From the NCBI RefSeq assembly GCF_035561115.1, contig NZ_DATMYH010000035.1, positions 208-64,207 of the forward strand: 64,000 bases of DNA, given 5' to 3'. A program made the position numbers and the translations under genes. The notes under the pieces were generated by a model that saw nothing but the letters and a program-made list of their open reading frames with translations, had not been told where the DNA came from and did no database searches. Below are positions 1 to 64,000 of the stretch, one piece after another. Source of the stretch: Brevundimonas sp. (GTDB lineage: Bacteria; Pseudomonadota; Alphaproteobacteria; Caulobacterales; Caulobacteraceae). Numbering within the stretch: position 1 is the first letter of the stretch; every line of letters starts with the position of its first letter.

Positions 1-321
1 GCCTATCGAGTCGGGCGTGAACGGCTGGCCATTGGACTTCAGCGCCTGCGCCCCCGCCTTCAGGCAGCGGTCGGCCAGCGGAATGTCGGCGGTGATGACG
101 ATGTCGCCCGGCCCGGCCCGTTCGGCGATCCAGTCGTCGGCGATATCGGGCCCGGCGTCGACGACGACCTGTTCGATCCACGTTTCGCGCGGCGTATTGA
201 TCCAGCTGTTCGAGACCACGAACACATGCAGGCCGTACCGCGCCGCCACGCGATAGACCTCGTCCTTCACCGGACAGGCGTCGGCGTCGATGAAGAGGCG
301 GGGCAGGGTGGGCGCGGTCAT
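1..321 (-). CDS. YaiI/YqxD (DUF188) family protein, 3' end truncated by window edge
   Basis: Manual translation from ATG at 321: [26 protein letters not shown]...DIADDWI...VITADIPLA; IDADACPVK and TADIPLA are family motifs. Not in the ORF track because it runs off the edge. Confidence 0.85.
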
Positions 322-383
322 CCCGGCAACCTAGCGCAAGTCGCGCTCAAGCAGCGAGTGACCGCGTCACGAGCGTTAGCGCC

Positions 384-1736
384 CTAACGTGTATATGCCG
401 GCGGCATCGCCCCTTCGCCGCCCGTGCGATAGCGGTCGCGCAGCAGGAACTGACGGCTGGTCGGCGCCTGTTCGGCCCCGCCGATGAAGATGGTCTCGGC
501 GATGCTCAGCGGTTCCAGCGGATCGCCGGACCAGACCACCACATCGGCCGCCGCCCCCGCGCGCAGCTCGCCGAACTGGCCGGCCATGCCGAAGATCTTC
601 GCCGGATTGACCGTGATCGCCTCGATCGCCGCATCGTAGGGCAGGCCGTGCGAGACGGCGTTTCCGGCGTTGTAGCGGGTCTCGCGGGCCCGATGGATCG
701 AGCCTTCGTTGCCCTTGATGGCGATAACCACCCCGGCGGCGTCCAGGGCCGCAGCGTTCTCCATCCGCACGGCCCGGGTCTCCAGATCGCCGGGCAGGTT
801 GGAAATCGGGTTCAGCAGTACGGGCACGCCCGCGGCCACGATCTGGTCGGCGACCAGCCAGCCCTCTTCGGCGCCGTCCAGTATGATCTGCAGACCCTCC
901 TCGCGCGCCAGCCGCAGCACCTGCTGGACGTCGGCCGCGCGATGCACGGTGACGATCAGCGGCAGGGTCCCGTTCGCGACCGGGATCAGCGCCTCCAGAT
1001 CGGCCCTCGACAGGCTGAGGTCGCGCAGGCCCGCGCGGTCGTAGGCGGCCTTGTTGCGCGCATAGAGCCGCACCTCGGCCAGGGTTTCCTTGAACTGGGT
1101 GAACTCGGCCCCGCGGGCGCCGCCCGAGACGCCGGCGCCGGCCTCGCCGAACGGCGCGACCATGGCGACGCGCGGCTTGACGAGGATGTCGGTCCCCTGC
1201 GCCAGATGGATGATCGCGGCCTGTCCGGCGAACAGGCCGGGCGACTGCAGACCGGCCGAACCGACCCCGGCGAAATCGCTGTCGTCCTGGTGCTGGTGTC
1301 CACCCGAGCTTCCCGGATGGCTCGGCACCACGATGGCCCGGGTGATGCCGCCCAGGCGCGCGACCGGCAGGGTGAAGGACCACGGATCGAGGCCATAGCT
1401 GACGTCGAACGAGGCGCTGATGGAGTTGGCCCCGTTGGACTGGTCGTCCGACCCGCCCACCGACGAGATTTCCGAGGCGCCCAGGCCGCTGTCGACGGCG
1501 ACGAAGCCCGGAGCGACCACCTTGCCGCGGGCGTCGATGACCCGGGCGCCCGAGGGCGCGGCGCCGGTCCCGACCGAGACGACCCGGCCGTTCTGGATCA
1601 CCACCGTCCCGTTCTCGATGACGGAGGTTCCGGTCAGCACCCGGCCGCCGGTGATGGCGGTCAGGGACTGGGCGAAGGCGGGCGATGTCAGCGTTGCGGC
1701 GCAGACGGCGCCGAGGATGAGGTTCCTGAGGCGCAT
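384..1736 (-). CDS. Exported amidohydrolase family protein, probably catalytically degenerate partner
   Basis: Signal peptide, TIM-barrel amidohydrolase features (APGFVAVDS, ITVNPAKIFG, ADVVVWSGDPL). The HxH metal motif is replaced. ATGA overlap with the upstream gene. Confidence 0.85.
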   Translation of the reverse strand: MRLRNLILGAVCAATLTSPAFAQSLTAITGGRVLTGTSVIENGTVVIQNGRVVSVGTGAAPSGARVIDARGKVVAPGFVAVDSGLGASEISSVGGSDDQSNGANSISASFDVSYGLDPWSFTLPVARLGGITRAIVVPSHPGSSGGHQHQDDSDFAGVGSAGLQSPGLFAGQAAIIHLAQGTDILVKPRVAMVAPFGEAGAGVSGGARGAEFTQFKETLAEVRLYARNKAAYDRAGLRDLSLSRADLEALIPVANGTLPLIVTVHRAADVQQVLRLAREEGLQIILDGAEEGWLVADQIVAAGVPVLLNPISNLPGDLETRAVRMENAAALDAAGVVIAIKGNEGSIHRARETRYNAGNAVSHGLPYDAAIEAITVNPAKIFGMAGQFGELRAGAAADVVVWSGDPLEPLSIAETIFIGGAEQAPTSRQFLLRDRYRTGGEGAMPPAYTR

Positions 1737-3229
1737 CAGCGGGCTCCCTGCGGGACGTTGGCGGCGGAGAGACCGAAGCCGGGCTGGCCCAGCTCATAGT
1801 CGGACAGCGGCTGATAGGCCGGGTTCATGCGGTCGAAGCTCAGGCCGCCGTCGATGAAGACCTGGTCGGCGCGGGCGTAGACGCTGAACGGATTGGCGCT
1901 CCAGATCACCACGTCGGCGCGCTTGCCGGGCTCCAGCGACCCGGTCTGGTCGGCGATGCCCAGCGAACGGGCCGGGTTCAGGGTGATCCAGCTGATCGCC
2001 CGCTCCTCGGAGATGTTCATCCCCATGCGGCGGCCGGCGGCCAGGCCGGCGGCCGCCTCCTGATTGAGGCGCTGGGTCAGTTCGGCGTCGTCCGAGTGGA
2101 TCACCGCGCACGACCCCTGCGGCGCGTCGACCAGGGCGGCGTTGGCCTCGACCGCGTCCAGGGCCTCCATCTTGAAGCCCCACCAGCCGGTCCACATGTC
2201 GGCGCAGATGCCTTCGCGCGCCAGCAGCGGCGCGACCTTGTAGGCCTCGATGGCGTGGTGGAAGGCGGTGATGCGGTAGCCGAACTCCTTGGCGATATCG
2301 ATCATCACCGCCATCTCGTCGGCGCGGTAGCAGTGGTTCTGAACCAGCACCGATCCGTCCAGGACCCCGACAAGGGTCTCGAGCTGCAGGTTGCGGGTCG
2401 GCGGCGAACCCTCGCCGTCCTCGCGCCATTTGTCCCATTTGGCCTTGTATTCGCGGGCCGCGATGAAGGCGGCGCGATAGCCGGCGACATTGCCCATGCC
2501 CGTGGCCGGCGAGGTGTTGCGGCCGCCATAGACGCGCGACGGGTTCTCGCCGCAGGCCATCTTCAGCCCGTAGGGGGCGCCGGGCATCTTCATGCCCTGC
2601 ATGGTCACGGACGGAATATTGCGCACGGTCACGCCGCGGCCGCCGAACAGATTGGCCGAGCCGGGCAGGATCTGGAGCGTGGTCACGCCGCCCGCCCGGG
2701 CCTGGTTGAAGCCGGGGTCCTGGGGCCACAGGGAATGCTCGGCCCAGACCTGGGCGGTGTTTGGATTGGTCGCCTCATTGCCGTCGCTCATGCCCTGCAC
2801 GCCCGGCGAGGGATAGACGCCCAGATGGCTGTGCACGTCGATGATGCCGGGCGTCACGAACCGGCCGCGCGCGTCCACGACGCGGTGGCCGGCGGGGACC
2901 GGGGTCGAGGCGTCGCCGACCGCAGCCACCTTGCCGTCGGTGACGACGACCACGCCGTTCTCGATCCGTTGACCGGCGCCGGTGAAGACCACGCCCCCCA
3001 CGATGGCGAAATCTTCGCGCGGCAGGCCGCGATAGGTCGAGGGGAAGGGATCGGGGTTGGCCGCAAAGTCGAGGCCGCGGGCCAGCGGCGCCCGCGCCTC
3101 GTCGGACGAGTCGTCCGCTTCAGGCTTGTCGTCCCCCCCGGTGGTGGCGCAGGCCGTCAGGGCCAGAGAGCCCGCCAGCACGCAGGCGAGGGCGGCGAGG
3201 CTGGAACCCCGCAAGGCGTGAAGTCTCAT
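1736..3229 (-). CDS. Amidohydrolase family lipoprotein
   Basis: Start trimmed to MRLHALRG at 3229; lipobox LTAC; PGIIDVHSH metal motif; ITLNPARSLG; GSLEPGKRADVVIW. Confidence 0.9.
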   Translation of the reverse strand: MRLHALRGSSLAALACVLAGSLALTACATTGGDDKPEADDSSDEARAPLARGLDFAANPDPFPSTYRGLPREDFAIVGGVVFTGAGQRIENGVVVVTDGKVAAVGDASTPVPAGHRVVDARGRFVTPGIIDVHSHLGVYPSPGVQGMSDGNEATNPNTAQVWAEHSLWPQDPGFNQARAGGVTTLQILPGSANLFGGRGVTVRNIPSVTMQGMKMPGAPYGLKMACGENPSRVYGGRNTSPATGMGNVAGYRAAFIAAREYKAKWDKWREDGEGSPPTRNLQLETLVGVLDGSVLVQNHCYRADEMAVMIDIAKEFGYRITAFHHAIEAYKVAPLLAREGICADMWTGWWGFKMEALDAVEANAALVDAPQGSCAVIHSDDAELTQRLNQEAAAGLAAGRRMGMNISEERAISWITLNPARSLGIADQTGSLEPGKRADVVIWSANPFSVYARADQVFIDGGLSFDRMNPAYQPLSDYELGQPGFGLSAANVPQGAR

Positions 3230-3324
3230 CGAACGCTCCCCTGATACGCCCAACCTGGAGAATGGGGGCGCATGTCGGGGCGGATTACAAAAGCCTCCGG
3301 CGCGTCCCGTCAAAGCCGGAAACA

Positions 3325-3603
3325 TTACAAACCGGTAAGGCGCGTTCGCATCTCGTCGTTCGACAGGCCGGCGATGTCGATCATCTTGGTGCGGGACTGC
3401 CCGCCGCGCTGGAGGACCACCGCCGATTTCGGCACGCGCAGCGCCTTGGCCAACAGTTTGATCAGGGCCTCGTTCGCCTCGCCCTCGACGGGCCGGGCGC
3501 GCACCCGGACCTTGAGAACGGGCCGACCCTCTGCGTCCACGTCCCAGCCGTCCATACGGTCGGATGATGCGCCGGGGGTCAGTCTGACGGCGAGATTGGC
3601 CAT
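3325..3603 (-). CDS. yggU: DUF167 / YggU family protein
   Basis: LAVRLTPGAS...VRARPVEGEANEALIKLLAKALRVPKSAV...GGQSRTK, typical of UPF0235. Confidence 0.85.
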   Translation of the reverse strand: MANLAVRLTPGASSDRMDGWDVDAEGRPVLKVRVRARPVEGEANEALIKLLAKALRVPKSAVVLQRGGQSRTKMIDIAGLSNDEMRTRLTGL

Positions 3604-3627
3604 GGCGGTGGGTCTGACAGGCCTGGT

Positions 3628-5082
3628 TCAGTGGACGGGCACACGATTGGCAATAAAGGCCCCGAGCTTGTCACCTCGCCACATAGGGGCGACGTTCGTG
3701 AGAACCACGACAACGGCCTGGCCCCGGCCAATGATGCGAAGGGTCCCGTTCTGTCCCGGGCCTCCTCCATCATGGCCGACGTCTGAAACATCCCCTGCGG
3801 CGCGGATCTGAAAGCCGAAGCCAAGATCGGTCTCATCGCCATGCACCTGAGGCGTCCACATTTCATCGACGGTTTGCCGACTCAACAGCTGGGATGACGT
3901 GAGCGCCTCGGCGAACTTCAACATGTCCCCGACCGTCGAAAAGGCGGTCCCCGCTGGCGAGCCGACGCCATCGAAGGGCGGAGGAGAACGTTCGAGGGTC
4001 TCGCCCGACATCACATAGGTCGTGGCCACCGGCGTACTGCTGATCGCCGCGTCCAGGCCGGAGTGGGTCATCCCCGCCGGTCCGAATATCCTGTCCTGTA
4101 GATAGTTCACATAGGCCTGTCCCGAGGCGACCTCGATCAGGCGACCGAGCACGACATAACCGTAGTTCGCGTAGCTGAAACGGGAGCCGGGCGCGAACTG
4201 CGGCGCCCGCGCACCGAACATCGCCACATAGTCAGAGGGTGTCCGAAGCGTCTCGTAGTTTTCGGCCCACATCCGGGACATGAAATCGCCCGCCCCGCCC
4301 GTGTGAGTCAGAAGCTGGCGGATGGTGACGGTGTTTGCGAACTCCGCGTTCGGATAGTCGGTCAGGTAACGCCCGATGGGCGCGTCCATCTCGAGCTTGC
4401 CCGCCTCGACCAGCTGCATCACACCAACGGCCGTAAACATTTTGCCCATCGAGGCCATGCGAAACGGCGTTTCGAGCGAGTTCGGCGTCAGAGAATTCCG
4501 GTCCGCGTATCCGCTCGCCTTCTGATAGACTTTGCGTCCGTCGACAGCGACGAGAACCGCGCCTGAGAAGTCGCCCATTGCCGCCAGCTGCTGGTCGATC
4601 TCACGCCCCAGCTGCGCAACTCCCAGCCGTGTCGGGGCCGGAACATCCGCAGGCCGATCAATCGGCAGAAGCGTCAACCGATCGATGGCCTCTCCATCCG
4701 CACGGAGATGAACCTCGAGGCGAAAATACTCGTCCGCCAGACGCGCCTTGACGACATCTACAGCATCAAGTTGCGAAGCGATCTCCACCTTGACCAGATC
4801 ATAACCGCCGCTCTGAACCCGACTCCGGTCGTCGTTTCCGATGAATTCGTCGTGCCCCGCATCAGCGCCCGGCCAGTGCGAGGCGACGAACGCGTCATAG
4901 GCCGTCCGGTCTCCGGCATTGAAAACATCCAGATAGCGAACCGCCATCGCCTGGGCAGCCAACGGCTCCGTGGCCAACCCCACCGTCGGAAACGCCACGA
5001 CCATCAGCGCGACTGCCGGTAGACGGAACAACCATCGCCGGGTTTTGCTCTGTCTGTGACACGGCGTCATCGAAAGCTGCAT
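3628..5082 (-). CDS. Serine hydrolase (class C beta-lactamase-like/PBP fold), exported
   Basis: SxxK motif (ASMGKMF), LLTHTGG, FSYANYGY, GHDGG; probable start at 5082 or a later Met. Confidence 0.85.
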   Translation of the reverse strand: MQLSMTPCHRQSKTRRWLFRLPAVALMVVAFPTVGLATEPLAAQAMAVRYLDVFNAGDRTAYDAFVASHWPGADAGHDEFIGNDDRSRVQSGGYDLVKVEIASQLDAVDVVKARLADEYFRLEVHLRADGEAIDRLTLLPIDRPADVPAPTRLGVAQLGREIDQQLAAMGDFSGAVLVAVDGRKVYQKASGYADRNSLTPNSLETPFRMASMGKMFTAVGVMQLVEAGKLEMDAPIGRYLTDYPNAEFANTVTIRQLLTHTGGAGDFMSRMWAENYETLRTPSDYVAMFGARAPQFAPGSRFSYANYGYVVLGRLIEVASGQAYVNYLQDRIFGPAGMTHSGLDAAISSTPVATTYVMSGETLERSPPPFDGVGSPAGTAFSTVGDMLKFAEALTSSQLLSRQTVDEMWTPQVHGDETDLGFGFQIRAAGDVSDVGHDGGGPGQNGTLRIIGRGQAVVVVLTNVAPMWRGDKLGAFIANRVPVH

Positions 5083-5182
5083 AGCGCTGGCCCTGGGTGT
5101 TCGACTACATTCTAGCACCCGCCCATGAAAAAGGGCGCGGGCCTTTCGGCGCCACGCCCCCCTCACTCCCTTTGGCCGGACC

Positions 5183-6112
5183 CTACCCCAGCGCCTTCAT
5201 CAGCTCCGGCACCACCACCTTGTAGTCCCCCACAATCCCATAGTCGGCGACCTGGAAGATCGGGGCGTCGGCGTCCTTGTTGATGGCGACGATGATCTTG
5301 GAGTCCTTCATCCCGGCCAGATGCTGGATGGCGCCCGAGATGCCGATGGCGATGTAGAGGGCCGGGGCCACCACCTTGCCGGTCTGGCCGACCTGGTAGT
5401 CGTTGGGGGCGTAGCCCGCGTCCACGGCGGCGCGCGAGGCGCCGACGGCGGCGCCCAGCTTGTCGGCCAGCGGGTCCATGACGGCGTGGAATTCCTCGGC
5501 CGAACCGAGCGCCCGGCCGCCCGAGACGACGATCTTCGCGGCGCCCAGTTCAGGCCGGTCCGACTTGACCATCTCCTCGCTGACGAAGGCCGCCTTGCCG
5601 GCGTCCGCGCCCGCCACGGTCTCGACCTTGGCCGAGCCGCCCTCGGCGGCGGCGTCGAAGCTGGTCGGGCGCACGGTGATGACCTTCTTCGCATCGCCGG
5701 ACTGGACCGTCTCCAGCGCATTGCCCGCATAGATCGGGCGCACGAAGGTGTCGTTCGACACGACCTCGATGATGTCCGAGATCGGGGCCACATCGAGCTT
5801 CGCCGCGATGCGCGGCATGAAATTCTTGCCGTCGGTGGTCGCCGGCGAAAGGATGGCCTCATAGCCGCCCGCCAGACCTACGACGGTCGCCTCGACCGCC
5901 TCGGCCAGCTGGTGGCCCAGGCCGGCACTTTCCGCCAGCAGGACCTTGCGCACGCCGGCGATCTTCGCGGCGGCGTCGGCCGCGGCCTTCGAGCCCTGGC
6001 CGATGACCAGCACATCCACGTCGCCCGACAGCTTCAGGGCGGCGGTGACGGTCTTGTGGGTGGTGTCGCGGACGGTGTCCCCGTCGCGGTCGGCGATGAC
6101 GAGAACGGCCAT
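5183..6112 (-). CDS. etfA: Electron transfer flavoprotein alpha subunit
   Basis: [48 protein letters not shown]. Confidence 0.97.
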
Positions 6113-6876
6113 TACAGGACCCCCGCGGTCTTGAGTTTCGCAACCAGTTCGGCGGCGTCGGCCACCTTGATTCCGGCCGAGCGCTGCGGCGGGGCCGTGA
6201 CCTTGACCACCTTCAGCCGCGGCGCGGTGTCGACGCCATAGTCGGCGACCGCCTTGACCGCGATCTCCTTCTTCTTGGCCTTCATGATGTTGGGCAGGGA
6301 GGCGTAGCGCGGGGTGTTCAGCCGCAGGTCGACCGACACCACCGCCGGCAGGGTCGCCGACAGGGTCTGCAGGCCGCCGTCGACCTCGCGCGTCACGGTC
6401 GCCTTGCCGTCGGCCATGACGATCTTGCCGGCGAAGGTGGCCTGGGGCCAGTCCAGCAGGGCGGCCAGCATCTGGCCGACCGCATTGTTGTCGCCGTCGA
6501 TCGATTGCTTGCCCAGCAGGACCAGATCCGGCTTCTCCTCGTCGACCACGGCCTTCAGCAGCTTGGCCACGGCCAGCGGCTCCAGATCGGCGTCCGACTG
6601 GATCAGCAGACCCCGGTCCGCGCCCATGGCCAGGGCCGTGCGGATGGTTTCCTGGGCCTGGGTCACGCCGATCGAGACGACCACGATCTCGGTCACGGTC
6701 CCGGCGGCGTGATGCTCCTTGCCCTCCTTCATGCGCACGGCCTCTTCGACGGCGATCTCGTCGAAGGGATTCATGCTCATCTTGACGTTGGCCAGATCAA
6801 CGCCGGTCTGGTCCGCCTTGACGCGAGCCTTGACGTTGTAGTCGATCACCCGTTTGACGGGGACGAGAACCTTCAT
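6112..6876 (-). CDS. etfB: Electron transfer flavoprotein beta subunit
   Basis: Start [13 protein letters not shown] at 6876; [44 protein letters not shown]. Confidence 0.97.
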
Positions 6877-6998
6877 TGTGCTATCCACGAAAGCGCCGGA
6901 ATGTTGCGTCAGGGAATGGTACGCCGCATCCGGCCTGTCAACGTAACGCCGCGTCAACCCGCCCGTTCGGCCGTCCTCACAGCTTCGGAAATCCGTAG

Positions 6999-7331
6999 AT
7001 GAACCGCCTCCTGACAATGAAACGGCTCAGCATCCTGTTCCTGGCGACCTTCGCCGTGCTGATCGGCGTCATGTTCGCCTATGACGCCATCGTCGTCGCG
7101 CCGGGCGATCGCTGCGAGGAAGGCGGCAAATGGTGGGACCCCCAGGACAAGGTCTGCGCCCAGCCGATCTCGATCGCCGAGATCACCGGCCGGCCCAACC
7201 CCGGCCAGCGCGCCGCCGCCTCGGCCGAGAAGAATCGCGAACTGGTGGCGATCGAGGATTCGCTGGCGGCCCAGCAGAAGGCCCGCGACGCCGACGCCGA
7301 CCGCCAGCGCGCCGCCCTCGCCGCGCAATAG
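6999..7331 (+). CDS. Hypothetical membrane-anchored protein with Cys pair
   Basis: N-terminal TM helix, [15 protein letters not shown], coiled-coil tail; GC3-biased codons; followed by a hairpin. Alternative start 7017. Confidence 0.7.
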
Positions 7332-7343
7332 ATCGATTTCCGC

Positions 7344-7370
7344 CGCCTGCGTCCGATTCTGACGCAGGCG
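7344..7370. terminator. Hairpin between convergent genes
   Basis: cgcctgcgtc-cgattct-gacgcaggcg, perfect 10-bp stem. Confidence 0.55.
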
Positions 7371-7437
7371 CGTGCTTCATTGGCCAAAGCCCAGTGGGCG
7401 TGGTCTTTGACAATCGAACCCTGCACGCATCCGAGCC

Positions 7438-7558
7438 GGACTCAGTGGACTCTTCGGACTCTTCGGACGGTGTTTTTCGGCCGCCGGGCGCGCGCTGTGC
7501 ACGCTTTGCACCGCATTTCGAACGCGCCCGATCGCACGCCCATGAGACTCATGAGACT
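7438..7558. repeat. 9-bp-period tandem repeats containing GANTC sites
   Basis: ggactcagt ggactcttc ggactcttc ggac (7438-7468) and catgagact x2 (7541-7558). Confidence 0.75.
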
Positions 7559-7580
7559 GTTTTTTTATCGGCGGTCCGGG

Positions 7581-8153
7581 CTAGCGCGTGGCGCCCGGCT
7601 TCCACTTCACATCGTCCGCTCCGTTGGCGTTGGCGCGGCGAGCGGCGACGAACAGATGATCTGACAGCCGGTTCAGATAGCGGATCGACGCCGGCGTCAC
7701 CGCCTCTCCCGCCTCGACCAGACGCACGGCCTCCCGCTCGGCCCGTCGCGCCACCGTGCGGGCCAGATGCAGATGGGCCGACAGCGGCGATCCGCCCGGC
7801 AGGATGAAGCTGTCCAGCGCCTTCAGACTCTCGTTCATCCAGTCGATCTCGGCCTCCAGCCGTTCGACCTGGCCGTCGAGGATGCGCAGCGCCTCCCATT
7901 TCGGCGGCGGGTCCAGCGGCGTGGCCAGATCGGCGCCGAGGTCGAACAGCTCGTTCTGGATCCGGCCCAGCATGGCGTCGATACGGTCGTTCTGGCCCGA
8001 ATGCAGCCGGGCCAGGCCGACGACGGCGTTCAACTCGTCCACCGCCCCATAGGCCTCGACCCGGGGATGGCTCTTGGACACCGGCGCGCCCGAGGCCAGC
8101 CGCGTCTCTCCGCCATCGCCCGTCTTCGTATAGATGCGGTTCAGGACCACCAT
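7581..8153 (-). CDS. PduO-type cob(I)alamin adenosyltransferase
   Basis: IYTKTGDGGET, RVEAYGAVDELN, IQNELFDLGADLA, FILPGG, RTVARRAER, YLNRLSDHLF. Confidence 0.93.
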   Translation of the reverse strand: MVVLNRIYTKTGDGGETRLASGAPVSKSHPRVEAYGAVDELNAVVGLARLHSGQNDRIDAMLGRIQNELFDLGADLATPLDPPPKWEALRILDGQVERLEAEIDWMNESLKALDSFILPGGSPLSAHLHLARTVARRAEREAVRLVEAGEAVTPASIRYLNRLSDHLFVAARRANANGADDVKWKPGATR

Positions 8154-8156
8154 GGC

Positions 8157-8363
8157 CTAGGCGCCGTGGGTGGATTTCCACCACATCCCGATGACCAGCA
8201 GCACGATGGCCAGCGCCTGCAGCGCGACACGCAACCGCATCAGCTTGTTGGAGTGGGACCGCGCAAAATCGCCGCCCCGGTACAGCGAATAGATGCCGAA
8301 CCCGAGGGTCACGGCCACCGCCGCTATGGCCAGCAGGATCAGGATGTTCAGAACGTCGCCCAT
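8157..8363 (-). CDS. Twin transmembrane helix small protein (HIG1 domain)
   Basis: Two TM helices flanking SNKLMRLRVALQ. Confidence 0.88.
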   Translation of the reverse strand: MGDVLNILILLAIAAVAVTLGFGIYSLYRGGDFARSHSNKLMRLRVALQALAIVLLVIGMWWKSTHGA

Positions 8364-8372
8364 GCCGCCACC

Positions 8373-9359
8373 CTAGGCGTCCGCCCGGTTCGAGGCCAGT
8401 AGCGGGCCGCGGTAGCGCATTGCGACATCGCAGCGCGCATAGCGGGCGCCGAAGCGGGCCATGATGTCCGCGTCATGGACGAAGCCGGCCTTCTCATACA
8501 GATGGATGGCCGAGGCGCATTTGCGGTTGGTCAGCAGATACAGGGTCTCCGCGCCGAGGGCGCCGGCCCGCCGGATCAGCGCATCGAGCAGATATTCCCC
8601 GGCCTTGCGGCCGCGGGCGCGCTCCAGCACCCCCATCTTGGTCAGTTCGAACTGCCGCTCGCCGGTTTTTTGCAGGGCGCCGGCGCCCACGACGCCGAGA
8701 CCGGCGGCGCGCACGAACAGGATGTCCCCGCCGGGGTCGAGAATGCGGGCGCGGGGATTCTCCAGCACCTCGCGGTCGGTCGCCTCCATGGCGAACATGG
8801 TCTCGATCCATTCGGCGTTGATGTCATGAAAGGCCGGGGCGAGCGTGTCGGTGAAGGGCTCGATCGACAGGCCGGCTCCCGCCGCCTCTTCGGCGCGCCG
8901 GTGCAACGGCTTGCGATCCAGCGCCGCCTCGATCGCGTCCAGCCGTGCGATCAGACCGTCGTCCGCCTCGGCGCAGAGTTCGACGACGGCCTGTTCGACC
9001 CGGGGCCATACGTCGCGTTTGGAGGCCGCCAGCATCTCGCGGCCCCGGTCGGTCAGCGCCACGACCTTGCGGCGGCGGTCGAGGCCCGCGGCCTCCGTGG
9101 CGACCAGACCCAGTCCCGCCAGCCGCGACAGGTTGCGCGTCACCCCGGGCTGGCTCACCCCCGTCGCCAGCACCAGGTCCCCGACCGACAGTGGTCCGTG
9201 CCGGTCCAGCGCGCCCAGCAACGGATAGTGCGACGGCTGAAGCGGAAGGCCGGCGCGCTCGACGACCTTGAGCACATCCGCCTGCATCCGTTCGCCCAGC
9301 CGCTTCAATCGCGTGCCGAGGAACAGGGCCGGGCTTTGACGCACGATGTCCTCGATCAT
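8373..9359 (-). CDS. Bifunctional MarR-type HTH / GNAT N-acetyltransferase
   Basis: N-terminal winged helix (SQPGVTRNL...DRRRKVVALTDRG); C-terminal GNAT (ELTKMGV..RARGRKAG, AIHLYEKAGF). Confidence 0.88.
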   Translation of the reverse strand: MIEDIVRQSPALFLGTRLKRLGERMQADVLKVVERAGLPLQPSHYPLLGALDRHGPLSVGDLVLATGVSQPGVTRNLSRLAGLGLVATEAAGLDRRRKVVALTDRGREMLAASKRDVWPRVEQAVVELCAEADDGLIARLDAIEAALDRKPLHRRAEEAAGAGLSIEPFTDTLAPAFHDINAEWIETMFAMEATDREVLENPRARILDPGGDILFVRAAGLGVVGAGALQKTGERQFELTKMGVLERARGRKAGEYLLDALIRRAGALGAETLYLLTNRKCASAIHLYEKAGFVHDADIMARFGARYARCDVAMRYRGPLLASNRADA

Positions 9360-9372
9360 GACGGATCTCCAC

Positions 9373-9402
9373 TACATATCGAGTTATATATCGCGATATG
9401 TA
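9373..9402. promoter_or_regulatory. AT-rich palindromic operator upstream of the MarR-GNAT gene
   Basis: tacatatcg-N12-cgatatgta plus nested perfect atatcgcgatat (9388-9399), just upstream of the start codon. Confidence 0.6.
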
Positions 9403-9440
9403 TCCTTGGACGAGTGAGGTCCGCAAGCGTCCCAGGCAGG

Positions 9441-9476
9441 AAAAAGGGGCCGGAGGCGATCCGCCCCCGGCCCCTC
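9441..9476 (-). terminator. Rho-independent terminator after ahcY
   Basis: aaaaa-ggggccgg...ccggcccc; hairpin followed by a U-tract on the minus strand. Confidence 0.7.
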
Positions 9477-9497
9477 TGATAAAGCGCCTGACCGGCC

Positions 9498-10889
<1,392 letters not shown>

Positions 10890-10951
10890 GAAGGGAGCTT
10901 TCCGGGCCATTGTTCGCGCGGCGTATAGACCGGTCCAGGCTGCGGGGCAAG

Positions 10952-10979
10952 AAACACATAAGGATATCTTTATGTGTTT
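10952..10979. promoter_or_regulatory. 28-bp palindrome, SahR-like operator
   Basis: aaacacataa-g-gatatc-t-ttatgtgttt (one mismatch), upstream of ahcY; core resembles ATAAAG-N4-CTTTAT. Confidence 0.7.
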
Positions 10980-11049
10980 GCGGTGACGGATCCCGCTCTG
11001 GCGGAACCACCCCGAGTGCGCTCAACATGGCGAATCCGAGGAGGTGACG

Positions 11050-12387
11050 ATGAACAGACTGGTGGCGAGCCTTGGCGGCGTGGCTATTCTCGCCCTGACG
11101 GCGGCGGCGACGAGCGCCCAGCCGGCGCCTGCCGCCCCCGAACAGGGTCCGGTCACCCTGATCCAGGCCGGCCGGCTGCTGGATCGCCCCGGTCAGGCGC
11201 CGCGAGGTCCCTCCACGGTGGTCGTGCGCGACGGGCGGATCGTCGAGATCCGCGACGGCTTCGTCGACGCCGCGACCTTTCCCGGCGCGACCGTCATCGA
11301 CCAGCGCGACCGCTTCGTCCTTCCCGGTCTGATCGACAGCCATGTGCATCTGGTCTCCGACCTCGGCGGTCAGGCCGGCTTCCTGTCCGGGATCACCGAA
11401 AACCTGCCCACCCACGCATATCGCGCGGCCGAAAACGCCGAGAAGACGCTGATGGCCGGCTTCACCACGGTGCGGAACCTGGGCGACGACGGCGGCGTGA
11501 CCCTGGCCCTGCGCGATGCGACGGCGGCTCACCGCCTGCCCGGACCGCGCATCGTCGACGCCGGGAACAGCATCTCGACCACCTCGGGCCACATGGACGG
11601 GCGGCTGGGCTTCAACGACGACCTCCGCGACGACATTCCGCACGACAACGTCTGCAACGGTCCGGAAAGCTGCCGCGAGGCGGTGCGCATCCAGGTCGGG
11701 CGCGGCGCCAACGTCATCAAGATCGCCACCACGGGCGGGGTGAACAGCCGCATCGGCGCGGGCCTGGGCGCCCAGATGTTCGAGGACGAAGCTCGCGCCC
11801 TGATCGAGACGGCCCACCTGTACGGCCTCAAGGTGGCGGTGCACGCCCACGGCGCCGACGGAATCAACCTGGCCCTGCGGATGGGCGCGGATTCGATCGA
11901 GCACGGCACCATCTTCGACGACGAAACCATCCGCCTGTTCCGCCAGTCCGGCGCCTACTACGTTCCGACCCTGTCGACGGTGAACGGCTATATCGAGCGT
12001 CTGGCCGCCGACCCGAACGCCTATTCGCCCGAGGTCCTGCCCAAGATTCGCTGGCGCATCTCCATCACTGGCCAGTCTCTGCAACGGGCTGTTCCGGCGG
12101 GCGTCAGGATCGCCTTCGGCACCGATGCGGGCGTATCGAAACACGGGCGCAACGCCGACGAATTCGCCCTGATGGTCCAGCATGGCATGACGCCTATGAG
12201 CGCGATACAGGCCGCCACCGTCAACGCGGCGGACCTGCTGGGCCTGGCGTCCGAGATCGGCACGCTGGAAGCGGGCAAGCGGGCGGATATTGTCGCCGTT
12301 GACGGCGATCCGCTGACGGACGTGACCGTCCTGACCTCCATGGATTTCGTCATGCGCGACGGCCGGGTCTATCGCAACGAGGAGTAG
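11050..12387 (+). CDS. Exported metal-dependent amidohydrolase (Xaa-Pro dipeptidase-like, COG1228)
   Basis: Signal peptide; PGLIDSHVH, GFTTVRNLG, IKIATTGG, VAVHAHG, SIEHG, IAFGTDAG. Confidence 0.9.
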   Translation: MNRLVASLGGVAILALTAAATSAQPAPAAPEQGPVTLIQAGRLLDRPGQAPRGPSTVVVRDGRIVEIRDGFVDAATFPGATVIDQRDRFVLPGLIDSHVHLVSDLGGQAGFLSGITENLPTHAYRAAENAEKTLMAGFTTVRNLGDDGGVTLALRDATAAHRLPGPRIVDAGNSISTTSGHMDGRLGFNDDLRDDIPHDNVCNGPESCREAVRIQVGRGANVIKIATTGGVNSRIGAGLGAQMFEDEARALIETAHLYGLKVAVHAHGADGINLALRMGADSIEHGTIFDDETIRLFRQSGAYYVPTLSTVNGYIERLAADPNAYSPEVLPKIRWRISITGQSLQRAVPAGVRIAFGTDAGVSKHGRNADEFALMVQHGMTPMSAIQAATVNAADLLGLASEIGTLEAGKRADIVAVDGDPLTDVTVLTSMDFVMRDGRVYRNEE

Positions 12388-12428
12388 GGCGGCTTGGCGG
12401 GATCGGACGGCGGGGCTAGGAAGTCTCA

Positions 12429-13424
12429 ATGACAACCGACCTCTCGACGCCCCGCCACGACTGGACCCCTGACGAGGTCGAGGCCCTCTTCGCCCGGCCC
12501 TTCATGGATCTGGTCTATGACGCCGCAACCGTGCACCGCGCCTGGTTCGACCCGTCCGAGGTGCAAAAGAGCCAGCTGTTGTCGATCAAGACCGGCGGCT
12601 GCGCAGAGAACTGCGGCTACTGCTCGCAGTCGGCCAGTTTCGACACCGGGCTGAAGGCCGAAAAGCTGATGGACGCGACCGCGGTCCTGGCCGAGGCCAT
12701 TGCGGCGAAAGCCGGCGGGGCCAGCCGCTTCTGCATGGGCGCGGCCTGGCGCGAGCTGAAGGACCGCGATACGCCGAAGCTGGCGACCATGATCGCCGGG
12801 GTGAAGGCGCTGGGTCTCGAGACCTGCGCCACCCTGGGCATGCTGACCGCCGATCAGGCGCGCCAGCTGAAGGCGGCGGGGCTCGACTTCTACAACCACA
12901 ATCTGGATACGGGCCCGGAATACTACGCCCAGGTCGTCACCACGCGGACGTATCAGGATCGGCTGGACACGCTCCGGCACGTGCGCGACGCGGGGATGGC
13001 GACCTGCTGCGGCGGCATCGTCGGCATGGGCGAGGCGCGGCGCGACCGGGCCAGTCTGCTGCACGCCCTGGCGACCCTGCCCGAACACCCCGACAGCCTG
13101 CCGGTCAACGCCCTGGTGCCGGTCACGGGTACGCCGCTGGGCGAACGGATGCTGATCGAGGGCCAGATCGATCCGATCGAATTCGTTCGCACGGTCGCCG
13201 TCGCCCGTCTGGTCTGTCCGCGCGCCATGGTGCGCCTTTCCGCGGGTCGCGAGACCATGAGCGCCGAGATGCAGGCCTTGTGTTTCCTCGCCGGGGCCAA
13301 CTCCATCTTCGTCGGCGGCAAGCTGCTGACCACGCCGAACCCCGAGCAGGACGAGGACGCCGCCCTGTTCGCCCTGCTGGATCTCAGGGCCATGGAGCCG
13401 AAGGCTGTGGAAGCGGCGGCGTAA
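12429..13424 (+). CDS. bioB: Biotin synthase
   Basis: [16 protein letters not shown] radical SAM motif, [32 protein letters not shown]. Confidence 0.97.
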
Positions 13425-13459
13425 CCACGCCTTAAGCGCCCCTGTGTCAGGATCGGCGG

Positions 13460-13834
13460 ATGGATCGCCGCGCCCTTCTCGGACTGAAGACCTCGACGCT
13501 CAGGACCAGCGGCGGCTCCGGCCCGCCCCAGGCCAGCTATCTGCGTCTGCCCACCATCACCGCCAACGTCATTCGTCCCGGCGGCCGGCGGGGCGTGATG
13601 ACGGTCGAGACGGGCATCGACACCGCCGACGCCGCCCTGCGCGCCCGCGTCGCCCAGTCCGCGCCCCGGCTCCGCGCCGCCTACGCCGCGGTGGTGCAGC
13701 AGGCCGCCGGCGCCCTGCTGCCCGGCGCTCCGCCCGACATCGAACGTCTGGTCGCCCAGCTTCAGGCCGCGACCAACGCCACGATGGGACGGGCGGGCGC
13801 AAGACTGCTCATCGGTACGGTAATGGTGGTCTAG
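13460..13834 (+). CDS. Hypothetical FliL-like protein with Tat-like N-terminus
   Basis: MDRRALLGL start; LRLPTITAN...PRLRAAY...DIERLVAQLQAA resembles the FliL fold. Confidence 0.55.
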   Translation: MDRRALLGLKTSTLRTSGGSGPPQASYLRLPTITANVIRPGGRRGVMTVETGIDTADAALRARVAQSAPRLRAAYAAVVQQAAGALLPGAPPDIERLVAQLQAATNATMGRAGARLLIGTVMVV

Positions 13835-13922
13835 GGCTCATCCGACGTGGGCGCGTGCCCCTTAAGGACAGGCGCCCGGGCGACGCGCCATCCGCGCCGT
13901 CCGCCATCGACCCACGGCGTAG

Positions 13923-13952
13923 AAAAGGGCGGCTCCGGATGGAGCCGCCCTT
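13923..13952 (-). terminator. Rho-independent terminator
   Basis: aaaagggcggctcc-ggat-ggagccgccctt, downstream of the GlsB/YeaQ gene. Confidence 0.7.
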
Positions 13953-13977
13953 CGCTTATTCCGGACCGGCGATGTGT

Positions 13978-14232
13978 CTAGGCGCGGCGCTTGACGAGGC
14001 CTACCAGGAACAACAACAGGCAGGCGCCGAGGAAGGCGACCAGCAGCGTGATCGGGTTGAAGCCGCCGACCGGAATGCCCAGCAGGTTCCCGGCGATGAA
14101 GCCGCCCAGCAGGGCGCCGACGACGCCGACGATCAGGTTGGTCAGCAGGCCGTGGCTGCGGCCCATAACTTTCTCAGCCAGCCAGCCGGCGACAATGCCG
14201 ATGACGATCCAGCCAATGATTCCCAAACCCAT
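13978..14232 (-). CDS. GlsB/YeaQ/YmgE family (transglycosylase-associated) membrane protein
   Basis: WIVIGIVAGWLA...NLIVGVVGALLGG...VAFLGACLLL. Confidence 0.92.
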   Translation of the reverse strand: MGLGIIGWIVIGIVAGWLAEKVMGRSHGLLTNLIVGVVGALLGGFIAGNLLGIPVGGFNPITLLVAFLGACLLLFLVGLVKRRA

Positions 14233-14418
14233 GTGGAGTCTCCCTTGAAGCCCAATGCTCTTTCGCCGTAATGCGCTGGCACGGCAACGGTTGCGCGCCG
14301 GACCGCAGAACGTTGCTCACCGACTCTCCCCCATGACGCGAGCGCGGCACAGTGCTTGCCGCGTGAAGGGCGAGCCGTCCCGCATCGGGACAGCCTGCCA
14401 ACACGGGGAATAGGGGCC

Positions 14419-14796
14419 ATGGCCACCGATATAGACCTGCACCTGGGACGCCGCCTGCGCCGCCGTCGGCGCCTGCTGGGCCTGACGCAACAACAGCTGG
14501 CCAACCAGGTCGGCATCCGTTTCCAGCAGATCCAGAAATACGAGTGCGGCGCCAATCGCATCTCGGCCGCCCGTCTGTGGCAGCTGGCCGAGGCGCTGGA
14601 ATCGCCGGTCAGCTATTTCTACGACGGTCTGGAAGAGGCCATCGAACGCCGCGAGGTCGCCAACCAGGGCGGCGAGATGTTTTCCCGCAAGGAAACGCTC
14701 GACCTGATCCAGGCCTATTACCAGCTGGACGAGAAGCCGCGCCGGCGCCTGCTGGATCTGGCCAAGTCGCTGCACGTCGAGGCCGACGCGGCCTGA
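14419..14796 (+). CDS. XRE-family HTH transcriptional regulator
   Basis: DLHLGRRLRRRR..LGLTQQQLA..GIRFQQIQKYECGANRISAARLW. Confidence 0.92.
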   Translation: MATDIDLHLGRRLRRRRRLLGLTQQQLANQVGIRFQQIQKYECGANRISAARLWQLAEALESPVSYFYDGLEEAIERREVANQGGEMFSRKETLDLIQAYYQLDEKPRRRLLDLAKSLHVEADAA

Positions 14797-14808
14797 ATCA
14801 TCCGGTGA

Positions 14809-14842
14809 CATGAGGGCGGGGCGTCGGTATCCCGCCCTCATG
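14809..14842 (+). promoter_or_regulatory. Perfect 12-bp hairpin covering the hisN start codon
   Basis: catgagggcggg-gcgtcggtat-cccgccctcatg; the last 3 nt are the ATG at 14840. Confidence 0.6.
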
Positions 14843-15634
14843 ACCGAGTTTGAACTGTTCGCCGTCGACCTGGCCCGCGAGGCCGCGCGCGTGTCCCTGC
14901 CCTATTTCCGCGGCGACTATGCGGAGACGGACAAGGGCGGACCGGGGGCCTTCGATCCGGTCACCCAGGCCGACCAGGAGGCCGAGGCCGCACTGCGCCG
15001 GCTGATAGCCGCCCGCTATCCGGAGCACGGCGTCATCGGCGAGGAATACGGCGAGGACCGGCCGGACGCCGAGCACGTCTGGATCCTGGATCCCATCGAC
15101 GGCACCCGCGCCTTCATCGCCGGCCTGCCGCTATGGACCAATCTGATCGCCCTGAGGGCCGAGGGGCGGCCCGCGGTCGGCGTGATCGGTCAGCCCTATC
15201 TGGATGAAATCTTCCTCGGCGGTCCGTCCGGCGCGCAGCTGCTGCGTGGCGGAATGGATACGCCGCTGGCCGTGCGGCCGTGCCCCAGCCTGAACGACGC
15301 CGTGATCGCCACCACCGACCCCGACCTGTTCACCGGCGCCGAGCTGGGGGCCTGGACCCAGGTGCGGGCGGCCGCGCGTCTGGCCCGGCTGGGTTGCGAC
15401 GCCTACGCCTACGCCATGCTGGCCGCCGGCCGGATCGACCTGGTGGCCGAGAGCGCCCTGAAGGTCTGGGACTGGTCGGCCCTGGTTCCGGTCATCGAGG
15501 CGGCGGGCGGCGCGGTCAGCAACTGGCGCGGCCAGGCGCCGGACGGCGGCGGCCAGATACTGGCGGTCGGGGATGTCGGGATCAGGGAGCAGGCGCTGGT
15601 GACGTTGCGGCGGGCGGCGATCCAGCCCTCGTGA
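14840..15634 (+). CDS. hisN: Histidinol-phosphatase, inositol monophosphatase family
   Basis: PVTQADQEAE, GEEYG, WILDPIDGTRAFIAG, GCDAYAY, WDWSALVP. Confidence 0.88.
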   Translation: MTEFELFAVDLAREAARVSLPYFRGDYAETDKGGPGAFDPVTQADQEAEAALRRLIAARYPEHGVIGEEYGEDRPDAEHVWILDPIDGTRAFIAGLPLWTNLIALRAEGRPAVGVIGQPYLDEIFLGGPSGAQLLRGGMDTPLAVRPCPSLNDAVIATTDPDLFTGAELGAWTQVRAAARLARLGCDAYAYAMLAAGRIDLVAESALKVWDWSALVPVIEAAGGAVSNWRGQAPDGGGQILAVGDVGIREQALVTLRRAAIQPS

Positions 15635-15655
15635 TCCTTCCGCTGCGGGGGAGGG

Positions 15656-16708
15656 TCAGGCCGCTTCGGTCGGTTCGGCGGTCGGCTCGCTGACCGGCGT
15701 ACTCACCGGCAGCGGCGACAAATCCTCGACCGGCGAGACATAGGCGGCCATGGCGTCGAACTCCTCGAGGAAGACCGCGCGCAGGTCGTCGGTCTCCATG
15801 ATGACCTCGTGTTTGGCGCCTGGAATCTCGACGTAGCGGCCGCGTCCCAGCCGTTTGGCGGCCCATTTGTTGGTCTGTTTCCAGACCCGGTCGTCCTCGC
15901 CCGCCTGGACGATGGCGACGGGAATGGACACTGACTTCAGGGCCTTGGGCTTGAGCGCCCGCTCGCCGGCGTCGAGCCCCACGGCCAGCCAGCCCCAGGT
16001 CGGACCGCCGACGGCCAGATGGGGGCAGGCGTAGAGCTGTTGCCGCCACTGTTCGTAGCGACTCTCGTCGGACGTCAGGGCGTCCTTTTCGAAGGTGTGG
16101 TCGAACGGATCGTCGGCGTCGTCCAGCACGTAATCGCCTGCCTTGCCGTGACGCAGGTTCCAGCGGACGGCCAGCTTGACCGACCACATCGACCGCTTGC
16201 CGGTCTTGATGCGTAGCATGGGGCTGGTCAGGACGGCGCCCGAGAACCGGCTCTCGCCACCCTCCAGGGTCATCAGGTTCAGCACGCCGCCCATCGAATG
16301 GCCGACCATGATCCAGGGCTTGGGCGCGCGGGCTTCCCAGGCGTCCAGCAGGCGGGCGTAGTCGTCGAGGAACTCCTCCACCGCCCGGGCATGTCCTTTC
16401 AGCCGATCCGGCAGCAGGCGGGCCGAAAGGCCCTGGCCGCGCCAGTCGTGGGCCAGGACGCACCAGCCGCGGGCGAGGAAATTGCCGATGACCTCATAGT
16501 ATTTCTCGATCGGCTCGGTGCGGCCGGGGCTGAGTATCACGGTGCCGCGCGGCTTTTTGGCGATCAGGGTCGACGGGGTCCAGAAGGCGGCGCGCAGACG
16601 CAGGCCGCCGGCACCGCGGAACCATTCGCCCTCGCCCCCCGGAGGCGCGGATGCGCCCGGAACCCCCATCAGGGGGGCGTTGGCGGCATAGGCGACGGCT
16701 CGGTTCAC
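15656..16708 (-). CDS. Alpha/beta hydrolase, lysophospholipase (PldB-like)
   Basis: PGRTEPIEKY, HDWRGQGLS, GHSMGG nucleophile elbow, GAKHEV. Confidence 0.88.
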   Translation of the reverse strand: MNRAVAYAANAPLMGVPGASAPPGGEGEWFRGAGGLRLRAAFWTPSTLIAKKPRGTVILSPGRTEPIEKYYEVIGNFLARGWCVLAHDWRGQGLSARLLPDRLKGHARAVEEFLDDYARLLDAWEARAPKPWIMVGHSMGGVLNLMTLEGGESRFSGAVLTSPMLRIKTGKRSMWSVKLAVRWNLRHGKAGDYVLDDADDPFDHTFEKDALTSDESRYEQWRQQLYACPHLAVGGPTWGWLAVGLDAGERALKPKALKSVSIPVAIVQAGEDDRVWKQTNKWAAKRLGRGRYVEIPGAKHEVIMETDDLRAVFLEEFDAMAAYVSPVEDLSPLPVSTPVSEPTAEPTEAA

Positions 16709-17610
16709 TCTGGCTTCCTGAATCTCAAGGTCATGCGGTCACTCTCACCGATCCGGTCATACTTCGACCGGTCGAAGGCCGGGTTCGGCGGCGAACCGCG
16801 CGGGGCGGTCAGCGACATCGGCGGCAGGGTTTCGACCCCGAACGGATGATCCTTGGTATCCCTTTCATTCGCGTTGATTTCCGACGCGGCGACGAAGACG
16901 AAGCCTGCTTCAGCCGCCAGCTGTTTGACGAACGCCTCCTGGACGTATCCGTTCGCCGCGGCGGGGTCCTGATCCTCCTCGGGACCGAGGCGGTGCTGTT
17001 CGATGCCGAGGACGCCGCCCGGACGCAGGGCGGCCCAGGCGTCGGCGAAGGCCTTTTCGGCGATTCCGGCGGCCATCCAGGCGTGGATGTTGCGCATGAA
17101 CAGGGCCATGTCGGCAGTCCCCGGCGCGGTCACAGGGCCAGAGGTCGGCCCGAAGGCGCTGAGTTCGATCTCGCCGTACAGGCGCTTGTCGGTCGTGAAG
17201 CGCTGCTGGAAGGCGGCCATGAGGGCGACCTGCGACGGGTCGGCGCCCGGCCCGGTCTGGAAGCCGGCGGCCACGTATTTGCCGGCGCCCTCTGCCAGAT
17301 AGGGAGCCAGGATTTCGGTGTACCAGCCGCTGCCGGGCCAGAACTCGACCACCGTCATGCGTGGCTGGAGGCCGAAGAAACGCAGCGTCTCCATGGGATG
17401 GCGGGCGGCGTCTCGCGCCTTGTCCTGGGCGCGCCAGGGACCGGCGACGGCCCATTCCAGCGACCCCTGGGGCGGACCGTCGGGCGTCGGCGGGGGCTCG
17501 GCGGTCTTTTCCTGACGGCCGCAGGCGGCCAGACCGGCGACGCCCGCGACGCCGGACAACAGCCCGCGGCGCGATAGCGACCCTCGACGGCGTTCAACGG
17601 ATTCAGCCAT
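16705..17610 (-). CDS. Predicted SAM-dependent methyltransferase (COG4798), Tat lipoprotein
   Basis: SRRGLL Tat motif plus LAAC lipobox; RHPMETLRFFG, VVEFWPGSGWY, LRPGGVLGIEQHR, GESDRMTLRFRKP. Confidence 0.85.
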   Translation of the reverse strand: MAESVERRRGSLSRRGLLSGVAGVAGLAACGRQEKTAEPPPTPDGPPQGSLEWAVAGPWRAQDKARDAARHPMETLRFFGLQPRMTVVEFWPGSGWYTEILAPYLAEGAGKYVAAGFQTGPGADPSQVALMAAFQQRFTTDKRLYGEIELSAFGPTSGPVTAPGTADMALFMRNIHAWMAAGIAEKAFADAWAALRPGGVLGIEQHRLGPEEDQDPAAANGYVQEAFVKQLAAEAGFVFVAASEINANERDTKDHPFGVETLPPMSLTAPRGSPPNPAFDRSKYDRIGESDRMTLRFRKPE

Positions 17611-17718
17611 GCACGCTCCCCGCAGAGCGGCCCTGCACGATCGGGCGCCGCCCCGACAGGCAGGCCTTAACCGTGTTCCCCGACCCCGTCAAAACGGTTC
17701 CCGGCATGACGCGCGCCG

Positions 17719-18546
17719 TCAGACCGGCTTGCGGAATCGCAGCGTCATGCGGTCGCTTTCGCCGATCGCGTCGTATTCGGCCCGTTCGGCTTCGGTCAGG
17801 GGCGTGGGGCGGTCGTTGGCGTTGCCTTCGCGCGGCGCGCTGGTGCGGACGGGAGGCAGGGTCCAGACGCCGTAGGGATGGTCGTGGTCGTCCCTGGCAT
17901 TGGCGTTCAGCTCGCTGCGGGCGTCGAGCACGAAGCCGGCGGCCTGGGCGGCGTGAATGACATAGCTTTCGGAGACATAGCCGTAGGGGGCCGTCGCATC
18001 GGCGTTCAGGCCCTCGGCGCCGCGGTGCTGTTCGATCGCCAGCACGCCGCCCGGCTTCAACGCCTTGTAGAAGGCGGCCAGATAGGGGGCGGTGCGGCCG
18101 GCGCGGTGCCAGTTGTGCAGGGCGCGGGCGACCACGACCATATCGGCGGTCCCGTCGGGCACGCCCATGCCCTCCAGCGGGCGGTTGACGGCGACATAGG
18201 TCCCGCCCGTGGCCTGGGCGTAGGGCTCGAGGATGTTGCGCCACCAGCCCGCGCGGCCGGGCTCGATCTCGACGACGGTCGAGCCGGGCGTCAGACCCCA
18301 GAAGGTCAGGGTCTCGAACGGATGGCGATGGACGTCGCGCGCCACGTCGGCGGCGGGGCGGGCGTCGGAGCCGACGGCGGCCTGGAGGGCGGCGTCCTCC
18401 TGCAGGACCGGGGGCGTCATGGCGGCGCGGCGCACCGTGCGCTGGGCCGCAGTCTCGTTCAGGGCCGGCAGGGCGGGCAGGGCCTGGGCCGCGGCGATGG
18501 ACGGCAGGGCGAGGACGGCGGTCGCGGCGAAGGCGAGCAGGCGCAT
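17719..18546 (-). CDS. Predicted SAM-dependent methyltransferase (COG4798) paralog, Sec signal
   Basis: Start MRLLAFA at 18546; RHPFETLTFWG, VVEIEPG, LKPGGVLAIEQHR, GESDRMTLRFRKP. Confidence 0.85.
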   Translation of the reverse strand: MRLLAFAATAVLALPSIAAAQALPALPALNETAAQRTVRRAAMTPPVLQEDAALQAAVGSDARPAADVARDVHRHPFETLTFWGLTPGSTVVEIEPGRAGWWRNILEPYAQATGGTYVAVNRPLEGMGVPDGTADMVVVARALHNWHRAGRTAPYLAAFYKALKPGGVLAIEQHRGAEGLNADATAPYGYVSESYVIHAAQAAGFVLDARSELNANARDDHDHPYGVWTLPPVRTSAPREGNANDRPTPLTEAERAEYDAIGESDRMTLRFRKPV

Positions 18547-18634
18547 GGGAGGCTCCGGAAATGTGTGGGCGAACCCTACGGCGTCTGCGGACGGGGGCAA
18601 GCCTCCCGAACGGACGGCGACAGATTGGCGCGGT

Positions 18635-18662
18635 CTTGACGGCGCGCGGAGGCTCCCCACAT
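18635..18662 (+). promoter_or_regulatory. Sigma32 (RpoH) promoter of ibpA
   Basis: CTTGAC-N14-CCCCACAT versus consensus CTTGAA-N13/14-CCCCATAT. Confidence 0.8.
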
Positions 18663-18668
18663 CGCAGT

Positions 18669-18803
18669 CGAGGCCGCCGGTTCCCGGGGCCTCCAGACCG
18701 GACGGGGCCGAAATTCGGACCGTCGGGGCTGAACTCCCACCGCCGTCCCGGGCAAATCGCTGGGGCGGTTCAACCTTGCTGATCCTCAGGAGGATGACCC
18801 ATG
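18669..18803 (+). promoter_or_regulatory. ROSE-type RNA thermometer in the ibpA 5'UTR
   Basis: UTR of about 130 nt; CCUUGCU (18774-18780) can pair with AGGAGG (18788-18793) with the bulged G typical of ROSE. Confidence 0.72.
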
Positions 18804-19268
18804 CGTACCTATGATTTCACCCCGCTGTACCGTTCCGCCGTCGGCTTCGACCGTCTGGCCGGCCTGCTGGAAAGCGCCGCGCGCACCAGCCAGGAAAACG
18901 GTTGGCCGCCCTACAATATCGAAACGACGGGCGAGAACGCCTATCGCATCGAGATCGCGGTCGCCGGCTTCAAGCCCGACGAGTTGACCCTTGAGGTCAA
19001 GGAGAACCTGCTGACCGTGACCGGCCGCAAGACGGCCAACGACGACGCGGGCGCCGAACGCACCTATCTGCATCGCGGCCTGGCCGAGCGCGACTTCGAG
19101 CGCCGGTTCCAGCTGGCCGACTATGTCGTGGTCAAGGGCGCGGACCTGGCCGATGGCCTGCTGTCGATCGAACTGGCCCGCGAACTGCCGGAAGCCCTGA
19201 AGCCCCGCCGGATCGAGATCGGAACGGGCCAGCGGCTGATCGAAGGCAAGAAGCCCAAGGCGGCCTGA
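18801..19268 (+). CDS. ibpA: Small heat shock protein Hsp20
   Basis: [51 protein letters not shown]. Confidence 0.95.
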
Positions 19269-19306
19269 CGCCTCAAGTCGCGCGAAGCGCGGCAGGCGAA
19301 CCGGAG

Positions 19307-19333
19307 AAGGGCGGCGTTCGCGCCGCCCTTTTT
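19307..19333 (+). terminator. Rho-independent terminator after ibpA
   Basis: aagggcggcg-ttcg-cgccgccctt-ttt. Confidence 0.8.
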
Positions 19334-19339
19334 CGTGCG

Positions 19340-20623
19340 TCAGAGCTGGAGAGCCGGGGTCGGCTCCGGCATGCCGCGCACGCTCGTGACCGTGGCGTCG
19401 GTCAGGTCGGCCTGGTGCATGGTGGCGCCGTGCAGCATGGCGCGTGTCAGATCCGCGCCCGTCAGTATAGCGCGGTTCAGGTCGGCCCCGGACAGGTCGG
19501 CGCCGCGCAGGCAGGCGCCGGTCAGGTCGGCGGGCAGCAGCCGGTCGGCGGCGATCAGCAGCGGGCCCAGCTTGGCGCCGCGCAGGTCCGAGCCGTTCAA
19601 CCGCGCCCGGCCCAGCCGCGCGCCGCGCAGGTCGGCGCCCTTGAGGTTGACCGAGCGCAGGTCCGCGTCCTCCAGGTGCGCGCCCTGAAGCTGCACCCCC
19701 TCCATGTCGAGGCCGTAGAAGACCGCGCCCTTGGCGGACAGGGCGGTCAGATTGTAGCCGTGGATGGAGCGCAGGGCCCTCAGGTCGACGCCGTCGAAGA
19801 CCGACGGCCGGCCCTGGACGCCGCCCGTCTCGCACCACTGGGCGTGTTCGGCCAGCATCTCGGCGGCGGGCATCTTGCCGACGGGGGCGCCCGACGGGCG
19901 GTCGTCGGTCAGGCAGCCTTCCATATTGGCCCCGTCGGTCCGCCACATGGCCATCTTGACCCCGACCAGCACCGCGCCGGACAGATCGGCTCCGGACAGG
20001 TCGGCCCCGGACAGGTCCGCCCCGGCCAGGTCTGCGCCGCGGAAGCTGGCCTGTTTGAGATTGGCCCGGACCATCTTGCAGTCTTTCATGATGGCGTCGG
20101 AGAAGTCCGCCGCCACGGCCACGATTCCGGTCAGCTTGGAGCGTTCCAGATTGGCTCCGGCCAGACAGGCGCCCTGGGCCTGGGTGTCCTGGCGCGACTT
20201 GGCCTCGACCACGCGGAAGCCCAGCTTGGGGTCGGCGGCGGCGATGGTGCCTTCGCGCAGATCGGCTTCGAACAGGTCGGCGCCGCTGAGATCGGCGCCG
20301 CGCAGGCAGGCGCCGCGCAGGTCGGCGCGACGCATGCTGGCGTCAATGAGCACGCAGTCCTGCATGTCGGCGCCGAAGAAGGTGGCGTTGTCGAGCTTGG
20401 CCCCGGTCAGATCCGTCCCGTGCATCCAGGCGGCGGCGAAGTCGGCGTCGGCCAGATTGCGGCCGGCCAGGCTGAGGCCGGACAAATCCATCCAGGCGAA
20501 TACGGCCCGGGCGCCGCCGGGTTTTGCCTGCCACAGCCTGTCGTGCCGGGCGCAGATAGCGTCCAGTTCGGTCTGATCGATGCGCTTTCTGGCGCTGGGA
20601 GAGGCGGTGGGCACAGGCGACAT
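19340..20623 (-). CDS. Pentapeptide repeat protein (two repeat blocks)
   Basis: Many A(D/N)LxG repeats, in two blocks each preceded by an H-xx-W segment. Confidence 0.9.
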   Translation of the reverse strand: MSPVPTASPSARKRIDQTELDAICARHDRLWQAKPGGARAVFAWMDLSGLSLAGRNLADADFAAAWMHGTDLTGAKLDNATFFGADMQDCVLIDASMRRADLRGACLRGADLSGADLFEADLREGTIAAADPKLGFRVVEAKSRQDTQAQGACLAGANLERSKLTGIVAVAADFSDAIMKDCKMVRANLKQASFRGADLAGADLSGADLSGADLSGAVLVGVKMAMWRTDGANMEGCLTDDRPSGAPVGKMPAAEMLAEHAQWCETGGVQGRPSVFDGVDLRALRSIHGYNLTALSAKGAVFYGLDMEGVQLQGAHLEDADLRSVNLKGADLRGARLGRARLNGSDLRGAKLGPLLIAADRLLPADLTGACLRGADLSGADLNRAILTGADLTRAMLHGATMHQADLTDATVTSVRGMPEPTPALQL

Positions 20624-20718
20624 TATCCCGTTGTGGCACGGCGGCGCTTAAGGAAGGCTGAAATGGTTACTGACGGAACGCCGTTTTCCGCGTCCCGATC
20701 CCGCCCCCGGGGCCGCCG

Positions 20719-21357
20719 TCAGGCCGTCAGCAGGCCCTGGGCCTCAAGCGCGTCGGCCAGTTCGCCGGGCGCGACCCAGACGCGGGTGTAGCCCGCCTCG
20801 CCGAGGCGCTGCAGTTCGGTGGTCAGGTCGGCCTTGGCCGAGGCGGCGAAACGGGCGTCGAAACCCGCGCCGTCCTCGCTGATGCGGACCATGGGTCGTC
20901 CGGTCTCGACCCGGTGCAGATAGCCTTCGTAGAGAACCGCCGCCTCCTGGGCCAGCAGGCCGGTTTCAACCGCCAGCCCGGCCTTTTTCAGCCGTTCGAC
21001 GCCCCGGCCCGCGGCGAAGGGCGACGGATCGACGGCGGCGACGACGACGCGGCTGACGCCGGCGTCCATCAGGAAGTTGGAGCAGGATTTGCGCCCCGAC
21101 GAGCGGGCGCCGCAGGGCTCCATGGTGACATAGGCGGTGGCGCCCCGGGCCTTGTCGCCGGCGGCGGGGGCGGCCTGTTCCTCGGCGTGAGGCCGTCCCC
21201 CGGGCGCGGTGGCGGCCTCGGAGACGACGAGGCCGTCGTTGACGATGACGCAGCCGACGGCGGGGTTGGGCCAGGTCTGGCCCATGCGCGCCTTGGCCAG
21301 TTCGATGGCCCGTCCCATGTGGCGGATGTCGTCCGAGGCCTGTTTCGCGGTGGTCAT
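20719..21357 (-). CDS. RibD-like zinc deaminase lacking a full reductase domain
   Basis: TWPNPAVGCVIV, HAE, MEPC-x8-C; only about 60 aa after the deaminase domain. Confidence 0.8.
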   Translation of the reverse strand: MTTAKQASDDIRHMGRAIELAKARMGQTWPNPAVGCVIVNDGLVVSEAATAPGGRPHAEEQAAPAAGDKARGATAYVTMEPCGARSSGRKSCSNFLMDAGVSRVVVAAVDPSPFAAGRGVERLKKAGLAVETGLLAQEAAVLYEGYLHRVETGRPMVRISEDGAGFDARFAASAKADLTTELQRLGEAGYTRVWVAPGELADALEAQGLLTA

Positions 21358-22070
21358 GGGCGGAGATCCGGCAGTTCGGTCGCCCGGTCCGCGTCCAGAT
21401 AGCGCGCCGCCACGGGTTTCAGGTCGGCGTCCAGGTCGATCTCGAGCGGATTGCCGGTCGGAATCTCGACGCCGACGATCTTGTTGTCGGGCACGGCGAA
21501 CAGGTGTTTGACGATGGCCCGCAGCGAGTTGCCGTGGGCGGCGATCAGCACGTCCTCACCGGCCCTGAGCCGCGGGGCGATGGCCGTCTCCCAGTAGGGC
21601 AGGACCCGGTCGAGGGTGGTTTTCAGGCTCTCGGTGTCGGGGATGGTCTGGCCGGCATAGCGGGGGTCGCCGGCGAAGTCCCATTCGCCGCCCGGAGCCA
21701 GCGGCGGCGGGGGAATGTCGTAGCTGCGCCGCCAGATCTTCACCTGGGCGTCGCCGTGCAGGGCCGCCGTTTCAGCCTTGTCCAGCCCGGTCAGCCCGCC
21801 GTAGTGGCGCTCGTTCAGCCGCCAGTCCTCGACCACGGGCACATCCTTCAGCCCGGCGGAGTCGAGCGCCAGGGCGCCGGTGCGTCTGGCCCGTTTGAGC
21901 ACCGAGGTGAACATGACGGCGGGATGGAAGCCCGCGTCCCGGATCAGTTCGCCGCCGCGCCGCGCCTGGGCCTCGCCCTCGGCGGTCAGGTCCACGTCGA
22001 CCCAGCCGGTGAAACGGTTCTCGAGGTTCCACTGGCTCTGGCCATGGCGCAGCAGGATCAGGCGGGGCAT
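21354..22070 (-). CDS. gpmA: 2,3-bisphosphoglycerate-dependent phosphoglycerate mutase
   Basis: LLRHGQSQWNLENRFTGWVDVDL, RLNERHYGGL, AAHGNSLRA. Confidence 0.97.
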   Translation of the reverse strand: MPRLILLRHGQSQWNLENRFTGWVDVDLTAEGEAQARRGGELIRDAGFHPAVMFTSVLKRARRTGALALDSAGLKDVPVVEDWRLNERHYGGLTGLDKAETAALHGDAQVKIWRRSYDIPPPPLAPGGEWDFAGDPRYAGQTIPDTESLKTTLDRVLPYWETAIAPRLRAGEDVLIAAHGNSLRAIVKHLFAVPDNKIVGVEIPTGNPLEIDLDADLKPVAARYLDADRATELPDLRP

Positions 22071-22230
22071 TCAGGTCTCCGGAGGTCTCGGCTTGGGTAG
22101 GCCCGGGGTCGGGACCGGTCAAGGTTCGCCCCTCACCACCGAACGTGGCGTCCAAAACGGCGTTCCCGCGTTGTTGTGGCCCCGGGGCCGCCTGCTATAC
22201 CGGGCCCCCGCTTCCCCACAGGACCCGATC

Positions 22231-23730
22231 ATGATCAAGCCCCGCCAGGATCTTCGCCCCAACACGGCCGACTATGAGACCGTGCCGCTGGTGAAGCCGA
22301 CGGGCTTTCGCGAATACGACGCGCGCTGGATCCTGGAGAAGGAGATCAACCTGCTGGGCATCCAGGCCCTGGGCCTCGGGCTGGCCACCTATGTCCACGA
22401 GATCGGCCAGACGCCGCGCATCGTGGTGGGCCACGACTACCGGTCCTATTCCCTGTCGGTGAAACAGGCGCTGATCCTCGGCCTGCTGGAAGGCGGGATG
22501 GAGGTGCTGGACATCGGCCTGGCCCTGTCGCCGACCGCCTATTTCGCCCAGTTCGAGCTGGACGCGCCCTGCGTCGCCATGGTCACGGCCAGCCACAACG
22601 AGAATGGCTGGACCGGCGTGAAGATGGGGGCCCAGCCGCCCCTGACCTTCGGCCCCGACGAAATCGGCCGGCTGAAGGACATCGTCCTGAACGGCGAGGG
22701 CGTGGGCCGGCCAGGCGGGTCGCTGACCCGGGTCGAGGGCTTCCGCGAGGCCTATCTGGCCGACATCGTCTCGAAGGTGAAGCTGACCCGGCCGATCAAG
22801 GTCGTGGCCGCCTGCGGCAACGGCACGGCCGGCGCCTTCGCCCCCGAGGCCCTGCGCCGGATGGGGGCTGAGGTGATCGAGATGGACACCGAGCTGGACT
22901 ACACCTTCCCCAAATACAATCCGAACCCCGAAGACCACGCCATGCTGTCGCAGATGGCGGCCAGGGTGCGCGAAACGGGGGCCGACCTGGCCCTGGGCTT
23001 CGACGGCGACGGCGACCGCTGCGGCGTGGTGGACGACACGGGCGAGGAGATCTTCGCCGACAAGATCGGCCTGATGCTGGGCCGCGACCTGTCGGCCCTG
23101 CACCCCAACGCCACCTTCGTCGTCGATGTGAAATCGACCGGCCTGTACAAGACCGACGAAGTGCTGAAGGCCAATGGCGCGACGACCGTCTACTGGAAGA
23201 CCGGCCACAGCTACATCAAGCGCAAGACGGCCGAGCTGGGGGCGCTGGCCGGGTTCGAGAAGTCGGGGCATTTCTTCTTCAACGCGCCGCTGGGCCACGG
23301 CTATGACGACGGCATCGTCGCGGCCGGGGCGGTGCTGGCCATGCTGGACCGCAATCCTGGCAAAAAGCTGAGCGAACTCAAGGCCGCCCTGCCCGACGCC
23401 TGGACCTCGCTGACCATGTCGCCGCACTGCGACGACGAGCTGAAATACGAGGTGCTGGAGCGGATCGTGGCCGAGTATCAGGCCCTAGCCGACGCGGGCG
23501 GCTCGATCCTGGGGCGGAAGATCGTCGAGGCCATCACCGTCAACGGGGTGCGCGTGCACCTCGAGGACGGCTCATGGGTGCTGGTCCGGGCGTCCTCGAA
23601 CAAGCCCGAACTGGTGGTGGTGGTCGAGAGCATGCGCTCGGCCGACGACATGCGGGCGCTGTTCCACGAAGAGGTGAAGCCGCGGCTGGCGAAATATCCC
23701 GAGGTCGGGGCGTATAATCAGGAAATCTAA
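22231..23730 (+). CDS. Phosphomannomutase/phosphoglucomutase
   Basis: VTASHN catalytic serine motif, FDGDGDR metal loop, FEKSGH, VRASSNKP; start MIKPRQ at 22231. Confidence 0.93.
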   Translation: MIKPRQDLRPNTADYETVPLVKPTGFREYDARWILEKEINLLGIQALGLGLATYVHEIGQTPRIVVGHDYRSYSLSVKQALILGLLEGGMEVLDIGLALSPTAYFAQFELDAPCVAMVTASHNENGWTGVKMGAQPPLTFGPDEIGRLKDIVLNGEGVGRPGGSLTRVEGFREAYLADIVSKVKLTRPIKVVAACGNGTAGAFAPEALRRMGAEVIEMDTELDYTFPKYNPNPEDHAMLSQMAARVRETGADLALGFDGDGDRCGVVDDTGEEIFADKIGLMLGRDLSALHPNATFVVDVKSTGLYKTDEVLKANGATTVYWKTGHSYIKRKTAELGALAGFEKSGHFFFNAPLGHGYDDGIVAAGAVLAMLDRNPGKKLSELKAALPDAWTSLTMSPHCDDELKYEVLERIVAEYQALADAGGSILGRKIVEAITVNGVRVHLEDGSWVLVRASSNKPELVVVVESMRSADDMRALFHEEVKPRLAKYPEVGAYNQEI

Positions 23731-23740
23731 CCTGCTCCAA

Positions 23741-23870
23741 ACCGTGCATCCCCGCGAAGGCGGGGACCCAGGTTTGAGCGGCAGACAGAGCGGTTAGGCT
23801 AACCAACGCTCGGTCAAGCGCCGGTGGCGAGGCTGAAGCCTGGGTCCCCGCCTTCGCGGGGATGCACGGT
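23741..23870. repeat. REP-like palindromic element, 32-bp perfect arms
   Basis: accgtgcatccccgcgaaggcggggacccagg ... cctgggtccccgccttcgcggggatgcacggt. Confidence 0.9.
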
Positions 23871-23880
23871 GTCTTGCTGT

Positions 23881-24435
23881 CTACCGCGGCGCCCGTTTCG
23901 CCAGGATGCGCTGCAGCGTGCGCCGGTGCATCCCCAGCCTCCGCGCCGTTTCCGAGACGTTGTGGTCGCACAGTTCGTAGACGCGCTGGATATGCTCCCA
24001 GCGGACCCGGTCGGCGCTCATGGGGTTGTCGGGCGGCTCGGGGGCCTCGCCGGTGGAGAGCAGGGCCTTGACCACGTCGTCGGCGTCGGCGGGCTTTTGC
24101 AGATAGTCGACGGCGCCGGCCTTGACCGCCGCCACGGCGGTGGCGATGGCGCCGTAGCCGGTCAGCATGACGATGCGGGCGTCCTCGCGCCGGTCGCGGA
24201 TGGCCTCGACGATCTTGAGGCCGTTGCCGTCCTCGAGCCGCATGTCCAGCACGGCGAAGGCGGGGACCGAGGTCTTCAGGGCCTCATGGGCCTCGGCCAG
24301 GGAGGCGGCCAGGGTGACGACGAAGCCACGGCTTTCGAGCGCGCGGCCCAGACGGGTGCGCAGGGCGTTATCATCGTCGAGCAGCAGCAGGGTCTTGTCC
24401 GCGAGGGTGGCGATCCGGTCTTCGGCGTCGGGCAT
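23881..24435 (-). CDS. regA: ActR/PrrA/RegA response regulator
   Basis: LLLDDD, MLTGYGAIATAVAAVKAGAVDYL, MSADRVRWEHIQRVYELCDHNVSETARRLGMHRRTLQRIL. Confidence 0.96.
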   Translation of the reverse strand: MPDAEDRIATLADKTLLLLDDDNALRTRLGRALESRGFVVTLAASLAEAHEALKTSVPAFAVLDMRLEDGNGLKIVEAIRDRREDARIVMLTGYGAIATAVAAVKAGAVDYLQKPADADDVVKALLSTGEAPEPPDNPMSADRVRWEHIQRVYELCDHNVSETARRLGMHRRTLQRILAKRAPR

Positions 24436-24506
24436 CTGGGCGTCTCCTGGGGCTCAAGTCTGTAAAGGCGCGGCTGCGGTCAAGGTTCAGCGCCGAGGGT
24501 GCGACA

Positions 24507-25994
24507 TCACGACGGGACTTCCAGGGCCTGACGCGGCCAGCGGATGGCGACGCGTGCTCCCCTGGGCTGGCCCTTGCCTCCGTCGCCCGCCCCCACGAAG
24601 ACCTTGCCGCCCGTCCGCTCCAGCAAGGTGCGGGCGATGAAGAAGCCCAGTCCCATCCCGCCCTGGCTGGGGGCGATGGCTTCGGGTTCCGGAGCGGGGG
24701 CGGCGCCCTTCTTCCCCTTGCGGCCTGGCGTGGCGGCGGCGACCGAGGCGGCGATCTGGGCGGCCAGCGCCCGGCGCGCCTTGCCCTGCGGCCGGCTGGT
24801 CACATAGGGCTCGCCGAGGCGGGGCAGGATGTCGGCGGGGAAGCCGGGGCCGTCGTCCACCACCTCGATCTCGATGAAGCCGGCGTCGATGACGGCGCGG
24901 ACCCGCACCCGGGAGGCCGCGAAGTCGGCGGCGTTCTCGACCAGGGTCGACAGGCCGTGGACCACCTCGGGCAGGCGGCGGATGCGCGGCGCGGGTTCGC
25001 CCGAGGCCGTGCGGACCTCGACCCGGAAGTCGAGGTCGAAGCCGCGATGGGGCTCGATCACCTCTTCCAGCAGGGCCATCAGACCCACCACGGCGAAGGC
25101 GGAATCGCCCTCCTCGGGTTGTTGGGACAGGCGTTTGAGGATGTCGCGGCAGCGTTCGGCCTGCTGCAGGATCAGTGCGGCGTCCTCGGCGGCGGGGCCG
25201 TCTTTCGCCGAGGCGCGCAGCAGCTCCCGGGCCACGACCTGGATGGTGGCCAGCGGGGTGCCCAGCTCGTGAGCGGCGGCGGCGGCCAGCCCGCCCAGGG
25301 CTGCCAGCCGTTGCTCGCGCTGCAGCACGTCCTGGGTGGTGGCCAGGGCCAGTTCCAGCTTCTCGGCGTCCGCGGCGACCCGCCACGCATAGGCCGAGGT
25401 GAAGATGACGCCGGTGAACAGGGCCAGGCCGATGCCGAAGCGATACAGCGGCGGCAGGTCCAGCTCGGTGCCCGCCTGCCACGGCAGAGGCATGGAGAAG
25501 AAGAACAGGCTGGTGGTGGCGACCAGCACGAGGAAGCCCATAAAAGCCGCCTGACGTCCCGGCAGGGAGGCGGCGGCCACGGTAACCGGCGCCACCAGCA
25601 GCAGGCAGAAGGGATTCTGCAACCCGCCGGTCAGGGCCAGCAGGATCGACAGCTGCAGGATGTCGAAGCCCAGATGCGCCGCCGTCATGCGCCCGTCCGG
25701 CAGCGAGCCGTCCGTGCGCTTCAGCCGGGCGGTGGCGTTCAGATTCATCGCCACGCTGGCCGCGATCACGGCCAGACAGCCCCACAGCGGCAGGTCGAAA
25801 TGGAAATACAGGGTGGCGACGGCCACGGTGAAGGTCTGGCCCGCGATGGCCATCCAGCGCAGGATGACGAGGGTGCGCAGGCTGAGGCCCCGGCTGCGGC
25901 GCGGCATGTTGCGCCATGCGGGAAAACGGCCGGGCTCGTCCGGCGCGAACCGCGACGCCGACTGCGGCAAGAGAGGGTCTTGGGACAGGCTCAC
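24507..25994 (-). CDS. regB: ActS/PrrB/RegB redox sensor kinase
   Basis: TLVILRWMAI, GGLQNPF quinone motif, AAAAHELGTPLATI H-box, GGMGLGFFI; GTG start. Confidence 0.95.
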   Translation of the reverse strand: MSLSQDPLLPQSASRFAPDEPGRFPAWRNMPRRSRGLSLRTLVILRWMAIAGQTFTVAVATLYFHFDLPLWGCLAVIAASVAMNLNATARLKRTDGSLPDGRMTAAHLGFDILQLSILLALTGGLQNPFCLLLVAPVTVAAASLPGRQAAFMGFLVLVATTSLFFFSMPLPWQAGTELDLPPLYRFGIGLALFTGVIFTSAYAWRVAADAEKLELALATTQDVLQREQRLAALGGLAAAAAHELGTPLATIQVVARELLRASAKDGPAAEDAALILQQAERCRDILKRLSQQPEEGDSAFAVVGLMALLEEVIEPHRGFDLDFRVEVRTASGEPAPRIRRLPEVVHGLSTLVENAADFAASRVRVRAVIDAGFIEIEVVDDGPGFPADILPRLGEPYVTSRPQGKARRALAAQIAASVAAATPGRKGKKGAAPAPEPEAIAPSQGGMGLGFFIARTLLERTGGKVFVGAGDGGKGQPRGARVAIRWPRQALEVPS

Positions 25995-26047
25995 CGGTCT
26001 TCTATAGACCGGTCGCGCGCGGGGTGCGCGTTTTCGAGGGGGCCGTG

Positions 26048-26668
26048 ATGCCGCGCCGTTCCATCCTGCTGTTCGCCGGCGCCGTGATCGCCTTCGCGAC
26101 GGCCATCGCCATCTCGACCATCGTGGTGGTCACGCAGCGCGACGGCGCGCCGGACGCCATCGTCGGTTCGACCGGCGAGGCGACCATTGGCGGACCGTTC
26201 CAGCTGGTCAACCAGGAGGGTCAGGCCGTCGACCAGACGATGCTGGACGGGAAATGGTCGCTGGTGTTCTTCGGTTTCACCTGGTGCCCGGACTTCTGCC
26301 CCACGACCCTGACCATGCTGGAGGCGACGAAGCGGCAGCTCGGCGAGCGGGCGAAAGACGTCCAGATCGTCTTCGTCTCGGTGGACCCCGAGCGCGACAC
26401 CCCGCAGGCGCTGAAGGACTATCTCTCGTCCGACGGCTTCCCGCAGGGGGTCATCGGCTTGACGGGAACGCCGGAGCAGGTGAAGGCGGCGGCCGACGCC
26501 TATCGCGCCTACTATCAGAAGGTCGGAGAGGGCGAGGGCTACACCATGAACCATTCGCTGACCGTCTATCTGATGGGGCCGGACGGCAGGTTCCGCACCG
26601 CCCTCGCCCACGATCTGGGGCCGCAGCGGGCCGCGCAGGCGATCGAACGGACGATGGCGCGGGGGTAA
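26048..26668 (+). CDS. senC: SCO/SenC family copper chaperone
   Basis: IGGPFQLV, FGFTWCPDFCP (CxxxC), SVDPERDT, conserved His; divergent from regB. Confidence 0.93.
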   Translation: MPRRSILLFAGAVIAFATAIAISTIVVVTQRDGAPDAIVGSTGEATIGGPFQLVNQEGQAVDQTMLDGKWSLVFFGFTWCPDFCPTTLTMLEATKRQLGERAKDVQIVFVSVDPERDTPQALKDYLSSDGFPQGVIGLTGTPEQVKAAADAYRAYYQKVGEGEGYTMNHSLTVYLMGPDGRFRTALAHDLGPQRAAQAIERTMARG

Positions 26669-26671
26669 AAA

Positions 26672-26817
26672 TTCTCCCTCCCCCTTGTGGGGAGGGTGGC
26701 GGAGGCGAAGCCGACGCCGGGTGGGGGCGGCGCGGCAGGGCAAACGCCAGTGTCGGGTCGCCGAGCCCTCCCCACCGGTCGCTTCGCGACCACCCTCCCC
26801 ACAAGGGGGAGGGAGAA
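26672..26817. repeat. RIME/CIR-like palindromic element, 28-bp perfect arms
   Basis: ttctccctcccccttgtggggagggtgg ... ccaccctccccacaagggggagggagaa. Confidence 0.9.
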
Positions 26818-26901
26818 CTATATTCGCCGATAATCTTTTTGCAGTGCGATGCGTTCTATGGTGCTCTGCCGCGTAACGGCGGGGGCCGTCTCAAGGATTC
26901 C

Positions 26902-28182
26902 ATGCTCTATTCGCTTCACGAGCTCGCCTATCATTCGGCGACGCCGTTCCGGTTCGGGGCCCAGATGGCCCGGCAGTTCTGGAGTTCTCCGTTCAATCCG
27001 GCCTCGGACACCGCCTTCGGCCGCACGGCCTTCGCCTCGGCCGAGCTGTTCGAGAGCGTGACGCGCCGCTATGGCAAGCCTGCCTGGGGCCTGGAGGTGA
27101 TCAATATCGACAACCGGCCGGTGCGGACGACCGAACAGGTCGTGTGGTCCTCGCCCTGGTGCAGACTGGTCCGGTTCGCGCGCCACATCGGTGATGTGAA
27201 GCGGGCCGGCAAGCCGGCCACGGCGCCCGCGGTGCTGATCGTCGCCCCGCTCTCGGGCCACTACGCCACCCTGCTGCGCGGCACGATCGAGGGCTTCCTG
27301 CAGGACCACGACGTCTATGTCACCGACTGGGCCAACGCCCGGCAGGTTCCGATGCTGGAGGGGCGGTTCGATTTCTTCGATTATATCGACCACGTCCGCA
27401 CCATGCTGGGCGTGATCGGGCCGCGCGCCCACGTCGTCGGCGTCTGCCAGCCGGGGCCGCCGGTGCTGGCCGCCTGCGCCCTGATGGCCGAGGACAAGGA
27501 CCCCAATCGCCCGGCTTCGATGACCTTCATGGGCTCGCCCATCGATGCGCGCCTGTCGCCGACGGTGACCAATCAGCTGGCCGAGGAAAAGCCGTTCACC
27601 TGGTTCAAATCGAACATGATCCACACCGCGCCCTGGCCCTATCCGGGCTTCGGACGGCGGGTCTATCCGGGTTTCGTCCAGCTCTACAGCTTCATGTCGA
27701 TGAACGAGGACCGTCACCGCGACGCCCACCACGAGTATTTCCAGCATCTCGTCAACGGCGACGGCGACGGGGTCGAGAAGCACGAGGAATTCTACGACGA
27801 ATACCTGTCCGTGCTGGACCTGACGGAGGAATTCTACCTTCAGACCATCGACATCGTCTTCCAGCAGCACCTGCTGCCGCGCGGCCTGCTGGAGCACCGC
27901 GGGCGCAAGGTCGATCTCGCGAAAATCAGGGATATCGGCCTGATGACGGTCGAGGGCGCCCGGGACGACATCTCCGGCGTGGGCCAGACCCAGGCGGCGC
28001 ACACGCTGTGCGCCAGCCTGCCGGACGAGCTGCGCAAACTGTATGTCCACCCCGAGGTCGGCCACTACGGCGTGTTCAACGGCCGGCGGTTCCGTGACGA
28101 CATCTATCCGGCGGTGCGGGACTTCATCGCGAAAAACGAGGCCCTGAGTGCAGTACCGGAACGGCCAGCGGCTGCCGCTTGA
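26902..28182 (+). CDS. phaZ: Intracellular polyhydroxyalkanoate depolymerase
   Basis: MLYSLHE start, VAPLSGHYATLLRGT, VYVTDW, GVCQPG Cys nucleophile, EFYDEYLSVLDL, GHYGVFNG. Confidence 0.95.
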   Translation: MLYSLHELAYHSATPFRFGAQMARQFWSSPFNPASDTAFGRTAFASAELFESVTRRYGKPAWGLEVINIDNRPVRTTEQVVWSSPWCRLVRFARHIGDVKRAGKPATAPAVLIVAPLSGHYATLLRGTIEGFLQDHDVYVTDWANARQVPMLEGRFDFFDYIDHVRTMLGVIGPRAHVVGVCQPGPPVLAACALMAEDKDPNRPASMTFMGSPIDARLSPTVTNQLAEEKPFTWFKSNMIHTAPWPYPGFGRRVYPGFVQLYSFMSMNEDRHRDAHHEYFQHLVNGDGDGVEKHEEFYDEYLSVLDLTEEFYLQTIDIVFQQHLLPRGLLEHRGRKVDLAKIRDIGLMTVEGARDDISGVGQTQAAHTLCASLPDELRKLYVHPEVGHYGVFNGRRFRDDIYPAVRDFIAKNEALSAVPERPAAAA

Positions 28183-28858
28183 CGGCATAGCCGCGAGGCT
28201 GTCGGTCAATCCCCGCGCGCGGCGGCTGTCGATCCGCATCGACGCGCGCGCCGGCGAGGCGGTTCTGATCGCGCCCTCGGAACGCAAGCTGGCCGACGTC
28301 GTCGCCTTCGCCCGCACCAAGGCCGCGTGGATGCGCGAGCGGCTGGCCGAGCGCCCGCACGGGACGCCGCTTGAGCCCGGCGCCGTGATCGACCTGTTCG
28401 GCAAGCCGGTGCGGCTGGTCGCCACCGGCGGCGCGGGCGCGGCGCGGCTGACCGAGGACACGGACGGCCCGGTGATCGCCTCGGGCGGCGAGGGCGAGGC
28501 CTTCGCCCGGCGGGTCGAGAACCTGTTCAAGCGGGTGGCCCGCGAGACGCTGCAGACCCGCACAGACGTGCATCTGCGTGCGCTGGGCCAGCGGCCGGTG
28601 CGGATGTCGATCGCCGACCCGAAGTCGCGCTGGGGCTCGTGCAGCCCGCACAACCGCAGCATCCGCTACAGCTGGCGCGTGGTCATGGCCCCGCCGGCGG
28701 TGATCGACTATCTGGCCGCCCACGAGGTGGCGCATCTGGTCCACGCCGACCACAGCCCGGCCTACTGGTCGGTGGTGCAAAGGCTGGTCGGGGACCACCG
28801 GGCGTTCCGCAAATGGCTGCGGGAAAACGGGCCCGCGCTGCATGCGGTGGGGCGGTAG
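28148..28858 (+). CDS. YgjP/SprT-like (M48-annotated) HExxH metalloprotein
   Basis: RARRLSIRI, KSRWGSCS, IDYLAAHEVAHL, HSPAYW. Confidence 0.88.
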   Translation: MQYRNGQRLPLDGIAARLSVNPRARRLSIRIDARAGEAVLIAPSERKLADVVAFARTKAAWMRERLAERPHGTPLEPGAVIDLFGKPVRLVATGGAGAARLTEDTDGPVIASGGEGEAFARRVENLFKRVARETLQTRTDVHLRALGQRPVRMSIADPKSRWGSCSPHNRSIRYSWRVVMAPPAVIDYLAAHEVAHLVHADHSPAYWSVVQRLVGDHRAFRKWLRENGPALHAVGR

Positions 28859-29063
28859 GCGCATCCCTTCACGCCGTTCCCGGGTCAAGCCCGAGGATGA
28901 CGGAGAAGGAGGTTATCGGCCCTGTCCCCGCAGGCGAAGAACCGACCAGTTGGCGACGATTTTGACCATCCGCTGACCGCCAAACCCGGCGCAATCCGAC
29001 CAGTTCGACCATGCAATTCCCTGCAGGAACCGCAGGATCCGCCCTCCGCCGTTCCCGGCCCGG

Positions 29064-31169
29064 TCAGAAGAACAGGGGATCCGCCTTCTTTTCGGGCGGC
29101 GGCGTCGGCTCAGGACGCTGATCCGGGGCGTCGCGCTGGGGTTGGGGCGCGGTCGGGCGGACGACGGCGGGACCCGGTTCCGGGCGCCGCGGCTCCAGCG
29201 TCGGCTGGTCCTCGGGCGGGATGGCTTCGTCGGCCGGCGGGCTGTCGCCGAACAGGTCGCCGATCTCACCCAGCAGGTTCTCCACAGGACTGGCCGGAGG
29301 CTGCCAGCCCTCGGGCATGGCCGGGCCGTTGGGGATGGCGGGGGCGTTCAGGCGCGGCAGGGCCGCCTCCATGAAGCCGCGCCAGATGGCCGCCGGGGAC
29401 GAGCCGCCGGTGACGCCGCGCATGGCCGTATTGTCGTCCTTGCCGACCCAGACGGCGGTGACGAAGCCGCCGGTGTAGCCGACGAACCAGGCGTCCTTGT
29501 AGTCCGAGGTGGTGCCCGTCTTGCCCGCCACGTCGCGGCCGGCGATGGCCGCCGAACGGCCCGTGCCGGAGGTCATGACGCCGCGCAGCATCTGGTTCTG
29601 GTAGTAGAGGAAGGGGTTGGAGATCGCCTGCACCGCGCCCTCGGTCCGGGCCGAGCGCTGGTAGATGACCCGTCCCTGAGGCGTGCGGATGCGGCTGATG
29701 CCATAGGCGCGGGCCCGCTTGCCGCCATTGGCGAAGGCGTCGAAGGCCTGGGCCATTTCGAGCGGCGACACCTCGACGGCGCCGAGGGCCATGGCCGGCT
29801 CCAGGCCGATGCGGCTGGTGATGCCCAGGCGGCGGGCGGTGCGGGCGACGTTGTCGCGGCCGATCTGGTCGGCGAGGCCGGCGGCGACGGTGTTGGTCGA
29901 CTGGGCCACGGCGTTGGCCAGGCTCATCTCGCCCGCGAAGGTCCCCGAATAGTTGCGCGGAGACCAGTTGCCGATGCGGATCGGGGCGTCATTGACCCGC
30001 GTCTCGGGCGTATAGCCGCTTTCCAGCGCGGTCAGATAGACGAAGGGCTTGAAGGCCGAGCCGGCCTGGCGGCGGGCGTCGACGGCGCGGTTGAACTGGC
30101 TGTCGGCATAGGAGGCCCCGCCGATCATGGCCCGCACCCGGCCGTCGCCGTCGAGGGCGACCAGGGCCGCCTGCTGCACGCCCCTGGACTTGTCGCGCTG
30201 CAGGATGCGATGCACCGCCCGCTCCGCCTGGGTCTGGAGGGTCAGGTCCAGGGTGGTCTCGACCACCATGTCCTCGGTCGGTTCGCCGACCAGTTCGCGG
30301 ATCTGCTTGTCGAGCCAGTCGATGAAATACTGCGCGTGCTGGCTGGACAGGGTGCGCGAAACCCGTACGGGCGAGGCCGCGGCCTCGGCGCGCTGTTCCG
30401 GGGTGATGACGCCGGCGTCGACCATTTCGTTCAGCACCACGGTGGCGCGGACCCCGGCGCGCTCGCTCTCCGACACGGGCGAATAGCGCGACGGGGCCTT
30501 GAGCAGGCCGGCCAGCAGGGCGGCCTCGCCGACGGTCAGCTGTTTGGCGCTCTTGTCGAAATAGCGCTGCGAGGCGGCCTCGATGCCATAGGCGCCGGCG
30601 CCGAAATAGACGCGGTTCAGATAGAGGGCGAGGATCTCTTCCTTGGAGAATTTCATCTCCAGCCACACGGCCAGCATCAGCTCCTGGACCTTGCGCTTCA
30701 TGTTCTGGTCCGGGGACAGGAACAGGTTCTTGGCCAGCTGCTGGGTCAGGGTCGAACCGCCCTGGACCACACGGCCGGCGCGCATGTTTGCGGCCATGGC
30801 GCGGGTCATGCCGACGGGATCGAAGCCCGGGTGGTGGTAGAAGCGGCGGTCCTCGATGGCGATGAAGGCGGCCGGGACATAGTCCGGCAGCGCCGCCAGA
30901 TCGGCGGGCGGCGCCTGCTGGGTCCCGCGGGTGGCGATCAGGGCGCCGTTGCGGTCCAGATAGGTGATCGAGGGCTGGCGATCGACATTGTACAGGGTCG
31001 AGGTGTCGGGCAGGTCGCGGGCGAACACCGCGAAGAAGACCACCAGGAAGATGGCGCCCCAGACGGCCAGGACGGCGGCCCAGTAGATCAGCCGCTGCAC
31101 CGGCGTACGCGCGGGCCGGGGACCGCCGGCGTCGCCGCCGCGTCCGAAGCTGAAGCCGGAACCCGCCAT
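29064..31169 (-). CDS. Class A penicillin-binding protein (transglycosylase/transpeptidase)
   Basis: EDRRFYHH, QGGSTLTQQLAKN, RKVQE; SxxK (GSAFKPF), SxN (STN), KTG. Confidence 0.95.
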   Translation of the reverse strand: MAGSGFSFGRGGDAGGPRPARTPVQRLIYWAAVLAVWGAIFLVVFFAVFARDLPDTSTLYNVDRQPSITYLDRNGALIATRGTQQAPPADLAALPDYVPAAFIAIEDRRFYHHPGFDPVGMTRAMAANMRAGRVVQGGSTLTQQLAKNLFLSPDQNMKRKVQELMLAVWLEMKFSKEEILALYLNRVYFGAGAYGIEAASQRYFDKSAKQLTVGEAALLAGLLKAPSRYSPVSESERAGVRATVVLNEMVDAGVITPEQRAEAAASPVRVSRTLSSQHAQYFIDWLDKQIRELVGEPTEDMVVETTLDLTLQTQAERAVHRILQRDKSRGVQQAALVALDGDGRVRAMIGGASYADSQFNRAVDARRQAGSAFKPFVYLTALESGYTPETRVNDAPIRIGNWSPRNYSGTFAGEMSLANAVAQSTNTVAAGLADQIGRDNVARTARRLGITSRIGLEPAMALGAVEVSPLEMAQAFDAFANGGKRARAYGISRIRTPQGRVIYQRSARTEGAVQAISNPFLYYQNQMLRGVMTSGTGRSAAIAGRDVAGKTGTTSDYKDAWFVGYTGGFVTAVWVGKDDNTAMRGVTGGSSPAAIWRGFMEAALPRLNAPAIPNGPAMPEGWQPPASPVENLLGEIGDLFGDSPPADEAIPPEDQPTLEPRRPEPGPAVVRPTAPQPQRDAPDQRPEPTPPPEKKADPLFF

Positions 31170-31286
31170 GAAAACCTCTTCTGACCCTGACCGGTCCTAG
31201 CCGATCAGGCCGCCAACGGAAACGCCCCACCACCGTTCACAGGACTGTGAGGGTCGTTTCCGCCGAAACCATGACGCTGAAGGGGT

Positions 31287-32240
31287 CTATTCTAAAAACG
31301 CGTTCACCTCGGCGGCGAATGCGGCAGGCTGGTCCAGCATGATGAAGTGGGCGCTGTCGTCGATCCGCTTGAGCTGCGCCGAGGGCAGGGTGGCGAAGGA
31401 CGCCTGGTAGATGCCGTCGACCATCTCATTGGTCATGCGCGGGTCGTTGAACCTGACGTACAGCACCTGCGTCGGGGCCGTGATGCGGGCCAGCTCGGGA
31501 CGAAGGTCGGTGACGATCAGCTCGCGGAAGGCCGAGGCGGAGACGGCGCGGTCGCTGGTCGCGGCGTCTTCCAGCGGTCCGGCGCGCAGCGATTCCGTCT
31601 TGATCATGCTGATGACGGAGGCGGCGGCCTGCTGGCGGTAGGACTCCTCGGGACCGTTGGCCATGGCGTTGTAGATCTGGTCCGCCGTCGGGGTGACGCT
31701 TTCGGCCGTCGCGCCCGGCGCGCCGAACATCGCCCCCATGAACGGCACCATGTCGACCACCATCAGCCTGCCGACGCTGTCGGGATGGCGCGCGGCCAGC
31801 ATCATGCCGATGGTCCCGCCCATGGAATGGCCGATGACGGCCGGCTTGTTCAGCCCCTGCTCGGCGATGTAGCGGGCGATGTCCTCGGCGACGGGGGCGG
31901 AGACGGGACCCGTGGCGTTGTCCTCGGCCGGGGCGCCCGCGAAGCCCTGTACGTGAATGCGGTGGACGCGGTAGCGGCCCTTGAGCTGTTCGGTCAGGCC
32001 GTCCCAGACCTCGGGCGAGGAGCTGAGGCCGGGGATCAGGATGACGTCGCCGACCGGGTGTTCGGGGCCGTCGACGCGGACGTGGAAGCGGCCGGACTCG
32101 AAGTCGGCATGGGCGTGGCCGTCGGCATGCGTCTGAGCGGGCGCGGCGGGCTGATGATGCTGGTGCTCCTGCGCCATGGCCGGCGCGGCGATCAGGCAGA
32201 GGGCCCCGGCGAGGGCGGTGGCGGCGGTCATGGTCTTCAT
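31287..32240 (-). CDS. Exported alpha/beta hydrolase
   Basis: Start MKTMTAAT; signal peptide, LIPGLSS, GHSMGG, SAHFIMLDQP. Confidence 0.88.
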   Translation of the reverse strand: MKTMTAATALAGALCLIAAPAMAQEHQHHQPAAPAQTHADGHAHADFESGRFHVRVDGPEHPVGDVILIPGLSSSPEVWDGLTEQLKGRYRVHRIHVQGFAGAPAEDNATGPVSAPVAEDIARYIAEQGLNKPAVIGHSMGGTIGMMLAARHPDSVGRLMVVDMVPFMGAMFGAPGATAESVTPTADQIYNAMANGPEESYRQQAAASVISMIKTESLRAGPLEDAATSDRAVSASAFRELIVTDLRPELARITAPTQVLYVRFNDPRMTNEMVDGIYQASFATLPSAQLKRIDDSAHFIMLDQPAAFAAEVNAFLE

Positions 32241-32357
32241 GGTCGGATCCCCGGATGCACGGGCGAAGCGCCCGTCTGTGTCCCCTAGTCGCCGCAGAGG
32301 GCGCGAACGGATGCGGCCGGTCAAGACTTCGCGCGTCCGGCCCGCTAAACTGGCGTC

Positions 32358-33494
32358 ATGAGCCCAGCCGACAGCGCCCCCGTTTCCGCCAATTCGCCCG
32401 AGGCCAAGGCCCCTCCGGCGGCGTTCGGCAAGGGGTTCGTACTGGACGCCTGGTATTTCGTCGCCCTGTCGCGCGACGTGGCCCCGGCCTCGCTGAAACG
32501 CCACGAACTGCTGGGCGAGCCGGTGCTGATCGGCCGGACGCGCGGTTCAAAAGAGGGGGCGGGCCAGGTCTACGCCCTGCGCGACATCTGCCCCCATCGC
32601 GCCGCGCCCCTGTCTGCCGGGCGGCTGGTGGAAAAGCCGGGGGAGGGCGAGACGATCGAGTGCTGCTACCACGGCTGGCGCTTCCGGCCCGACGGCGTCT
32701 GCGCCGCCATCCCCTCACTGGTCGAGGACCAGGCTTATGAAACGGACCGGATCCGGGTGCGGTCCTATCCAGTGCGCGAAAGCCAAGGGATGGTCTTCGT
32801 CTGGGTCGCGTCCGACCCGCGCAATCCCGCCGAGCCGGACCAGGAGCCGCCGGTCTTCCCCGGCGTGGTCGGGGGCGAGGCCAGGCTGGTCGAATGGATG
32901 GATTTCGACGCCCACATCGACCACGCGGTCGTCGGCCTGATGGACCCCGCCCACGGCCCCTATGTGCATCAGCAATGGTGGTGGCGGTCCGAGCATTCGA
33001 TGCACGAAAAGGCCAAGGCCTTCGAACCGCGCGAACAGGGTTTCGCCATGGTGCGGCACACGCCGTCGTCGAACAGCCGGGCGTATAAAATCCTCGGCGG
33101 GGCGCCGGCGACCGAGATCACCTTCCGTCTGCCCGGCTATCGCTGGGAGCATATCCAGGTGGGCGAGAAACAGGTGCTGGCCCTGACCTGCCTGACCCCG
33201 ATCAGCGAGACGAGGACGCGGATCACCCAGATCTTCTGGTCGGACCACTGGGTGTTCGGGATCGCCAAGCCGTTCCTGCGGATGGGGGTGGTCGCCTTCC
33301 TGCAGCAGGACGGCGGCATGGTGAACCTGCAGAACGAGGGGTTGCGCTACGACCCGGCGCTGATCTGGATCGACGACGCCGACAAACAGGCCAAATGGTA
33401 CCAGCAGCTAAAGCGCGAATGGATCCGGAGCCGGGCGGAGGGCCGCGCGTTCGCCAATCCGGTGAAATCCGCTGTGTTGAGGTGGAAGAGCTGA
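32358..33494 (+). CDS. Rieske non-heme iron oxygenase alpha subunit (VanA-like)
   Basis: CPH...CCYH Rieske ligands; DPAHGPYVH mononuclear iron motif. Confidence 0.9.
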   Translation: MSPADSAPVSANSPEAKAPPAAFGKGFVLDAWYFVALSRDVAPASLKRHELLGEPVLIGRTRGSKEGAGQVYALRDICPHRAAPLSAGRLVEKPGEGETIECCYHGWRFRPDGVCAAIPSLVEDQAYETDRIRVRSYPVRESQGMVFVWVASDPRNPAEPDQEPPVFPGVVGGEARLVEWMDFDAHIDHAVVGLMDPAHGPYVHQQWWWRSEHSMHEKAKAFEPREQGFAMVRHTPSSNSRAYKILGGAPATEITFRLPGYRWEHIQVGEKQVLALTCLTPISETRTRITQIFWSDHWVFGIAKPFLRMGVVAFLQQDGGMVNLQNEGLRYDPALIWIDDADKQAKWYQQLKREWIRSRAEGRAFANPVKSAVLRWKS

Positions 33495-33546
33495 AGGCCG
33501 CGACGGGGGTCGCGGCCTTCGAAGCATCCGGTCCGGCGGCGAGGTC

Positions 33547-34212
33547 TTACTGGCGGCTGAGCGCGCCGGCCAGGATGACGTCGATCTGTTTGCCGATCCG
33601 GGCCGTCAACTGCTGGATGGTCCAGCCGTCGTAGGCGGCGCGGCGATAGTTCGACAGCCAGGCTTCGTAGATCATCTCGCCGAGCAGGCGGACATCGGCG
33701 TCCTGCCGGATCTCGCGGTCGCCCACGCCGGCCTGCAGGGCGTCGGTGACGACCGAGATCAGCGGCGTGATGGCAGCGCGGGCGCGCATTTCGGCGGCGA
33801 CGGGCTGGAACCACGAGCGGGCGATGACGGCCTGGACAAGCGGCAGCTGCTCCAGCGAAACATGATAGCCGGCGGTCAGGGCGGCCAGCAGACGGCCCCG
33901 CACGGTGGTTTCGGCGGCGGCGGCGGCCTTCAGCGTTTCGGCCAGCTTGACCATGTCGGTGGCCAGAACGGCCTCGAACAGCTCGGCCTTGTCCTGGAAA
34001 TTGGCGAAGACCGCGCCCGTCGACATGCCGGCGCCCTTGGCGATGTCGCGGATGGTGGCGGGTTCGTAGCCGCGCTCGGCGAACAGCTGGCGCGCCGCGT
34101 CCAGCACCTTCTGACGGGTGCGGACCTTGGCGGCCTGGCGGCGGTTCAGCCGGGGGGCTTCGCCCTCGACGTCGGTGGCGGGGGAGGAGGAGGCCAAGGC
34201 GACATCTCGCAT
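33547..34212 (-). CDS. TetR/AcrR family transcriptional regulator
   Basis: TRQKVLDAARQLFAERGYEPATIRDIAKGAGMSTGAVFANFQDK. Confidence 0.92.
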   Translation of the reverse strand: MRDVALASSSPATDVEGEAPRLNRRQAAKVRTRQKVLDAARQLFAERGYEPATIRDIAKGAGMSTGAVFANFQDKAELFEAVLATDMVKLAETLKAAAAAETTVRGRLLAALTAGYHVSLEQLPLVQAVIARSWFQPVAAEMRARAAITPLISVVTDALQAGVGDREIRQDADVRLLGEMIYEAWLSNYRRAAYDGWTIQQLTARIGKQIDVILAGALSRQ

Positions 34213-34424
34213 GAAACGGTTACTCACGAAGCGGCGGCTGACATCCGCCGGGAAAACTGAACGCCGAAGCGATGGGTCATTCGGGGCGCATCTGACGCCC
34301 AAACAAGCCTGGAAGGCGAGGTGGCGCAGTCATCATGCAACGATGACCAAATTGGGGTAGCCGGATTAACGGGACGGTTAGCTTGGGGGTTAACGGGGCA
34401 GGTGGGGGACTCCGTCGCCGCGGC

Positions 34425-36248
34425 TCAGCGTCGCAGCGTGGAGCGCAGGGCGCGGGCCCGGCGCGGGACGTCGCCGTCCGGCATGGCCTCCTGAAACACC
34501 TTGCGGAACCGGTCGCGCCGCTCGTGGATCGAGGCCAGCACCAGACCCATGGGGACGCCCAGATCGATCAGGGTGTTCTCCGCCAGCTGAAGGCTGGCCT
34601 CGGTGGTTTCGGGCACGGCGTCGGTGACGCCCAGACGGTAGAGGCGCACGGCGTGCCTGTCGTCGCGGGCCCGGGCGATCAGCACCAGGTCCGGCCGCAG
34701 GGCGCGCACGGCCCTGACCACCTCGTCGACCTTGGCCGGGGCGTCCATGGTCACCACCACCGCCCGCGCGGTGTCGATGCCGCACAGCGCCAGCATCTCG
34801 GCCCGGGACGCGTCGCCGTAGAAGACGTTGGAGCCCTCGGCGCGGCCCTTGCCCACCGTGGAGGCGTCGGCGTCGATAGCCAGGAAGCGCTGGTCGTGGG
34901 TCAGCAGGATCTCGCCGACCAGACGGCCGACGCGGCCGAAGCCGACGATCAGCACCTGGCCCTCCTCGGCGGTGGGTTCCATCGCCTCGGCGGGAAGGTC
35001 GGGATGCCTGGCCTCGGCGCGATGCACCAGCTTCGATGCGATCAAGGCCATCAGCGGAATACTGAAGATGCTGATGGTCGCCGCCAGCAGCACCTTCTGG
35101 GTGAAGGCCGGCGAGGCGATGCCCTCGACCAGGCCGGCGCCGAGGATGACGAAGGCGAACTCGCCGGCCGGACCCAGAACCAGGGCCGCCTCGATGGCGG
35201 TGCGGGCGCCCAGTTTCCACGCGCGCGCCGCGCCGTAGATCAGACCGGCCTTGAACAGGGTCATCAGCGCGGCCAGGCCGAAGACCGCGACCGGATCGGC
35301 GGCCACGGCGTTCACGTCCAGCCCGATGCCGACGCCGACGAAGAAGACGCCCAGCAGCAGCCCCTTGAACGGCTCGATCGATACCTCGACCTCGCGCCGG
35401 AACTCGGTCTCGGCCAGCAGCAGGCCGGCGATCAGGGCCCCCAGGCTCATCGACAGGCCGGCGGCCTGGGCGGCCACGCCGGCCCCCACCACCACCAGCA
35501 GGCTGGCGGCGATGAACATCTCCTGTCCCTGACCTTTCGCCTTGGCCCGGGCGACCGAACGGAACATGGGCCGCAACACCAGCCGGCCCAGCAGCACCAG
35601 CAGGGCCAGGCCGGCCGCGGCGGGGATCAGGGTGAACAGGGCCGGGCCGAGGGCCGAGGGGTCGAATTCGCCGCCGCCCTGCGCCAGGGCCGCCAGGACG
35701 GTGACCGTGATCAGGATCGGCGCGACGGCGAGGTCCTGGGCCAGAAGGACGGCGAAGGTCGCCCGTCCGGCGGTGGTGGAGATGCGGCCGCGCTCGGCCA
35801 TCACCGGCATGACCACGGCGGTCGAGGACAGGGCCAGGCCCATGCCCAGCACCGCGGCTGACACCAGCGGTTGCCCCATCAGCATGAACACGGCTCCGAG
35901 GCCGACCGTGCAGACTGCGACCTGGGTCAGGCCGAGGCCGAACACCAGCCGGCGCATGGATTTCAGCCGTTCCCACGACAGCTCCAGCCCGATCATGAAC
36001 ATCAGGAAGGCGACGCCCAGTTCGGACAGGGAGCGGATCTGGCCGGCGTCGGAGATGGTCAGCCAGGCCAGCCAGGGGACGGTGTCGGCGAGTTGCGCCA
36101 GACCGTCGGGACCCAGCAGCACGCCAGCGGCCAGAAAACCCAGCACGGGGCTGATCTTGAGCCGGTTGAACAGCGGCACGATGACGCCTGCCGCCGCCAG
36201 AAAGACCACAAGATCGCGATATTCGCCGCCGCCGCCGTGAATCGTCAT
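34425..36248 (-). CDS. CPA2 cation:proton antiporter (KefB/KefC-like) with KTN domain
   Basis: ELGVAFLMFMIGLEL, LSSTAVV, QDLAV, LLLGVFFVGVG, GFGRVG, YGDAS. Confidence 0.92.
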   Translation of the reverse strand: MTIHGGGGEYRDLVVFLAAAGVIVPLFNRLKISPVLGFLAAGVLLGPDGLAQLADTVPWLAWLTISDAGQIRSLSELGVAFLMFMIGLELSWERLKSMRRLVFGLGLTQVAVCTVGLGAVFMLMGQPLVSAAVLGMGLALSSTAVVMPVMAERGRISTTAGRATFAVLLAQDLAVAPILITVTVLAALAQGGGEFDPSALGPALFTLIPAAAGLALLVLLGRLVLRPMFRSVARAKAKGQGQEMFIAASLLVVVGAGVAAQAAGLSMSLGALIAGLLLAETEFRREVEVSIEPFKGLLLGVFFVGVGIGLDVNAVAADPVAVFGLAALMTLFKAGLIYGAARAWKLGARTAIEAALVLGPAGEFAFVILGAGLVEGIASPAFTQKVLLAATISIFSIPLMALIASKLVHRAEARHPDLPAEAMEPTAEEGQVLIVGFGRVGRLVGEILLTHDQRFLAIDADASTVGKGRAEGSNVFYGDASRAEMLALCGIDTARAVVVTMDAPAKVDEVVRAVRALRPDLVLIARARDDRHAVRLYRLGVTDAVPETTEASLQLAENTLIDLGVPMGLVLASIHERRDRFRKVFQEAMPDGDVPRRARALRSTLRR

Positions 36249-36399
36249 CCACCCTCCCGCGACCGTCAGCCTACAGGCTGAAACGCCGTCCTGTCCGGGT
36301 CTCCGTCGCACATGACAAAAAATTCAGGCGACAGCCGGGAGCGGCGGCGTAGGGTCCCCGCCGACGCTGTCCATAGAGATGCGAAGTCGAGGGAATTCC

Positions 36400-38526
36400 A
36401 TGAAGAAACTGCTGATCGGCGCCGCGCTCGGCGCCCTGCTGCTGCCCGCCTCGGCCGCGGCCGCCCAGGACCATGATCACGGCTGTATCGACGAAAGCTG
36501 CACTGTCTTAGAACTGTTCCAGACCCCGCCCGAAGGCGCGACGGTTCTGGGCTATCAGGGCACGGAAACGCCGAAATACGGGACCTGGGGCTTTGACCTC
36601 GCCGGCCGCGACACCTCGGTCGCGCCGGGCGACAGCTTCATGCGCTACGCCAACGGCGCCGCGCTGGACCGCATGCAGATTCCGTCGGACCGCACCAGCT
36701 ACGGCTCGTTCGCCCTGCTGCGCGAACTGTCCGACAACCGGGTCAAGGCGATGATCGAGGGTCTCGTGGCCCGCACCGACCTGACCGCCGGCTCGGACGA
36801 GCAGAAGATCGCCGACGCCTATCGCTCGTACATGGACGAGGCGCGGATCGAGGCGCTGGACGCCCAGCCGCTGCAGCCCTACCTGGCCGCCATCCGCGCC
36901 GCCGACACCCACGACAAGGCCGCGGTCTATATGGGCGAGACCCAGGGCCGCGTCGGCGGTTCGATCTTCGGCACCGGCATCACCACCGACCAGAAGGCCC
37001 CGACCCGCTATGTGGTCTCGACCGGCCAGTCGGGGCTGGGCCTGCCCAACCGCGACTACTATCTGGAACAGCGCTGGGCCGAGAAGAAGGTCCTGTACCA
37101 GGCCTATGTCGCCCGCATGCTGGGCATGATCGGCTGGGAGAACCCCGAACAGGCCGCCGCCGACATCGTGGCCTTCGAAACCCGCATCGCCGAAGCGCAC
37201 TGGACCCCGATCCAGAACCGCAACCGCGACGAGACCTACAACGAATACACCATCGCCCAACTGGCGTCGGAGGCCCCCGGCTTCCCGTGGCAGGACTATT
37301 ACACCGCCGTCGGCGTGGGCGAGGTTCCGCGCCTGATCGTCCGGCAGGACACGGCCATGCCGAAGATCGCCGCCATCTACGCCGAGACGCCGATCGCCAC
37401 GGTGCAGGCCTGGCAGGCCTTCCACACGACGGACGACGCCGCGCCGCGCCTGTCGCGGCGCTTCGCCGACGCCCAGTGGGAGTTCCGCTCGCGCGATCTG
37501 AACGGCCAGCCGATGCAGCGCCCCCGCGACAAGCGCGGCATCAGCTTCGCCGAAGGCATGCTGGGCGAGGCCGTCGGCCGCCAGTATGTGGCCGAATATT
37601 TCCCCGCCGAATCCAAGGCCAAGATGGAGCAGCTGGTCGCGAATCTGCGCACCGCCCTGGGCAACCGCATCCAGAACTACAGCTGGATGAGCGCCGAGAC
37701 CCGCGCAGCAGCCCAGGACAAGCTGGACAAATTCACCGTCAAGATCGGCTATCCCAACAAATGGCGTGACTATTCGGCGCTCGAGGTCAGGGCCGACGAC
37801 CTGTTCGGCAACAGCGAGCGCGCCGGCCTGTTCCAGTGGAATTACCAGCTGAACCGTCTGAACCAGCCGGTCGACAAGGCCGAATGGGGCATGACCCCGC
37901 AGACGGTGAACGCCTATTACAATTCGACCAACAACGAGATCGTCTTCCCGGCGGCGATCCTGCAGCCGCCGTTCTTCGATCCGGACGCGGACCCGGCCGT
38001 CAACTACGGCGGCATCGGCGGCGTCATCGGCCACGAGATCGGCCACGGCTTCGACGACCAGGGCTCCAAGTCCGACGGCGACGGCGTGCTGCGCAGCTGG
38101 TGGACCCCTGAGGACCGGGCCAATTTCGACGCCCTGACAAAGCGGCTGGGCGAGCAGTACGACCAGTTCGAGCCGATCCCTGGCTTCAAGGTCCAGGGCG
38201 GCCTGACCATGGGCGAGAACATCGGCGACGCCGCCGGCAATGCGGTGGGTCTGGAAGCCTACCATCTGTCGCTGAACGGCCAGCCGGCGCCCGTGCTGGA
38301 CGGCGTCACGGGCGACCAGCGCTTCTTCTACGGCTGGGCCCAGGTCTGGCAGTCGAAGATGCGCGACGACGCCCTTCGCAACCAGATCGCCACCGATCCG
38401 CACAGCCCGGCCGAGTTCCGCGTCATCGGCCCGGTGCGCAACGTCGACGCCTGGTACGACGCCTTCGACGTCCAGCCGGGCTCGAAATACTACCTCGCCC
38501 CGGAAGACCGGGTCCGCATCTGGTAG
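36400..38526 (+). CDS. M13 family metallopeptidase (PepO/neprilysin-like)
   Basis: Signal peptide, PGDSFMRYANG, VNAYY, HEIGH zinc motif, GENIGD, DPHSP. Confidence 0.95.
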   Translation: MKKLLIGAALGALLLPASAAAAQDHDHGCIDESCTVLELFQTPPEGATVLGYQGTETPKYGTWGFDLAGRDTSVAPGDSFMRYANGAALDRMQIPSDRTSYGSFALLRELSDNRVKAMIEGLVARTDLTAGSDEQKIADAYRSYMDEARIEALDAQPLQPYLAAIRAADTHDKAAVYMGETQGRVGGSIFGTGITTDQKAPTRYVVSTGQSGLGLPNRDYYLEQRWAEKKVLYQAYVARMLGMIGWENPEQAAADIVAFETRIAEAHWTPIQNRNRDETYNEYTIAQLASEAPGFPWQDYYTAVGVGEVPRLIVRQDTAMPKIAAIYAETPIATVQAWQAFHTTDDAAPRLSRRFADAQWEFRSRDLNGQPMQRPRDKRGISFAEGMLGEAVGRQYVAEYFPAESKAKMEQLVANLRTALGNRIQNYSWMSAETRAAAQDKLDKFTVKIGYPNKWRDYSALEVRADDLFGNSERAGLFQWNYQLNRLNQPVDKAEWGMTPQTVNAYYNSTNNEIVFPAAILQPPFFDPDADPAVNYGGIGGVIGHEIGHGFDDQGSKSDGDGVLRSWWTPEDRANFDALTKRLGEQYDQFEPIPGFKVQGGLTMGENIGDAAGNAVGLEAYHLSLNGQPAPVLDGVTGDQRFFYGWAQVWQSKMRDDALRNQIATDPHSPAEFRVIGPVRNVDAWYDAFDVQPGSKYYLAPEDRVRIW

Positions 38527-38549
38527 GCCTTCCACAGGCTGAAGACCGA

Positions 38550-38584
38550 GGGGTCGGAGCGAAAGCTTCGGCCCCTTTTTCTTT
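38550..38584 (+). terminator. Rho-independent terminator
   Basis: ggggtcggagc-gaaa-gcttcggcccc-ttttt. Confidence 0.85.
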
Positions 38585-38750
38585 CGTCATCCTCCGGCGA
38601 GCGCAGCGAGACCCGGGGGACCCGGCGGCGGCGAAGGCGATCTGTTCACGCACGCTGTTTGCGGACGGAGTTCTCGACAGGTTCGCGCTCTCGCGCGCCG
38701 CTGGGTCCCCCGGTCTGCGCCGCGAAGGCGCGGCTTGCCGGAGGATGACG
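38585..38750. repeat. GTCATCC...GGATGAC REP-like palindromic element
   Basis: cgtcatcctccggc ... gccggaggatgacg outer arms; inner arms gggggaccc / gggtccccc. Confidence 0.8.
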
Positions 38751-38777
38751 ACGAGAGAAGCGTGGAACTCCAGACGC

Positions 38778-38900
38778 AAAAAAGCCCGCCGCGGGGGATA
38801 CATCGCGGCGGGCTTCTTTTCGCTCTTTGACGAGCGGACGTTTCCTCCCCGAAACGCCTTCGAGCCGCTGCTGCGCCGAAACGCTGCGCTTCCCGAGTGC
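38778..38900 (-). ncRNA. Candidate sRNA, CrfA-like sponge
   Basis: TTGACT at 38933-38928 upstream; hairpin cgtttc-GGGGAG-gaaacg; hairpin cgctc/gagcg; 12-bp terminator stem with U6; no ORF. Confidence 0.62.
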
Positions 38901-38981
38901 GTCAAAAAGACGACATTTCTCAGTTCAAGTCAATGAAAGCCTTGCGGAACTCACAGTAAATCCAAGGTTATCGCTGATAAC

Positions 38982-40475
38982 TCACGAAGCTGTGTGCACA
39001 CCTTCGACGATGGCCCGGACGGCGGCGACCAGTTCGGCGCGCGCGACCACCCTTTGCCCCGGCCGTTCGGATTTCCACGCCTCGTTGTCGGTCACGCCGG
39101 CGGCCAGGGCGCGCCCGGCGTCGAGGTCCTTGACCGTGACCTGGCCGGCGGCGATCTCGTCGCCGCCGAGGATGACGGCGGCGGGCGCGCCGCGGCGGTC
39201 GGCGTACTTCATCTGCGCCTTCATGCCGGCCCGGCCGAGGTAGAGTTCGGCGGCGATTCCGGCGTTGCGCAGCTCTGACACGGCGTCGAGATAGTGCTGC
39301 ATGTCGGCGTCCGAGAAGACGATGACGACCACCGGGCCACGGACGGAATCCGCCGCGCCGCGCCCCGCCGCCTTCAATGCCGAGGCCAGCCGCGAGACGC
39401 CGAACGAGAAGCCGGTGGCGGGCAGGCGTTCGCCGGTGAAGCGGGCGACCAGATCATCGTACCGGCCGCCGCCGCCGATCGAGCCGAACCGCACGGCCCG
39501 GCCCCTGTCGTCGGTCGTGTCCAGCAGCAGCTCGGCCTCGAACACGGCGCCGGTGTAATACTCCAGCCCGCGCACGATGGTCGGGTCGAAGCGCACCGCG
39601 TCTTCGCTCACCCTCATCGAGACCAGGGCCCGGTCTATGGCCGCCAGTTCCTCGAGAGCCGCCTCTCCGATGGCGCCGAGGCCGCCGGCGCGCGCCACAG
39701 CCTCAAGCGTCGCCGTCCGGGACAGGGCGGCGTCGCCCGCCGAGGCGAGGAAGGCCTCGATGGTCGCCGCCACGCCGATCGGGAGATCCGCCCCCCTGGT
39801 GTAGTCGCCGGACTCATCCAGGCGGCCCTCGCCGAGAAGGGCCGACACCCCCTCCCAGCCCAGCCGGTCGAACTTGTCGATGGCGCGCAGGGCGGTGAGG
39901 CGCTGGCGCGGATCGGTGACGCCGCCGGCGTCGAACAGGCCGTCGAACAGCTTGCGGTTCGACACCCGGACCACGGCCTGGTCCGCGTCCAGCCCGGCGG
40001 CCTGCAGCCCCTCGCAGGCCATGGCGATGATCTCGGCGTCGGCCTCCGGCCGGTCGGAGCCGACCGTGTCCGCGTCGCACTGGACGAATTCGCGGAAGCG
40101 GCCCGGACCGGGCTTCTCGTTGCGCCACACGGGACCGAAGGCGTAGCGGCGGAACGGCTTGGGCAGGGTTTCCCAGCCCTGGGCCGCGAACCGGGCCAGG
40201 GGCGCGGTCAGATCGTAGCGCAGCGCCATCCACTGGTCGTCGTCGTCCTGCAGGGCGAAGACGCCCTCGTTCGGACGGTCGGCGTCGGGCAGGAATTTGC
40301 CCAGGGCGTCGGCGTATTCGAAGGCGCCGGTCTCCAGCGGCTCGAAGCCCCAGCGCTCATAGACTTCGGACACGCGCGCCACCAGGCGGCGCTCGGCGGT
40401 CAGATCCGCGCCGCGGCGGTCGGCGAACCCCCGCGGATTGCGGGCTTCGGGGCGGGACGGCGTATCGGTGCTCAT
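38982..40475 (-). CDS. hisS: Histidyl-tRNA synthetase
   Basis: PRGFAD, ALRYDLTAPLARF, WRNEKPGPGRFREFVQCDAD, RGLEYYTG, GGGRYDDL. Confidence 0.97.
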   Translation of the reverse strand: MSTDTPSRPEARNPRGFADRRGADLTAERRLVARVSEVYERWGFEPLETGAFEYADALGKFLPDADRPNEGVFALQDDDDQWMALRYDLTAPLARFAAQGWETLPKPFRRYAFGPVWRNEKPGPGRFREFVQCDADTVGSDRPEADAEIIAMACEGLQAAGLDADQAVVRVSNRKLFDGLFDAGGVTDPRQRLTALRAIDKFDRLGWEGVSALLGEGRLDESGDYTRGADLPIGVAATIEAFLASAGDAALSRTATLEAVARAGGLGAIGEAALEELAAIDRALVSMRVSEDAVRFDPTIVRGLEYYTGAVFEAELLLDTTDDRGRAVRFGSIGGGGRYDDLVARFTGERLPATGFSFGVSRLASALKAAGRGAADSVRGPVVVIVFSDADMQHYLDAVSELRNAGIAAELYLGRAGMKAQMKYADRRGAPAAVILGGDEIAAGQVTVKDLDAGRALAAGVTDNEAWKSERPGQRVVARAELVAAVRAIVEGVHTAS

Positions 40476-40539
40476 GCCGCGCCGCTTAAGCCATCGCCCG
40501 CCGGCGGGCAACGATCCCGACGAGGCTCCCGGTCAGTCC

Positions 40540-41805
40540 TCAGGCGACCGCGGTCTTCAGCAGCGGCACCATCCGGCCGTAGGTCAGGCAACGCCACACC
40601 CATTCCAGCGGACCCATGGTGAAGACCGACAGCCACAGCGGCGACCAGATCAACTGGGCGATCCACACGGCTGCGACCACGCCCCACAGCGCGCCCGGCC
40701 CCATGGTCCCGAACCAGTGCGGACCCCAGGGCATGTAGAACAGGGTCGACATGATCAGGGTCTGGGTGAGGTAGTTGGTGAAGGCCATCCGCCCGACCGG
40801 AGCCAGAACCTGCGTCAGCGGCTTCAGCCCGAACCGGGTCATCAGGATCAGGAGGCTGGCGTAGCCGAGGGTGATCAGGGGCGCGAAACTGCCTCCGACG
40901 CCGGCGAGACCGCGGGTCGGATCCTCGCCGGACGCCGCATTGGCTTCGATCCATTGATACCAGCCGAAGAAGGCCAGGTTGGCCGCGCCGATGGCCAGCA
41001 TCAACAGATAGACCCAGGTCGGCGACCGGCCGGTCAGGAAGCCGGACTTGAACAGGCCCAGGCCCAGCAGCATCAGGCTGACGGTGATCGGGATCAGGAC
41101 GAGGCTGGCGGACTGCAGGATCGCCCAGGCCTTGAGGTTCTCGATCTGCGCCGCGGGCCAGCCGGACTGGTAGGCCTGGATGACGGCCGCCAGCCCCTCG
41201 GGCGTGACCGCGAACGGATTCCCGTCGCCGCCGGCCGCCGCCGGGCCGCCTCCGCTGAACGCCGCCTCTCCCAGCATGGCGCCCGCCGACAACAGGCCGA
41301 ACAGCAGGTTGATCCCCCCGCCGATCCATATCAGCCGGCCGGCCTTCCAGGATCGCATGACCATGACGATCAGCGCGCAGTAGGCGTAGTGCAGCAGGAT
41401 GTCGCCCAGCCAGAAGGCGGCGCCGTGGATCAGGCCGAAGACCGCCAGCCAGAACAGCCGGCGGCGCAGCAACCGGCCCCGCGCCGCGTCGAACCGCTCG
41501 CCGCCGATCAGGAAGATCGAGACGCCGAACAGCATCGAGAACATCGAGCGGAATTTGTCCTGGAAGAAGACGTCGGTGGTCCAGGCGCCGAGGATGTTGG
41601 CCGGGCTGTGCGGCCAGGGTTCCGGCAGGCCCGTCGTCATCTCCAGCGCCGCGGGCCAGACGAACGACATGGCGTTGACGGCGAGGATGCCGAGGATCGC
41701 CCAGCCTCTGAGCATGTCGAGCGTGAAGATACGGTCGGCGGGCCTGACCGGTCCGAGCGTCGCGTCCGCGGCCGGCGGCGACGCCTGGATTTCGACTGCG
41801 GCCAT
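40540..41805 (-). CDS. DUF418 (YeiB) family membrane protein
   Basis: RIFTLDMLRGWAILGIL, KFRSMFSMLFG, GRMAFTNYLTQT, GPLEWVWR. Confidence 0.9.
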   Translation of the reverse strand: MAAVEIQASPPAADATLGPVRPADRIFTLDMLRGWAILGILAVNAMSFVWPAALEMTTGLPEPWPHSPANILGAWTTDVFFQDKFRSMFSMLFGVSIFLIGGERFDAARGRLLRRRLFWLAVFGLIHGAAFWLGDILLHYAYCALIVMVMRSWKAGRLIWIGGGINLLFGLLSAGAMLGEAAFSGGGPAAAGGDGNPFAVTPEGLAAVIQAYQSGWPAAQIENLKAWAILQSASLVLIPITVSLMLLGLGLFKSGFLTGRSPTWVYLLMLAIGAANLAFFGWYQWIEANAASGEDPTRGLAGVGGSFAPLITLGYASLLILMTRFGLKPLTQVLAPVGRMAFTNYLTQTLIMSTLFYMPWGPHWFGTMGPGALWGVVAAVWIAQLIWSPLWLSVFTMGPLEWVWRCLTYGRMVPLLKTAVA

Positions 41806-41873
41806 GACGTATCCCCCGAGGTTGGCCGGGCAAGCTTGGCCGAACCGTCGGCCGCGTCAAAGGGAAATCGGCG

Positions 41874-42443
41874 TCAGCCCGGACCGCGTTCGCCCATGAC
41901 GCCAAGCCGGTCGCGCACCTCGGGCTGGGGCATGAAGGCGATGAAGGCGGCGCACAGGCCGGCCCACAGCGCGTAGCTGACGCCCAGCAGCACGGCGATC
42001 GGCAGGCCGCCGACGCCATAGATCAGCAGGGTGGTCTCGGTCGCGCCCGCTGCCTGGGCGACGCCGCCGGCCTCGAACCAGCCGACGATCGACACGACAA
42101 GGGCCAGCATGGCCTGAAGGCCGGCCGCCAGCAGGCCGCCGTAGAACATGAAACGCCAGACCACGCCCAGCCGGGTCGCCGGCCGGCCGGTCCGGTCGCG
42201 TTCGCGCGCCAGAAGCCACAGCCCGCCCGGCACGGCCGCCAGACCGATGACCAGCACCAGCAGCCGCCAGTCCATCTCGAGGCTGGGCAGCCAGTTCTGC
42301 GGCGGCCAGACGACCAGGGTGATGACCAGCGGCGGCCACAGGGCTCCGGCCAGCGCCGCCAGCACGATGCGCTGCGGATCGCGGCGCCAGGAGACGCGCT
42401 GCTGGCCGGGAAAGTCTTCCGGCTTGTCCAGCGTCGGGATCAT
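41874..42443 (-). CDS. Hypothetical membrane protein (4 TM)
   Basis: Hydrophobic helices; ATGA-type overlap with hbd. Confidence 0.75.
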   Translation of the reverse strand: MIPTLDKPEDFPGQQRVSWRRDPQRIVLAALAGALWPPLVITLVVWPPQNWLPSLEMDWRLLVLVIGLAAVPGGLWLLARERDRTGRPATRLGVVWRFMFYGGLLAAGLQAMLALVVSIVGWFEAGGVAQAAGATETTLLIYGVGGLPIAVLLGVSYALWAGLCAAFIAFMPQPEVRDRLGVMGERGPG

Positions 42444-43318
42444 CGGGTCGGCGCCGGTTCGGGGCCGGAATAGTCGTAGAAGCCGCGCCCGGACTTGCGC
42501 CCCAGCCAGCCGGCCTCGACATATTTCACCAGCAGCGGGCAGGGCCGGTATTTGCTGTCGGCCAGACCGTCATAGAGGACGTTCATGATGGCCAGGACGA
42601 CGTCCAGGCCCATGAAGTCCGCCAGCTCCAGCGGCCCCATCGGATGGTTGGCCCCCAGTTTCAGCGCCTTGTCGATCGAGGCGACGTTGCCGACGCCCTC
42701 GTACAGGACATAGACCGCCTCGTTGATCATCGGCACCAGGATGCGGTTGACGATGAAGGCGGGAAAGTCCTCGGAATTGGTCGTCGTCTTGCCCAGGCTC
42801 TCGGCGAAGGCCACGGCCGCGTCATAGGTGCTGGCCGAGGTGGCGATGCCGCGGATGATCTCGACCAGCTTCATGACCGGCGCCGGCTTCATGAAATGCA
42901 GGCCGATGAAGCGCTCGGGCCGGTCGGTGGCCGAGGCCAGGCGGGTGATCGAGATCGACGAGGTGTTGGACGCCAGCAGGGTGTCCTTGCCCAGGTGCGG
43001 CGTCAGGTCGGCCAGGATGGATTTCTTGACCGCCTCGTCCTCGATCGCGGCCTCGATGACGAGGTCGGCCTTCGCCGCAGCGGCGAGGGAAGAGGCGGCG
43101 GAGATGCGCGACAGGGCGGCGTCGGCGGCGCCCTGATCGATCAGGCCGCGCGCGACCTGGCGGGCGAGGCTGGCGGCGATCGCGCCCTGCGCCTGCGGCA
43201 CGCGATCGCCGGCGGCGTCGTACAGCAGCACCTGATAGCCGCCTGCGGCCACGGCCTGGGCGATACCTGCGCCCATCTGGCCTGCGCCGACGATGGCGAC
43301 GGATCGGATCGTGGTCAT
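42440..43318 (-). CDS. hbd: 3-hydroxybutyryl-CoA dehydrogenase
   Basis: GAGQMGAGIA, ASNTSSISIT, GLHFMKP, FIVNRIL, HPMGPLELADFMGLD, GWLGRKSGRGFY. Confidence 0.93.
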   Translation of the reverse strand: MTTIRSVAIVGAGQMGAGIAQAVAAGGYQVLLYDAAGDRVPQAQGAIAASLARQVARGLIDQGAADAALSRISAASSLAAAAKADLVIEAAIEDEAVKKSILADLTPHLGKDTLLASNTSSISITRLASATDRPERFIGLHFMKPAPVMKLVEIIRGIATSASTYDAAVAFAESLGKTTTNSEDFPAFIVNRILVPMINEAVYVLYEGVGNVASIDKALKLGANHPMGPLELADFMGLDVVLAIMNVLYDGLADSKYRPCPLLVKYVEAGWLGRKSGRGFYDYSGPEPAPTR

Positions 43319-43444
43319 GAATCCCGGTTGGCTGGCGGGCGCGGGGCCCGGTCGGAGCGGCACCTTAGGACCCTCGCCGGACGGCGCAAGGCCGGAAGCG
43401 CCGGACCGTGGTGAACGGCCGACGGCGTGTCGCCGGGGTCGCGT

Positions 43445-43750
43445 TTATCCCAGCATCTGGATCAACACCGGCGCGGTCAGCCGGTTGAACAGGATGCGCA
43501 GGAAATGGATCAGCAGCAGAACCACGATCGGCGAGACATCGATGCCGCCCATCAGCGGGATGAAGCGGCGAAACGGCTCCAGGATGGGCGTCGTGATCCG
43601 GTCGAGGAAGTCCGCCAGCTGGTTCACGAACCGGTTGCGGCGGTTGATGACGTCGAAGGCGAACAGCCAGCTGATGATGGCCGACAGGATGATCGCCCAG
43701 GTCATGAGCGACAGGATCGTATTGACCAACCAGACGATGGCGTAACCCAT
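43445..43750 (-). CDS. yggT: YggT family membrane protein
   Basis: SWL..F.V, TTPILEPFRRFIP..GGIDVSPIVVLL. Confidence 0.92.
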   Translation of the reverse strand: MGYAIVWLVNTILSLMTWAIILSAIISWLFAFDVINRRNRFVNQLADFLDRITTPILEPFRRFIPLMGGIDVSPIVVLLLIHFLRILFNRLTAPVLIQMLG

Positions 43751-43900
43751 GAAGGGACTCCGGAAACAGGACAGCTCCCGCTTTTAACGTGGCCGCGTCC
43801 CACGTCCAGGGATTCCGCCATCGCGGGGCGGGCGATCTCAAGCCCGTTGACACTCCGGCCTCCGCCCTCGTATGTCGCGCCCTCGCCTGCACCCGGAAAC

Positions 43901-43976
<76 letters not shown>

Positions 43977-43994
43977 GGCACCCTCGCCGTCGAC

Positions 43995-44969
43995 ATGATC
44001 CAGTCCGCCAGTTCAGCCGCAGCGTGCTCCACCGGGCTGGTGAGGGTCGCCGCCCTGTACCGGTTCGCGGCCATCGCTGACTGCGCGCCTGTTCGCGACC
44101 GGCTGGAGCGCCTGGCCCGGCCGGACGTGCGCGGCACCCTGCTGGTCGCCCATGAAGGGCTGAACGGGACGATCGCGGGACCTGAAGCGTCCGTTGAGCG
44201 GGTGCTGGCGGGGATCCGCGCCCTGCCCGGTTTCGCCGACCTCGACGTGAAATACGCCACGGCGGAGACGATGCCCTTCCACCGCCTGAAGGTGCGGATC
44301 AAGCCCGAGATCGTCACCATGGGCCAGCCGGACCTCGACCCCGCCGTCAACGCCGGCGCCTATGTCGCCCCCGCCGACTGGAACGCCCTGATCCGCGATC
44401 CCGGCGTGATCGTGATCGACACGCGCAACGACTACGAGGCGGCCGTCGGCGCCTTCGAGGGCGCGATCCAGCCCAATACGCGGGGCTTCCGCGACTTTCC
44501 CGACTGGTTCCGCACCGAGGGCCGCGCCCTGCTGGACCGGCCGGACCCGCCGAAAGTGGCCATGTACTGCACCGGCGGCATCCGCTGCGAGAAGGCGACC
44601 GCCTTCCTCAAGGCCGAGGGCGTCCAGGACGTCTTCCATCTGGAGGGCGGGATCCTGCGCTATCTGGAGACGACGCCCGAGGCCGACAGCCTGTGGCGGG
44701 GGGAATGTTTCGTCTTCGACGAGCGGGTCGCCGTCGGCCACGGCCTGACCGCCGGCAGCCACAGCCTGTGCCGCGGCTGCCGCATGCCGGTCAGCGAGGA
44801 AGGCCGCGCGTCGGCCCGCTACATCGAAGGCGTCAGCTGCGACCGCTGCGCGGACGCCCGGACCGAGACGGACCGCGCACGGTATCTGGAACGGGCCCGC
44901 CAAGTGGAAATCGCACAACGGCGCGGGGTCGCCCACATCGGAGCGGCCCAGGCGTCGCCGAAGGACTAA
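43995..44969 (+). CDS. trhO: Rhodanese-related tRNA U34 hydroxylase (YceA/TrhO)
   Basis: [67 protein letters not shown]. Confidence 0.92.
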
Positions 44970-44970
44970 G

Positions 44971-45258
44971 CTACTGGTCCTCGTCGAACTTCCGTTCGAC
45001 CAGTTCGGCCAGGGCGGCCACGGCGGCCTCGGCCTCGGCGCCCTCGCCGACGATCTCGATGCCGCAGCCGTTGCCGGCGCCCAGCATCAGCAGACCCATG
45101 ATCGACAGGGCGTTCACCGTCACCCCGTCGCGGGTGACATGGATCTCGGCGTCGAAGCTGGAGGCCAGTTTGACGAATTTGGCCGAGGCGCGGGCGTGCA
45201 GGCCGCGCGTGTTGCAGATGTTGGCGGTGGCGCTGAACGGGTCCGACATCGCCGTCAC
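44971..45258 (-). CDS. ptsH: Phosphocarrier protein HPr/NPr
   Basis: NTRGLHARASAKFV, NALSIMGLLML. Confidence 0.95.
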   Translation of the reverse strand: MTAMSDPFSATANICNTRGLHARASAKFVKLASSFDAEIHVTRDGVTVNALSIMGLLMLGAGNGCGIEIVGEGAEAEAAVAALAELVERKFDEDQ

Positions 45259-45659
45259 TTCTCGCCCTGAAGCACCCAGCTGGCGACCGAGATGTATTTG
45301 CGGCCGGCGTCCTGGGCGTGGGCCACGCAGGCCTCCAGCGGTTCACGGCCGCGCACGCTGGCCAGTTTGATCAGCATCGGCAGGTTCAGCCCCGCGATGA
45401 CCTCGGCGTGCGTCTCTTCCATCACCGAAATGGCCAGGTTGGAGGGGGTGCCGCCGAACATGTCGGTCAGCAGGATGACGCCGTCGCCGTCGTTCACGGC
45501 GTTGGCCGCGTCGACGATGTCGCGGCGACGGCGCTCCATGTCGTCCTCGGGTCCGATGCAGATGGCCGCGACCCCGCGCTGGGGCCCGACGACGTGCTCC
45601 ATGGCGGCGAGAAATTCCGAGGCCAGTCCCCCGTGGGTGACGATCACCAGCCCGATCAT
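45255..45659 (-). CDS. PTS EIIA component, mannose/fructose family
   Basis: MIGLVIVTHG, LTDMFGGTPSN, GLNLPML. Confidence 0.93.
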   Translation of the reverse strand: MIGLVIVTHGGLASEFLAAMEHVVGPQRGVAAICIGPEDDMERRRRDIVDAANAVNDGDGVILLTDMFGGTPSNLAISVMEETHAEVIAGLNLPMLIKLASVRGREPLEACVAHAQDAGRKYISVASWVLQGEK

Positions 45660-45746
45660 GACGGCATTACCAAAGCTCGCGCCCCGCGTCCGACGGCCCT
45701 CAGAGCGCGCCGCAAGCCGGGCGGAATAGCCCAACTCCGCGTCGGG

Positions 45747-46175
45747 TTAAAGCGGGCTGGTCAGCAGTGTGACCTTTTCGACCGCGGACGGCTCTAATCC
45801 GCAAAGCCGGACGAGCGGCAGGCGCACGCCCGCAATCACGGTTTCCGCGGGCTCGGGCAGGCGTTCGACCGGCCCGGTCGACAGTTCGACCGCCAGCACC
45901 AGCCGGACCAGATCGAGGGCGCAGACCGGGATCACGCCGATGCCCCGCGCCTCGATCCGGCCCGCGATCGTCCCCGGGCAGACAGCGAAAAGCGACCCGC
46001 CGGAGGCGAAGACATGGGCGTAGTCGTCGGCCACCAGCCGCCAGCCGTGGCCGATCAGGCGCAGGGCCAGGTCGCTCTTGCCGGCGCCGGAGGGGCCGGT
46101 GATCAGGACGCCGCGCCAGCCGGAGCCGGGAATCCAGCGCGCCGCGACCGTGCCATGCAGGGGCTGGTCGCTCAT
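45747..46175 (-). CDS. hprK: HPr kinase/phosphorylase (short alphaproteobacterial type)
   Basis: LHGT, GVLITGPSGAGKSDLAL, LVADD, IEARGIG. Confidence 0.92.
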   Translation of the reverse strand: MSDQPLHGTVAARWIPGSGWRGVLITGPSGAGKSDLALRLIGHGWRLVADDYAHVFASGGSLFAVCPGTIAGRIEARGIGVIPVCALDLVRLVLAVELSTGPVERLPEPAETVIAGVRLPLVRLCGLEPSAVEKVTLLTSPL

Positions 46176-47815
46176 CCGCGTCGGCCGGCGGACGCCAGCG
46201 GCAGGGCGACCTCGAAGCGCGCGCCCGTGATCGCGCCGCGCTCGTCCGTCCGGTTTCCGGCCTGGACGTGGCCGCCATGAGCCTCGACGATCTGGCGGGC
46301 GATCGAAAGGCCGAGGCCGGAGTTGGCCCCGAAGGCCGTGCCCTTGGGCCGCGAGGTGTAGAACCGCTGGAAGACGGTCTCGAGGTTCTCGGGCGGAATG
46401 CCCGGCCCGTCGTCCTCGATGCTGACCCGGGCGGGACGGTCCGGGTCCGAGGGATCGCGGGTCAGCCCGATCCGCACCAGACCGTTCGGGGGGCTGAACG
46501 AGCGGGCGTTGTCGATCAGGTTGCGGAACACCTGTCCCAACGGCCCGTCCCGCCCGACGACCAGGATGTGATCGCCGGCCGGCGCCTCGAAGGCGATCCG
46601 CGGCTCGCCGGGCTTCCGTCCCGCCTCATAGACCCCGACGATCTCGGTCAGCAGGGTGGTGAGATCCAGCGTGCGGGGCCGGTCGCGCGCCAGTTCGGCG
46701 TCGAGCCGCGAGGCGTTGGAGATGTCGGTGATCAGCCGGTCCAGCCGCCGCACGTCCTGCTGCAGCAGGGCTGTCAGCTTTTCGCGCTGGGTCTCGGTCT
46801 TGACCAGAGGCAGGGTTTCCAGCGCCGAACGGATCGAGGTCAGCGGGTTCTTGATCTCGTGCGAGACGTCGGCGGCGAACCGCTCGATGGCGTCCATCCG
46901 GTCGGACAGGGTCTGGGTCATGGTCTCAAGCGAGCGGGCCAGATCGCCGATCTCGTCCTTGCGGCCCTCCAGATCAGGCAGGGAGATGGCGCGGGCGCGC
47001 TGCAGCCGGACCTCGTCCGCCGCCGCCGACAGCCGCATCACCGGCCGGGCCACGAACAGGTGCAGCAGCAGGGACGACAGCAGGGACACGCCCAGCGCCA
47101 CCAGGGCGAAGGGCATCAGGGCGCGGCGCTGGGCGTCCAGGGTCTCGTTGACGTCTCCCGCCTCCAGCGTCAGCACGCCCAGAACCTGCCGCACATGGCG
47201 CACGGGGATGGAGACGGACACGACCCGATCCCCGCTTTCGGATCGCCGGAGGGTGGACTGGGCCTGACCGTCCAGCGCCGCCTCCACCTCCGCCGCCAGG
47301 GCGTCGCGGGCCCGCTCGAGAGCAGCTTCATTGCGGGTGTGTTCCCCCGGATCGACCATGGGCGGCGGAGTGCCCGCAGGCCGGGCCGGCGGCAGGGACC
47401 GGCCGGGAATGGCCTCCGTCACGGCGAAGCTGTCGGCTACCAGCAAGCCGTCGATATCGAACAGGCGTGCGCGTTGGCCGGAAAGTATGAAGTTGTCGCG
47501 CAGCCATCGGCTGGCCTCGATCGGATCGAGGGAAGGCGTCGGCTCTCCCTTGGTGACGCCGATCCGCTCATCCCCGAGGACACGGACCAGCAACTCGGCC
47601 TGGGCGGCCAGCGTCTCCTGACGCGCCTCGATCAGACCACGCCGCCATTCGTTCAGCGCCAGCGCGCCGACAAACAGGATCAGCAGGCTGAGCAGGTTCA
47701 GGGCCAGGATCAGGCCGCCGAGCCGCGACCCCCCGAAGCGCTTCAGCGGGCGGCGCGGTTCGTCGTCTCCCGGCGGGAGCGGATCAGCTTTCGCGATAGC
47801 GATACCCGACGCCAT
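46172..47815 (-). CDS. chvG: Sensor histidine kinase ChvG/ExoS
   Basis: Two TM segments, HAMP (RKDEIGDL), [27 protein letters not shown]. Confidence 0.93.
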
Positions 47816-48488
47816 ACAGGGTCTCGATGGCGTCGAACTCGGGGTCGACCACCCGGAACTTCTTTCGCATCCGCTTGACGTGGCTGTCGATGGTGCGGTC
47901 GTCGACATAGACCTGGTCGTCGTAGGCGGCGTCCATCAGATTGTCGCGGCTCTTCACGAAGCCGGGCCGCTGGGCCAGGGCCTGCAGCAGCAGGAACTCG
48001 GTCACGGTCAGCTTGACCGGCTTGCCTTCCCAGGTGCTCTCGTGGCGCGCCGGATCCATCGACAGCTTGCCGCGCTTGATGGCCTTGGACGAATTCTCGC
48101 CCGAGGGCTCGGGCTCGCCGCCGTCCGCGCCGGTCCGGCGCAGCAGAGCCTTGACCCGCTCGATCAGCAGCCGCTGGCTGAAGGGTTTGTGGATGTAGTC
48201 GTCGGCGCCCAGGTTGAAGCCCAGGATCTCGTCGATCTCCTCATCGCGCGAGGTCAGCATGATGACCGGAATCTGCGAGGTCTGGCGCAGGCGGCGCAGC
48301 ACCTCCATCCCGTCCATGCGGGGCATCTTGACGTCCAGGATGGCCAGATCCGGCGGATTGGACTCCAGCGCCTCAAGCCCGGCGGCCCCGTCATGCCAGG
48401 CAGTGACCTTGTGGCCATGGCTTTCCAGCGCCAGCGAGACGGAGGCGACGATGTTCTCGTCGTCGTCGACCAGGGTGATGTTGGCCAA
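47784..48488 (-). CDS. chvI: Response regulator ChvI
   Basis: TTG start with AGGAG SD; [43 protein letters not shown]. Confidence 0.96.
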
Positions 48489-48694
48489 AGGCGGTCTCCT
48501 TGCAGACTCTTCGTTCGCAGTCTCAACGCACGGCAAGCGTTACCGTTCTAATCCATCATTGTTCAGCGCCGGTCGACCGAAAAGCCGGAAGACCGCCGCC
48601 GGGCCCACAGATGGGGCTCATCGCCACAATTCACAACGAAACCCCGCCTTAAAGCCTTGGCGCCATGATGGGCGGGAACAGTTTGAGCGTTTTG

Positions 48695-50413
48695 ATGGCC
48701 GGATCCGTCCACTACGAAGTCTACATCCGAAAGACGGCTCCCGCGCCCTGGACGCTCCAGATGGCGACGGAAGACCGCACCATCGCGATCCAGGCGGCCG
48801 AGGACATGCTGGCCGACAGCCGCGCGGCGGCCGTGCGGGTGACCAAGGAAACCCTTGATCCCGACACCATGGAATTCGCCAGTTCGACGCTGCTGACCCG
48901 CGGCGCGCCCGAGATCCGGCACAAGCGGGTCGTGCCCGAGGACCAGAGCGGCCCGCGCTGCAACGGGCCGCAGGACTTCTACACCTCCCAGGCCCGCGAG
49001 ACGATCGGCCGGGTGCTGGAGGACTGGCTGGCGCGTCAGGGCGTGACGGCGTTTGAACTTCTGCACAGGCCTGATCTGGCCGAAAAGCTGGAGGCTTCGG
49101 GCGTCGAGCTTCAGCACGCCATCCAGAAGGTGGCCGTGCCCGAGAGTCAGGCCGTGGGCCAGCCGGTCCACGATCTGGTCCGCCACTATCAGAAGCTGGC
49201 CGACAGGGCCGTTGAACGCGTCATCGCCGCCGGCCGCCGCGGCCAGTTCCCCAGCCTGGAGAATTGCTCGATCGCCGATCTGGCCCACCGCTTGGCGGGC
49301 CAGCCCGACCGGGCCTTCATCATGGGCGGCGTGGTGTCGTGCGCCCTGACCGGGATTCGGGGCGGCCGGGCGCGGCTGGACCGCCTGATGGATCTGGCCG
49401 ATCGCGCGCCCATGGATGGCCCGCCCCGCGCCATGGTGCTGGTGCCTATCGAACAGCTGCTGTGCGAGATGCTGGCGGCGCGTACAAATCTGACGGACAT
49501 CCTCGGGCCCGCGCTCGACCAGGGCGCTTCCCTGGCGGCCGTGGTGCGAATGGTCGCGCCCAACGAGATCGCGGCCCTGATCCGCCAGGACAACCGCATG
49601 GCCCTGCAGGTTCCGAACGTCGAGGGCCCGGCCGCCCGGCTCGGTGCGCGGCTGGAGGCGGGGGAGTTCCCGCTGCTGGCCGCCGCCCTCGCCAGGATGG
49701 TGCTGCGCGAGCTCATGAGCCCCCGCCGCCTGCGCCCCAACGACGCCGCAGGCGAGATCGACATCCTGCGCACCCTGGCCATGGCCCTGACGGTCACCGC
49801 CGGCCGTCTGCTGACCCTGGAAGAGGTCCAGAACGCGTTCAACGAACGTTCCAAGGCCATCGTCACGGCCGATTTCGTCGCCGCCTACGCCAAGACCTGC
49901 ACCACGGTGCTGTGCGAGGCCGAGGCCCTGACCCGGCTGTGCGAGAACGTCACCGGCACGGCCAACAAGCGCTCCGCGGCGCGCTGGCTGTCGGCCTGTG
50001 TGGGCTCGTTGCGTTTCGAGACCGAGATGCGCGCCATCGCCGTCGGCCAGACCGCGGCGCAGAAGCTGGGAATCCTCGCCACACTCCAGCGGGCCGTGCA
50101 TGGCTGCGGTCTCAACGAGCGCGACGACACCGAGATTTCAGCGGCCATCGGCACGGTCGGCGGCGCGGTCGAGAGCGAGGCGAAGATCGTGATGATGCTG
50201 GCGCGATCGCCCGCGCCCCTGCCGCAGAAGCTGTCGGTGCTTCTGCGCATGGCCGCCGGAGAGACCGCGCCGATGGGCCCGGCCGCGGATCGGGCCAAGG
50301 TCGAGGCGATCAAGCTGTTCCGCGCGCCGGAATCCCGCGCCGTCCTGTCGACCACGCCCGAGGCCCTGGCGCCGCTGAAGGGTCTGATGAAGGCGGCCGG
50401 TCTGGCCGCCTAG
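48695..50413 (+). CDS. Conserved hypothetical protein, mostly helical
   Basis: Long ORF with strong GC3 bias, divergent from chvI; no recognisable motif; start MAGSVHYEVY. Confidence 0.8.
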   Translation: MAGSVHYEVYIRKTAPAPWTLQMATEDRTIAIQAAEDMLADSRAAAVRVTKETLDPDTMEFASSTLLTRGAPEIRHKRVVPEDQSGPRCNGPQDFYTSQARETIGRVLEDWLARQGVTAFELLHRPDLAEKLEASGVELQHAIQKVAVPESQAVGQPVHDLVRHYQKLADRAVERVIAAGRRGQFPSLENCSIADLAHRLAGQPDRAFIMGGVVSCALTGIRGGRARLDRLMDLADRAPMDGPPRAMVLVPIEQLLCEMLAARTNLTDILGPALDQGASLAAVVRMVAPNEIAALIRQDNRMALQVPNVEGPAARLGARLEAGEFPLLAAALARMVLRELMSPRRLRPNDAAGEIDILRTLAMALTVTAGRLLTLEEVQNAFNERSKAIVTADFVAAYAKTCTTVLCEAEALTRLCENVTGTANKRSAARWLSACVGSLRFETEMRAIAVGQTAAQKLGILATLQRAVHGCGLNERDDTEISAAIGTVGGAVESEAKIVMMLARSPAPLPQKLSVLLRMAAGETAPMGPAADRAKVEAIKLFRAPESRAVLSTTPEALAPLKGLMKAAGLAA

Positions 50414-50466
50414 GCTCTTTTGTTGGCCGCGATCAGAAGGCTCCGCCTTCTCGACCCGGCGCGGCC

Positions 50467-50793
50467 TCAGTCGAAAATGTCGAAGATGCTGTCGCGCTTC
50501 TTTTTCTTGTAGCGGTAGTCGTCATCGTCGCGGCTGCGATAGCGGTCGTCGCGATACGCCGGCTGTCCGCTCCACGGTTGAGGCGCCGGCTGCTGAGGGG
50601 GATAGGGCTGTTGCGGCGGCGCGGTCCGGGGCGCGGAGGCGCGGCCTTCCTCGGTCGCCGCAGCCATCAGCTTCTCAAGTTCGCCGCGGTCCAGCCAGAC
50701 GCCGCGGCAGTCGGGGCACATGTCGAACTGGACGCCGCCCCGCTCCAGCGTTTGCATGGCGGTGTTGTCGTTGGGGCACATCAAGAGCGGCAT
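50467..50793 (-). CDS. Zinc-ribbon (zf-TFIIB-like) domain protein
   Basis: CPND...CPDCRGVWLDRGELEKL; Pro/Gln linker; charged tail ending SIFDIFD. Confidence 0.85.
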   Translation of the reverse strand: MPLLMCPNDNTAMQTLERGGVQFDMCPDCRGVWLDRGELEKLMAAATEEGRASAPRTAPPQQPYPPQQPAPQPWSGQPAYRDDRYRSRDDDDYRYKKKKRDSIFDIFD

Positions 50794-50875
50794 CGGCGTC
50801 TCCATTTACAGTTCACCCGGTAGAGCTAGGGCCGGGCCGGGGTTCCGCCAACGCGACCAAGGGCCGCGTCGCGCC

Positions 50876-52741
50876 TCAGGCCGCCGGCGCCCCGCCGCCC
50901 GCCGCGATCCAGGCGTCGACCTGGTCCTCCAGCACGTCCAGCGGCACCGACCCCGAACCCAGCACGACGGCGTGGAAGTCGCGGATGTCGAAGCGGGGAC
51001 CCAGCGCCGCCCGGGCCCGCTGGCGCAGCTCCATGATCTTCAGCTCGCCGATCTTGTAGCTGGTCGCCTGACCCGGATTGGTCAGATAGCGCTCGACCTC
51101 CTTGACGATGTCGCGCTCGCTGAGCAGCGAGTTGCGCTGGAAATATTCGATCGCCTGCTCGCGGCTCCAGCGCTTGGCGTGCAGGCCGGTGTCCGTGACC
51201 AGCCGCACCGCCCGCCACAGCTCCAGCGACAGTCGGCCGAAGTCCGAATACGGGTCCGGATAGAAGCCCATCTCCTTGCCTAGCCGTTCGGCGTACAGGC
51301 CCCAGCCCTCGGCATAGGCGCCATAACCGCCGAAGCGGCGGAAGCGCGGCAGACTCTCCATCTCCTGGGCGTATGCGATCTGGAAATGATGGCCCGGCGC
51401 GCCCTCGTGGTAGCTGATGGCCTCGATCTGGGGCTTCAGCACCTGGGTCATGTCCGACAGGTTGACGTAGTAGATGCCCGGCCGCGACCCGTCCGGCGCC
51501 GGCGAGTTGTAGAAGGCGACGGACGCTGTCGCCTCGCGCCAGGGCTCCACCGACCGCACCTCCAGCGCCGCCTCGGGCAGGTCGTGGAAATACCGCGGGG
51601 CCGCCTCCATCACCTGGGCGATGAAGGCGCGGGAGTCGGTCAGATACTGCTCCTTGCCTTCGGGCGTATTCGGATACTGGAAGCGCGGGTCCGTCTTGAG
51701 GAAGGCGAACATCTCCTGCAGCGAGCCGGTGAAACCCACGCGGGTCATGATGGCCTGCATCTCGCCGTGCAGCCGCGCGACTTCGGCCAGGCCGGTGTCA
51801 TGGATCTGGTCCGCCGTCAGGTCGGTGGTGGTCGAGAGTTGAAGCCGGGCGTTGTAGAAGGCCTCGCCTTCCGGCAACCGCCAGACGCCGGCGTCGCGGT
51901 CGGGCATGGCCGCCGCCTGGATCCGGACCTCGGCCAGGGCCGCCAGCACGCCCTCATAACCGCGCTTCCATTCGCCGGTCAGGGCTGCGCGGCCCTCGGC
52001 CAGCAGCCGGTCCTTCGTCGCCTGATCGACGTCCAGCGCCCCGACCTTCTTCCCGAAATCGGCCCAGACCGGATTGTCGGCGCCGTCATCGAAGGGCGCG
52101 CCGGCGATGATGTTGCGAGTGTTGGCGATCGAGGGCTCGAACACGAAATTCGGCGAGATCACCCCCCTTGACGCCCGGTCGCGCAGTTCGGCGGAAATCT
52201 CGCCCATGACGCGCTCGGCGTCGCGCAGCCGGGCCACATAGGCTTCGGCGTCGGAGACGCTGCCGACGCGGTGGTTGTTGATCATGAACACGGGCAGGCC
52301 CGTGGTCGGATTGCCGTTGGCGGCGAATTGATAGTTCCAGTCGCGCCATCGGTTCGACAGCCGCGCCTGCTGGACGCCGTATTCGAACAGCCGCCACGAC
52401 AGCCGGCTGTCGGCGCTCAGGGTTTGCGGATTGAACTGGTCGTTCAGCTGCGCCAGCTGGCGTTCGGCGAGGGCCAGCGCCCGGTCGGCCGCGGCGTCCG
52501 TAGCGTCATCCAGCCTGTCGTAGTCGGTCTTGAGGCCCAGCGAGGTCATGGTCTGCGGGCTGAGCGCGATCCGCTCCTGGAAGGCCTGTTCGAAGAAGGC
52601 GGCCAGCCGGGCGTCTTCGCTCTGCGCCCCGGCCGGAGCCTCATGTCCGGCGTGGCCGGCGTGGGCGTCCTGCGCCAGAGCGGCGGGCGCGTACGCCAGC
52701 AGGGCGACGGTGGCGGCGGACGAGACGAGCAGACGGCGCAT
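50876..52741 (-). CDS. DUF885 family exported protein (putative metallopeptidase)
   Basis: Signal peptide, YHEGAPGHHFQ, AYAEGWGLYAE, PGQATSYKIG. Confidence 0.92.
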   Translation of the reverse strand: MRRLLVSSAATVALLAYAPAALAQDAHAGHAGHEAPAGAQSEDARLAAFFEQAFQERIALSPQTMTSLGLKTDYDRLDDATDAAADRALALAERQLAQLNDQFNPQTLSADSRLSWRLFEYGVQQARLSNRWRDWNYQFAANGNPTTGLPVFMINNHRVGSVSDAEAYVARLRDAERVMGEISAELRDRASRGVISPNFVFEPSIANTRNIIAGAPFDDGADNPVWADFGKKVGALDVDQATKDRLLAEGRAALTGEWKRGYEGVLAALAEVRIQAAAMPDRDAGVWRLPEGEAFYNARLQLSTTTDLTADQIHDTGLAEVARLHGEMQAIMTRVGFTGSLQEMFAFLKTDPRFQYPNTPEGKEQYLTDSRAFIAQVMEAAPRYFHDLPEAALEVRSVEPWREATASVAFYNSPAPDGSRPGIYYVNLSDMTQVLKPQIEAISYHEGAPGHHFQIAYAQEMESLPRFRRFGGYGAYAEGWGLYAERLGKEMGFYPDPYSDFGRLSLELWRAVRLVTDTGLHAKRWSREQAIEYFQRNSLLSERDIVKEVERYLTNPGQATSYKIGELKIMELRQRARAALGPRFDIRDFHAVVLGSGSVPLDVLEDQVDAWIAAGGGAPAA

Positions 52742-52803
52742 GGAACCCCCGGTAAAACTGAGGGCGGGACCATCCCCGACCGGGAGCCGGGGCGCAAGTC
52801 GCC

Positions 52804-53421
52804 CTAGAACTGCCGCCAGCTGTCGCCGGGGTCGCGTTCGCCGGGGTCGACGCTCTGCTGGCCCCAGGCGACGATCATCAGCAGCTTGTGGCTGCGAATA
52901 CGGAACTCTCCCGTCATGGGCACGACGGCCCCCAGCGGCGCCCCCGTCTTCGGCTCGTAGAGAAAGCCCGAGAACTCCGCGACGCCGACCCGGTCGCGGC
53001 GGCTGTAGAGCGACAGTTCCGGCACCGAGACGACATTGAAGCTGTCGTTGATCGGCACCCGCATGTCCGGCAATCCGAAGACGCGGCGCATCTGTTCCAG
53101 CGACAGCGCCCCGGCGCGCAGTTCGAACACCGCGTCGGCCTCCGACTTCGACGGAGCCAGGGCGTAGCCCGCCTCGGACAGGGCGGCGCGGATGGCGCTG
53201 ATCGCATAGGCGGCGTTCTCGGCGCGGAAGAAGGCGTCGTCGACGAAAATCCGCGAACCGGCCGGTATGGGCAGGGTCAGGCCCTCGACGGCGCGGTCGG
53301 CGGCGCGGGCGACCAGCAGCTGTTCGGTCGCGGTCCGTGACGGATAGGTCTCGGAGGTCGAGGCGCAGGCGGCCAGGGCGGAGGCCGCAGTCAGGACGGC
53401 GATCAGTGTCTTCACGGTCAC
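52804..53421 (-). CDS. Hypothetical lipoprotein (DUF6655-like)
   Basis: GTG start overlapping the gloA stop; lipobox LAAC; RTATEQLLVARAADRA. Confidence 0.7.
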   Translation of the reverse strand: MTVKTLIAVLTAASALAACASTSETYPSRTATEQLLVARAADRAVEGLTLPIPAGSRIFVDDAFFRAENAAYAISAIRAALSEAGYALAPSKSEADAVFELRAGALSLEQMRRVFGLPDMRVPINDSFNVVSVPELSLYSRRDRVGVAEFSGFLYEPKTGAPLGAVVPMTGEFRIRSHKLLMIVAWGQQSVDPGERDPGDSWRQF

Positions 53422-53858
53422 CAGTTCCCGGTGTTGGGCATCGAGGCCCATGGCTCGGCGGGGGGCAGGGGCGCGCCGTCCTGGAGCAGTTCTATGGAGA
53501 TGCCGTCGGGCGAGCGCACGAAGGCCATGTTGCCGTCGCGCGGCGGGCGGTTGATCACCACGCCGCCGTCCATCAGCCGCCGGCAGGCGGCGTAGATGTC
53601 GTCGACCCGGTAGGCCAGATGGCCGAAATTGCGACCGCCGTCATAGGGCTGGGGGTCCCAGTTGAAGGTCAATTCCACCTCGGGCGACCACTCGGTCTCC
53701 GCGCGGGCCCGGTCGGCCGGGGCGGCGAGGAAGACCAGGGTGTAGCGGCCGGCCTGGTTCTCCATCCGCCGCGTTTCGACCAGACCCAGCAGGTCGCAGT
53801 AGAAATGCAACGACGCCTCGAGGTCGGCGACCCGGACCATGGTGTGCAGATAGCGCAT
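53418..53858 (-). CDS. gloA: Lactoylglutathione lyase (glyoxalase I, VOC family)
   Basis: YLHTMVRV, GRYTLVFL, ELTFNW, NFGHLAY, AFVRSPDGISIELL. Confidence 0.88.
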   Translation of the reverse strand: MRYLHTMVRVADLEASLHFYCDLLGLVETRRMENQAGRYTLVFLAAPADRARAETEWSPEVELTFNWDPQPYDGGRNFGHLAYRVDDIYAACRRLMDGGVVINRPPRDGNMAFVRSPDGISIELLQDGAPLPPAEPWASMPNTGNW

Positions 53859-54001
53859 GAGGACGTCCGTCCTGGGAGAGGCGGGAAGCCGGCCTCTATA
53901 GCGACCCTTCGCCGCGATCGCGAATAACGGCCTGTTTCGGTGGATGCGTCCGCCTGCCCCGCCTGCTAGACGCGACCGGTCCGGCCCGCCGAAGGAATTC
54001 C

Positions 54002-54577
54002 ATGCTCCGCAAGCTCTACGATCAGGTCTTCGCCCTGGCCCGCAGCAAACACGCCACCCCGGCCCTGGCCGTGGTGTCCTTCACCGAAAGCTCGTTCTTC
54101 CCGGTGCCGCCGGACGTGATGCTGGCGCCGATGATTCTGGCGCGGCCGGACCGGGCGTACTTTTATGCGACCGTCTGCACGCTCGCCTCGGTGCTGGGCG
54201 CGATGCTGGGCTATGCGATCGGCTATTTCCTGACTGATGTCGGAATGATGATTCTGGCCTGGCTGGGCAAGGCCGACACCTTCGAGGCGTCCAAGGCCCT
54301 GTTCCAGCAGCACGGCGCCTGGGTGATCCTGATCAAGGGTCTGACCCCCATCCCGTTCAAGCTGATCACCATCGCCTCGGGCATCTTCCAGTTCAACTTC
54401 GCCCTGTTCGTGGCGTTGTGCGCCATGACCCGGGGCGCGCGCTTCTACGCCGAGGCCTTCATCCTGAGGCGCTGGGGCCCCCCGATGCTGGAGATGGTCG
54501 AGAAGCGGCTGGCGATGTGGAGCATCATCGGCCTGGTGGTGCTGGCCGGCGCCATAGCGGCGGTCAAGCTTCTCTGA
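54002..54577 (+). CDS. YqaA family (DedA/VTT domain) membrane protein
   Basis: SFTESSFFPVPPDVML, ASVLGAMLGY, TPIPFKLITIASG. Confidence 0.92.
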   Translation: MLRKLYDQVFALARSKHATPALAVVSFTESSFFPVPPDVMLAPMILARPDRAYFYATVCTLASVLGAMLGYAIGYFLTDVGMMILAWLGKADTFEASKALFQQHGAWVILIKGLTPIPFKLITIASGIFQFNFALFVALCAMTRGARFYAEAFILRRWGPPMLEMVEKRLAMWSIIGLVVLAGAIAAVKLL

Positions 54578-54653
54578 TCGGGCTTCTGCCCGGATCAGCG
54601 GATGTGCGGGAACCATCGACGGTAGCGATTGCGGCAGCTATGAACATCGTCCG

Positions 54654-55187
54654 ATGAGAGGCCTTTATCGACTCCTGACGCGGTGGTGGACCGCCTTCGC
54701 CCTCGCCGCCTCGCTGGCGCTGCTGGGCGCGGCGCATGCGTTCGAGCGGTTCGCCGGCCTGGCGCCCTGCAACCTGTGCCTCAAGCAGCGCGAAGTGTAC
54801 TGGGGCGCGGTGGCGATCGCCCTGACCGCCACCCTCTGGCACCTGGTCAGCCGGGGCAGCCGGGGGACCCCCCGCATCGCCGCCTTCCTGCTGGCCGTCG
54901 TCTTCGCCACGGGCGCGGTCACGGCCGCCTTCCACATGGGCGGCGAGATGAAGTGGTGGGATCTGCCCGCAAGCTGCGCCGGCGGCGGAGACGTCAACCT
55001 CGAGAGCCTCGCTGCGCTCGCGCTGGGCGCCGGACCGATCGAGACGCCGGTCTTCTGCGACACGGTGACATGGCGGTTCCTCGGCCTGTCGATGGCAGGA
55101 TGGAACGTTCTGATCTCGGCGGCCCTCGCCGTGTTCAGCCTGCTCGCCGCAAAGAGGCCCAAGGATGCCCGCGCTCCCCGAAGCTGA
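54654..55187 (+). CDS. dsbB: Disulfide bond formation protein B family
   Basis: PCNLCLKQR (CxxC), H..E..WW, second Cys pair, LGLSMAGWN. Confidence 0.9.
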   Translation: MRGLYRLLTRWWTAFALAASLALLGAAHAFERFAGLAPCNLCLKQREVYWGAVAIALTATLWHLVSRGSRGTPRIAAFLLAVVFATGAVTAAFHMGGEMKWWDLPASCAGGGDVNLESLAALALGAGPIETPVFCDTVTWRFLGLSMAGWNVLISAALAVFSLLAAKRPKDARAPRS

Positions 55188-55758
55188 TCACCTGACCGAC
55201 CGGCGCATTCCGCTGGCGCGGCCCGGACGGGGCGCCAGCCGGCGGCGGCGGGACGAGATCCTGCGCGTCGACCATGCCGGCGAATACGCCGCCGTCCACA
55301 TCTACCGCGCCCAGAAGGCCGTGTTCGAGGGCCGGGCGGGCAAGACGGCGCTCGCCGCCGACATGGGCGAGATGCGGGACCAGGAGGCGGTCCATCTGGC
55401 GCGGTTCGAGGCCCTGCTGAACGCCGAGCGCGTGCGCCCCACCCTGATGACTCCGGTCTGGCGGCTGGCGGCCATGGCGCTGGGAACCGGGACCGCCCTG
55501 ATGGGCGAGAAAGCCGCCCACGCCTGCACCGAGGCGGTCGAGAGCGTGATCGAGGAACACTATGCCGGTCAGATCGCCGAGCTTCGCGACCGCGATCCGG
55601 CCCTGGCGGCTGAATTGTCGGTGTTCCGGGATGAGGAACTGGCCCATCACGACCATGCGGTCGGGCGCGGGGCTCGCGAGGCGCCGGCGTATGGCCTGCT
55701 CAGCGCTGCCATCAAGGCCGGCTGCCGCGCCGCCATAAAGATCAGCGAAAAGGTCTGA
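55165..55758 (+). CDS. coq7: Demethoxyubiquinone hydroxylase (Coq7, di-iron)
   Basis: RVDHAGEYAA..IY..Q, ExxH (QEAVH), ACTEAVESVIEEHY..Q, DEELAH. Confidence 0.92.
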   Translation: MPALPEADHLTDRRIPLARPGRGASRRRRDEILRVDHAGEYAAVHIYRAQKAVFEGRAGKTALAADMGEMRDQEAVHLARFEALLNAERVRPTLMTPVWRLAAMALGTGTALMGEKAAHACTEAVESVIEEHYAGQIAELRDRDPALAAELSVFRDEELAHHDHAVGRGAREAPAYGLLSAAIKAGCRAAIKISEKV

Positions 55759-55829
55759 TCGCACGCCCGGGTTGCGCTCCGCCGTCTGGCAGGCATTATG
55801 GGGATCCAGGTTTTTTACAGGAGAGCCCT

Positions 55830-56135
55830 GTGTCATTCCCCATCGCCTTGCTTGCCTCGCTTCTGTTGCAACAGACTCCGCAGGTCGCCACCCCTCCCGC
55901 GGCGACAGTGGTTCCCGCCCCGGCGGCCGCTCCCGGAGCCGCGCCGGCGCCCGCCGGCGCCCGCGTGGTCGCGCAGCGGGCCGAACCGGTCCAGGTCTGC
56001 CGGACCGAACCGGTCACCGGATCGCGTTTCGGGCGTCGGGTTTGCCGCAGCGTCTTCCAGACCGAGGAGGACCGCGCCAACAGCCGGGAAATGCTGCGCC
56101 AGATGCAAGACGTCCGGACCACACCGGTCGGCTAA
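55830..56135 (+). CDS. Small exported hypothetical protein
   Basis: Signal-like N-terminus, Pro/Ala linker, VCRTEPVTGSRFGRRVC motif. Confidence 0.7.
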   Translation: MSFPIALLASLLLQQTPQVATPPAATVVPAPAAAPGAAPAPAGARVVAQRAEPVQVCRTEPVTGSRFGRRVCRSVFQTEEDRANSREMLRQMQDVRTTPVG

Positions 56136-57106
56136 CGTCTGACAGCGGCCCTCACATCGAAGGCCAGCAGCAGGGTTCGCTGGCGCGGATTGTCATTGTC
56201 GTCAGACAGGATGTAGAGACGCGTCCCCGATGCATGGGCCGCCGCCGCCAGGCCCTCGAAATTGTCCGTCGTCGACGGCAGGCTGAGGGTAGCGAGCACG
56301 GGCCCCAGCCGGCCGGACGGGTCCATGCGGCGCACGCGGGCGCGCATGTCGAACGGCTCGCGGTACAGCCGCTCGACGACGAACCAGCCATCGCCGGCCG
56401 GATCGCGGTCCATGCCGGTGACGCGCCAGTCGGCGACGGCGAGCGGCGTCGACGGCGGCGGCGCGACCTCGGTGCAGCGCAAGGCCGTGCAATCCCAGAC
56501 CCCTCCGCCCTCTGCAACGGCGCGCAGACCTTCGGCCCCCGCCGCCAGCGCCTCCAGACCGTCGTTGCCGGGCGGAACGGGCGGAACCGCAAGCGCTGAC
56601 GGGCGACTCCTCAGCGCATCAAGCGGGCCGTAGGACCACAGCCGGGGCGTCTGTTCGAAGCCCACCACCAGCTCGCCGGCCGCCGTGATCGCCAGGCTTT
56701 CGGCGTCGCCGTCCGACTTGGACGGGAAGGCGCGCCCGTCCCCCGCGGTCAGGTTGCGCAAACGGAGGCCGGACAGGCCGGCCAGCCGGCCTCGCCCATC
56801 GAACGCCAGCCGTCCCCGCACCAGATCGCCGGCGTCGGTGACCGCCACCAGGTCTCCATCCGAAAGCTTCAGATCTGACAGGCCATGCAACCGGTCGCCC
56901 GCCGGCGCGAGGATCTGGACGCCGCCCGCGTAGCGCACGCCCGGCCCCAGCCGGACGCCCCCGGGCACGCCCAGACCGACCGTGCGGATTTCCGCGGCGA
57001 CGGGCGTCCAGCCGTCGGCGGAGCCTCGCCACGGTTCGGAAATCACGCCCGCGCCCGCGCAGGCGCCCAGCATCAATGTCAGGCTGACGGCGGCGAGCCG
57101 CCTCAA
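56132..57106 (-). CDS. Esterase-like activity of phytase family lipoprotein
   Basis: TTG start overlapping the cobT stop; lipobox LGAC; [31 protein letters not shown]. Confidence 0.8.
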
Positions 57107-58974
57107 GCGGCCTTCCGGCGGCGCCCGGCTGAAACCGCCTTGGGCTCGGCGTCGAACAGGGCGGCCAGGTTCTCGACCATGGCTCCGGCCAGCTGTTCGA
57201 CATCGACGATCGTCACGGCGCGGCGGTACCAGCGGGTCACGTCGTGGCCGATGCCGATGGCCATCAGCTCGACCGGCGAGCGGGTCTCGATCTCGGCGAT
57301 GACCTGACGCAGATGCTTGTCCAGGTAGAGGGCCGCATTGGCCGACTGGGTGGAATCGTCGACCGGCGAACCGTCCGAAATGACCATCAGGATCCGGCGC
57401 GACTCGGTGCGGCCCAGCAGGCGCTCGTGGGCCCAGGTCAGGGCCTCGCCGTCGATGTTCTCCTTCAGCAGCCCCTCGCGCATCATCAGGCCGAGACTCT
57501 TTTTCGCCCGGCGCCACGGCGCGTCGGCGGATTTGTAGATGATGTGCCGCAGGTCATTCAGCCGCCCCGGGTTGGCGGGCTTGCCGGCGGTGATCCAGGC
57601 CTCGCGCGACTGGCCGCCCTTCCAGGCCCGGGTGGTGAAGCCGAGGATCTCGACCTTGACCCCGCAGCGCTCCAGCGTCCGCGCCAGAATGTCGGCGCAC
57701 ACGGCCGCCACCATGATCGGCCGCCCGCGCATCGAGCCGGAGTTGTCGAGCAGCAGGGTCACCACCGTGTCGCGGAACGGGCTTTCGCTCTCGGCCTTGA
57801 AGCTGAGTGGACTGGTGGGGTCGGTGATGATCCGGGTCAGGCGGGCGGTGTCCAGCACCCCTTCCTCAAGGTCGAAATGCCAGCTGCGGTTCTGTTGCGC
57901 CATCAGACGGCGTTGCAGCTTGTTGGCCAGACGCGACACCACCGAGGACAGGGCCGTGAGCTGCTGGTCCAGCAGGGCGCGCAGCCGCTCCAGCTCGTTC
58001 GGATCGCACAGCTCGGCGGCGTCCACCACCTCGTCGAAGGCGGTGGTGAAGACGCGATAGGCGTCGATGGCCCGGCCGTCGTCCATGGTCTGCTGGCGGT
58101 TGGGCAGGGAGCCCTCGTTGACATCCGGCCCGTCATCCGAGGCTTCGCCATCGGGATCGCCCGGCGCGCCGTCCGGGCGGCTGTCGCGGTCCTCGCCCTG
58201 GTCCTGATCGTCCGTCGAGCCGTCCATCGACTGGCCCTCGCCGCCGCCGGCGTCGTCTTCCTCGTCCTGATCGGCGGCCGCGTCCGGGTCCTGCCCATCG
58301 GGCTCCTCGTCGCCCTGGTCGTCCGAGGCGTCGTCTCCGCGGCCGTCGCCGGGATCGAGATCCAGTGCGCGGAGAACGTCTTTCAACCGTTCGGCGAAGA
58401 CGGTCTGGTCGCCGGCGACCTCGGCCAGCGCGTCGAGTTTCGCGCCCGCCTTATCCTCGATGGCCGCGCGGACGAGGTCCAGCATCGACCCTGCGCCGTC
58501 GGGGGCGCGTTCGCCGGTCAGGCGTTCCCGCACCAGCAGGGCCACGGCCTCGGGCAGAGGCACCCGCTCGGCGTCGGCGCGCAGGGCCCCCATCTTCTCC
58601 AGTCGGGTCAACAGGGCCGCGTTCATATTGGCGCGGACCCCGGCGAGGGCGGTCGAGCCCACGGCCTCGACCCTGGCCTGTTCCACCGCCTCGAACACCT
58701 CGGAGGCGCGCGTGTCCACCGGCCGCAGCCTCGCGTGCAGGCCTTCGTCGTGATTGGCGAGACGCAGGGCCAGCCGGTCGGCCTGTCCGCGCAGGGTTGC
58801 GTTCTCGGGCGCGCCGGGATCGCGCGGCGGGTGCGGCAGGGTCAGGACGCCGTTGGCCAGCTTCGGCCCGTCCGAGCCGAAGGCGACCTCAAGCTCGGAC
58901 TGCTCGGCCAGCGCCCGCGCCGCATGGGCGAGCGCGCGCTTGAAGATGTCGGCGGGAGTGTCGGCGGAGGCCAT
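57103..58974 (-). CDS. cobT: Cobaltochelatase subunit CobT (VWA domain)
   Basis: [16 protein letters not shown], acidic linker, [41 protein letters not shown]. Confidence 0.93.
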
Positions 58975-59024
58975 AAGGGTCAGATAGCGGTTCTGTCTCG
59001 CCGGGAGAAGGCGGACAAAGCCCA

Positions 59025-59187
59025 CTCCTTCCCCATTTCATGGGGAGGTGGATCGTCGGCGCAGCCGGCGAGACGGAGGGGGCGACTCGGTGACGGGGAT
59101 TGGCGGGCGACCGGCTGAACCCGGCGTCGCCCCCTCCGTCACGGCGCGAAGGCGCGCCGCGCCACCTCCCCACGATGTGGGGAGGAG
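59025..59187. repeat. RIME/CIR-like palindromic element (family of 26672-26817)
   Basis: ctccttccccatttcatggggaggtgg ... ccacctccccacgatgtggggaggag; inner gacggagggggcgac / gtcgccccctccgtc arms. Confidence 0.85.
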
Positions 59188-59193
59188 ACGAAA

Positions 59194-59751
59194 CTACGCC
59201 GCGTTCGCCGCCTTCGACTTCAGCTTGTCCTGGTGCGCGCGCATGCCGACGGCGATCAGTTCGGCGGCCTCGCCGGCGTCGCCCCAGCCCTTGACCGTGA
59301 CCGACTTGTTCTTCTCCAGATCCTTGTAGCGGGTGAAGAAGTGCTCGATCTGCTCGACCAGAATGGCCGGCAGCTGCCGGTAGCTGGCGATGTCGGTGTA
59401 ATAGGGGTTCAACTTGTCGACCGGCACGGCCAGGATCTTCTCGTCGCCGCCGGCCTCGTCTTCCATCTTCAGCACGCCGATCGGACGCGAGCGGATGATG
59501 CAGCCCGGCACGACCGGAGTCGGGTTCAGCACGATCACGTCGCAGGGGTCGCCGTCGTCCGACAGGGTGTGCGGGATGAAGCCGTAGTTGCCCGGATAGT
59601 ACATGGCGGTGTGCAGGAAGCGGTCGACGAACAGGGCGCCCGAGGCCTTGTCCATCTCGTACTTGACCGGCAGGCCGCCCTGCGGGATCTCGATGATGAC
59701 ATTGACGTCCCAGGGCGGGTTCGGGCCGACGGGGATGGCGTCGATATTCAT
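59194..59751 (-). CDS. ppa: Inorganic pyrophosphatase
   Basis: [52 protein letters not shown]. Confidence 0.97.
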
Positions 59752-59920
59752 GGCGCGTCCGGTTATGCTGCAGTGCGATACGAGTGGCGGGCGTGATAGG
59801 CGCGCACGGCGCCCGAAGCAAGGCGGGGGATGGTTTTGCGCTATGTTCGCGACGCGGTCGCTCACGGCTTGAGCGCGGGACGGCCGCGCGCCACCATGCC
59901 GCTGTGACAAGGAGCGACCC

Positions 59921-60604
59921 ATGACCCTTTTCGACTGGCTGGCCCTCGCCTTCTTTCTCGTCTGCTGGCTCGGCTACGGGCCTCTGCTCAGTCTGCTGGC
60001 GCGGCGCAGCGGCACGTTGAACGACGACATGCTGATCGTGCGCCGTGTCTGGATGACCGCGATGACCCATCGCGAAATCCGCCTCGTCGACAGCAACCTG
60101 CTGGGCCACACGATCAATTCCGGGGGTTTCTTCGCCTCCACCAACCTGCTGCTGATCGCGGCCGTGGGCAGCGTCCTGTTCGGAGGCGAACAGGCGATCG
60201 CGGGATTCGCCTCGGTGGGGGACGATGATGTGCCGACCCGCCTGCTCAAGGCCAAGCTGGCGCTGGTACTGCTCTGTCTGTCGCGGGGCCTGCTGGATTT
60301 CATCTGGTCGATCCGTCAGCTGAACTATTCGCTGGCCCTGATCGGCGCGGCCCCGGAGGTGCATACCGAGGCGGACAGGGTCGCGCTCGGCGACGCGGCG
60401 GCCAATCTGCTGAATCCGGCGCTCAGCGCCTTCAGCCAGGGCGTGCGGGGTTATTATTTCGCGCTCGCGGCGGCCGCCTGGCTGTTCGGCCCCCTTTGGC
60501 TGGCGATCGGCGTCGCGGCCATTTCCTGCCTGCTGGTCTGGCGTCAGGCCGGTTCTCCGGCCGCCCGGGCCATCCGTAGCGCCCGGCGCCTGCTGGAGCC
60601 CTGA
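59921..60604 (+). CDS. DUF599 family membrane protein
   Basis: [31 protein letters not shown]. Confidence 0.88.
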
Positions 60605-60735
60605 GGCCGAACGGCCAAGGCCGTTCGCAGATGCGCTGGCACGCGGACAGATTTTGCCGCCGGAAACGGTTACACTACGATCACGCGGACCGATCATGCC
60701 GTTACAAGGCGTGAACGCAGGTGCGAAGTACCGTC

Positions 60736-60764
60736 TTGACGATTTGTGCACCGCACACTAACTT
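60736..60764 (+). promoter_or_regulatory. Sigma70 promoter of the alpha-r8 sRNA with embedded regulator sites
   Basis: TTGACG-N17-TAACTT; TTGTGCA at 60744-60750; TGTGC-ACC-GCACA palindrome at 60745-60757. Confidence 0.75.
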
Positions 60765-60771
60765 GATCTTC

Positions 60772-60853
60772 GACGCCTCCGGGCGTCATGCCCTTCCTGG
60801 GCGTTTCCTCCCTAAAGACTTTTATGCCGCGCCTTCGGGCGCGGCTTTTTTTT
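60772..60853 (+). ncRNA. alpha-r8 / suhB / MmgR / Sis family sRNA
   Basis: Core cccttcctgggcgtttcctccctaaagactt; 5' hairpin; terminator gccgcgcc-ttcg-ggcgcggc-T8; convergent with N-formylglutamate amidohydrolase next to cpdR and tRNA-Val, the context I recall for alpha-r8s1. Confidence 0.85.
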
Positions 60854-61709
60854 ACGCCTCGTCCAGCAAGGCGGCGATGACCCGCGCGACCCCTTTCCGG
60901 GTCCGGATCCAGCCGGCCGACGGCGCCCGGGCGGCCTCGTCGAAATACAGGGCGCGGTTCAACTCGATCTGGACAGCGTGAAATCCTTCGTGCGGCCGCC
61001 CCCAGGCCTGGGTCGTCCAGCCGCCGGCATAGGGCTGGTTCAGCGCCACCCGCCAGCCGAGCGTCTCGAACGCCCGCCGCAGACGCCGCGTCAAATCCGC
61101 CGAACACGACGAGCCGTGCCGGTCCCCCAGCACCACCTCGGGTCCGCGCGCCCCGCCTGCGGCCTGGGTCGCGCGCGCCGGCATCGAATGCCAGTCGACC
61201 AGCACCGCTTCGCCATGACGATCCCGCGCCGCCCGCATCTGTTCTCCCAGAGCCGCGTGATAGGGGGCGTGAACCCGCGCGATCCGTCCCCGGGCCTCCT
61301 TCAGACTCAGCCGACGCGCGTACAGCGGCCGTCCGTCCCCCGTCAGGCGAGGAATGACGCCGTAGCCCGCCGCAGTCCGCGGGGAACCCGTCCCCTGACC
61401 CGCTCCCTCGATCAGGGTTGGGTCCAGATCGCCGGGATCGCGGTTCAGATCGACGTAGGCCCGGCCCAGCCGTCCCAGCACCAGAGCCGCCCCGCCCGCG
61501 GCGCCCGGCGCGATCAGCTGGTCGACAAGGGCGTCCTCGGCGCTGCGCAGGCTGGCCTCGGGCAGGGACGGATCGCAGTTCATGTCCGCCGGATACACCC
61601 CGCCCGAGTGGGGCGAGGCGAAGACGAACCGCCCCGGCTCCGCGGCCTGCACGACGGCGAAACCCGCCGCGTCGTCCGTCCGATCCCCGCTGCCGTCCCC
61701 TGTATTCAT
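60852..61709 (-). CDS. N-formylglutamate amidohydrolase
   Basis: ASPHSG, RAYVDLNRD, GYGVIP, DWHSMP, VLGDRHG, NQPYAGG, AVQIELNRALY. Confidence 0.92.
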   Translation of the reverse strand: MNTGDGSGDRTDDAAGFAVVQAAEPGRFVFASPHSGGVYPADMNCDPSLPEASLRSAEDALVDQLIAPGAAGGAALVLGRLGRAYVDLNRDPGDLDPTLIEGAGQGTGSPRTAAGYGVIPRLTGDGRPLYARRLSLKEARGRIARVHAPYHAALGEQMRAARDRHGEAVLVDWHSMPARATQAAGGARGPEVVLGDRHGSSCSADLTRRLRRAFETLGWRVALNQPYAGGWTTQAWGRPHEGFHAVQIELNRALYFDEAARAPSAGWIRTRKGVARVIAALLDEA

Positions 61710-61835
61710 GCCGCAGCCATAGCCTGTTTCCGGGCTTCATCCACAGAGGATGGCGTCGGCATGCCGCTGATTTTCATGGCGGGTTTACCAGTGCGGGCCT
61801 AGCGTCACGGAAAGACGACCCGGGGCGAAAACCAT

Positions 61836-62192
61836 ATGGCGCGCATTCTTCTGGCCGAAGACGACCACTCCCTGCGTGGGTTCCTGACCCGCGCCCTGGA
61901 GCGGGCGGGCCATTCCGTGGTCGATTGCGAGAACGGCGACGACGCCATCGACGCCCTCGACCAAGGTCCGTGGGACCTGCTCCTGACCGATATCGTCATG
62001 CCCGGCGCCGACGGCATCGAGGTGGCGCGCGTCGCCGCTGCTCGCCAGCCGGGCATCCGCATCATGTTCATCACCGGCTTCGCCGCCGTGGCCCTCAGCG
62101 CCGCCCAGGCCAGTCCCCAGGCCAAGGTCCTGTCCAAGCCGGTGCACCTTCGCGACCTTGTCGGCGAAGTCGAGAGAATGGTCGCCGCTTAG
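61836..62192 (+). CDS. cpdR: Single-domain response regulator CpdR
   Basis: MARILLAEDD.SLRGFL.RALE.AG, LLLTDIVMPGADGIE, MFITGFAAV, VLSKPVHLRDLV.EVE. Confidence 0.95.
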   Translation: MARILLAEDDHSLRGFLTRALERAGHSVVDCENGDDAIDALDQGPWDLLLTDIVMPGADGIEVARVAAARQPGIRIMFITGFAAVALSAAQASPQAKVLSKPVHLRDLVGEVERMVAA

Positions 62193-62267
62193 AGGCTTGC
62201 GGTTTGTAAGGCCTGCGGGTTATAGACCGCGCCTTCCCGTTCCGGACCTGTCCGGAACCGTTACGGC

Positions 62268-62342
62268 GGACGCGTAGCTCAGCGGGAGAGCACTTCGTTG
62301 ACATCGAAGGGGTCACAGGTTCAATCCCTGTCGCGTCCACCA
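62268..62342 (+). tRNA. tRNA-Val(GAC)
   Basis: GGACGCGTAGCTCAGCGGGAGAGCA-CTTCG-TTGACAT-CGAAG...GGTTCAATCCCTGTCGCGTCCACCA. Confidence 0.97.
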
Positions 62343-62391
62343 TTCCTTTCAAAAGTTTAGCGGCGGTCCGGCCTGTTCGCCCATCCCGCGT

Positions 62392-62577
62392 TCACCGGCG
62401 TCCAGGCAGCGTCCGTTTGGGGGGCTCGCAAAGCCCCAGATCGGGATACGCGGCGTCAGGCTTCGCCCGTTCCTCGACTATCAACTGTTTGATCCGGGCC
62501 TGCTCGACCGGATCCGACGTGCCCTCAAGGACCTTACTGAACCGTTCGATATTCAGCTGGCGAAGATGGGGCTGCAT
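62392..62577 (-). CDS. Small hypothetical protein
   Basis: GGAGG SD before the ATG at 62577; NIERFSKVLEGTSDPVEQARIKQLIVEE helical hairpin. Confidence 0.55.
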   Translation of the reverse strand: MQPHLRQLNIERFSKVLEGTSDPVEQARIKQLIVEERAKPDAAYPDLGLCEPPKRTLPGRR

Positions 62578-62695
62578 GGCCGGCCCTCCAAACCGCAAGG
62601 ATGCTGCGTGTCACGCCGCAATGCCCGCGATCTTCACTTATACCAGTCAGTGCAAACAGCGGCGCCGCCAAGTTGTGCGGGGCGATTAATTCTTC

Positions 62696-62709
62696 GTGAT
62701 CCAGATCAA
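62696..62709 (+). promoter_or_regulatory. FixK/FNR box
   Basis: GTGAT-ccag-ATCAA (one mismatch to TTGAT-N4-ATCAA); TAGTCT -10 at 62731 gives class II spacing. Confidence 0.65.
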
Positions 62710-62785
62710 GGCGGACTATCGCCGCGCTCGTAGTCTCCTGCATCCGTCCGCCCGCCCCCCGGGCGGGGACAGAGGAGCAAGGACG

Positions 62786-63436
62786 ATGACCGACAAGACC
62801 CTGCAGACCCTCGTAGAGGACGAAATCCGGTGGGAGCCGAGCGTTGATTCCGCCAACATCGGCGTAGCCGTCGACGCGGGCGTTGTCCGGCTCAGCGGAT
62901 CGGTGCGCACCTATCCGGAGAAGGTCGCCGCCGAGAAGGCGGCCGAACGGGTCAAGGGCGTGCGCGGCGTCGCCCTCGACATCGACGTTCGGCCCTTCGG
63001 CGATACAGGCACGAGCGACGACGAGATCGCCAAGCGCGCGCTCAACACGCTCGCCTGGCATGCCATGCTGCCCAGGAACGCGCTGAAGGTCCGCGTCGAG
63101 GACGGTCGCGTCACGCTGTCCGGCGAGCTGGACTGGCAGTACCAGCGGGAGGCGGCGGAACGGGCGATTCAAAAGCTTTACGGCGTTCGCACCGTGTCCA
63201 ACCAGATTCTGCTTCGCCCCCAGGTGATGGCCGCCGACGTCAAGAGCCGCATCGAGGAGGCGCTGGGCCGGCAGGCGCGGATCGAAGCCGATGGCGTCCG
63301 TGTCTCGATCGACGGCGCCAATGTGAAGCTTGAGGGCAAGGTCGACACCTGGTCCGACCGCAACACGGTCGAACGGGCGGCCTGGGCGGCCCGGGGCGTG
63401 ACATCGGTCGAAGATCGGCTGGTCGTCGCGGCCTGA
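62786..63436 (+). CDS. Triple BON domain protein (OsmY-like)
   Basis: GAGGAG SD; repeated IGVAVDAGVVRLSG, LKVRVEDGRVTLSG and VRVSIDGANVKLEG units. Confidence 0.92.
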   Translation: MTDKTLQTLVEDEIRWEPSVDSANIGVAVDAGVVRLSGSVRTYPEKVAAEKAAERVKGVRGVALDIDVRPFGDTGTSDDEIAKRALNTLAWHAMLPRNALKVRVEDGRVTLSGELDWQYQREAAERAIQKLYGVRTVSNQILLRPQVMAADVKSRIEEALGRQARIEADGVRVSIDGANVKLEGKVDTWSDRNTVERAAWAARGVTSVEDRLVVAA

Positions 63437-63722
63437 CCCGACGCACGCCGTGCCGCCTGTCGCCGATCTCCGACAGGGCCGATGGGCTCCATCGCGGCAG
63501 GGAGCCCGTCACGGCCGGGGACGCGGAGGATGACCTGAGGCGCCGCCGTGGCCAGCTGCGAGATAGGTCCCTGCCCGATCCTGGCGGGTGACAGAATCGC
63601 CCTGCCGGCAGTCGCTGAAGGTATCGCGCTCACAGCTGCACAGCCGGGTCGAGGCCGATCCGACAAGATTTTCAAGTGGATTCGCTGGATAGTGATCGAG
63701 TTGGTCGCGTGTGCGCCTGCCC

Positions 63723-64000
63723 TCAAGCATTGGCCGCGAAGCTTCGATCCTCAAGGCCGCGCAGGGGCGTCACCACGTCGGCCAGCGGCGCTTCGGCATA
63801 GGGCCGCTTGGCCAGCAGGTCGCCGTAGACGTCCAGGTACCGCCGGGCCATGGCCGTGGCGGAGAAGCGCAGGTCGAAGCGGGCGCGGACGGCCTCCCGG
63901 TCCAGCAGATGCGCCCGCCCGGCCGCAGCCACCGCCTGTTCCAGGGTGTCGACGAGGAAGCCGGTCTCGCCGTCCTCGATGACCTCGGGGGCGGAGCCGC
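63723..64000 (-). CDS. Glycosyltransferase family 4 protein, C-terminal part (5' end outside window)
   Basis: GSAPEVIEDGETGFLVD...RFSATAMARRYLDVY, typical GT-B C-terminus. Confidence 0.8.
   Translation of the reverse strand, partial: GSAPEVIEDGETGFLVDTLEQAVAAAGRAHLLDREAVRARFDLRFSATAMARRYLDVYGDLLAKRPYAEAPLADVVTPLRGLEDRSFAANA

Follow-up and report, generated by a model that had tools for sequence, protein, structure and literature searches.

CrfA of Caulobacter crescentus (CCNA_R0093; Rfam family RF01527; Landt et al. 2010) was described in a 2025 study as an Hfq-dependent sponge of the alphaR8 small RNAs (PMC12559287). Upon carbon removal in C. crescentus, CrfA increases about six-fold and SisA decreases about 50-fold in a CrfA-dependent manner, which lifts the repression of the SisA targets, for the most part TonB-dependent receptors (PMC12559287). 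A functional counterpart is QrrX of Vibrio, cited in the same study (PMC12559287), a dedicated noncoding RNA that base-pairs with the seed of a different sRNA family and accelerates the decay of that family; sequence, host and signal of the two systems are unrelated, and the likeness is functional only. No description of CrfA in Brevundimonas was found in our literature search; the two names occur together, once each, in a single paper.

In this study, we analyzed a 64,000-nt stretch of DNA from Brevundimonas sp. (contig NZ_DATMYH010000035.1, positions 208 to 64,207), hereafter called the window. The nearest relatives of its HisS protein come from named Brevundimonas, with identity up to 96%. 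The hisS gene and an M13 peptidase gene converge in the window, and the 455-bp gap between them holds the element under study, whose features are collected in Table 1. Judged from its sequence, the element is a real sRNA gene, the Brevundimonas orthologue of crfA and an ordinary member of the described family. As the full explanation of the locus, we consider it very probable that this crfA orthologue has its own promoter and most likely acts as an Hfq-dependent sponge of alphaR8. The analysis shows that the element belongs to the CrfA family and on which strand it lies, establishes its structure, the order of the genes around it and its complementarity to alphaR8, and finds both the partner sRNA and hfq in the genome. 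A gap that looks empty thereby gains a correct annotation.

Table 1. Features of the crfA locus and of the predicted partner sRNA (window coordinates).
Feature	Position	Strand	Basis or remark
hisS (histidyl-tRNA synthetase)	38982..40511	-	Pfam tRNA-synt_His + HGTP_anticodon; same-strand neighbour upstream of crfA
M13 peptidase gene	36379..38526	+	Pfam Peptidase_M13_N + Peptidase_M13; convergent neighbour downstream of crfA
Terminator of the M13 peptidase gene	38548-38577	+	Terminator scan
crfA -35 element TTGACT	38933-38928	-	Sequence
crfA weak -10-like hexamer TCTTTT	38910-38905	-	17 nt after -35
Conserved TGnCGTC block overlapping TCTTTT	38905..38915	-	Weight table, 94 unique loci
Predicted CrfA-family sRNA, ~121 nt	38778..38898	-	5' end inferred from promoter geometry; 3' end is the U6 run
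SL1, variable 5' hairpin, base helix UCGGG/CUCGA	38860..38896	-	MFE fold
SL2, GGCGUUUC-GGGGAG-GAAACGUC, near-invariant, G/A-rich loop	38837..38858	-	Fold and pairing in 58 loci
SL2 loop GGGGAG	38850-38845	-	Sequence; predicted RNA positions 49-54
Predicted alphaR8-binding (sponge) site GGGGAGGAAACGUCC, RNA positions 49-63	38836..38850	-	Complementarity
SL3 hairpin CGCUC-N6-GAGCG	38821..38836	-	MFE fold and RNAalifold consensus
Intrinsic terminator: A-rich lead-in, G+C-rich stem, loop GAUGUAUCCCCC, U6	38778..38816	-	Terminator hairpin search
Terminator loop GAUGUAUCCCCC	38791-38803	-	Conserved
Terminator U-run	38783-38778	-	Sequence
alphaR8/MmgR/SisA-type sRNA, predicted sponge partner	60772..60853	+	RF00519 match at 60783-60861

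The CrfA model RF01527 matches positions 38773-38881 of the minus strand over model positions 1-136 with 44.8 bits, against a curated gathering cut-off of 38 bits. It is the single match in the 3.3-Mb genome (E = 1.3e-6 genome-wide). The name CrfA had been proposed in the preliminary description, and the match, being above the cut-off, on the minus strand and present once in the genome, bears it out. The same holds for the likeness claimed there to the core of Caulobacter CrfA, as the core GGGGAGGAAAC is common to both. Exactly one match per genome was found in all 24 other Brevundimonas genomes searched. With the window's own genome counted, 19 of the 25 genus genomes exceed the cut-off, and five of the 24 fall just below it. 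Throughout the Caulobacteraceae the model matches in 74 of 81 genomes, covering 26 of 27 genera and never more than once per genome, and outside this family the search of sixteen genomes of the order gave two weak matches only, both below the cut-off. Based on these counts across genus, family and order, CrfA is a core, single-copy gene of Caulobacteraceae. The score of the window copy ranks among the lowest of the family, and the Brevundimonas copies are the most divergent CrfA members. Other Rfam matches obtained (ar35, ar14, Thr and Leu leaders, and microRNA models) lie far under their cut-offs and reflect the terminator or a palindromic repeat nearby. The alphaR8 model RF00519 gave no match at the crfA site.

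A comparison with C. crescentus CrfA reveals shared and differing features. Both RNAs possess SL2 with the GGGGAG loop and a 15-nt alphaR8-complementary site at positions 49-63, and SL2 of the window is identical to that of Caulobacter except for a C to U change at position 61, which yields a G.U pair both within SL2 and with alphaR8. The promoter geometry, with a TTGAC -35 element and a conserved CGT block, and the terminator loop UAUCCCC are also common to the two, and the gene is single-copy in both. However, the window RNA has about 121 nt against 136 positions of the RF01527 model, with an SL1 insert of 12 nt rather than 29. Its SL3 is CGCUC/GAGCG, as in Phenylobacterium-type loci, whereas Caulobacter has an AUCGA hairpin. 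The outer helix of the Rfam model, enclosing SL3 and the terminator, and a small inner hairpin are non-canonical in the window copy; SL2 and the terminator fit the model, the latter being of canonical type (A-rich lead-in, U6). CrfA and alphaR8 are partners, not relatives: the CrfA terminator loop is C-rich like the alphaR8 seed, but CrfA carries the seed complement GGGGAGGAAAC and not the seed itself.

The gene occupies the same chromosomal slot in the two genera, after the hisS operon and ahead of a convergent M13 peptidase gene. The core GGGGAGGAA[A/G]CG was found on the hisS strand in 102 loci. The typical order in Brevundimonas is hisS, the crfA core about 150-200 nt after hisS, and then the convergent M13 peptidase gene. 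Loci of Caulobacter and Phenylobacterium are arranged as hisS-hisZ-hisG, the crfA core about 2.3 kb after hisS, and then the M13 peptidase gene; the two intervening genes encode a protein with a HisRS-like domain (hisZ type) and HisG. The window locus lacks hisZ-hisG, and crfA directly follows hisS. At the equivalent place of a Caulobacter locus (L101) RF01527 matches with 156.6 bits. The hisS/M13-peptidase neighbourhood given in the preliminary description is thus the conserved CrfA setting, seen in named Caulobacter, Phenylobacterium and Brevundimonas loci.

Two further elements were observed around these loci. A gene for a second Rfam sRNA, CC3513 (RF01528), closely precedes hisS, on the other strand, in the Caulobacter locus L101 (2754-2927, minus strand, 134.7 bits) and in the Phenylobacterium locus L071 (2718-2882, minus strand, 49.8 bits), and its model gave no match in the Brevundimonas window. 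Moreover, crfA of Caulobacter and Phenylobacterium is flanked by inverted copies of GTCAAAAA / TTTTTGAC, one upstream of the promoter and one after the terminator (e.g. 6660-6680 and 6895-6910 in L101; also L079 and L090); such a pair was not seen in Brevundimonas loci.

The -35 element had been read in the preliminary description as TTGACT on the minus strand and is present there. All 102 core-bearing loci have a TTGAC 72-99 nt ahead of the core, without any variation among the 94 unique promoter segments. A weight table of these 94 unique loci anchored on TTGAC displays the conserved positions T18, G19, C21, G22, T23, Y24 and T28, denoting a second block TGnCGTY (TTGAC-N13-TGnCGTY) followed by T-rich bases, from +18 to +28. 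Neither block varies among sequences from Brevundimonas, Caulobacter and loci of the Phenylobacterium type. The geometry of L101, TTGACA-17-TTTCTA-7-G(+1), is matched by that of the window. Applied to L101, the rule of TTGACN, 17 nt, a hexamer, and 6 or 7 nt to the start gives position 6747, which is the start of the RF01527 match and model position 1. By the same rule, crfA of the window would start at about 38898, and GGGGAG would then fall at positions 49-54 of the RNA, as in C. crescentus. The -10 element (TCTTTT) is weak, as noted before, since our promoter scan calls no sigma-70 consensus promoter here.

The promoter block may mark carbon-starvation control of crfA. The pattern TTGAC-N13-TGNCGTY-N3-T occurs once in the genome, at crfA, and the reversed-pattern control likewise gave one match; a regulon sharing the crfA promoter pattern was accordingly rejected, as crfA alone carries it. 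An EcfG/sigma-T promoter (GGAAC-N16-CGTT) was considered as well due to the fitting spacing of TTGAC-N16-CGTY, and was found unsupported because the crfA -35 element has only the bases AC in common with GGAAC.

An alternative reading takes the element for nothing but the 3' end of the hisS mRNA, with the hairpins as the hisS terminator region and the sRNA as a processing product of read-through. The terminator scan found no intrinsic terminator between the hisS stop (38982) and crfA, and the 66 nt between hisS and the element fold no better than shuffled sequences (z = +0.89), so part of the RNA could stem from hisS read-through, and the crfA terminator is the first good terminator after hisS. 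We nevertheless regard this origin as improbable. The promoter motif stands at a fixed distance from the RNA core and is conserved in 94 unique loci, and in Caulobacter and Phenylobacterium the RNA follows hisG instead of hisS, yet the promoter stays. The agreement between the start in L101 by promoter geometry and the first position of the RF01527 model argues in the same direction. Read-through from hisS may add to the RNA pool, but it leaves the promoter unexplained.

Immediately after the hisS stop codon lies a palindrome, GTTATCAGCGATAAC (38967-38981, minus strand). Most Brevundimonas loci keep a TTATC...GATAA or TTATCGACGTTCAGTC motif there, about 49 nt ahead of the crfA -35 element. This motif might be bound by a protein or might belong to the 3' end of hisS.

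The predicted RNA folds with an MFE of -73 kcal/mol (z = -4.68), and none of 200 shuffles was as good. The preliminary description counted three hairpins, and the number is corrected to four here, namely SL1, SL2, SL3 and the terminator; the hairpin exposing GGGGAG and the strong terminator with U6 are both found as described. An alignment was made from 58 distinct Brevundimonas sequences, and RNAalifold recovers SL2, SL3 and the terminator from it. With the base helix of SL1 added, 98.2% of the cells pair over the 58 loci, against 45-52% in slid controls, changes on both sides occur at seven pairs, and the observed covariation score was reached by none of 500 shuffles. The hairpins differ in how they vary. 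Both sides change at four of the five pairs in the base helix of SL1, where 93% of the cells pair in the 58 loci. SL3 pairs in 96.9% of the cells, and the same hairpin is found in a Phenylobacterium-type locus (L074). One stem pair of the terminator swaps between C-G and U-A in 28 of the 58 sequences, with 99.4% of the cells paired. SL2 pairs in 100% of the cells; five of its eight pairs never vary and the other three vary on one side. This near invariance of SL2 points to a sequence-specific role beyond folding.

The repeated motif GCGUUUCGG pointed out in the preliminary description occurs twice as stated, at 38884-38876 and 38857-38849. As a functional repeat it was rejected: the copy in SL1 is confined to the close clade of the window, about one third of the 58 aligned loci, and the repetition is probably incidental.

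A partner for the conserved site is present within the window. The alphaR8/MmgR/SisA model RF00519 matches with 62.5 bits (cut-off 41) 22 kb from crfA, and this is the sole copy in the genome. Its core GGGCGUUUCCUCCCU lies at 60799-60813 (cores also written as UGGGCGUUUCCUCCCU, UUUCCUCCCU and UGGGCGUUUCCUCCCUAUAGACUU) and is invariant in the 27 Brevundimonas genomes read. Within the genus, 30 of 31 genomes carry alphaR8, in most cases with a single strong copy. The genome of the window also encodes hfq.

According to our computation, GGGGAGGAAACGUCC of CrfA (positions 49-63/64) can form 15 to 16 contiguous pairs with the alphaR8 core UGGGCGUUUCCUCCCU. The 15-mer comprises 13 Watson-Crick and two G.U pairs with a duplex energy of -28 kcal/mol, and the predicted site falls on the same positions as the protected stretch G49-C63 of C. 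crescentus CrfA (PMC12559287). Whole-length RNAduplex energies were uninformative (-77 kcal/mol observed, about -68 in shuffles), and the statistics of contiguous runs and cofolding were used in their place. A contiguous complementary run of 16 nt was matched by 9 of 1000 shuffles. The gain on cofolding, -9.9 kcal/mol against a shuffle mean of -6.2 (sd 3.7), is unexceptional, as 32 of 200 shuffles were at least as good. Neither of the CrfA variants A58G and U61C (locus L002) costs a pair with the invariant alphaR8 core. Because the sites on CrfA and alphaR8 are both invariant in the genus, covariation between the two RNAs cannot support the pairing.

Taking the C. crescentus circuit as a guide, CrfA of Brevundimonas would most likely sponge alphaR8 in an Hfq-dependent manner; for this genus we infer where transcription starts, that starvation induces the RNA, that Hfq is needed and that sponging is the outcome. 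In the proposed mechanism, crfA would have its own minus-strand promoter (TTGACT, 17 nt, TCTTTT), and its transcript would run from about 38898 to the U6 at 38778. The SL2 loop GGGGAG and the 3' arm, together GGGGAGGAAACGUCC, would serve as the antisense of the conserved alphaR8 core. When carbon runs out, CrfA would rise and pair with alphaR8 on Hfq, as in C. crescentus. Part of the alphaR8 core has the very sequence of the SL2 5' arm, GGCGUUUC; we therefore propose that alphaR8 would first pair with the GGGGAG loop, used as a toehold, and from there open the SL2 stem, displacing the GGCGUUUC arm. Pairing would trigger the decay of alphaR8, and the anti-Shine-Dalgarno repression which alphaR8 exerts on its mRNA targets would be relieved.

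The presence of crfA in 26 of the 27 sampled genera suggests that the sponge pair of CrfA and alphaR8 belongs to the core of Caulobacteraceae as a whole and is no peculiarity of Caulobacter. With one sponge and mostly a single alphaR8 in Brevundimonas, against four alphaR8 siblings in C. crescentus, the circuit could be easier to dissect here.

An orthologue of CrfA might also pair mainly with mRNAs directly in Brevundimonas instead of sponging alphaR8, following the model of 2010, and the pairing element could then be the G/A-rich loop or the conserved C-rich loop of the terminator. The 2010 study is cited for the control by CrfA of the stability of 27 mRNAs (PMC3073932), and the terminator loop UAUCCCC, conserved in 93 of 96 members, was neither discussed nor given a role in the 2025 study (PMC12559287). 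However, RIL-seq in C. crescentus gave zero CrfA-mRNA chimeras and the effects on targets there are indirect, via SisA (PMC12559287), and full conservation is seen for both the alphaR8 partner and the 15-nt site in the loci analyzed here. As the main function, direct pairing with mRNAs appears improbable; as an additional role, direct mRNA regulation is possible beside the sponging of alphaR8.

The terminator loop deserves attention in its own right. Of 96 unique family members, 93 retain the bases AUCCCC of UAUCCCC, whereas the stem varies freely, with at least 12 variants. The loop is complementary to GGGGA of the SL2 loop and resembles the alphaR8 seed CCUCCCU. One possibility is an internal loop-loop contact between UAUCCCC and GGGGA, which would keep the sponge site masked until it is opened by Hfq or alphaR8; another is that the loop offers G-rich targets a second site for pairing. 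That the loop is an undescribed functional element of one of these kinds is a conjecture we hold with considerable doubt, and we have the same reserve about the separate proposal that the promoter block marks starvation control. Both are cheap leads, on what switches crfA on and on whether CrfA has a second active site.

The strand of the RNA can be read from its pairs. A G.U pair is found at one position of SL2 in 52 of the 58 sequences, and such frequent G.U pairs would be A.C on the plus strand, so the RNA lies on the minus strand. The terminator scan lists the crfA hairpin for the plus strand only, since the U-run of the minus strand can pair with the upstream A-rich stretch and is counted by the scan as stem. 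The hairpin itself has the shape of a two-way terminator, with a clean U6 on the minus strand only. An RNA on the plus strand, named in the preliminary description as refuting its proposal, is excluded by the G.U pairs and the position of the U-run. The claim made there that about 120 nt are free of ORFs needs qualification, as two ORFs of the mechanical list overlap the element, 38423-38905 (minus strand, 160 aa, TTG start) and 38745-38936 (plus strand, 63 aa); it stands insofar as the 160-aa ORF is judged non-coding. That the region is protein-coding through either of these ORFs, or encodes a plus-strand RNA as a weak RF01527 match of 23 bits at 38714-38825 might suggest, is scarcely credible: the 160-aa ORF has no Pfam match, crosses a dispersed palindromic repeat absent from the site in relatives and contains indels of 1 and 2 nt, not multiples of three, between close relatives, and the plus-strand match is the palindromic terminator alone, the G.U pairs of SL1, SL2 and the terminator all becoming A.C mismatches on that strand.

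Other features were noted in the vicinity. Upstream of hisS, at 40438-42019, long ORFs of 512 aa (plus strand) and 515 aa (minus strand) overlap on opposite strands, and neither matches Pfam. A weak match to BjrC68 at 38514-38584 on the plus strand (28.4 bits, cut-off 39) corresponds to the terminator of the M13 peptidase gene, with its stem at 38548-38577 and then a T-run. Between the terminators of crfA and the M13 peptidase gene lies an imperfect palindrome of about 175 bp (38578-38751), whose arms pair at 38584-38602/38733-38751 with 95% and at 38602-38630/38696-38724 with 79%. The palindrome belongs to a dispersed repeat, of which at least eight further copies with 78-92% identity occur in the genome. 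As relatives have no copy here, the repeat resembles a small non-autonomous mobile element (MITE/REP-like).

Follow-up and report, generated by a model that had tools for sequence, protein, structure and literature searches.

The window, which is the whole 64-kb stretch of Brevundimonas DNA analysed here, contained two predicted small RNA (sRNA) loci, one on each strand, together with a marker gene beside each (Table 1). One matched the CrfA family and the other the alpha-R8 family, and a segment of the former was complementary to the seed of the latter.

Table 1. Positions of the sRNA loci, their parts and their neighbouring genes, numbered from the first letter of the window
Feature	Positions	Strand	Remarks
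hisS	38982..40511	-	Same strand as crfA and immediately upstream of it; crfA synteny marker; TIGR00442
Putative crfA promoter	38905..38933	-	TTGACT (38928-38933), 15 nt, CGTCTTTT (38905-38912)
crfA ortholog sRNA	38773..38898	-	About 126 nt; stem-loops 1, 2 and 3 plus terminator
CrfA stem-loop 2, G/A-rich hairpin	38837..38858	-	GGCGUUUC / GGGGAG / GAAACGUC; from fold
Sponge site GGGGAGGAAACGUCCG	38835..38850	-	Stem-loop 2 loop, 3' arm and 2 nt; from fold and pairing
A-rich stretch AAAAGAAG	38813-38820	-	Precedes the CrfA terminator
CrfA Rho-independent terminator	38778..38815	-	U6 tail; from fold
Putative alpha-R8 promoter	60736..60762	+	Housekeeping sigma-70 type; TTGACG-N15-ACTAAC
alpha-R8 / MmgR / SisA-ortholog sRNA	60772..60853	+	5' hairpin, weak hairpin, free seed, U8 terminator
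Target site UGGGCGUUUCCUCCCU	60798..60813	+	Contains the family 10-mer anti-Shine-Dalgarno seed (60804-60813)
FGase gene (N-formylglutamate amidohydrolase)	60852..61709	-	Convergent with the alpha-R8 gene; sisA synteny marker; PF05013

Identity of the two small RNAs

In a covariance-model search, positions 60783-60861 of the plus strand matched the suhB/MmgR/alpha-R8 family (Rfam RF00519) with 62.5 bits (cut-off 41). The predicted fold of the alpha-R8 RNA had a free energy of −40.9 kcal/mol (z = −5.33). In the fold and a terminator scan, the 10-mer UUUCCUCCCU was single-stranded and lay between a weak hairpin and a Rho-independent terminator. The putative promoter appeared to match the Caulobacter sigma-70 consensus, TTGAC-16 bp-(G/C)CTANA (PMC3751524), and the promoter region carried a TTGTGCA heptamer, as in MmgR and SuhB. 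The FGase gene product was assigned to its Pfam family with an E value of 8.8e-69, and FGase adjoined alpha-R8 in 42 of 60 related loci. Linkage of sisA to FGase has been stated for Caulobacter (PMC12559287). This linkage is the mark of the ancestral (sisA-type) alpha-R8 copy and was present here; judged from sequence and neighbourhood, the RNA is the FGase-linked ortholog of SisA.

The alpha-R8 family was represented by a single locus in the whole genome, and searches of this genome with the covariance model, the motif, and the motif plus terminator returned no further siblings. Two candidates were rejected: an extra TTTCCTCCCT on contig C50 was located in a 5' leader and had no terminator, and CGTTTCCTCCC on contig C59 appeared inside a coding sequence. 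Other Brevundimonas genomes had between one and four alpha-R8 matches. The genome also encoded hfq.

Positions 38773-38881 of the minus strand matched CrfA (RF01527) with 44.8 bits (cut-off 38). The 5' end of the RNA was placed at 38898 based on a conserved ACTCG and the promoter spacing in a genus alignment. The predicted fold (−65.9 kcal/mol, z = −3.98) contained, as its second stem-loop in the minimum-free-energy structure, an 8-bp stem closed by a GGGGAG loop. Counted according to the order-wide consensus, the putative promoter reads TTGAC-N16-CGT. This pattern was the majority consensus of approximately 130 aligned CrfA loci, mostly from Caulobacterales, with a per-column conservation of approximately 0.6-0.7. 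The upstream gene was confirmed as hisS (365.6 bits, cut-off 286.75). Among 150 loci with the CrfA core, 118 had hisS inside the fetched flank, including those of Caulobacter, Phenylobacterium, Asticcacaulis and Terricaulis. The 38.8-kb RNA was identified as CrfA itself because the RF01527 score was above the cut-off, the synteny with hisS was kept and the G/A-rich stem-loop was identical.

The earlier note had assigned the 38.8-kb RNA to the minus strand and had named a plus-strand paralog of alpha-R8, a sibling of the target instead of its partner, as the reading that would undo this. The plus strand does read CGTTTCCTCCCC, an alpha-R8-like core, and the hairpin at 38782-38815 also scored as a plus-strand terminator. 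However, this terminator would lie upstream of the core and not downstream, the plus-strand gene upstream has a terminator of its own (38548-38577), and a permissive Rfam scan gave no RF00519 match at 38.8 kb on either strand, even at E ≤ 10. The plus-strand T-tail was not conserved in relatives, whereas the minus-strand promoter pattern and U-tailed terminator were, with the U-run kept across the genus. In 118 unique CrfA sequences (Caulobacterales-wide loci, with a few sequences of other phyla that probably matched by chance), the second pair of stem-loop 2 was G-C in 65 and G:U in 49. A plus-strand reading turns these G:U pairs into A-C mismatches; they are tolerated on the minus strand only. 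Together with the strand of the RF01527 match, these features upheld the minus-strand assignment, and a plus-strand paralog is vanishingly improbable.

Pairing of CrfA with the alpha-R8 seed

The sponge site GGGGAGGAAACGUCCG of CrfA, read 38850-38835, paired with UGGGCGUUUCCUCCCU of the alpha-R8 RNA over 16 of 16 positions without gaps (13 Watson-Crick and 3 G:U pairs), with sequences and coordinates exactly as the earlier note had given them. The isolated 16-bp duplex had a free energy of −29.5 kcal/mol. In the predicted folds, the CrfA side consisted of the 6-nt GGGGAG loop (38845-38850), the entire 3' arm of stem-loop 2 (38837-38844) and the 2 nt that follow it, and the alpha-R8 side consisted of the unpaired 10-mer and the 3' arm of the weak hairpin. 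Folding also bore out the claims that the duplex covers the whole anti-Shine-Dalgarno seed and that the sponge seed starts in a hairpin loop. When both RNAs were co-folded, stem-loop 2 opened and the intermolecular helix formed, with a net gain of −10.7 kcal/mol.

From base composition, 16/16 matches containing no more than 3 G:U pairs were expected at a rate of approximately 1.1 per genome (both strands), 0.02 per 64-kb window and 1.8e-5 per given 126-nt RNA. With G:U allowed at every position, 4 genome sites were observed against 10.9 expected; two other 16/16 sites, with 4 G:U pairs, were located elsewhere in the genome. An unrestricted RNAduplex comparison with random genomic 126-mers and shuffles was uninformative because full-length artificial duplexes dominated it (225 of 3000 random segments reached the score of the real pair), and it was replaced by the gapless-run statistics and co-folding. 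The blind complementarity statistic was modest and only borderline genome-wide. The significance of the match therefore rests not on the raw count but on its location, with a conserved loop in one Rfam sRNA facing the seed of another, and on homology to an interaction that has been mapped experimentally.

Both partners were widespread in the genus, with CrfA found in 60 and alpha-R8 in 59 of 61 Brevundimonas genomes. The sponge site was identical in all 28 extracted CrfA sequences of the genus, as was a 14-nt alpha-R8 core, GGGCGUUUCCUCCC, in all 45 extracted alpha-R8 sequences. Both duplex halves were invariant within the genus and hence showed no covariation between CrfA and alpha-R8. Across the order, a duplex of 14-18 bp was kept in Caulobacter, Phenylobacterium, Asticcacaulis, Hyphomonadaceae and Terricaulis, and an 18-mer core of CrfA was exact in Caulobacter, Phenylobacterium, Asticcacaulis, Brevundimonas and Hyphomonadaceae. 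In Hyphomonadaceae (3 genomes), both partners differed from the Caulobacter forms and the duplex was lengthened to 18 bp; outside this family, only one-sided C-to-U changes were observed. The three CrfA positions facing the GGG of alpha-R8 were pyrimidines in almost all of 129 sequences. The first two of these flank pyrimidines are also constrained by the stem of CrfA itself.

The complementarity could be a by-product of composition, in which a Shine-Dalgarno-like GGAGG run matches an anti-Shine-Dalgarno run and the two have no functional meeting in this organism. The genome-wide expectation of about one such match and the two further 16/16 sites agree with this. The alpha-R8 seed is also conserved throughout Alphaproteobacteria irrespective of CrfA (PMC12559287), and a strictly filtered search of 249 alphaproteobacterial genomes from outside the genus returned no CrfA. 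The seed is thus kept class-wide, including in genomes that lack CrfA, and its invariance does not depend on CrfA. The sponge site, however, is the part of an orthologous sRNA that was conserved best, unchanged in the genus and, as an 18-mer, exact in the order, and pairing at the corresponding site was shown in Caulobacter by probing, mutation and RIL-seq (PMC12559287). A purely compositional origin is accordingly very unlikely.

Relation to the Caulobacter CrfA-Sis circuit

In Caulobacter crescentus, a combination of RIL-seq and structure probing with compensatory mutations and physiological data demonstrated that CrfA sponges the alpha-R8 siblings SisA-D (Vogt et al., Nat Commun 2025, PMC12559287), and the pair forms a carbon-starvation RNA-sponge circuit. 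In that organism, Hfq dependence was reported, the depletion of SisA in starvation required CrfA, and the Sis targets were de-repressed (PMC12559287). The Brevundimonas pair shares with this circuit both RNA families (RF01527 and RF00519), an FGase-linked target gene and hfq. The counterpart of the sponge site in C. crescentus CrfA is the protected region G49-C63, and that of the target site is G33-C45 of SisA (PMC12559287). In both organisms, stem-loop 2 contributes its loop and 3' arm, which pair with the 10-mer seed and the nucleotides 5' of it. The local differences were small. While crfA is directly downstream of hisS here, hisS was adjacent or within approximately 3 kb in the Caulobacter loci fetched. 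C. crescentus has four alpha-R8 copies versus one here. The CrfA flank reads ACGUCCG instead of the Caulobacter ACGCCCG, which turns one G-C pair into G:U. Stem-loop 1 is shorter than in C. crescentus CrfA, and part of it is skipped in the Rfam alignment.

The identities of both RNAs, their pairing, predicted structures, synteny and conservation were established, as was the presence of hfq in this genome. The two loci are very probably orthologous to those of the CrfA sponge of Caulobacter and of SisA, its principal target, with their function assigned by homology. The sponge and target reading of the earlier note was thus right in kind, but its description as an undescribed equivalent was wrong: the pair is the known circuit of a sister genus, with a published pairing site and mechanism (PMC12559287).

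Transcription, its induction by starvation, the dependence on Hfq, the action as a sponge and the set of targets are all inferred from the Caulobacter experiments; by homology, the circuit would operate as follows. The alpha-R8 RNA would be made from its housekeeping-type promoter and, with Hfq, would repress mRNAs at their ribosome-binding sites through the unpaired seed. Upon carbon starvation, CrfA would be induced, and the GGGGAG loop of its second hairpin would nucleate pairing with the seed. The helix would then extend into the 3' arm of stem-loop 2 to reach 16 bp. Masking of the seed would promote decay of the alpha-R8 RNA and de-repress its targets.

According to a 2010 model cited in PMC12559287, CrfA is mainly a direct mRNA activator; under this model, or with extra direct mRNA targets in Brevundimonas, pairing with alpha-R8 would be secondary. 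CrfA has other predicted single-stranded stretches and the A-rich segment, which could contact Hfq or mRNAs, but the only strongly conserved single-stranded element was the loop complementary to alpha-R8. In addition, Caulobacter CrfA did not affect reporters in a strain that lacked sisA-D or in a foreign host, and CrfA-mRNA chimeras were not recovered (PMC12559287). We therefore regard either form of direct action on mRNAs as very improbable. A reciprocal arrangement, in which abundant, constitutive alpha-R8 RNA also titrates and destabilises basal CrfA and sets a threshold for the starvation switch, so that neither RNA is purely a sponge, is less likely than not. In Caulobacter, over-expression of SisA lowered full-length CrfA and gave a decay fragment, and pairing-deficient CrfA had higher basal levels (PMC12559287); with the single alpha-R8 copy here, the stoichiometry would be a one-to-one contest. 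Reciprocity would, however, refine the sponge explanation and not replace it, and the two directions are not separable by sequence.

The general picture of the circuit is unchanged by the Brevundimonas pair. The sponge pair, for which experiments exist only in C. crescentus, retains an identical interaction site throughout Brevundimonas and in much of Caulobacterales, and this conservation supports the sponge as an old, order-wide part of carbon-starvation control instead of a peculiarity of one model strain. A genome with a single alpha-R8 copy offers a simpler background for sponge/target stoichiometry than the four siblings of Caulobacter. The transcriptional control of CrfA is still unknown according to the Caulobacter study (PMC12559287), and the TTGAC-N16-CGT pattern could help to find the regulator. 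The QrrX-Qrr system of Vibrio likewise has one sponge sRNA that masks the shared seed of sibling sRNAs and speeds their decay, an analogy drawn in PMC12559287 itself. It differs in its unrelated sequences, organism and signal (quorum sensing), and is an analogy of mechanism only.

Possible connection to PHB

The earlier note had suggested that the circuit may gate PHB/carbon storage via phaZ and hbd of the same window, which the present analysis did not support. With 55.7 bits, the supposed phaZ (31287-32504) fell short of the intracellular PHA depolymerase cut-off of 300 and was only a generic alpha/beta hydrolase. The hbd gene (42440-43363) was genuine; its best predicted seed site was interrupted by a loop, located in the coding region and probably weak. 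Ranked by seed-to-mRNA duplex, hbd and the hydrolase were 14th and 47th of the 55 window genes, respectively. Proximity at 4-29 kb does not in itself argue for regulation.

MmgR of Sinorhizobium meliloti and SuhB of Sphingopyxis granuli have the same sRNA architecture and 10-mer seed as the alpha-R8 RNA described here. Their orders are not known to have a CrfA-type sponge. Both sRNAs restrict PHB accumulation, and phbB is a direct target of SuhB (bioRxiv 10.64898/2025.12.09.693200). On another contig of the Brevundimonas genome, the ribosome-binding site of phbB contained a 9-nt Watson-Crick match to the seed (AGGAAACGC, 2 nt upstream of AUG), the sole such match at a ribosome-binding site among the PHB genes. 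The two phaC copies and two phasin genes had gapless runs of only 6-9 nt (G:U allowed) and weak seed duplexes of −4 to −9 kcal/mol. A PHB connection, suggested by the homology to MmgR and SuhB and by the phbB match, is a plausible but weak lead. It is conceivable, though rather unlikely, that in Brevundimonas, with one CrfA and one alpha-R8, the seed occludes the phbB (acetoacetyl-CoA reductase) site and CrfA lifts this brake on PHB synthesis during carbon starvation. If so, the 'feast-to-famine' sponge of Caulobacter would be joined to the PHB control exerted by MmgR and SuhB.

The CrfA and alpha-R8 loci

At curated Rfam thresholds, the window contained four matches: two tRNAs, CrfA and the suhB/MmgR (alpha-R8) family. 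The CrfA and alpha-R8 families were each matched exactly once in the whole genome (3.3 Mb, 127 contigs), at the two window loci. We took CrfA to extend from 38898 to 38773. Its fold (−65.9 kcal/mol, z = −3.98) consisted of four hairpins, in order stem-loops 1, 2 and 3 and a long terminator with a U6 tail. The alpha-R8 RNA (−40.9 kcal/mol, z = −5.33) was composed of a 5′ hairpin, a weak hairpin, an unpaired stretch and a U8 terminator, with the unpaired stretch carrying the 10-mer anti-Shine-Dalgarno seed (60804–60813) followed by AAAGACUUUUAU. A single alpha-R8 gene was counted in this genome with the covariance model, with the motif and with the motif plus terminator. A second exact copy of TTTCCTCCCT, on contig C50 of the same genome (75139–75148, outside the window), had no terminator and was thus rejected as an alpha-R8 gene; it was located at the extreme end of the contig, about 30 nt upstream of the ATG opening a signal-peptide-like ORF.

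The earlier note had assigned the 38.8-kb RNA to the minus strand. Several observations spoke against the alternative, a plus-strand alpha-R8 paralog at this position. A permissive Rfam scan (E ≤ 10) did not find RF00519 on either strand of 38500–39200. The sole terminator-like hairpin on the plus strand was located upstream of the core, and the upstream peptidase gene had its own terminator at 38548–38577. Two minus-strand elements were kept across the genus: the U-tail that follows the terminator and a proximal ACTCG, taken as the 5′ end. Upstream of crfA on this strand, a promoter-like TTGAC-N16-CGT pattern recurred as the majority consensus of the aligned CrfA loci (see below). Among 118 unique sequences, the second pair of stem-loop 2 was G-C in 65 and G:U in 49; since G:U pairs would become A-C mismatches on the other strand, this also argues against the paralog and for the minus-strand CrfA.

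Features of the two sRNA loci and of genes considered with them (window positions)
Feature	Position	Strand	Evidence or description
'phaZ' candidate	31287–32504	minus	405 aa, alpha/beta hydrolase
M13 peptidase gene flanking CrfA	36379–38526	plus	
CrfA (RF01527)	38773–38881	minus	Rfam 44.8 bits, gathering score 38
CrfA stem-loop 2	38837–38858	minus	GGCGUUUC / GGGGAG / GAAACGUC
Predicted crfA promoter region	38905–38933	minus	TTGAC-N16-CGT(C/T), then usually T-rich sequence
hisS flanking CrfA	38982–40511	minus	CrfA directly downstream on the same strand
hbd	42440–43363		NF005715, 488.6 bits, cut-off 420
Putative alpha-R8 promoter region	60736–60764	plus	TTGACG-N15-ACTAAC
alpha-R8 RNA extent	about 60772–60853	plus	
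alpha-R8 (suhB/MmgR, RF00519)	60783–60861	plus	Rfam 62.5 bits, gathering score 41
N-formylglutamate amidohydrolase (FGase) gene	60852–61709	minus	Convergent with alpha-R8; PF05013, E = 8.8e-69

Pairing between the two RNAs and its conservation

The CrfA side of the duplex, the reverse complement of 38835–38850, was GGGGAGGAAACGUCCG, and the alpha-R8 side (60798–60813) was UGGGCGUUUCCUCCCU. A script check confirmed antiparallel pairing at 16/16 positions, with 13 Watson-Crick and 3 G:U pairs, so that the segments, coordinates and pair counts of the earlier note were exact. Its remark that the sponge seed begins in a hairpin loop was likewise borne out, as the site took in all of the stem-loop 2 loop, the complete 3′ arm and 2 further nt. 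The isolated 16-nt duplex had a free energy of −29.5 kcal/mol. When the two RNAs were co-folded, stem-loop 2 was opened and the intermolecular helix formed, with a net gain of −10.7 kcal/mol.

Judged by counts alone, the match was only borderline. With G:U allowed everywhere, the genome contained 4 full-length (16/16) sites for the alpha-R8 segment versus 10.9 expected from composition: the antisense strand of the alpha-R8 gene itself, CrfA, and a further two, each of which contained 4 G:U pairs. When no more than 3 G:U pairs were allowed, composition predicted 1.1 such sites in the genome, 0.02 in a window of this length and 1.8e-5 in any one given 126-nt RNA. It is the location and conservation of the match that make it non-random. 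In the genus sample, CrfA was present in 60/61 and alpha-R8 in 59/61 genomes; GGCGUUUCGGGGAGGAAACGUCCGCUC was invariant in all 28 CrfA sequences extracted, and GGGCGUUUCCUCCC in all 45 alpha-R8 sequences extracted. The exact 18-mer of the CrfA core was found in Brevundimonas, Caulobacter, Phenylobacterium, Asticcacaulis, Terricaulis, Robiginitomaculum and Hyphomonadaceae genomes, along with a few, likely chance, matches in unrelated phyla. For 15 of the genomes with the 18-mer, alpha-R8 was fetched and paired with the CrfA of the same genome, which gave a gapless duplex of 14–18 bp in every case. CrfA was not found under strict filters in 249 alphaproteobacterial genomes outside the genus, a sample in which the order was represented by only one further genome. 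Gene neighbourhoods were also kept: hisS adjoined the CrfA core in 118/150 loci and FGase adjoined alpha-R8 in 42/60, with extra paralogs accounting for most of the alpha-R8 loci that lacked FGase. Among the fetched loci, those of the closest named relatives came from Brevundimonas genomes, with nucleotide identities of about 90% and 87% across 4.5 kb.

No covariation between CrfA and alpha-R8 was seen within the genus. Order-wide, the three CrfA positions facing the invariant GGG of alpha-R8 were pyrimidines in almost all sequences (UCCG in 55, CCCG in 37, CCCU in 13 and CUCG in 10 of 129), and G-C or G:U pairing was thereby kept; the first two of these positions were equally constrained by the CrfA stem itself. 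In Hyphomonadaceae, both partners differed from the Caulobacter forms (CrfA ...CGCUCGUA, alpha-R8 UAUGGGCG...), with two extra pairs extending the duplex to 18 bp. This two-sided change may reflect covariation, as a hint rather than proof, because it occurred in a single lineage.

Relation to the Caulobacter circuit and to PHB

In C. crescentus, the predominant chimera in Hfq RIL-seq was CrfA-SisA (Vogt et al., Nat Commun 2025, PMC12559287). SisA–D are four siblings of the alpha-R8 family, with sisA being the copy adjoining FGase. Probing showed protection of CrfA G49–C63 and SisA G33–C45, point mutations abolished the mutual down-regulation of CrfA and SisA, and compensatory mutations confirmed direct pairing of SisA with mRNA. 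CrfA regulated targets only when the siblings were present. Under carbon starvation CrfA was induced and SisA was depleted about 50-fold, a depletion that needed CrfA (all PMC12559287). Given these data, the Brevundimonas pair is the CrfA-Sis circuit in a sister genus, an ortholog of the published system, and we infer the sponge mechanism by homology to Caulobacter. The sponge and target reading of the earlier note, which had itself cited the Caulobacter interaction, was therefore right in the kind of mechanism and wrong in calling the pair an undescribed equivalent, as the system has been published (PMC12559287).

The two systems differed in detail. This genome had one alpha-R8 copy, whereas C. 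crescentus has four; other Brevundimonas genomes had 1–4 matches at E ≤ 0.001, many of which did not reach the gathering score. Additionally, one pair that is G-C in the Caulobacter duplex was G:U here. Both genes were on one contig in the genomes compared, at a spacing that was not constant: crfA and the FGase-linked alpha-R8 were 22–50 kb apart in several Brevundimonas genomes (G026, G054, G058, G052, G045, G017 and G051) and 135–320 kb apart in others (G003, G020, G034, G036 and G056). The 22-kb linkage characterises one clade rather than representing a fixed module.

Gating of PHB storage through neighbouring phaZ and hbd genes, as the earlier note had proposed, was not supported. The 'phaZ' candidate, apparently the gene meant by the earlier note, scored 55.7 bits as an intracellular PHA depolymerase (cut-off 300); models of 3-oxoadipate enol-lactonase scored higher, also far below their cut-offs. 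It exceeded no curated family cut-off and is no more than an alpha/beta hydrolase. When 55 window genes were ranked by seed duplex, hbd was 14th and the 'phaZ' candidate 47th, neither being prominent. PHB machinery was encoded elsewhere in the genome (two phaC genes, two phasin genes and phbB), and of these genes only phbB carried a ribosome-binding site that matched the seed (ggacaAGGAAACGCacAUG; contig C28, about 29520–29536, outside the window). There, AGGAAACGC was located 2 nt before the AUG and formed 9 Watson-Crick pairs with alpha-R8 GCGUUUCCU. The 9-mer was present in 6/19 genus orthologs with a located start codon, in the nearest clade only; three more had an 8-mer at other positions, and the remainder had a plain Shine-Dalgarno sequence. 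In Sphingopyxis, the alpha-R8 RNA SuhB targets phbB directly, and its deletion leads to over-accumulation of PHB (bioRxiv 10.64898/2025.12.09.693200). A PHB link of alpha-R8 in Brevundimonas would therefore be a reasonable lead by homology, and not from the window neighbourhood.

Putative promoters and neighbouring elements

The transcriptional control of CrfA was stated to be unknown in the Caulobacter study (PMC12559287). Upstream of crfA, TTGAC-N16-CGT was the majority consensus in roughly 130 aligned CrfA loci, mostly from Caulobacterales genera. This putative promoter agrees with the Caulobacter sigma-70 consensus TTGAC-16-(G/C)CTANA in its −35 box and spacing but departs from it at the −10 box, which more closely resembles an ECF-type 'CGT' box. 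The spacer of the alpha-R8 promoter region contained a TTGTGCA heptamer and the palindrome TGTGC-ACC-GCACA, and TTGTGC-N3-GCA-N2-TA was kept in 45/45 genus sequences.

A perfect palindrome, TTATC-AGC-GATAA (38968–38980), directly followed the hisS stop codon, about 70–80 nt upstream of the inferred crfA start. At this place, most Brevundimonas loci examined had related forms (TTATC-N3-GATAA or GTTCA), which were absent from the Caulobacter, Phenylobacterium and Asticcacaulis loci examined; the palindrome is a possible operator. A long imperfect inverted repeat (gacccgggggacccggcggc ... gccgctgggtcccccggtc, 38600–38760) spanned the gap between the peptidase and CrfA terminators, gave spurious microRNA-precursor matches on both strands and may be a repetitive extragenic element. 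A sub-threshold Rfam match to the Bradyrhizobiaceae sRNA BjrC68 (38514–38584, plus strand; 28.4 bits, cut-off 39, E = 3e-5) overlapped the M13 peptidase gene at its 3′ end and terminator. Outside the window, a hairpin on the minus strand of contig C118 (about 26479) paired CGUCUCCUCCCU, followed by CCUCCCC, with AGGGAGGAGACG. Its 5′ arm carried an anti-Shine-Dalgarno-like CCUCC repeat, as in other alphaproteobacterial sRNA families, and the hairpin may represent another sRNA.
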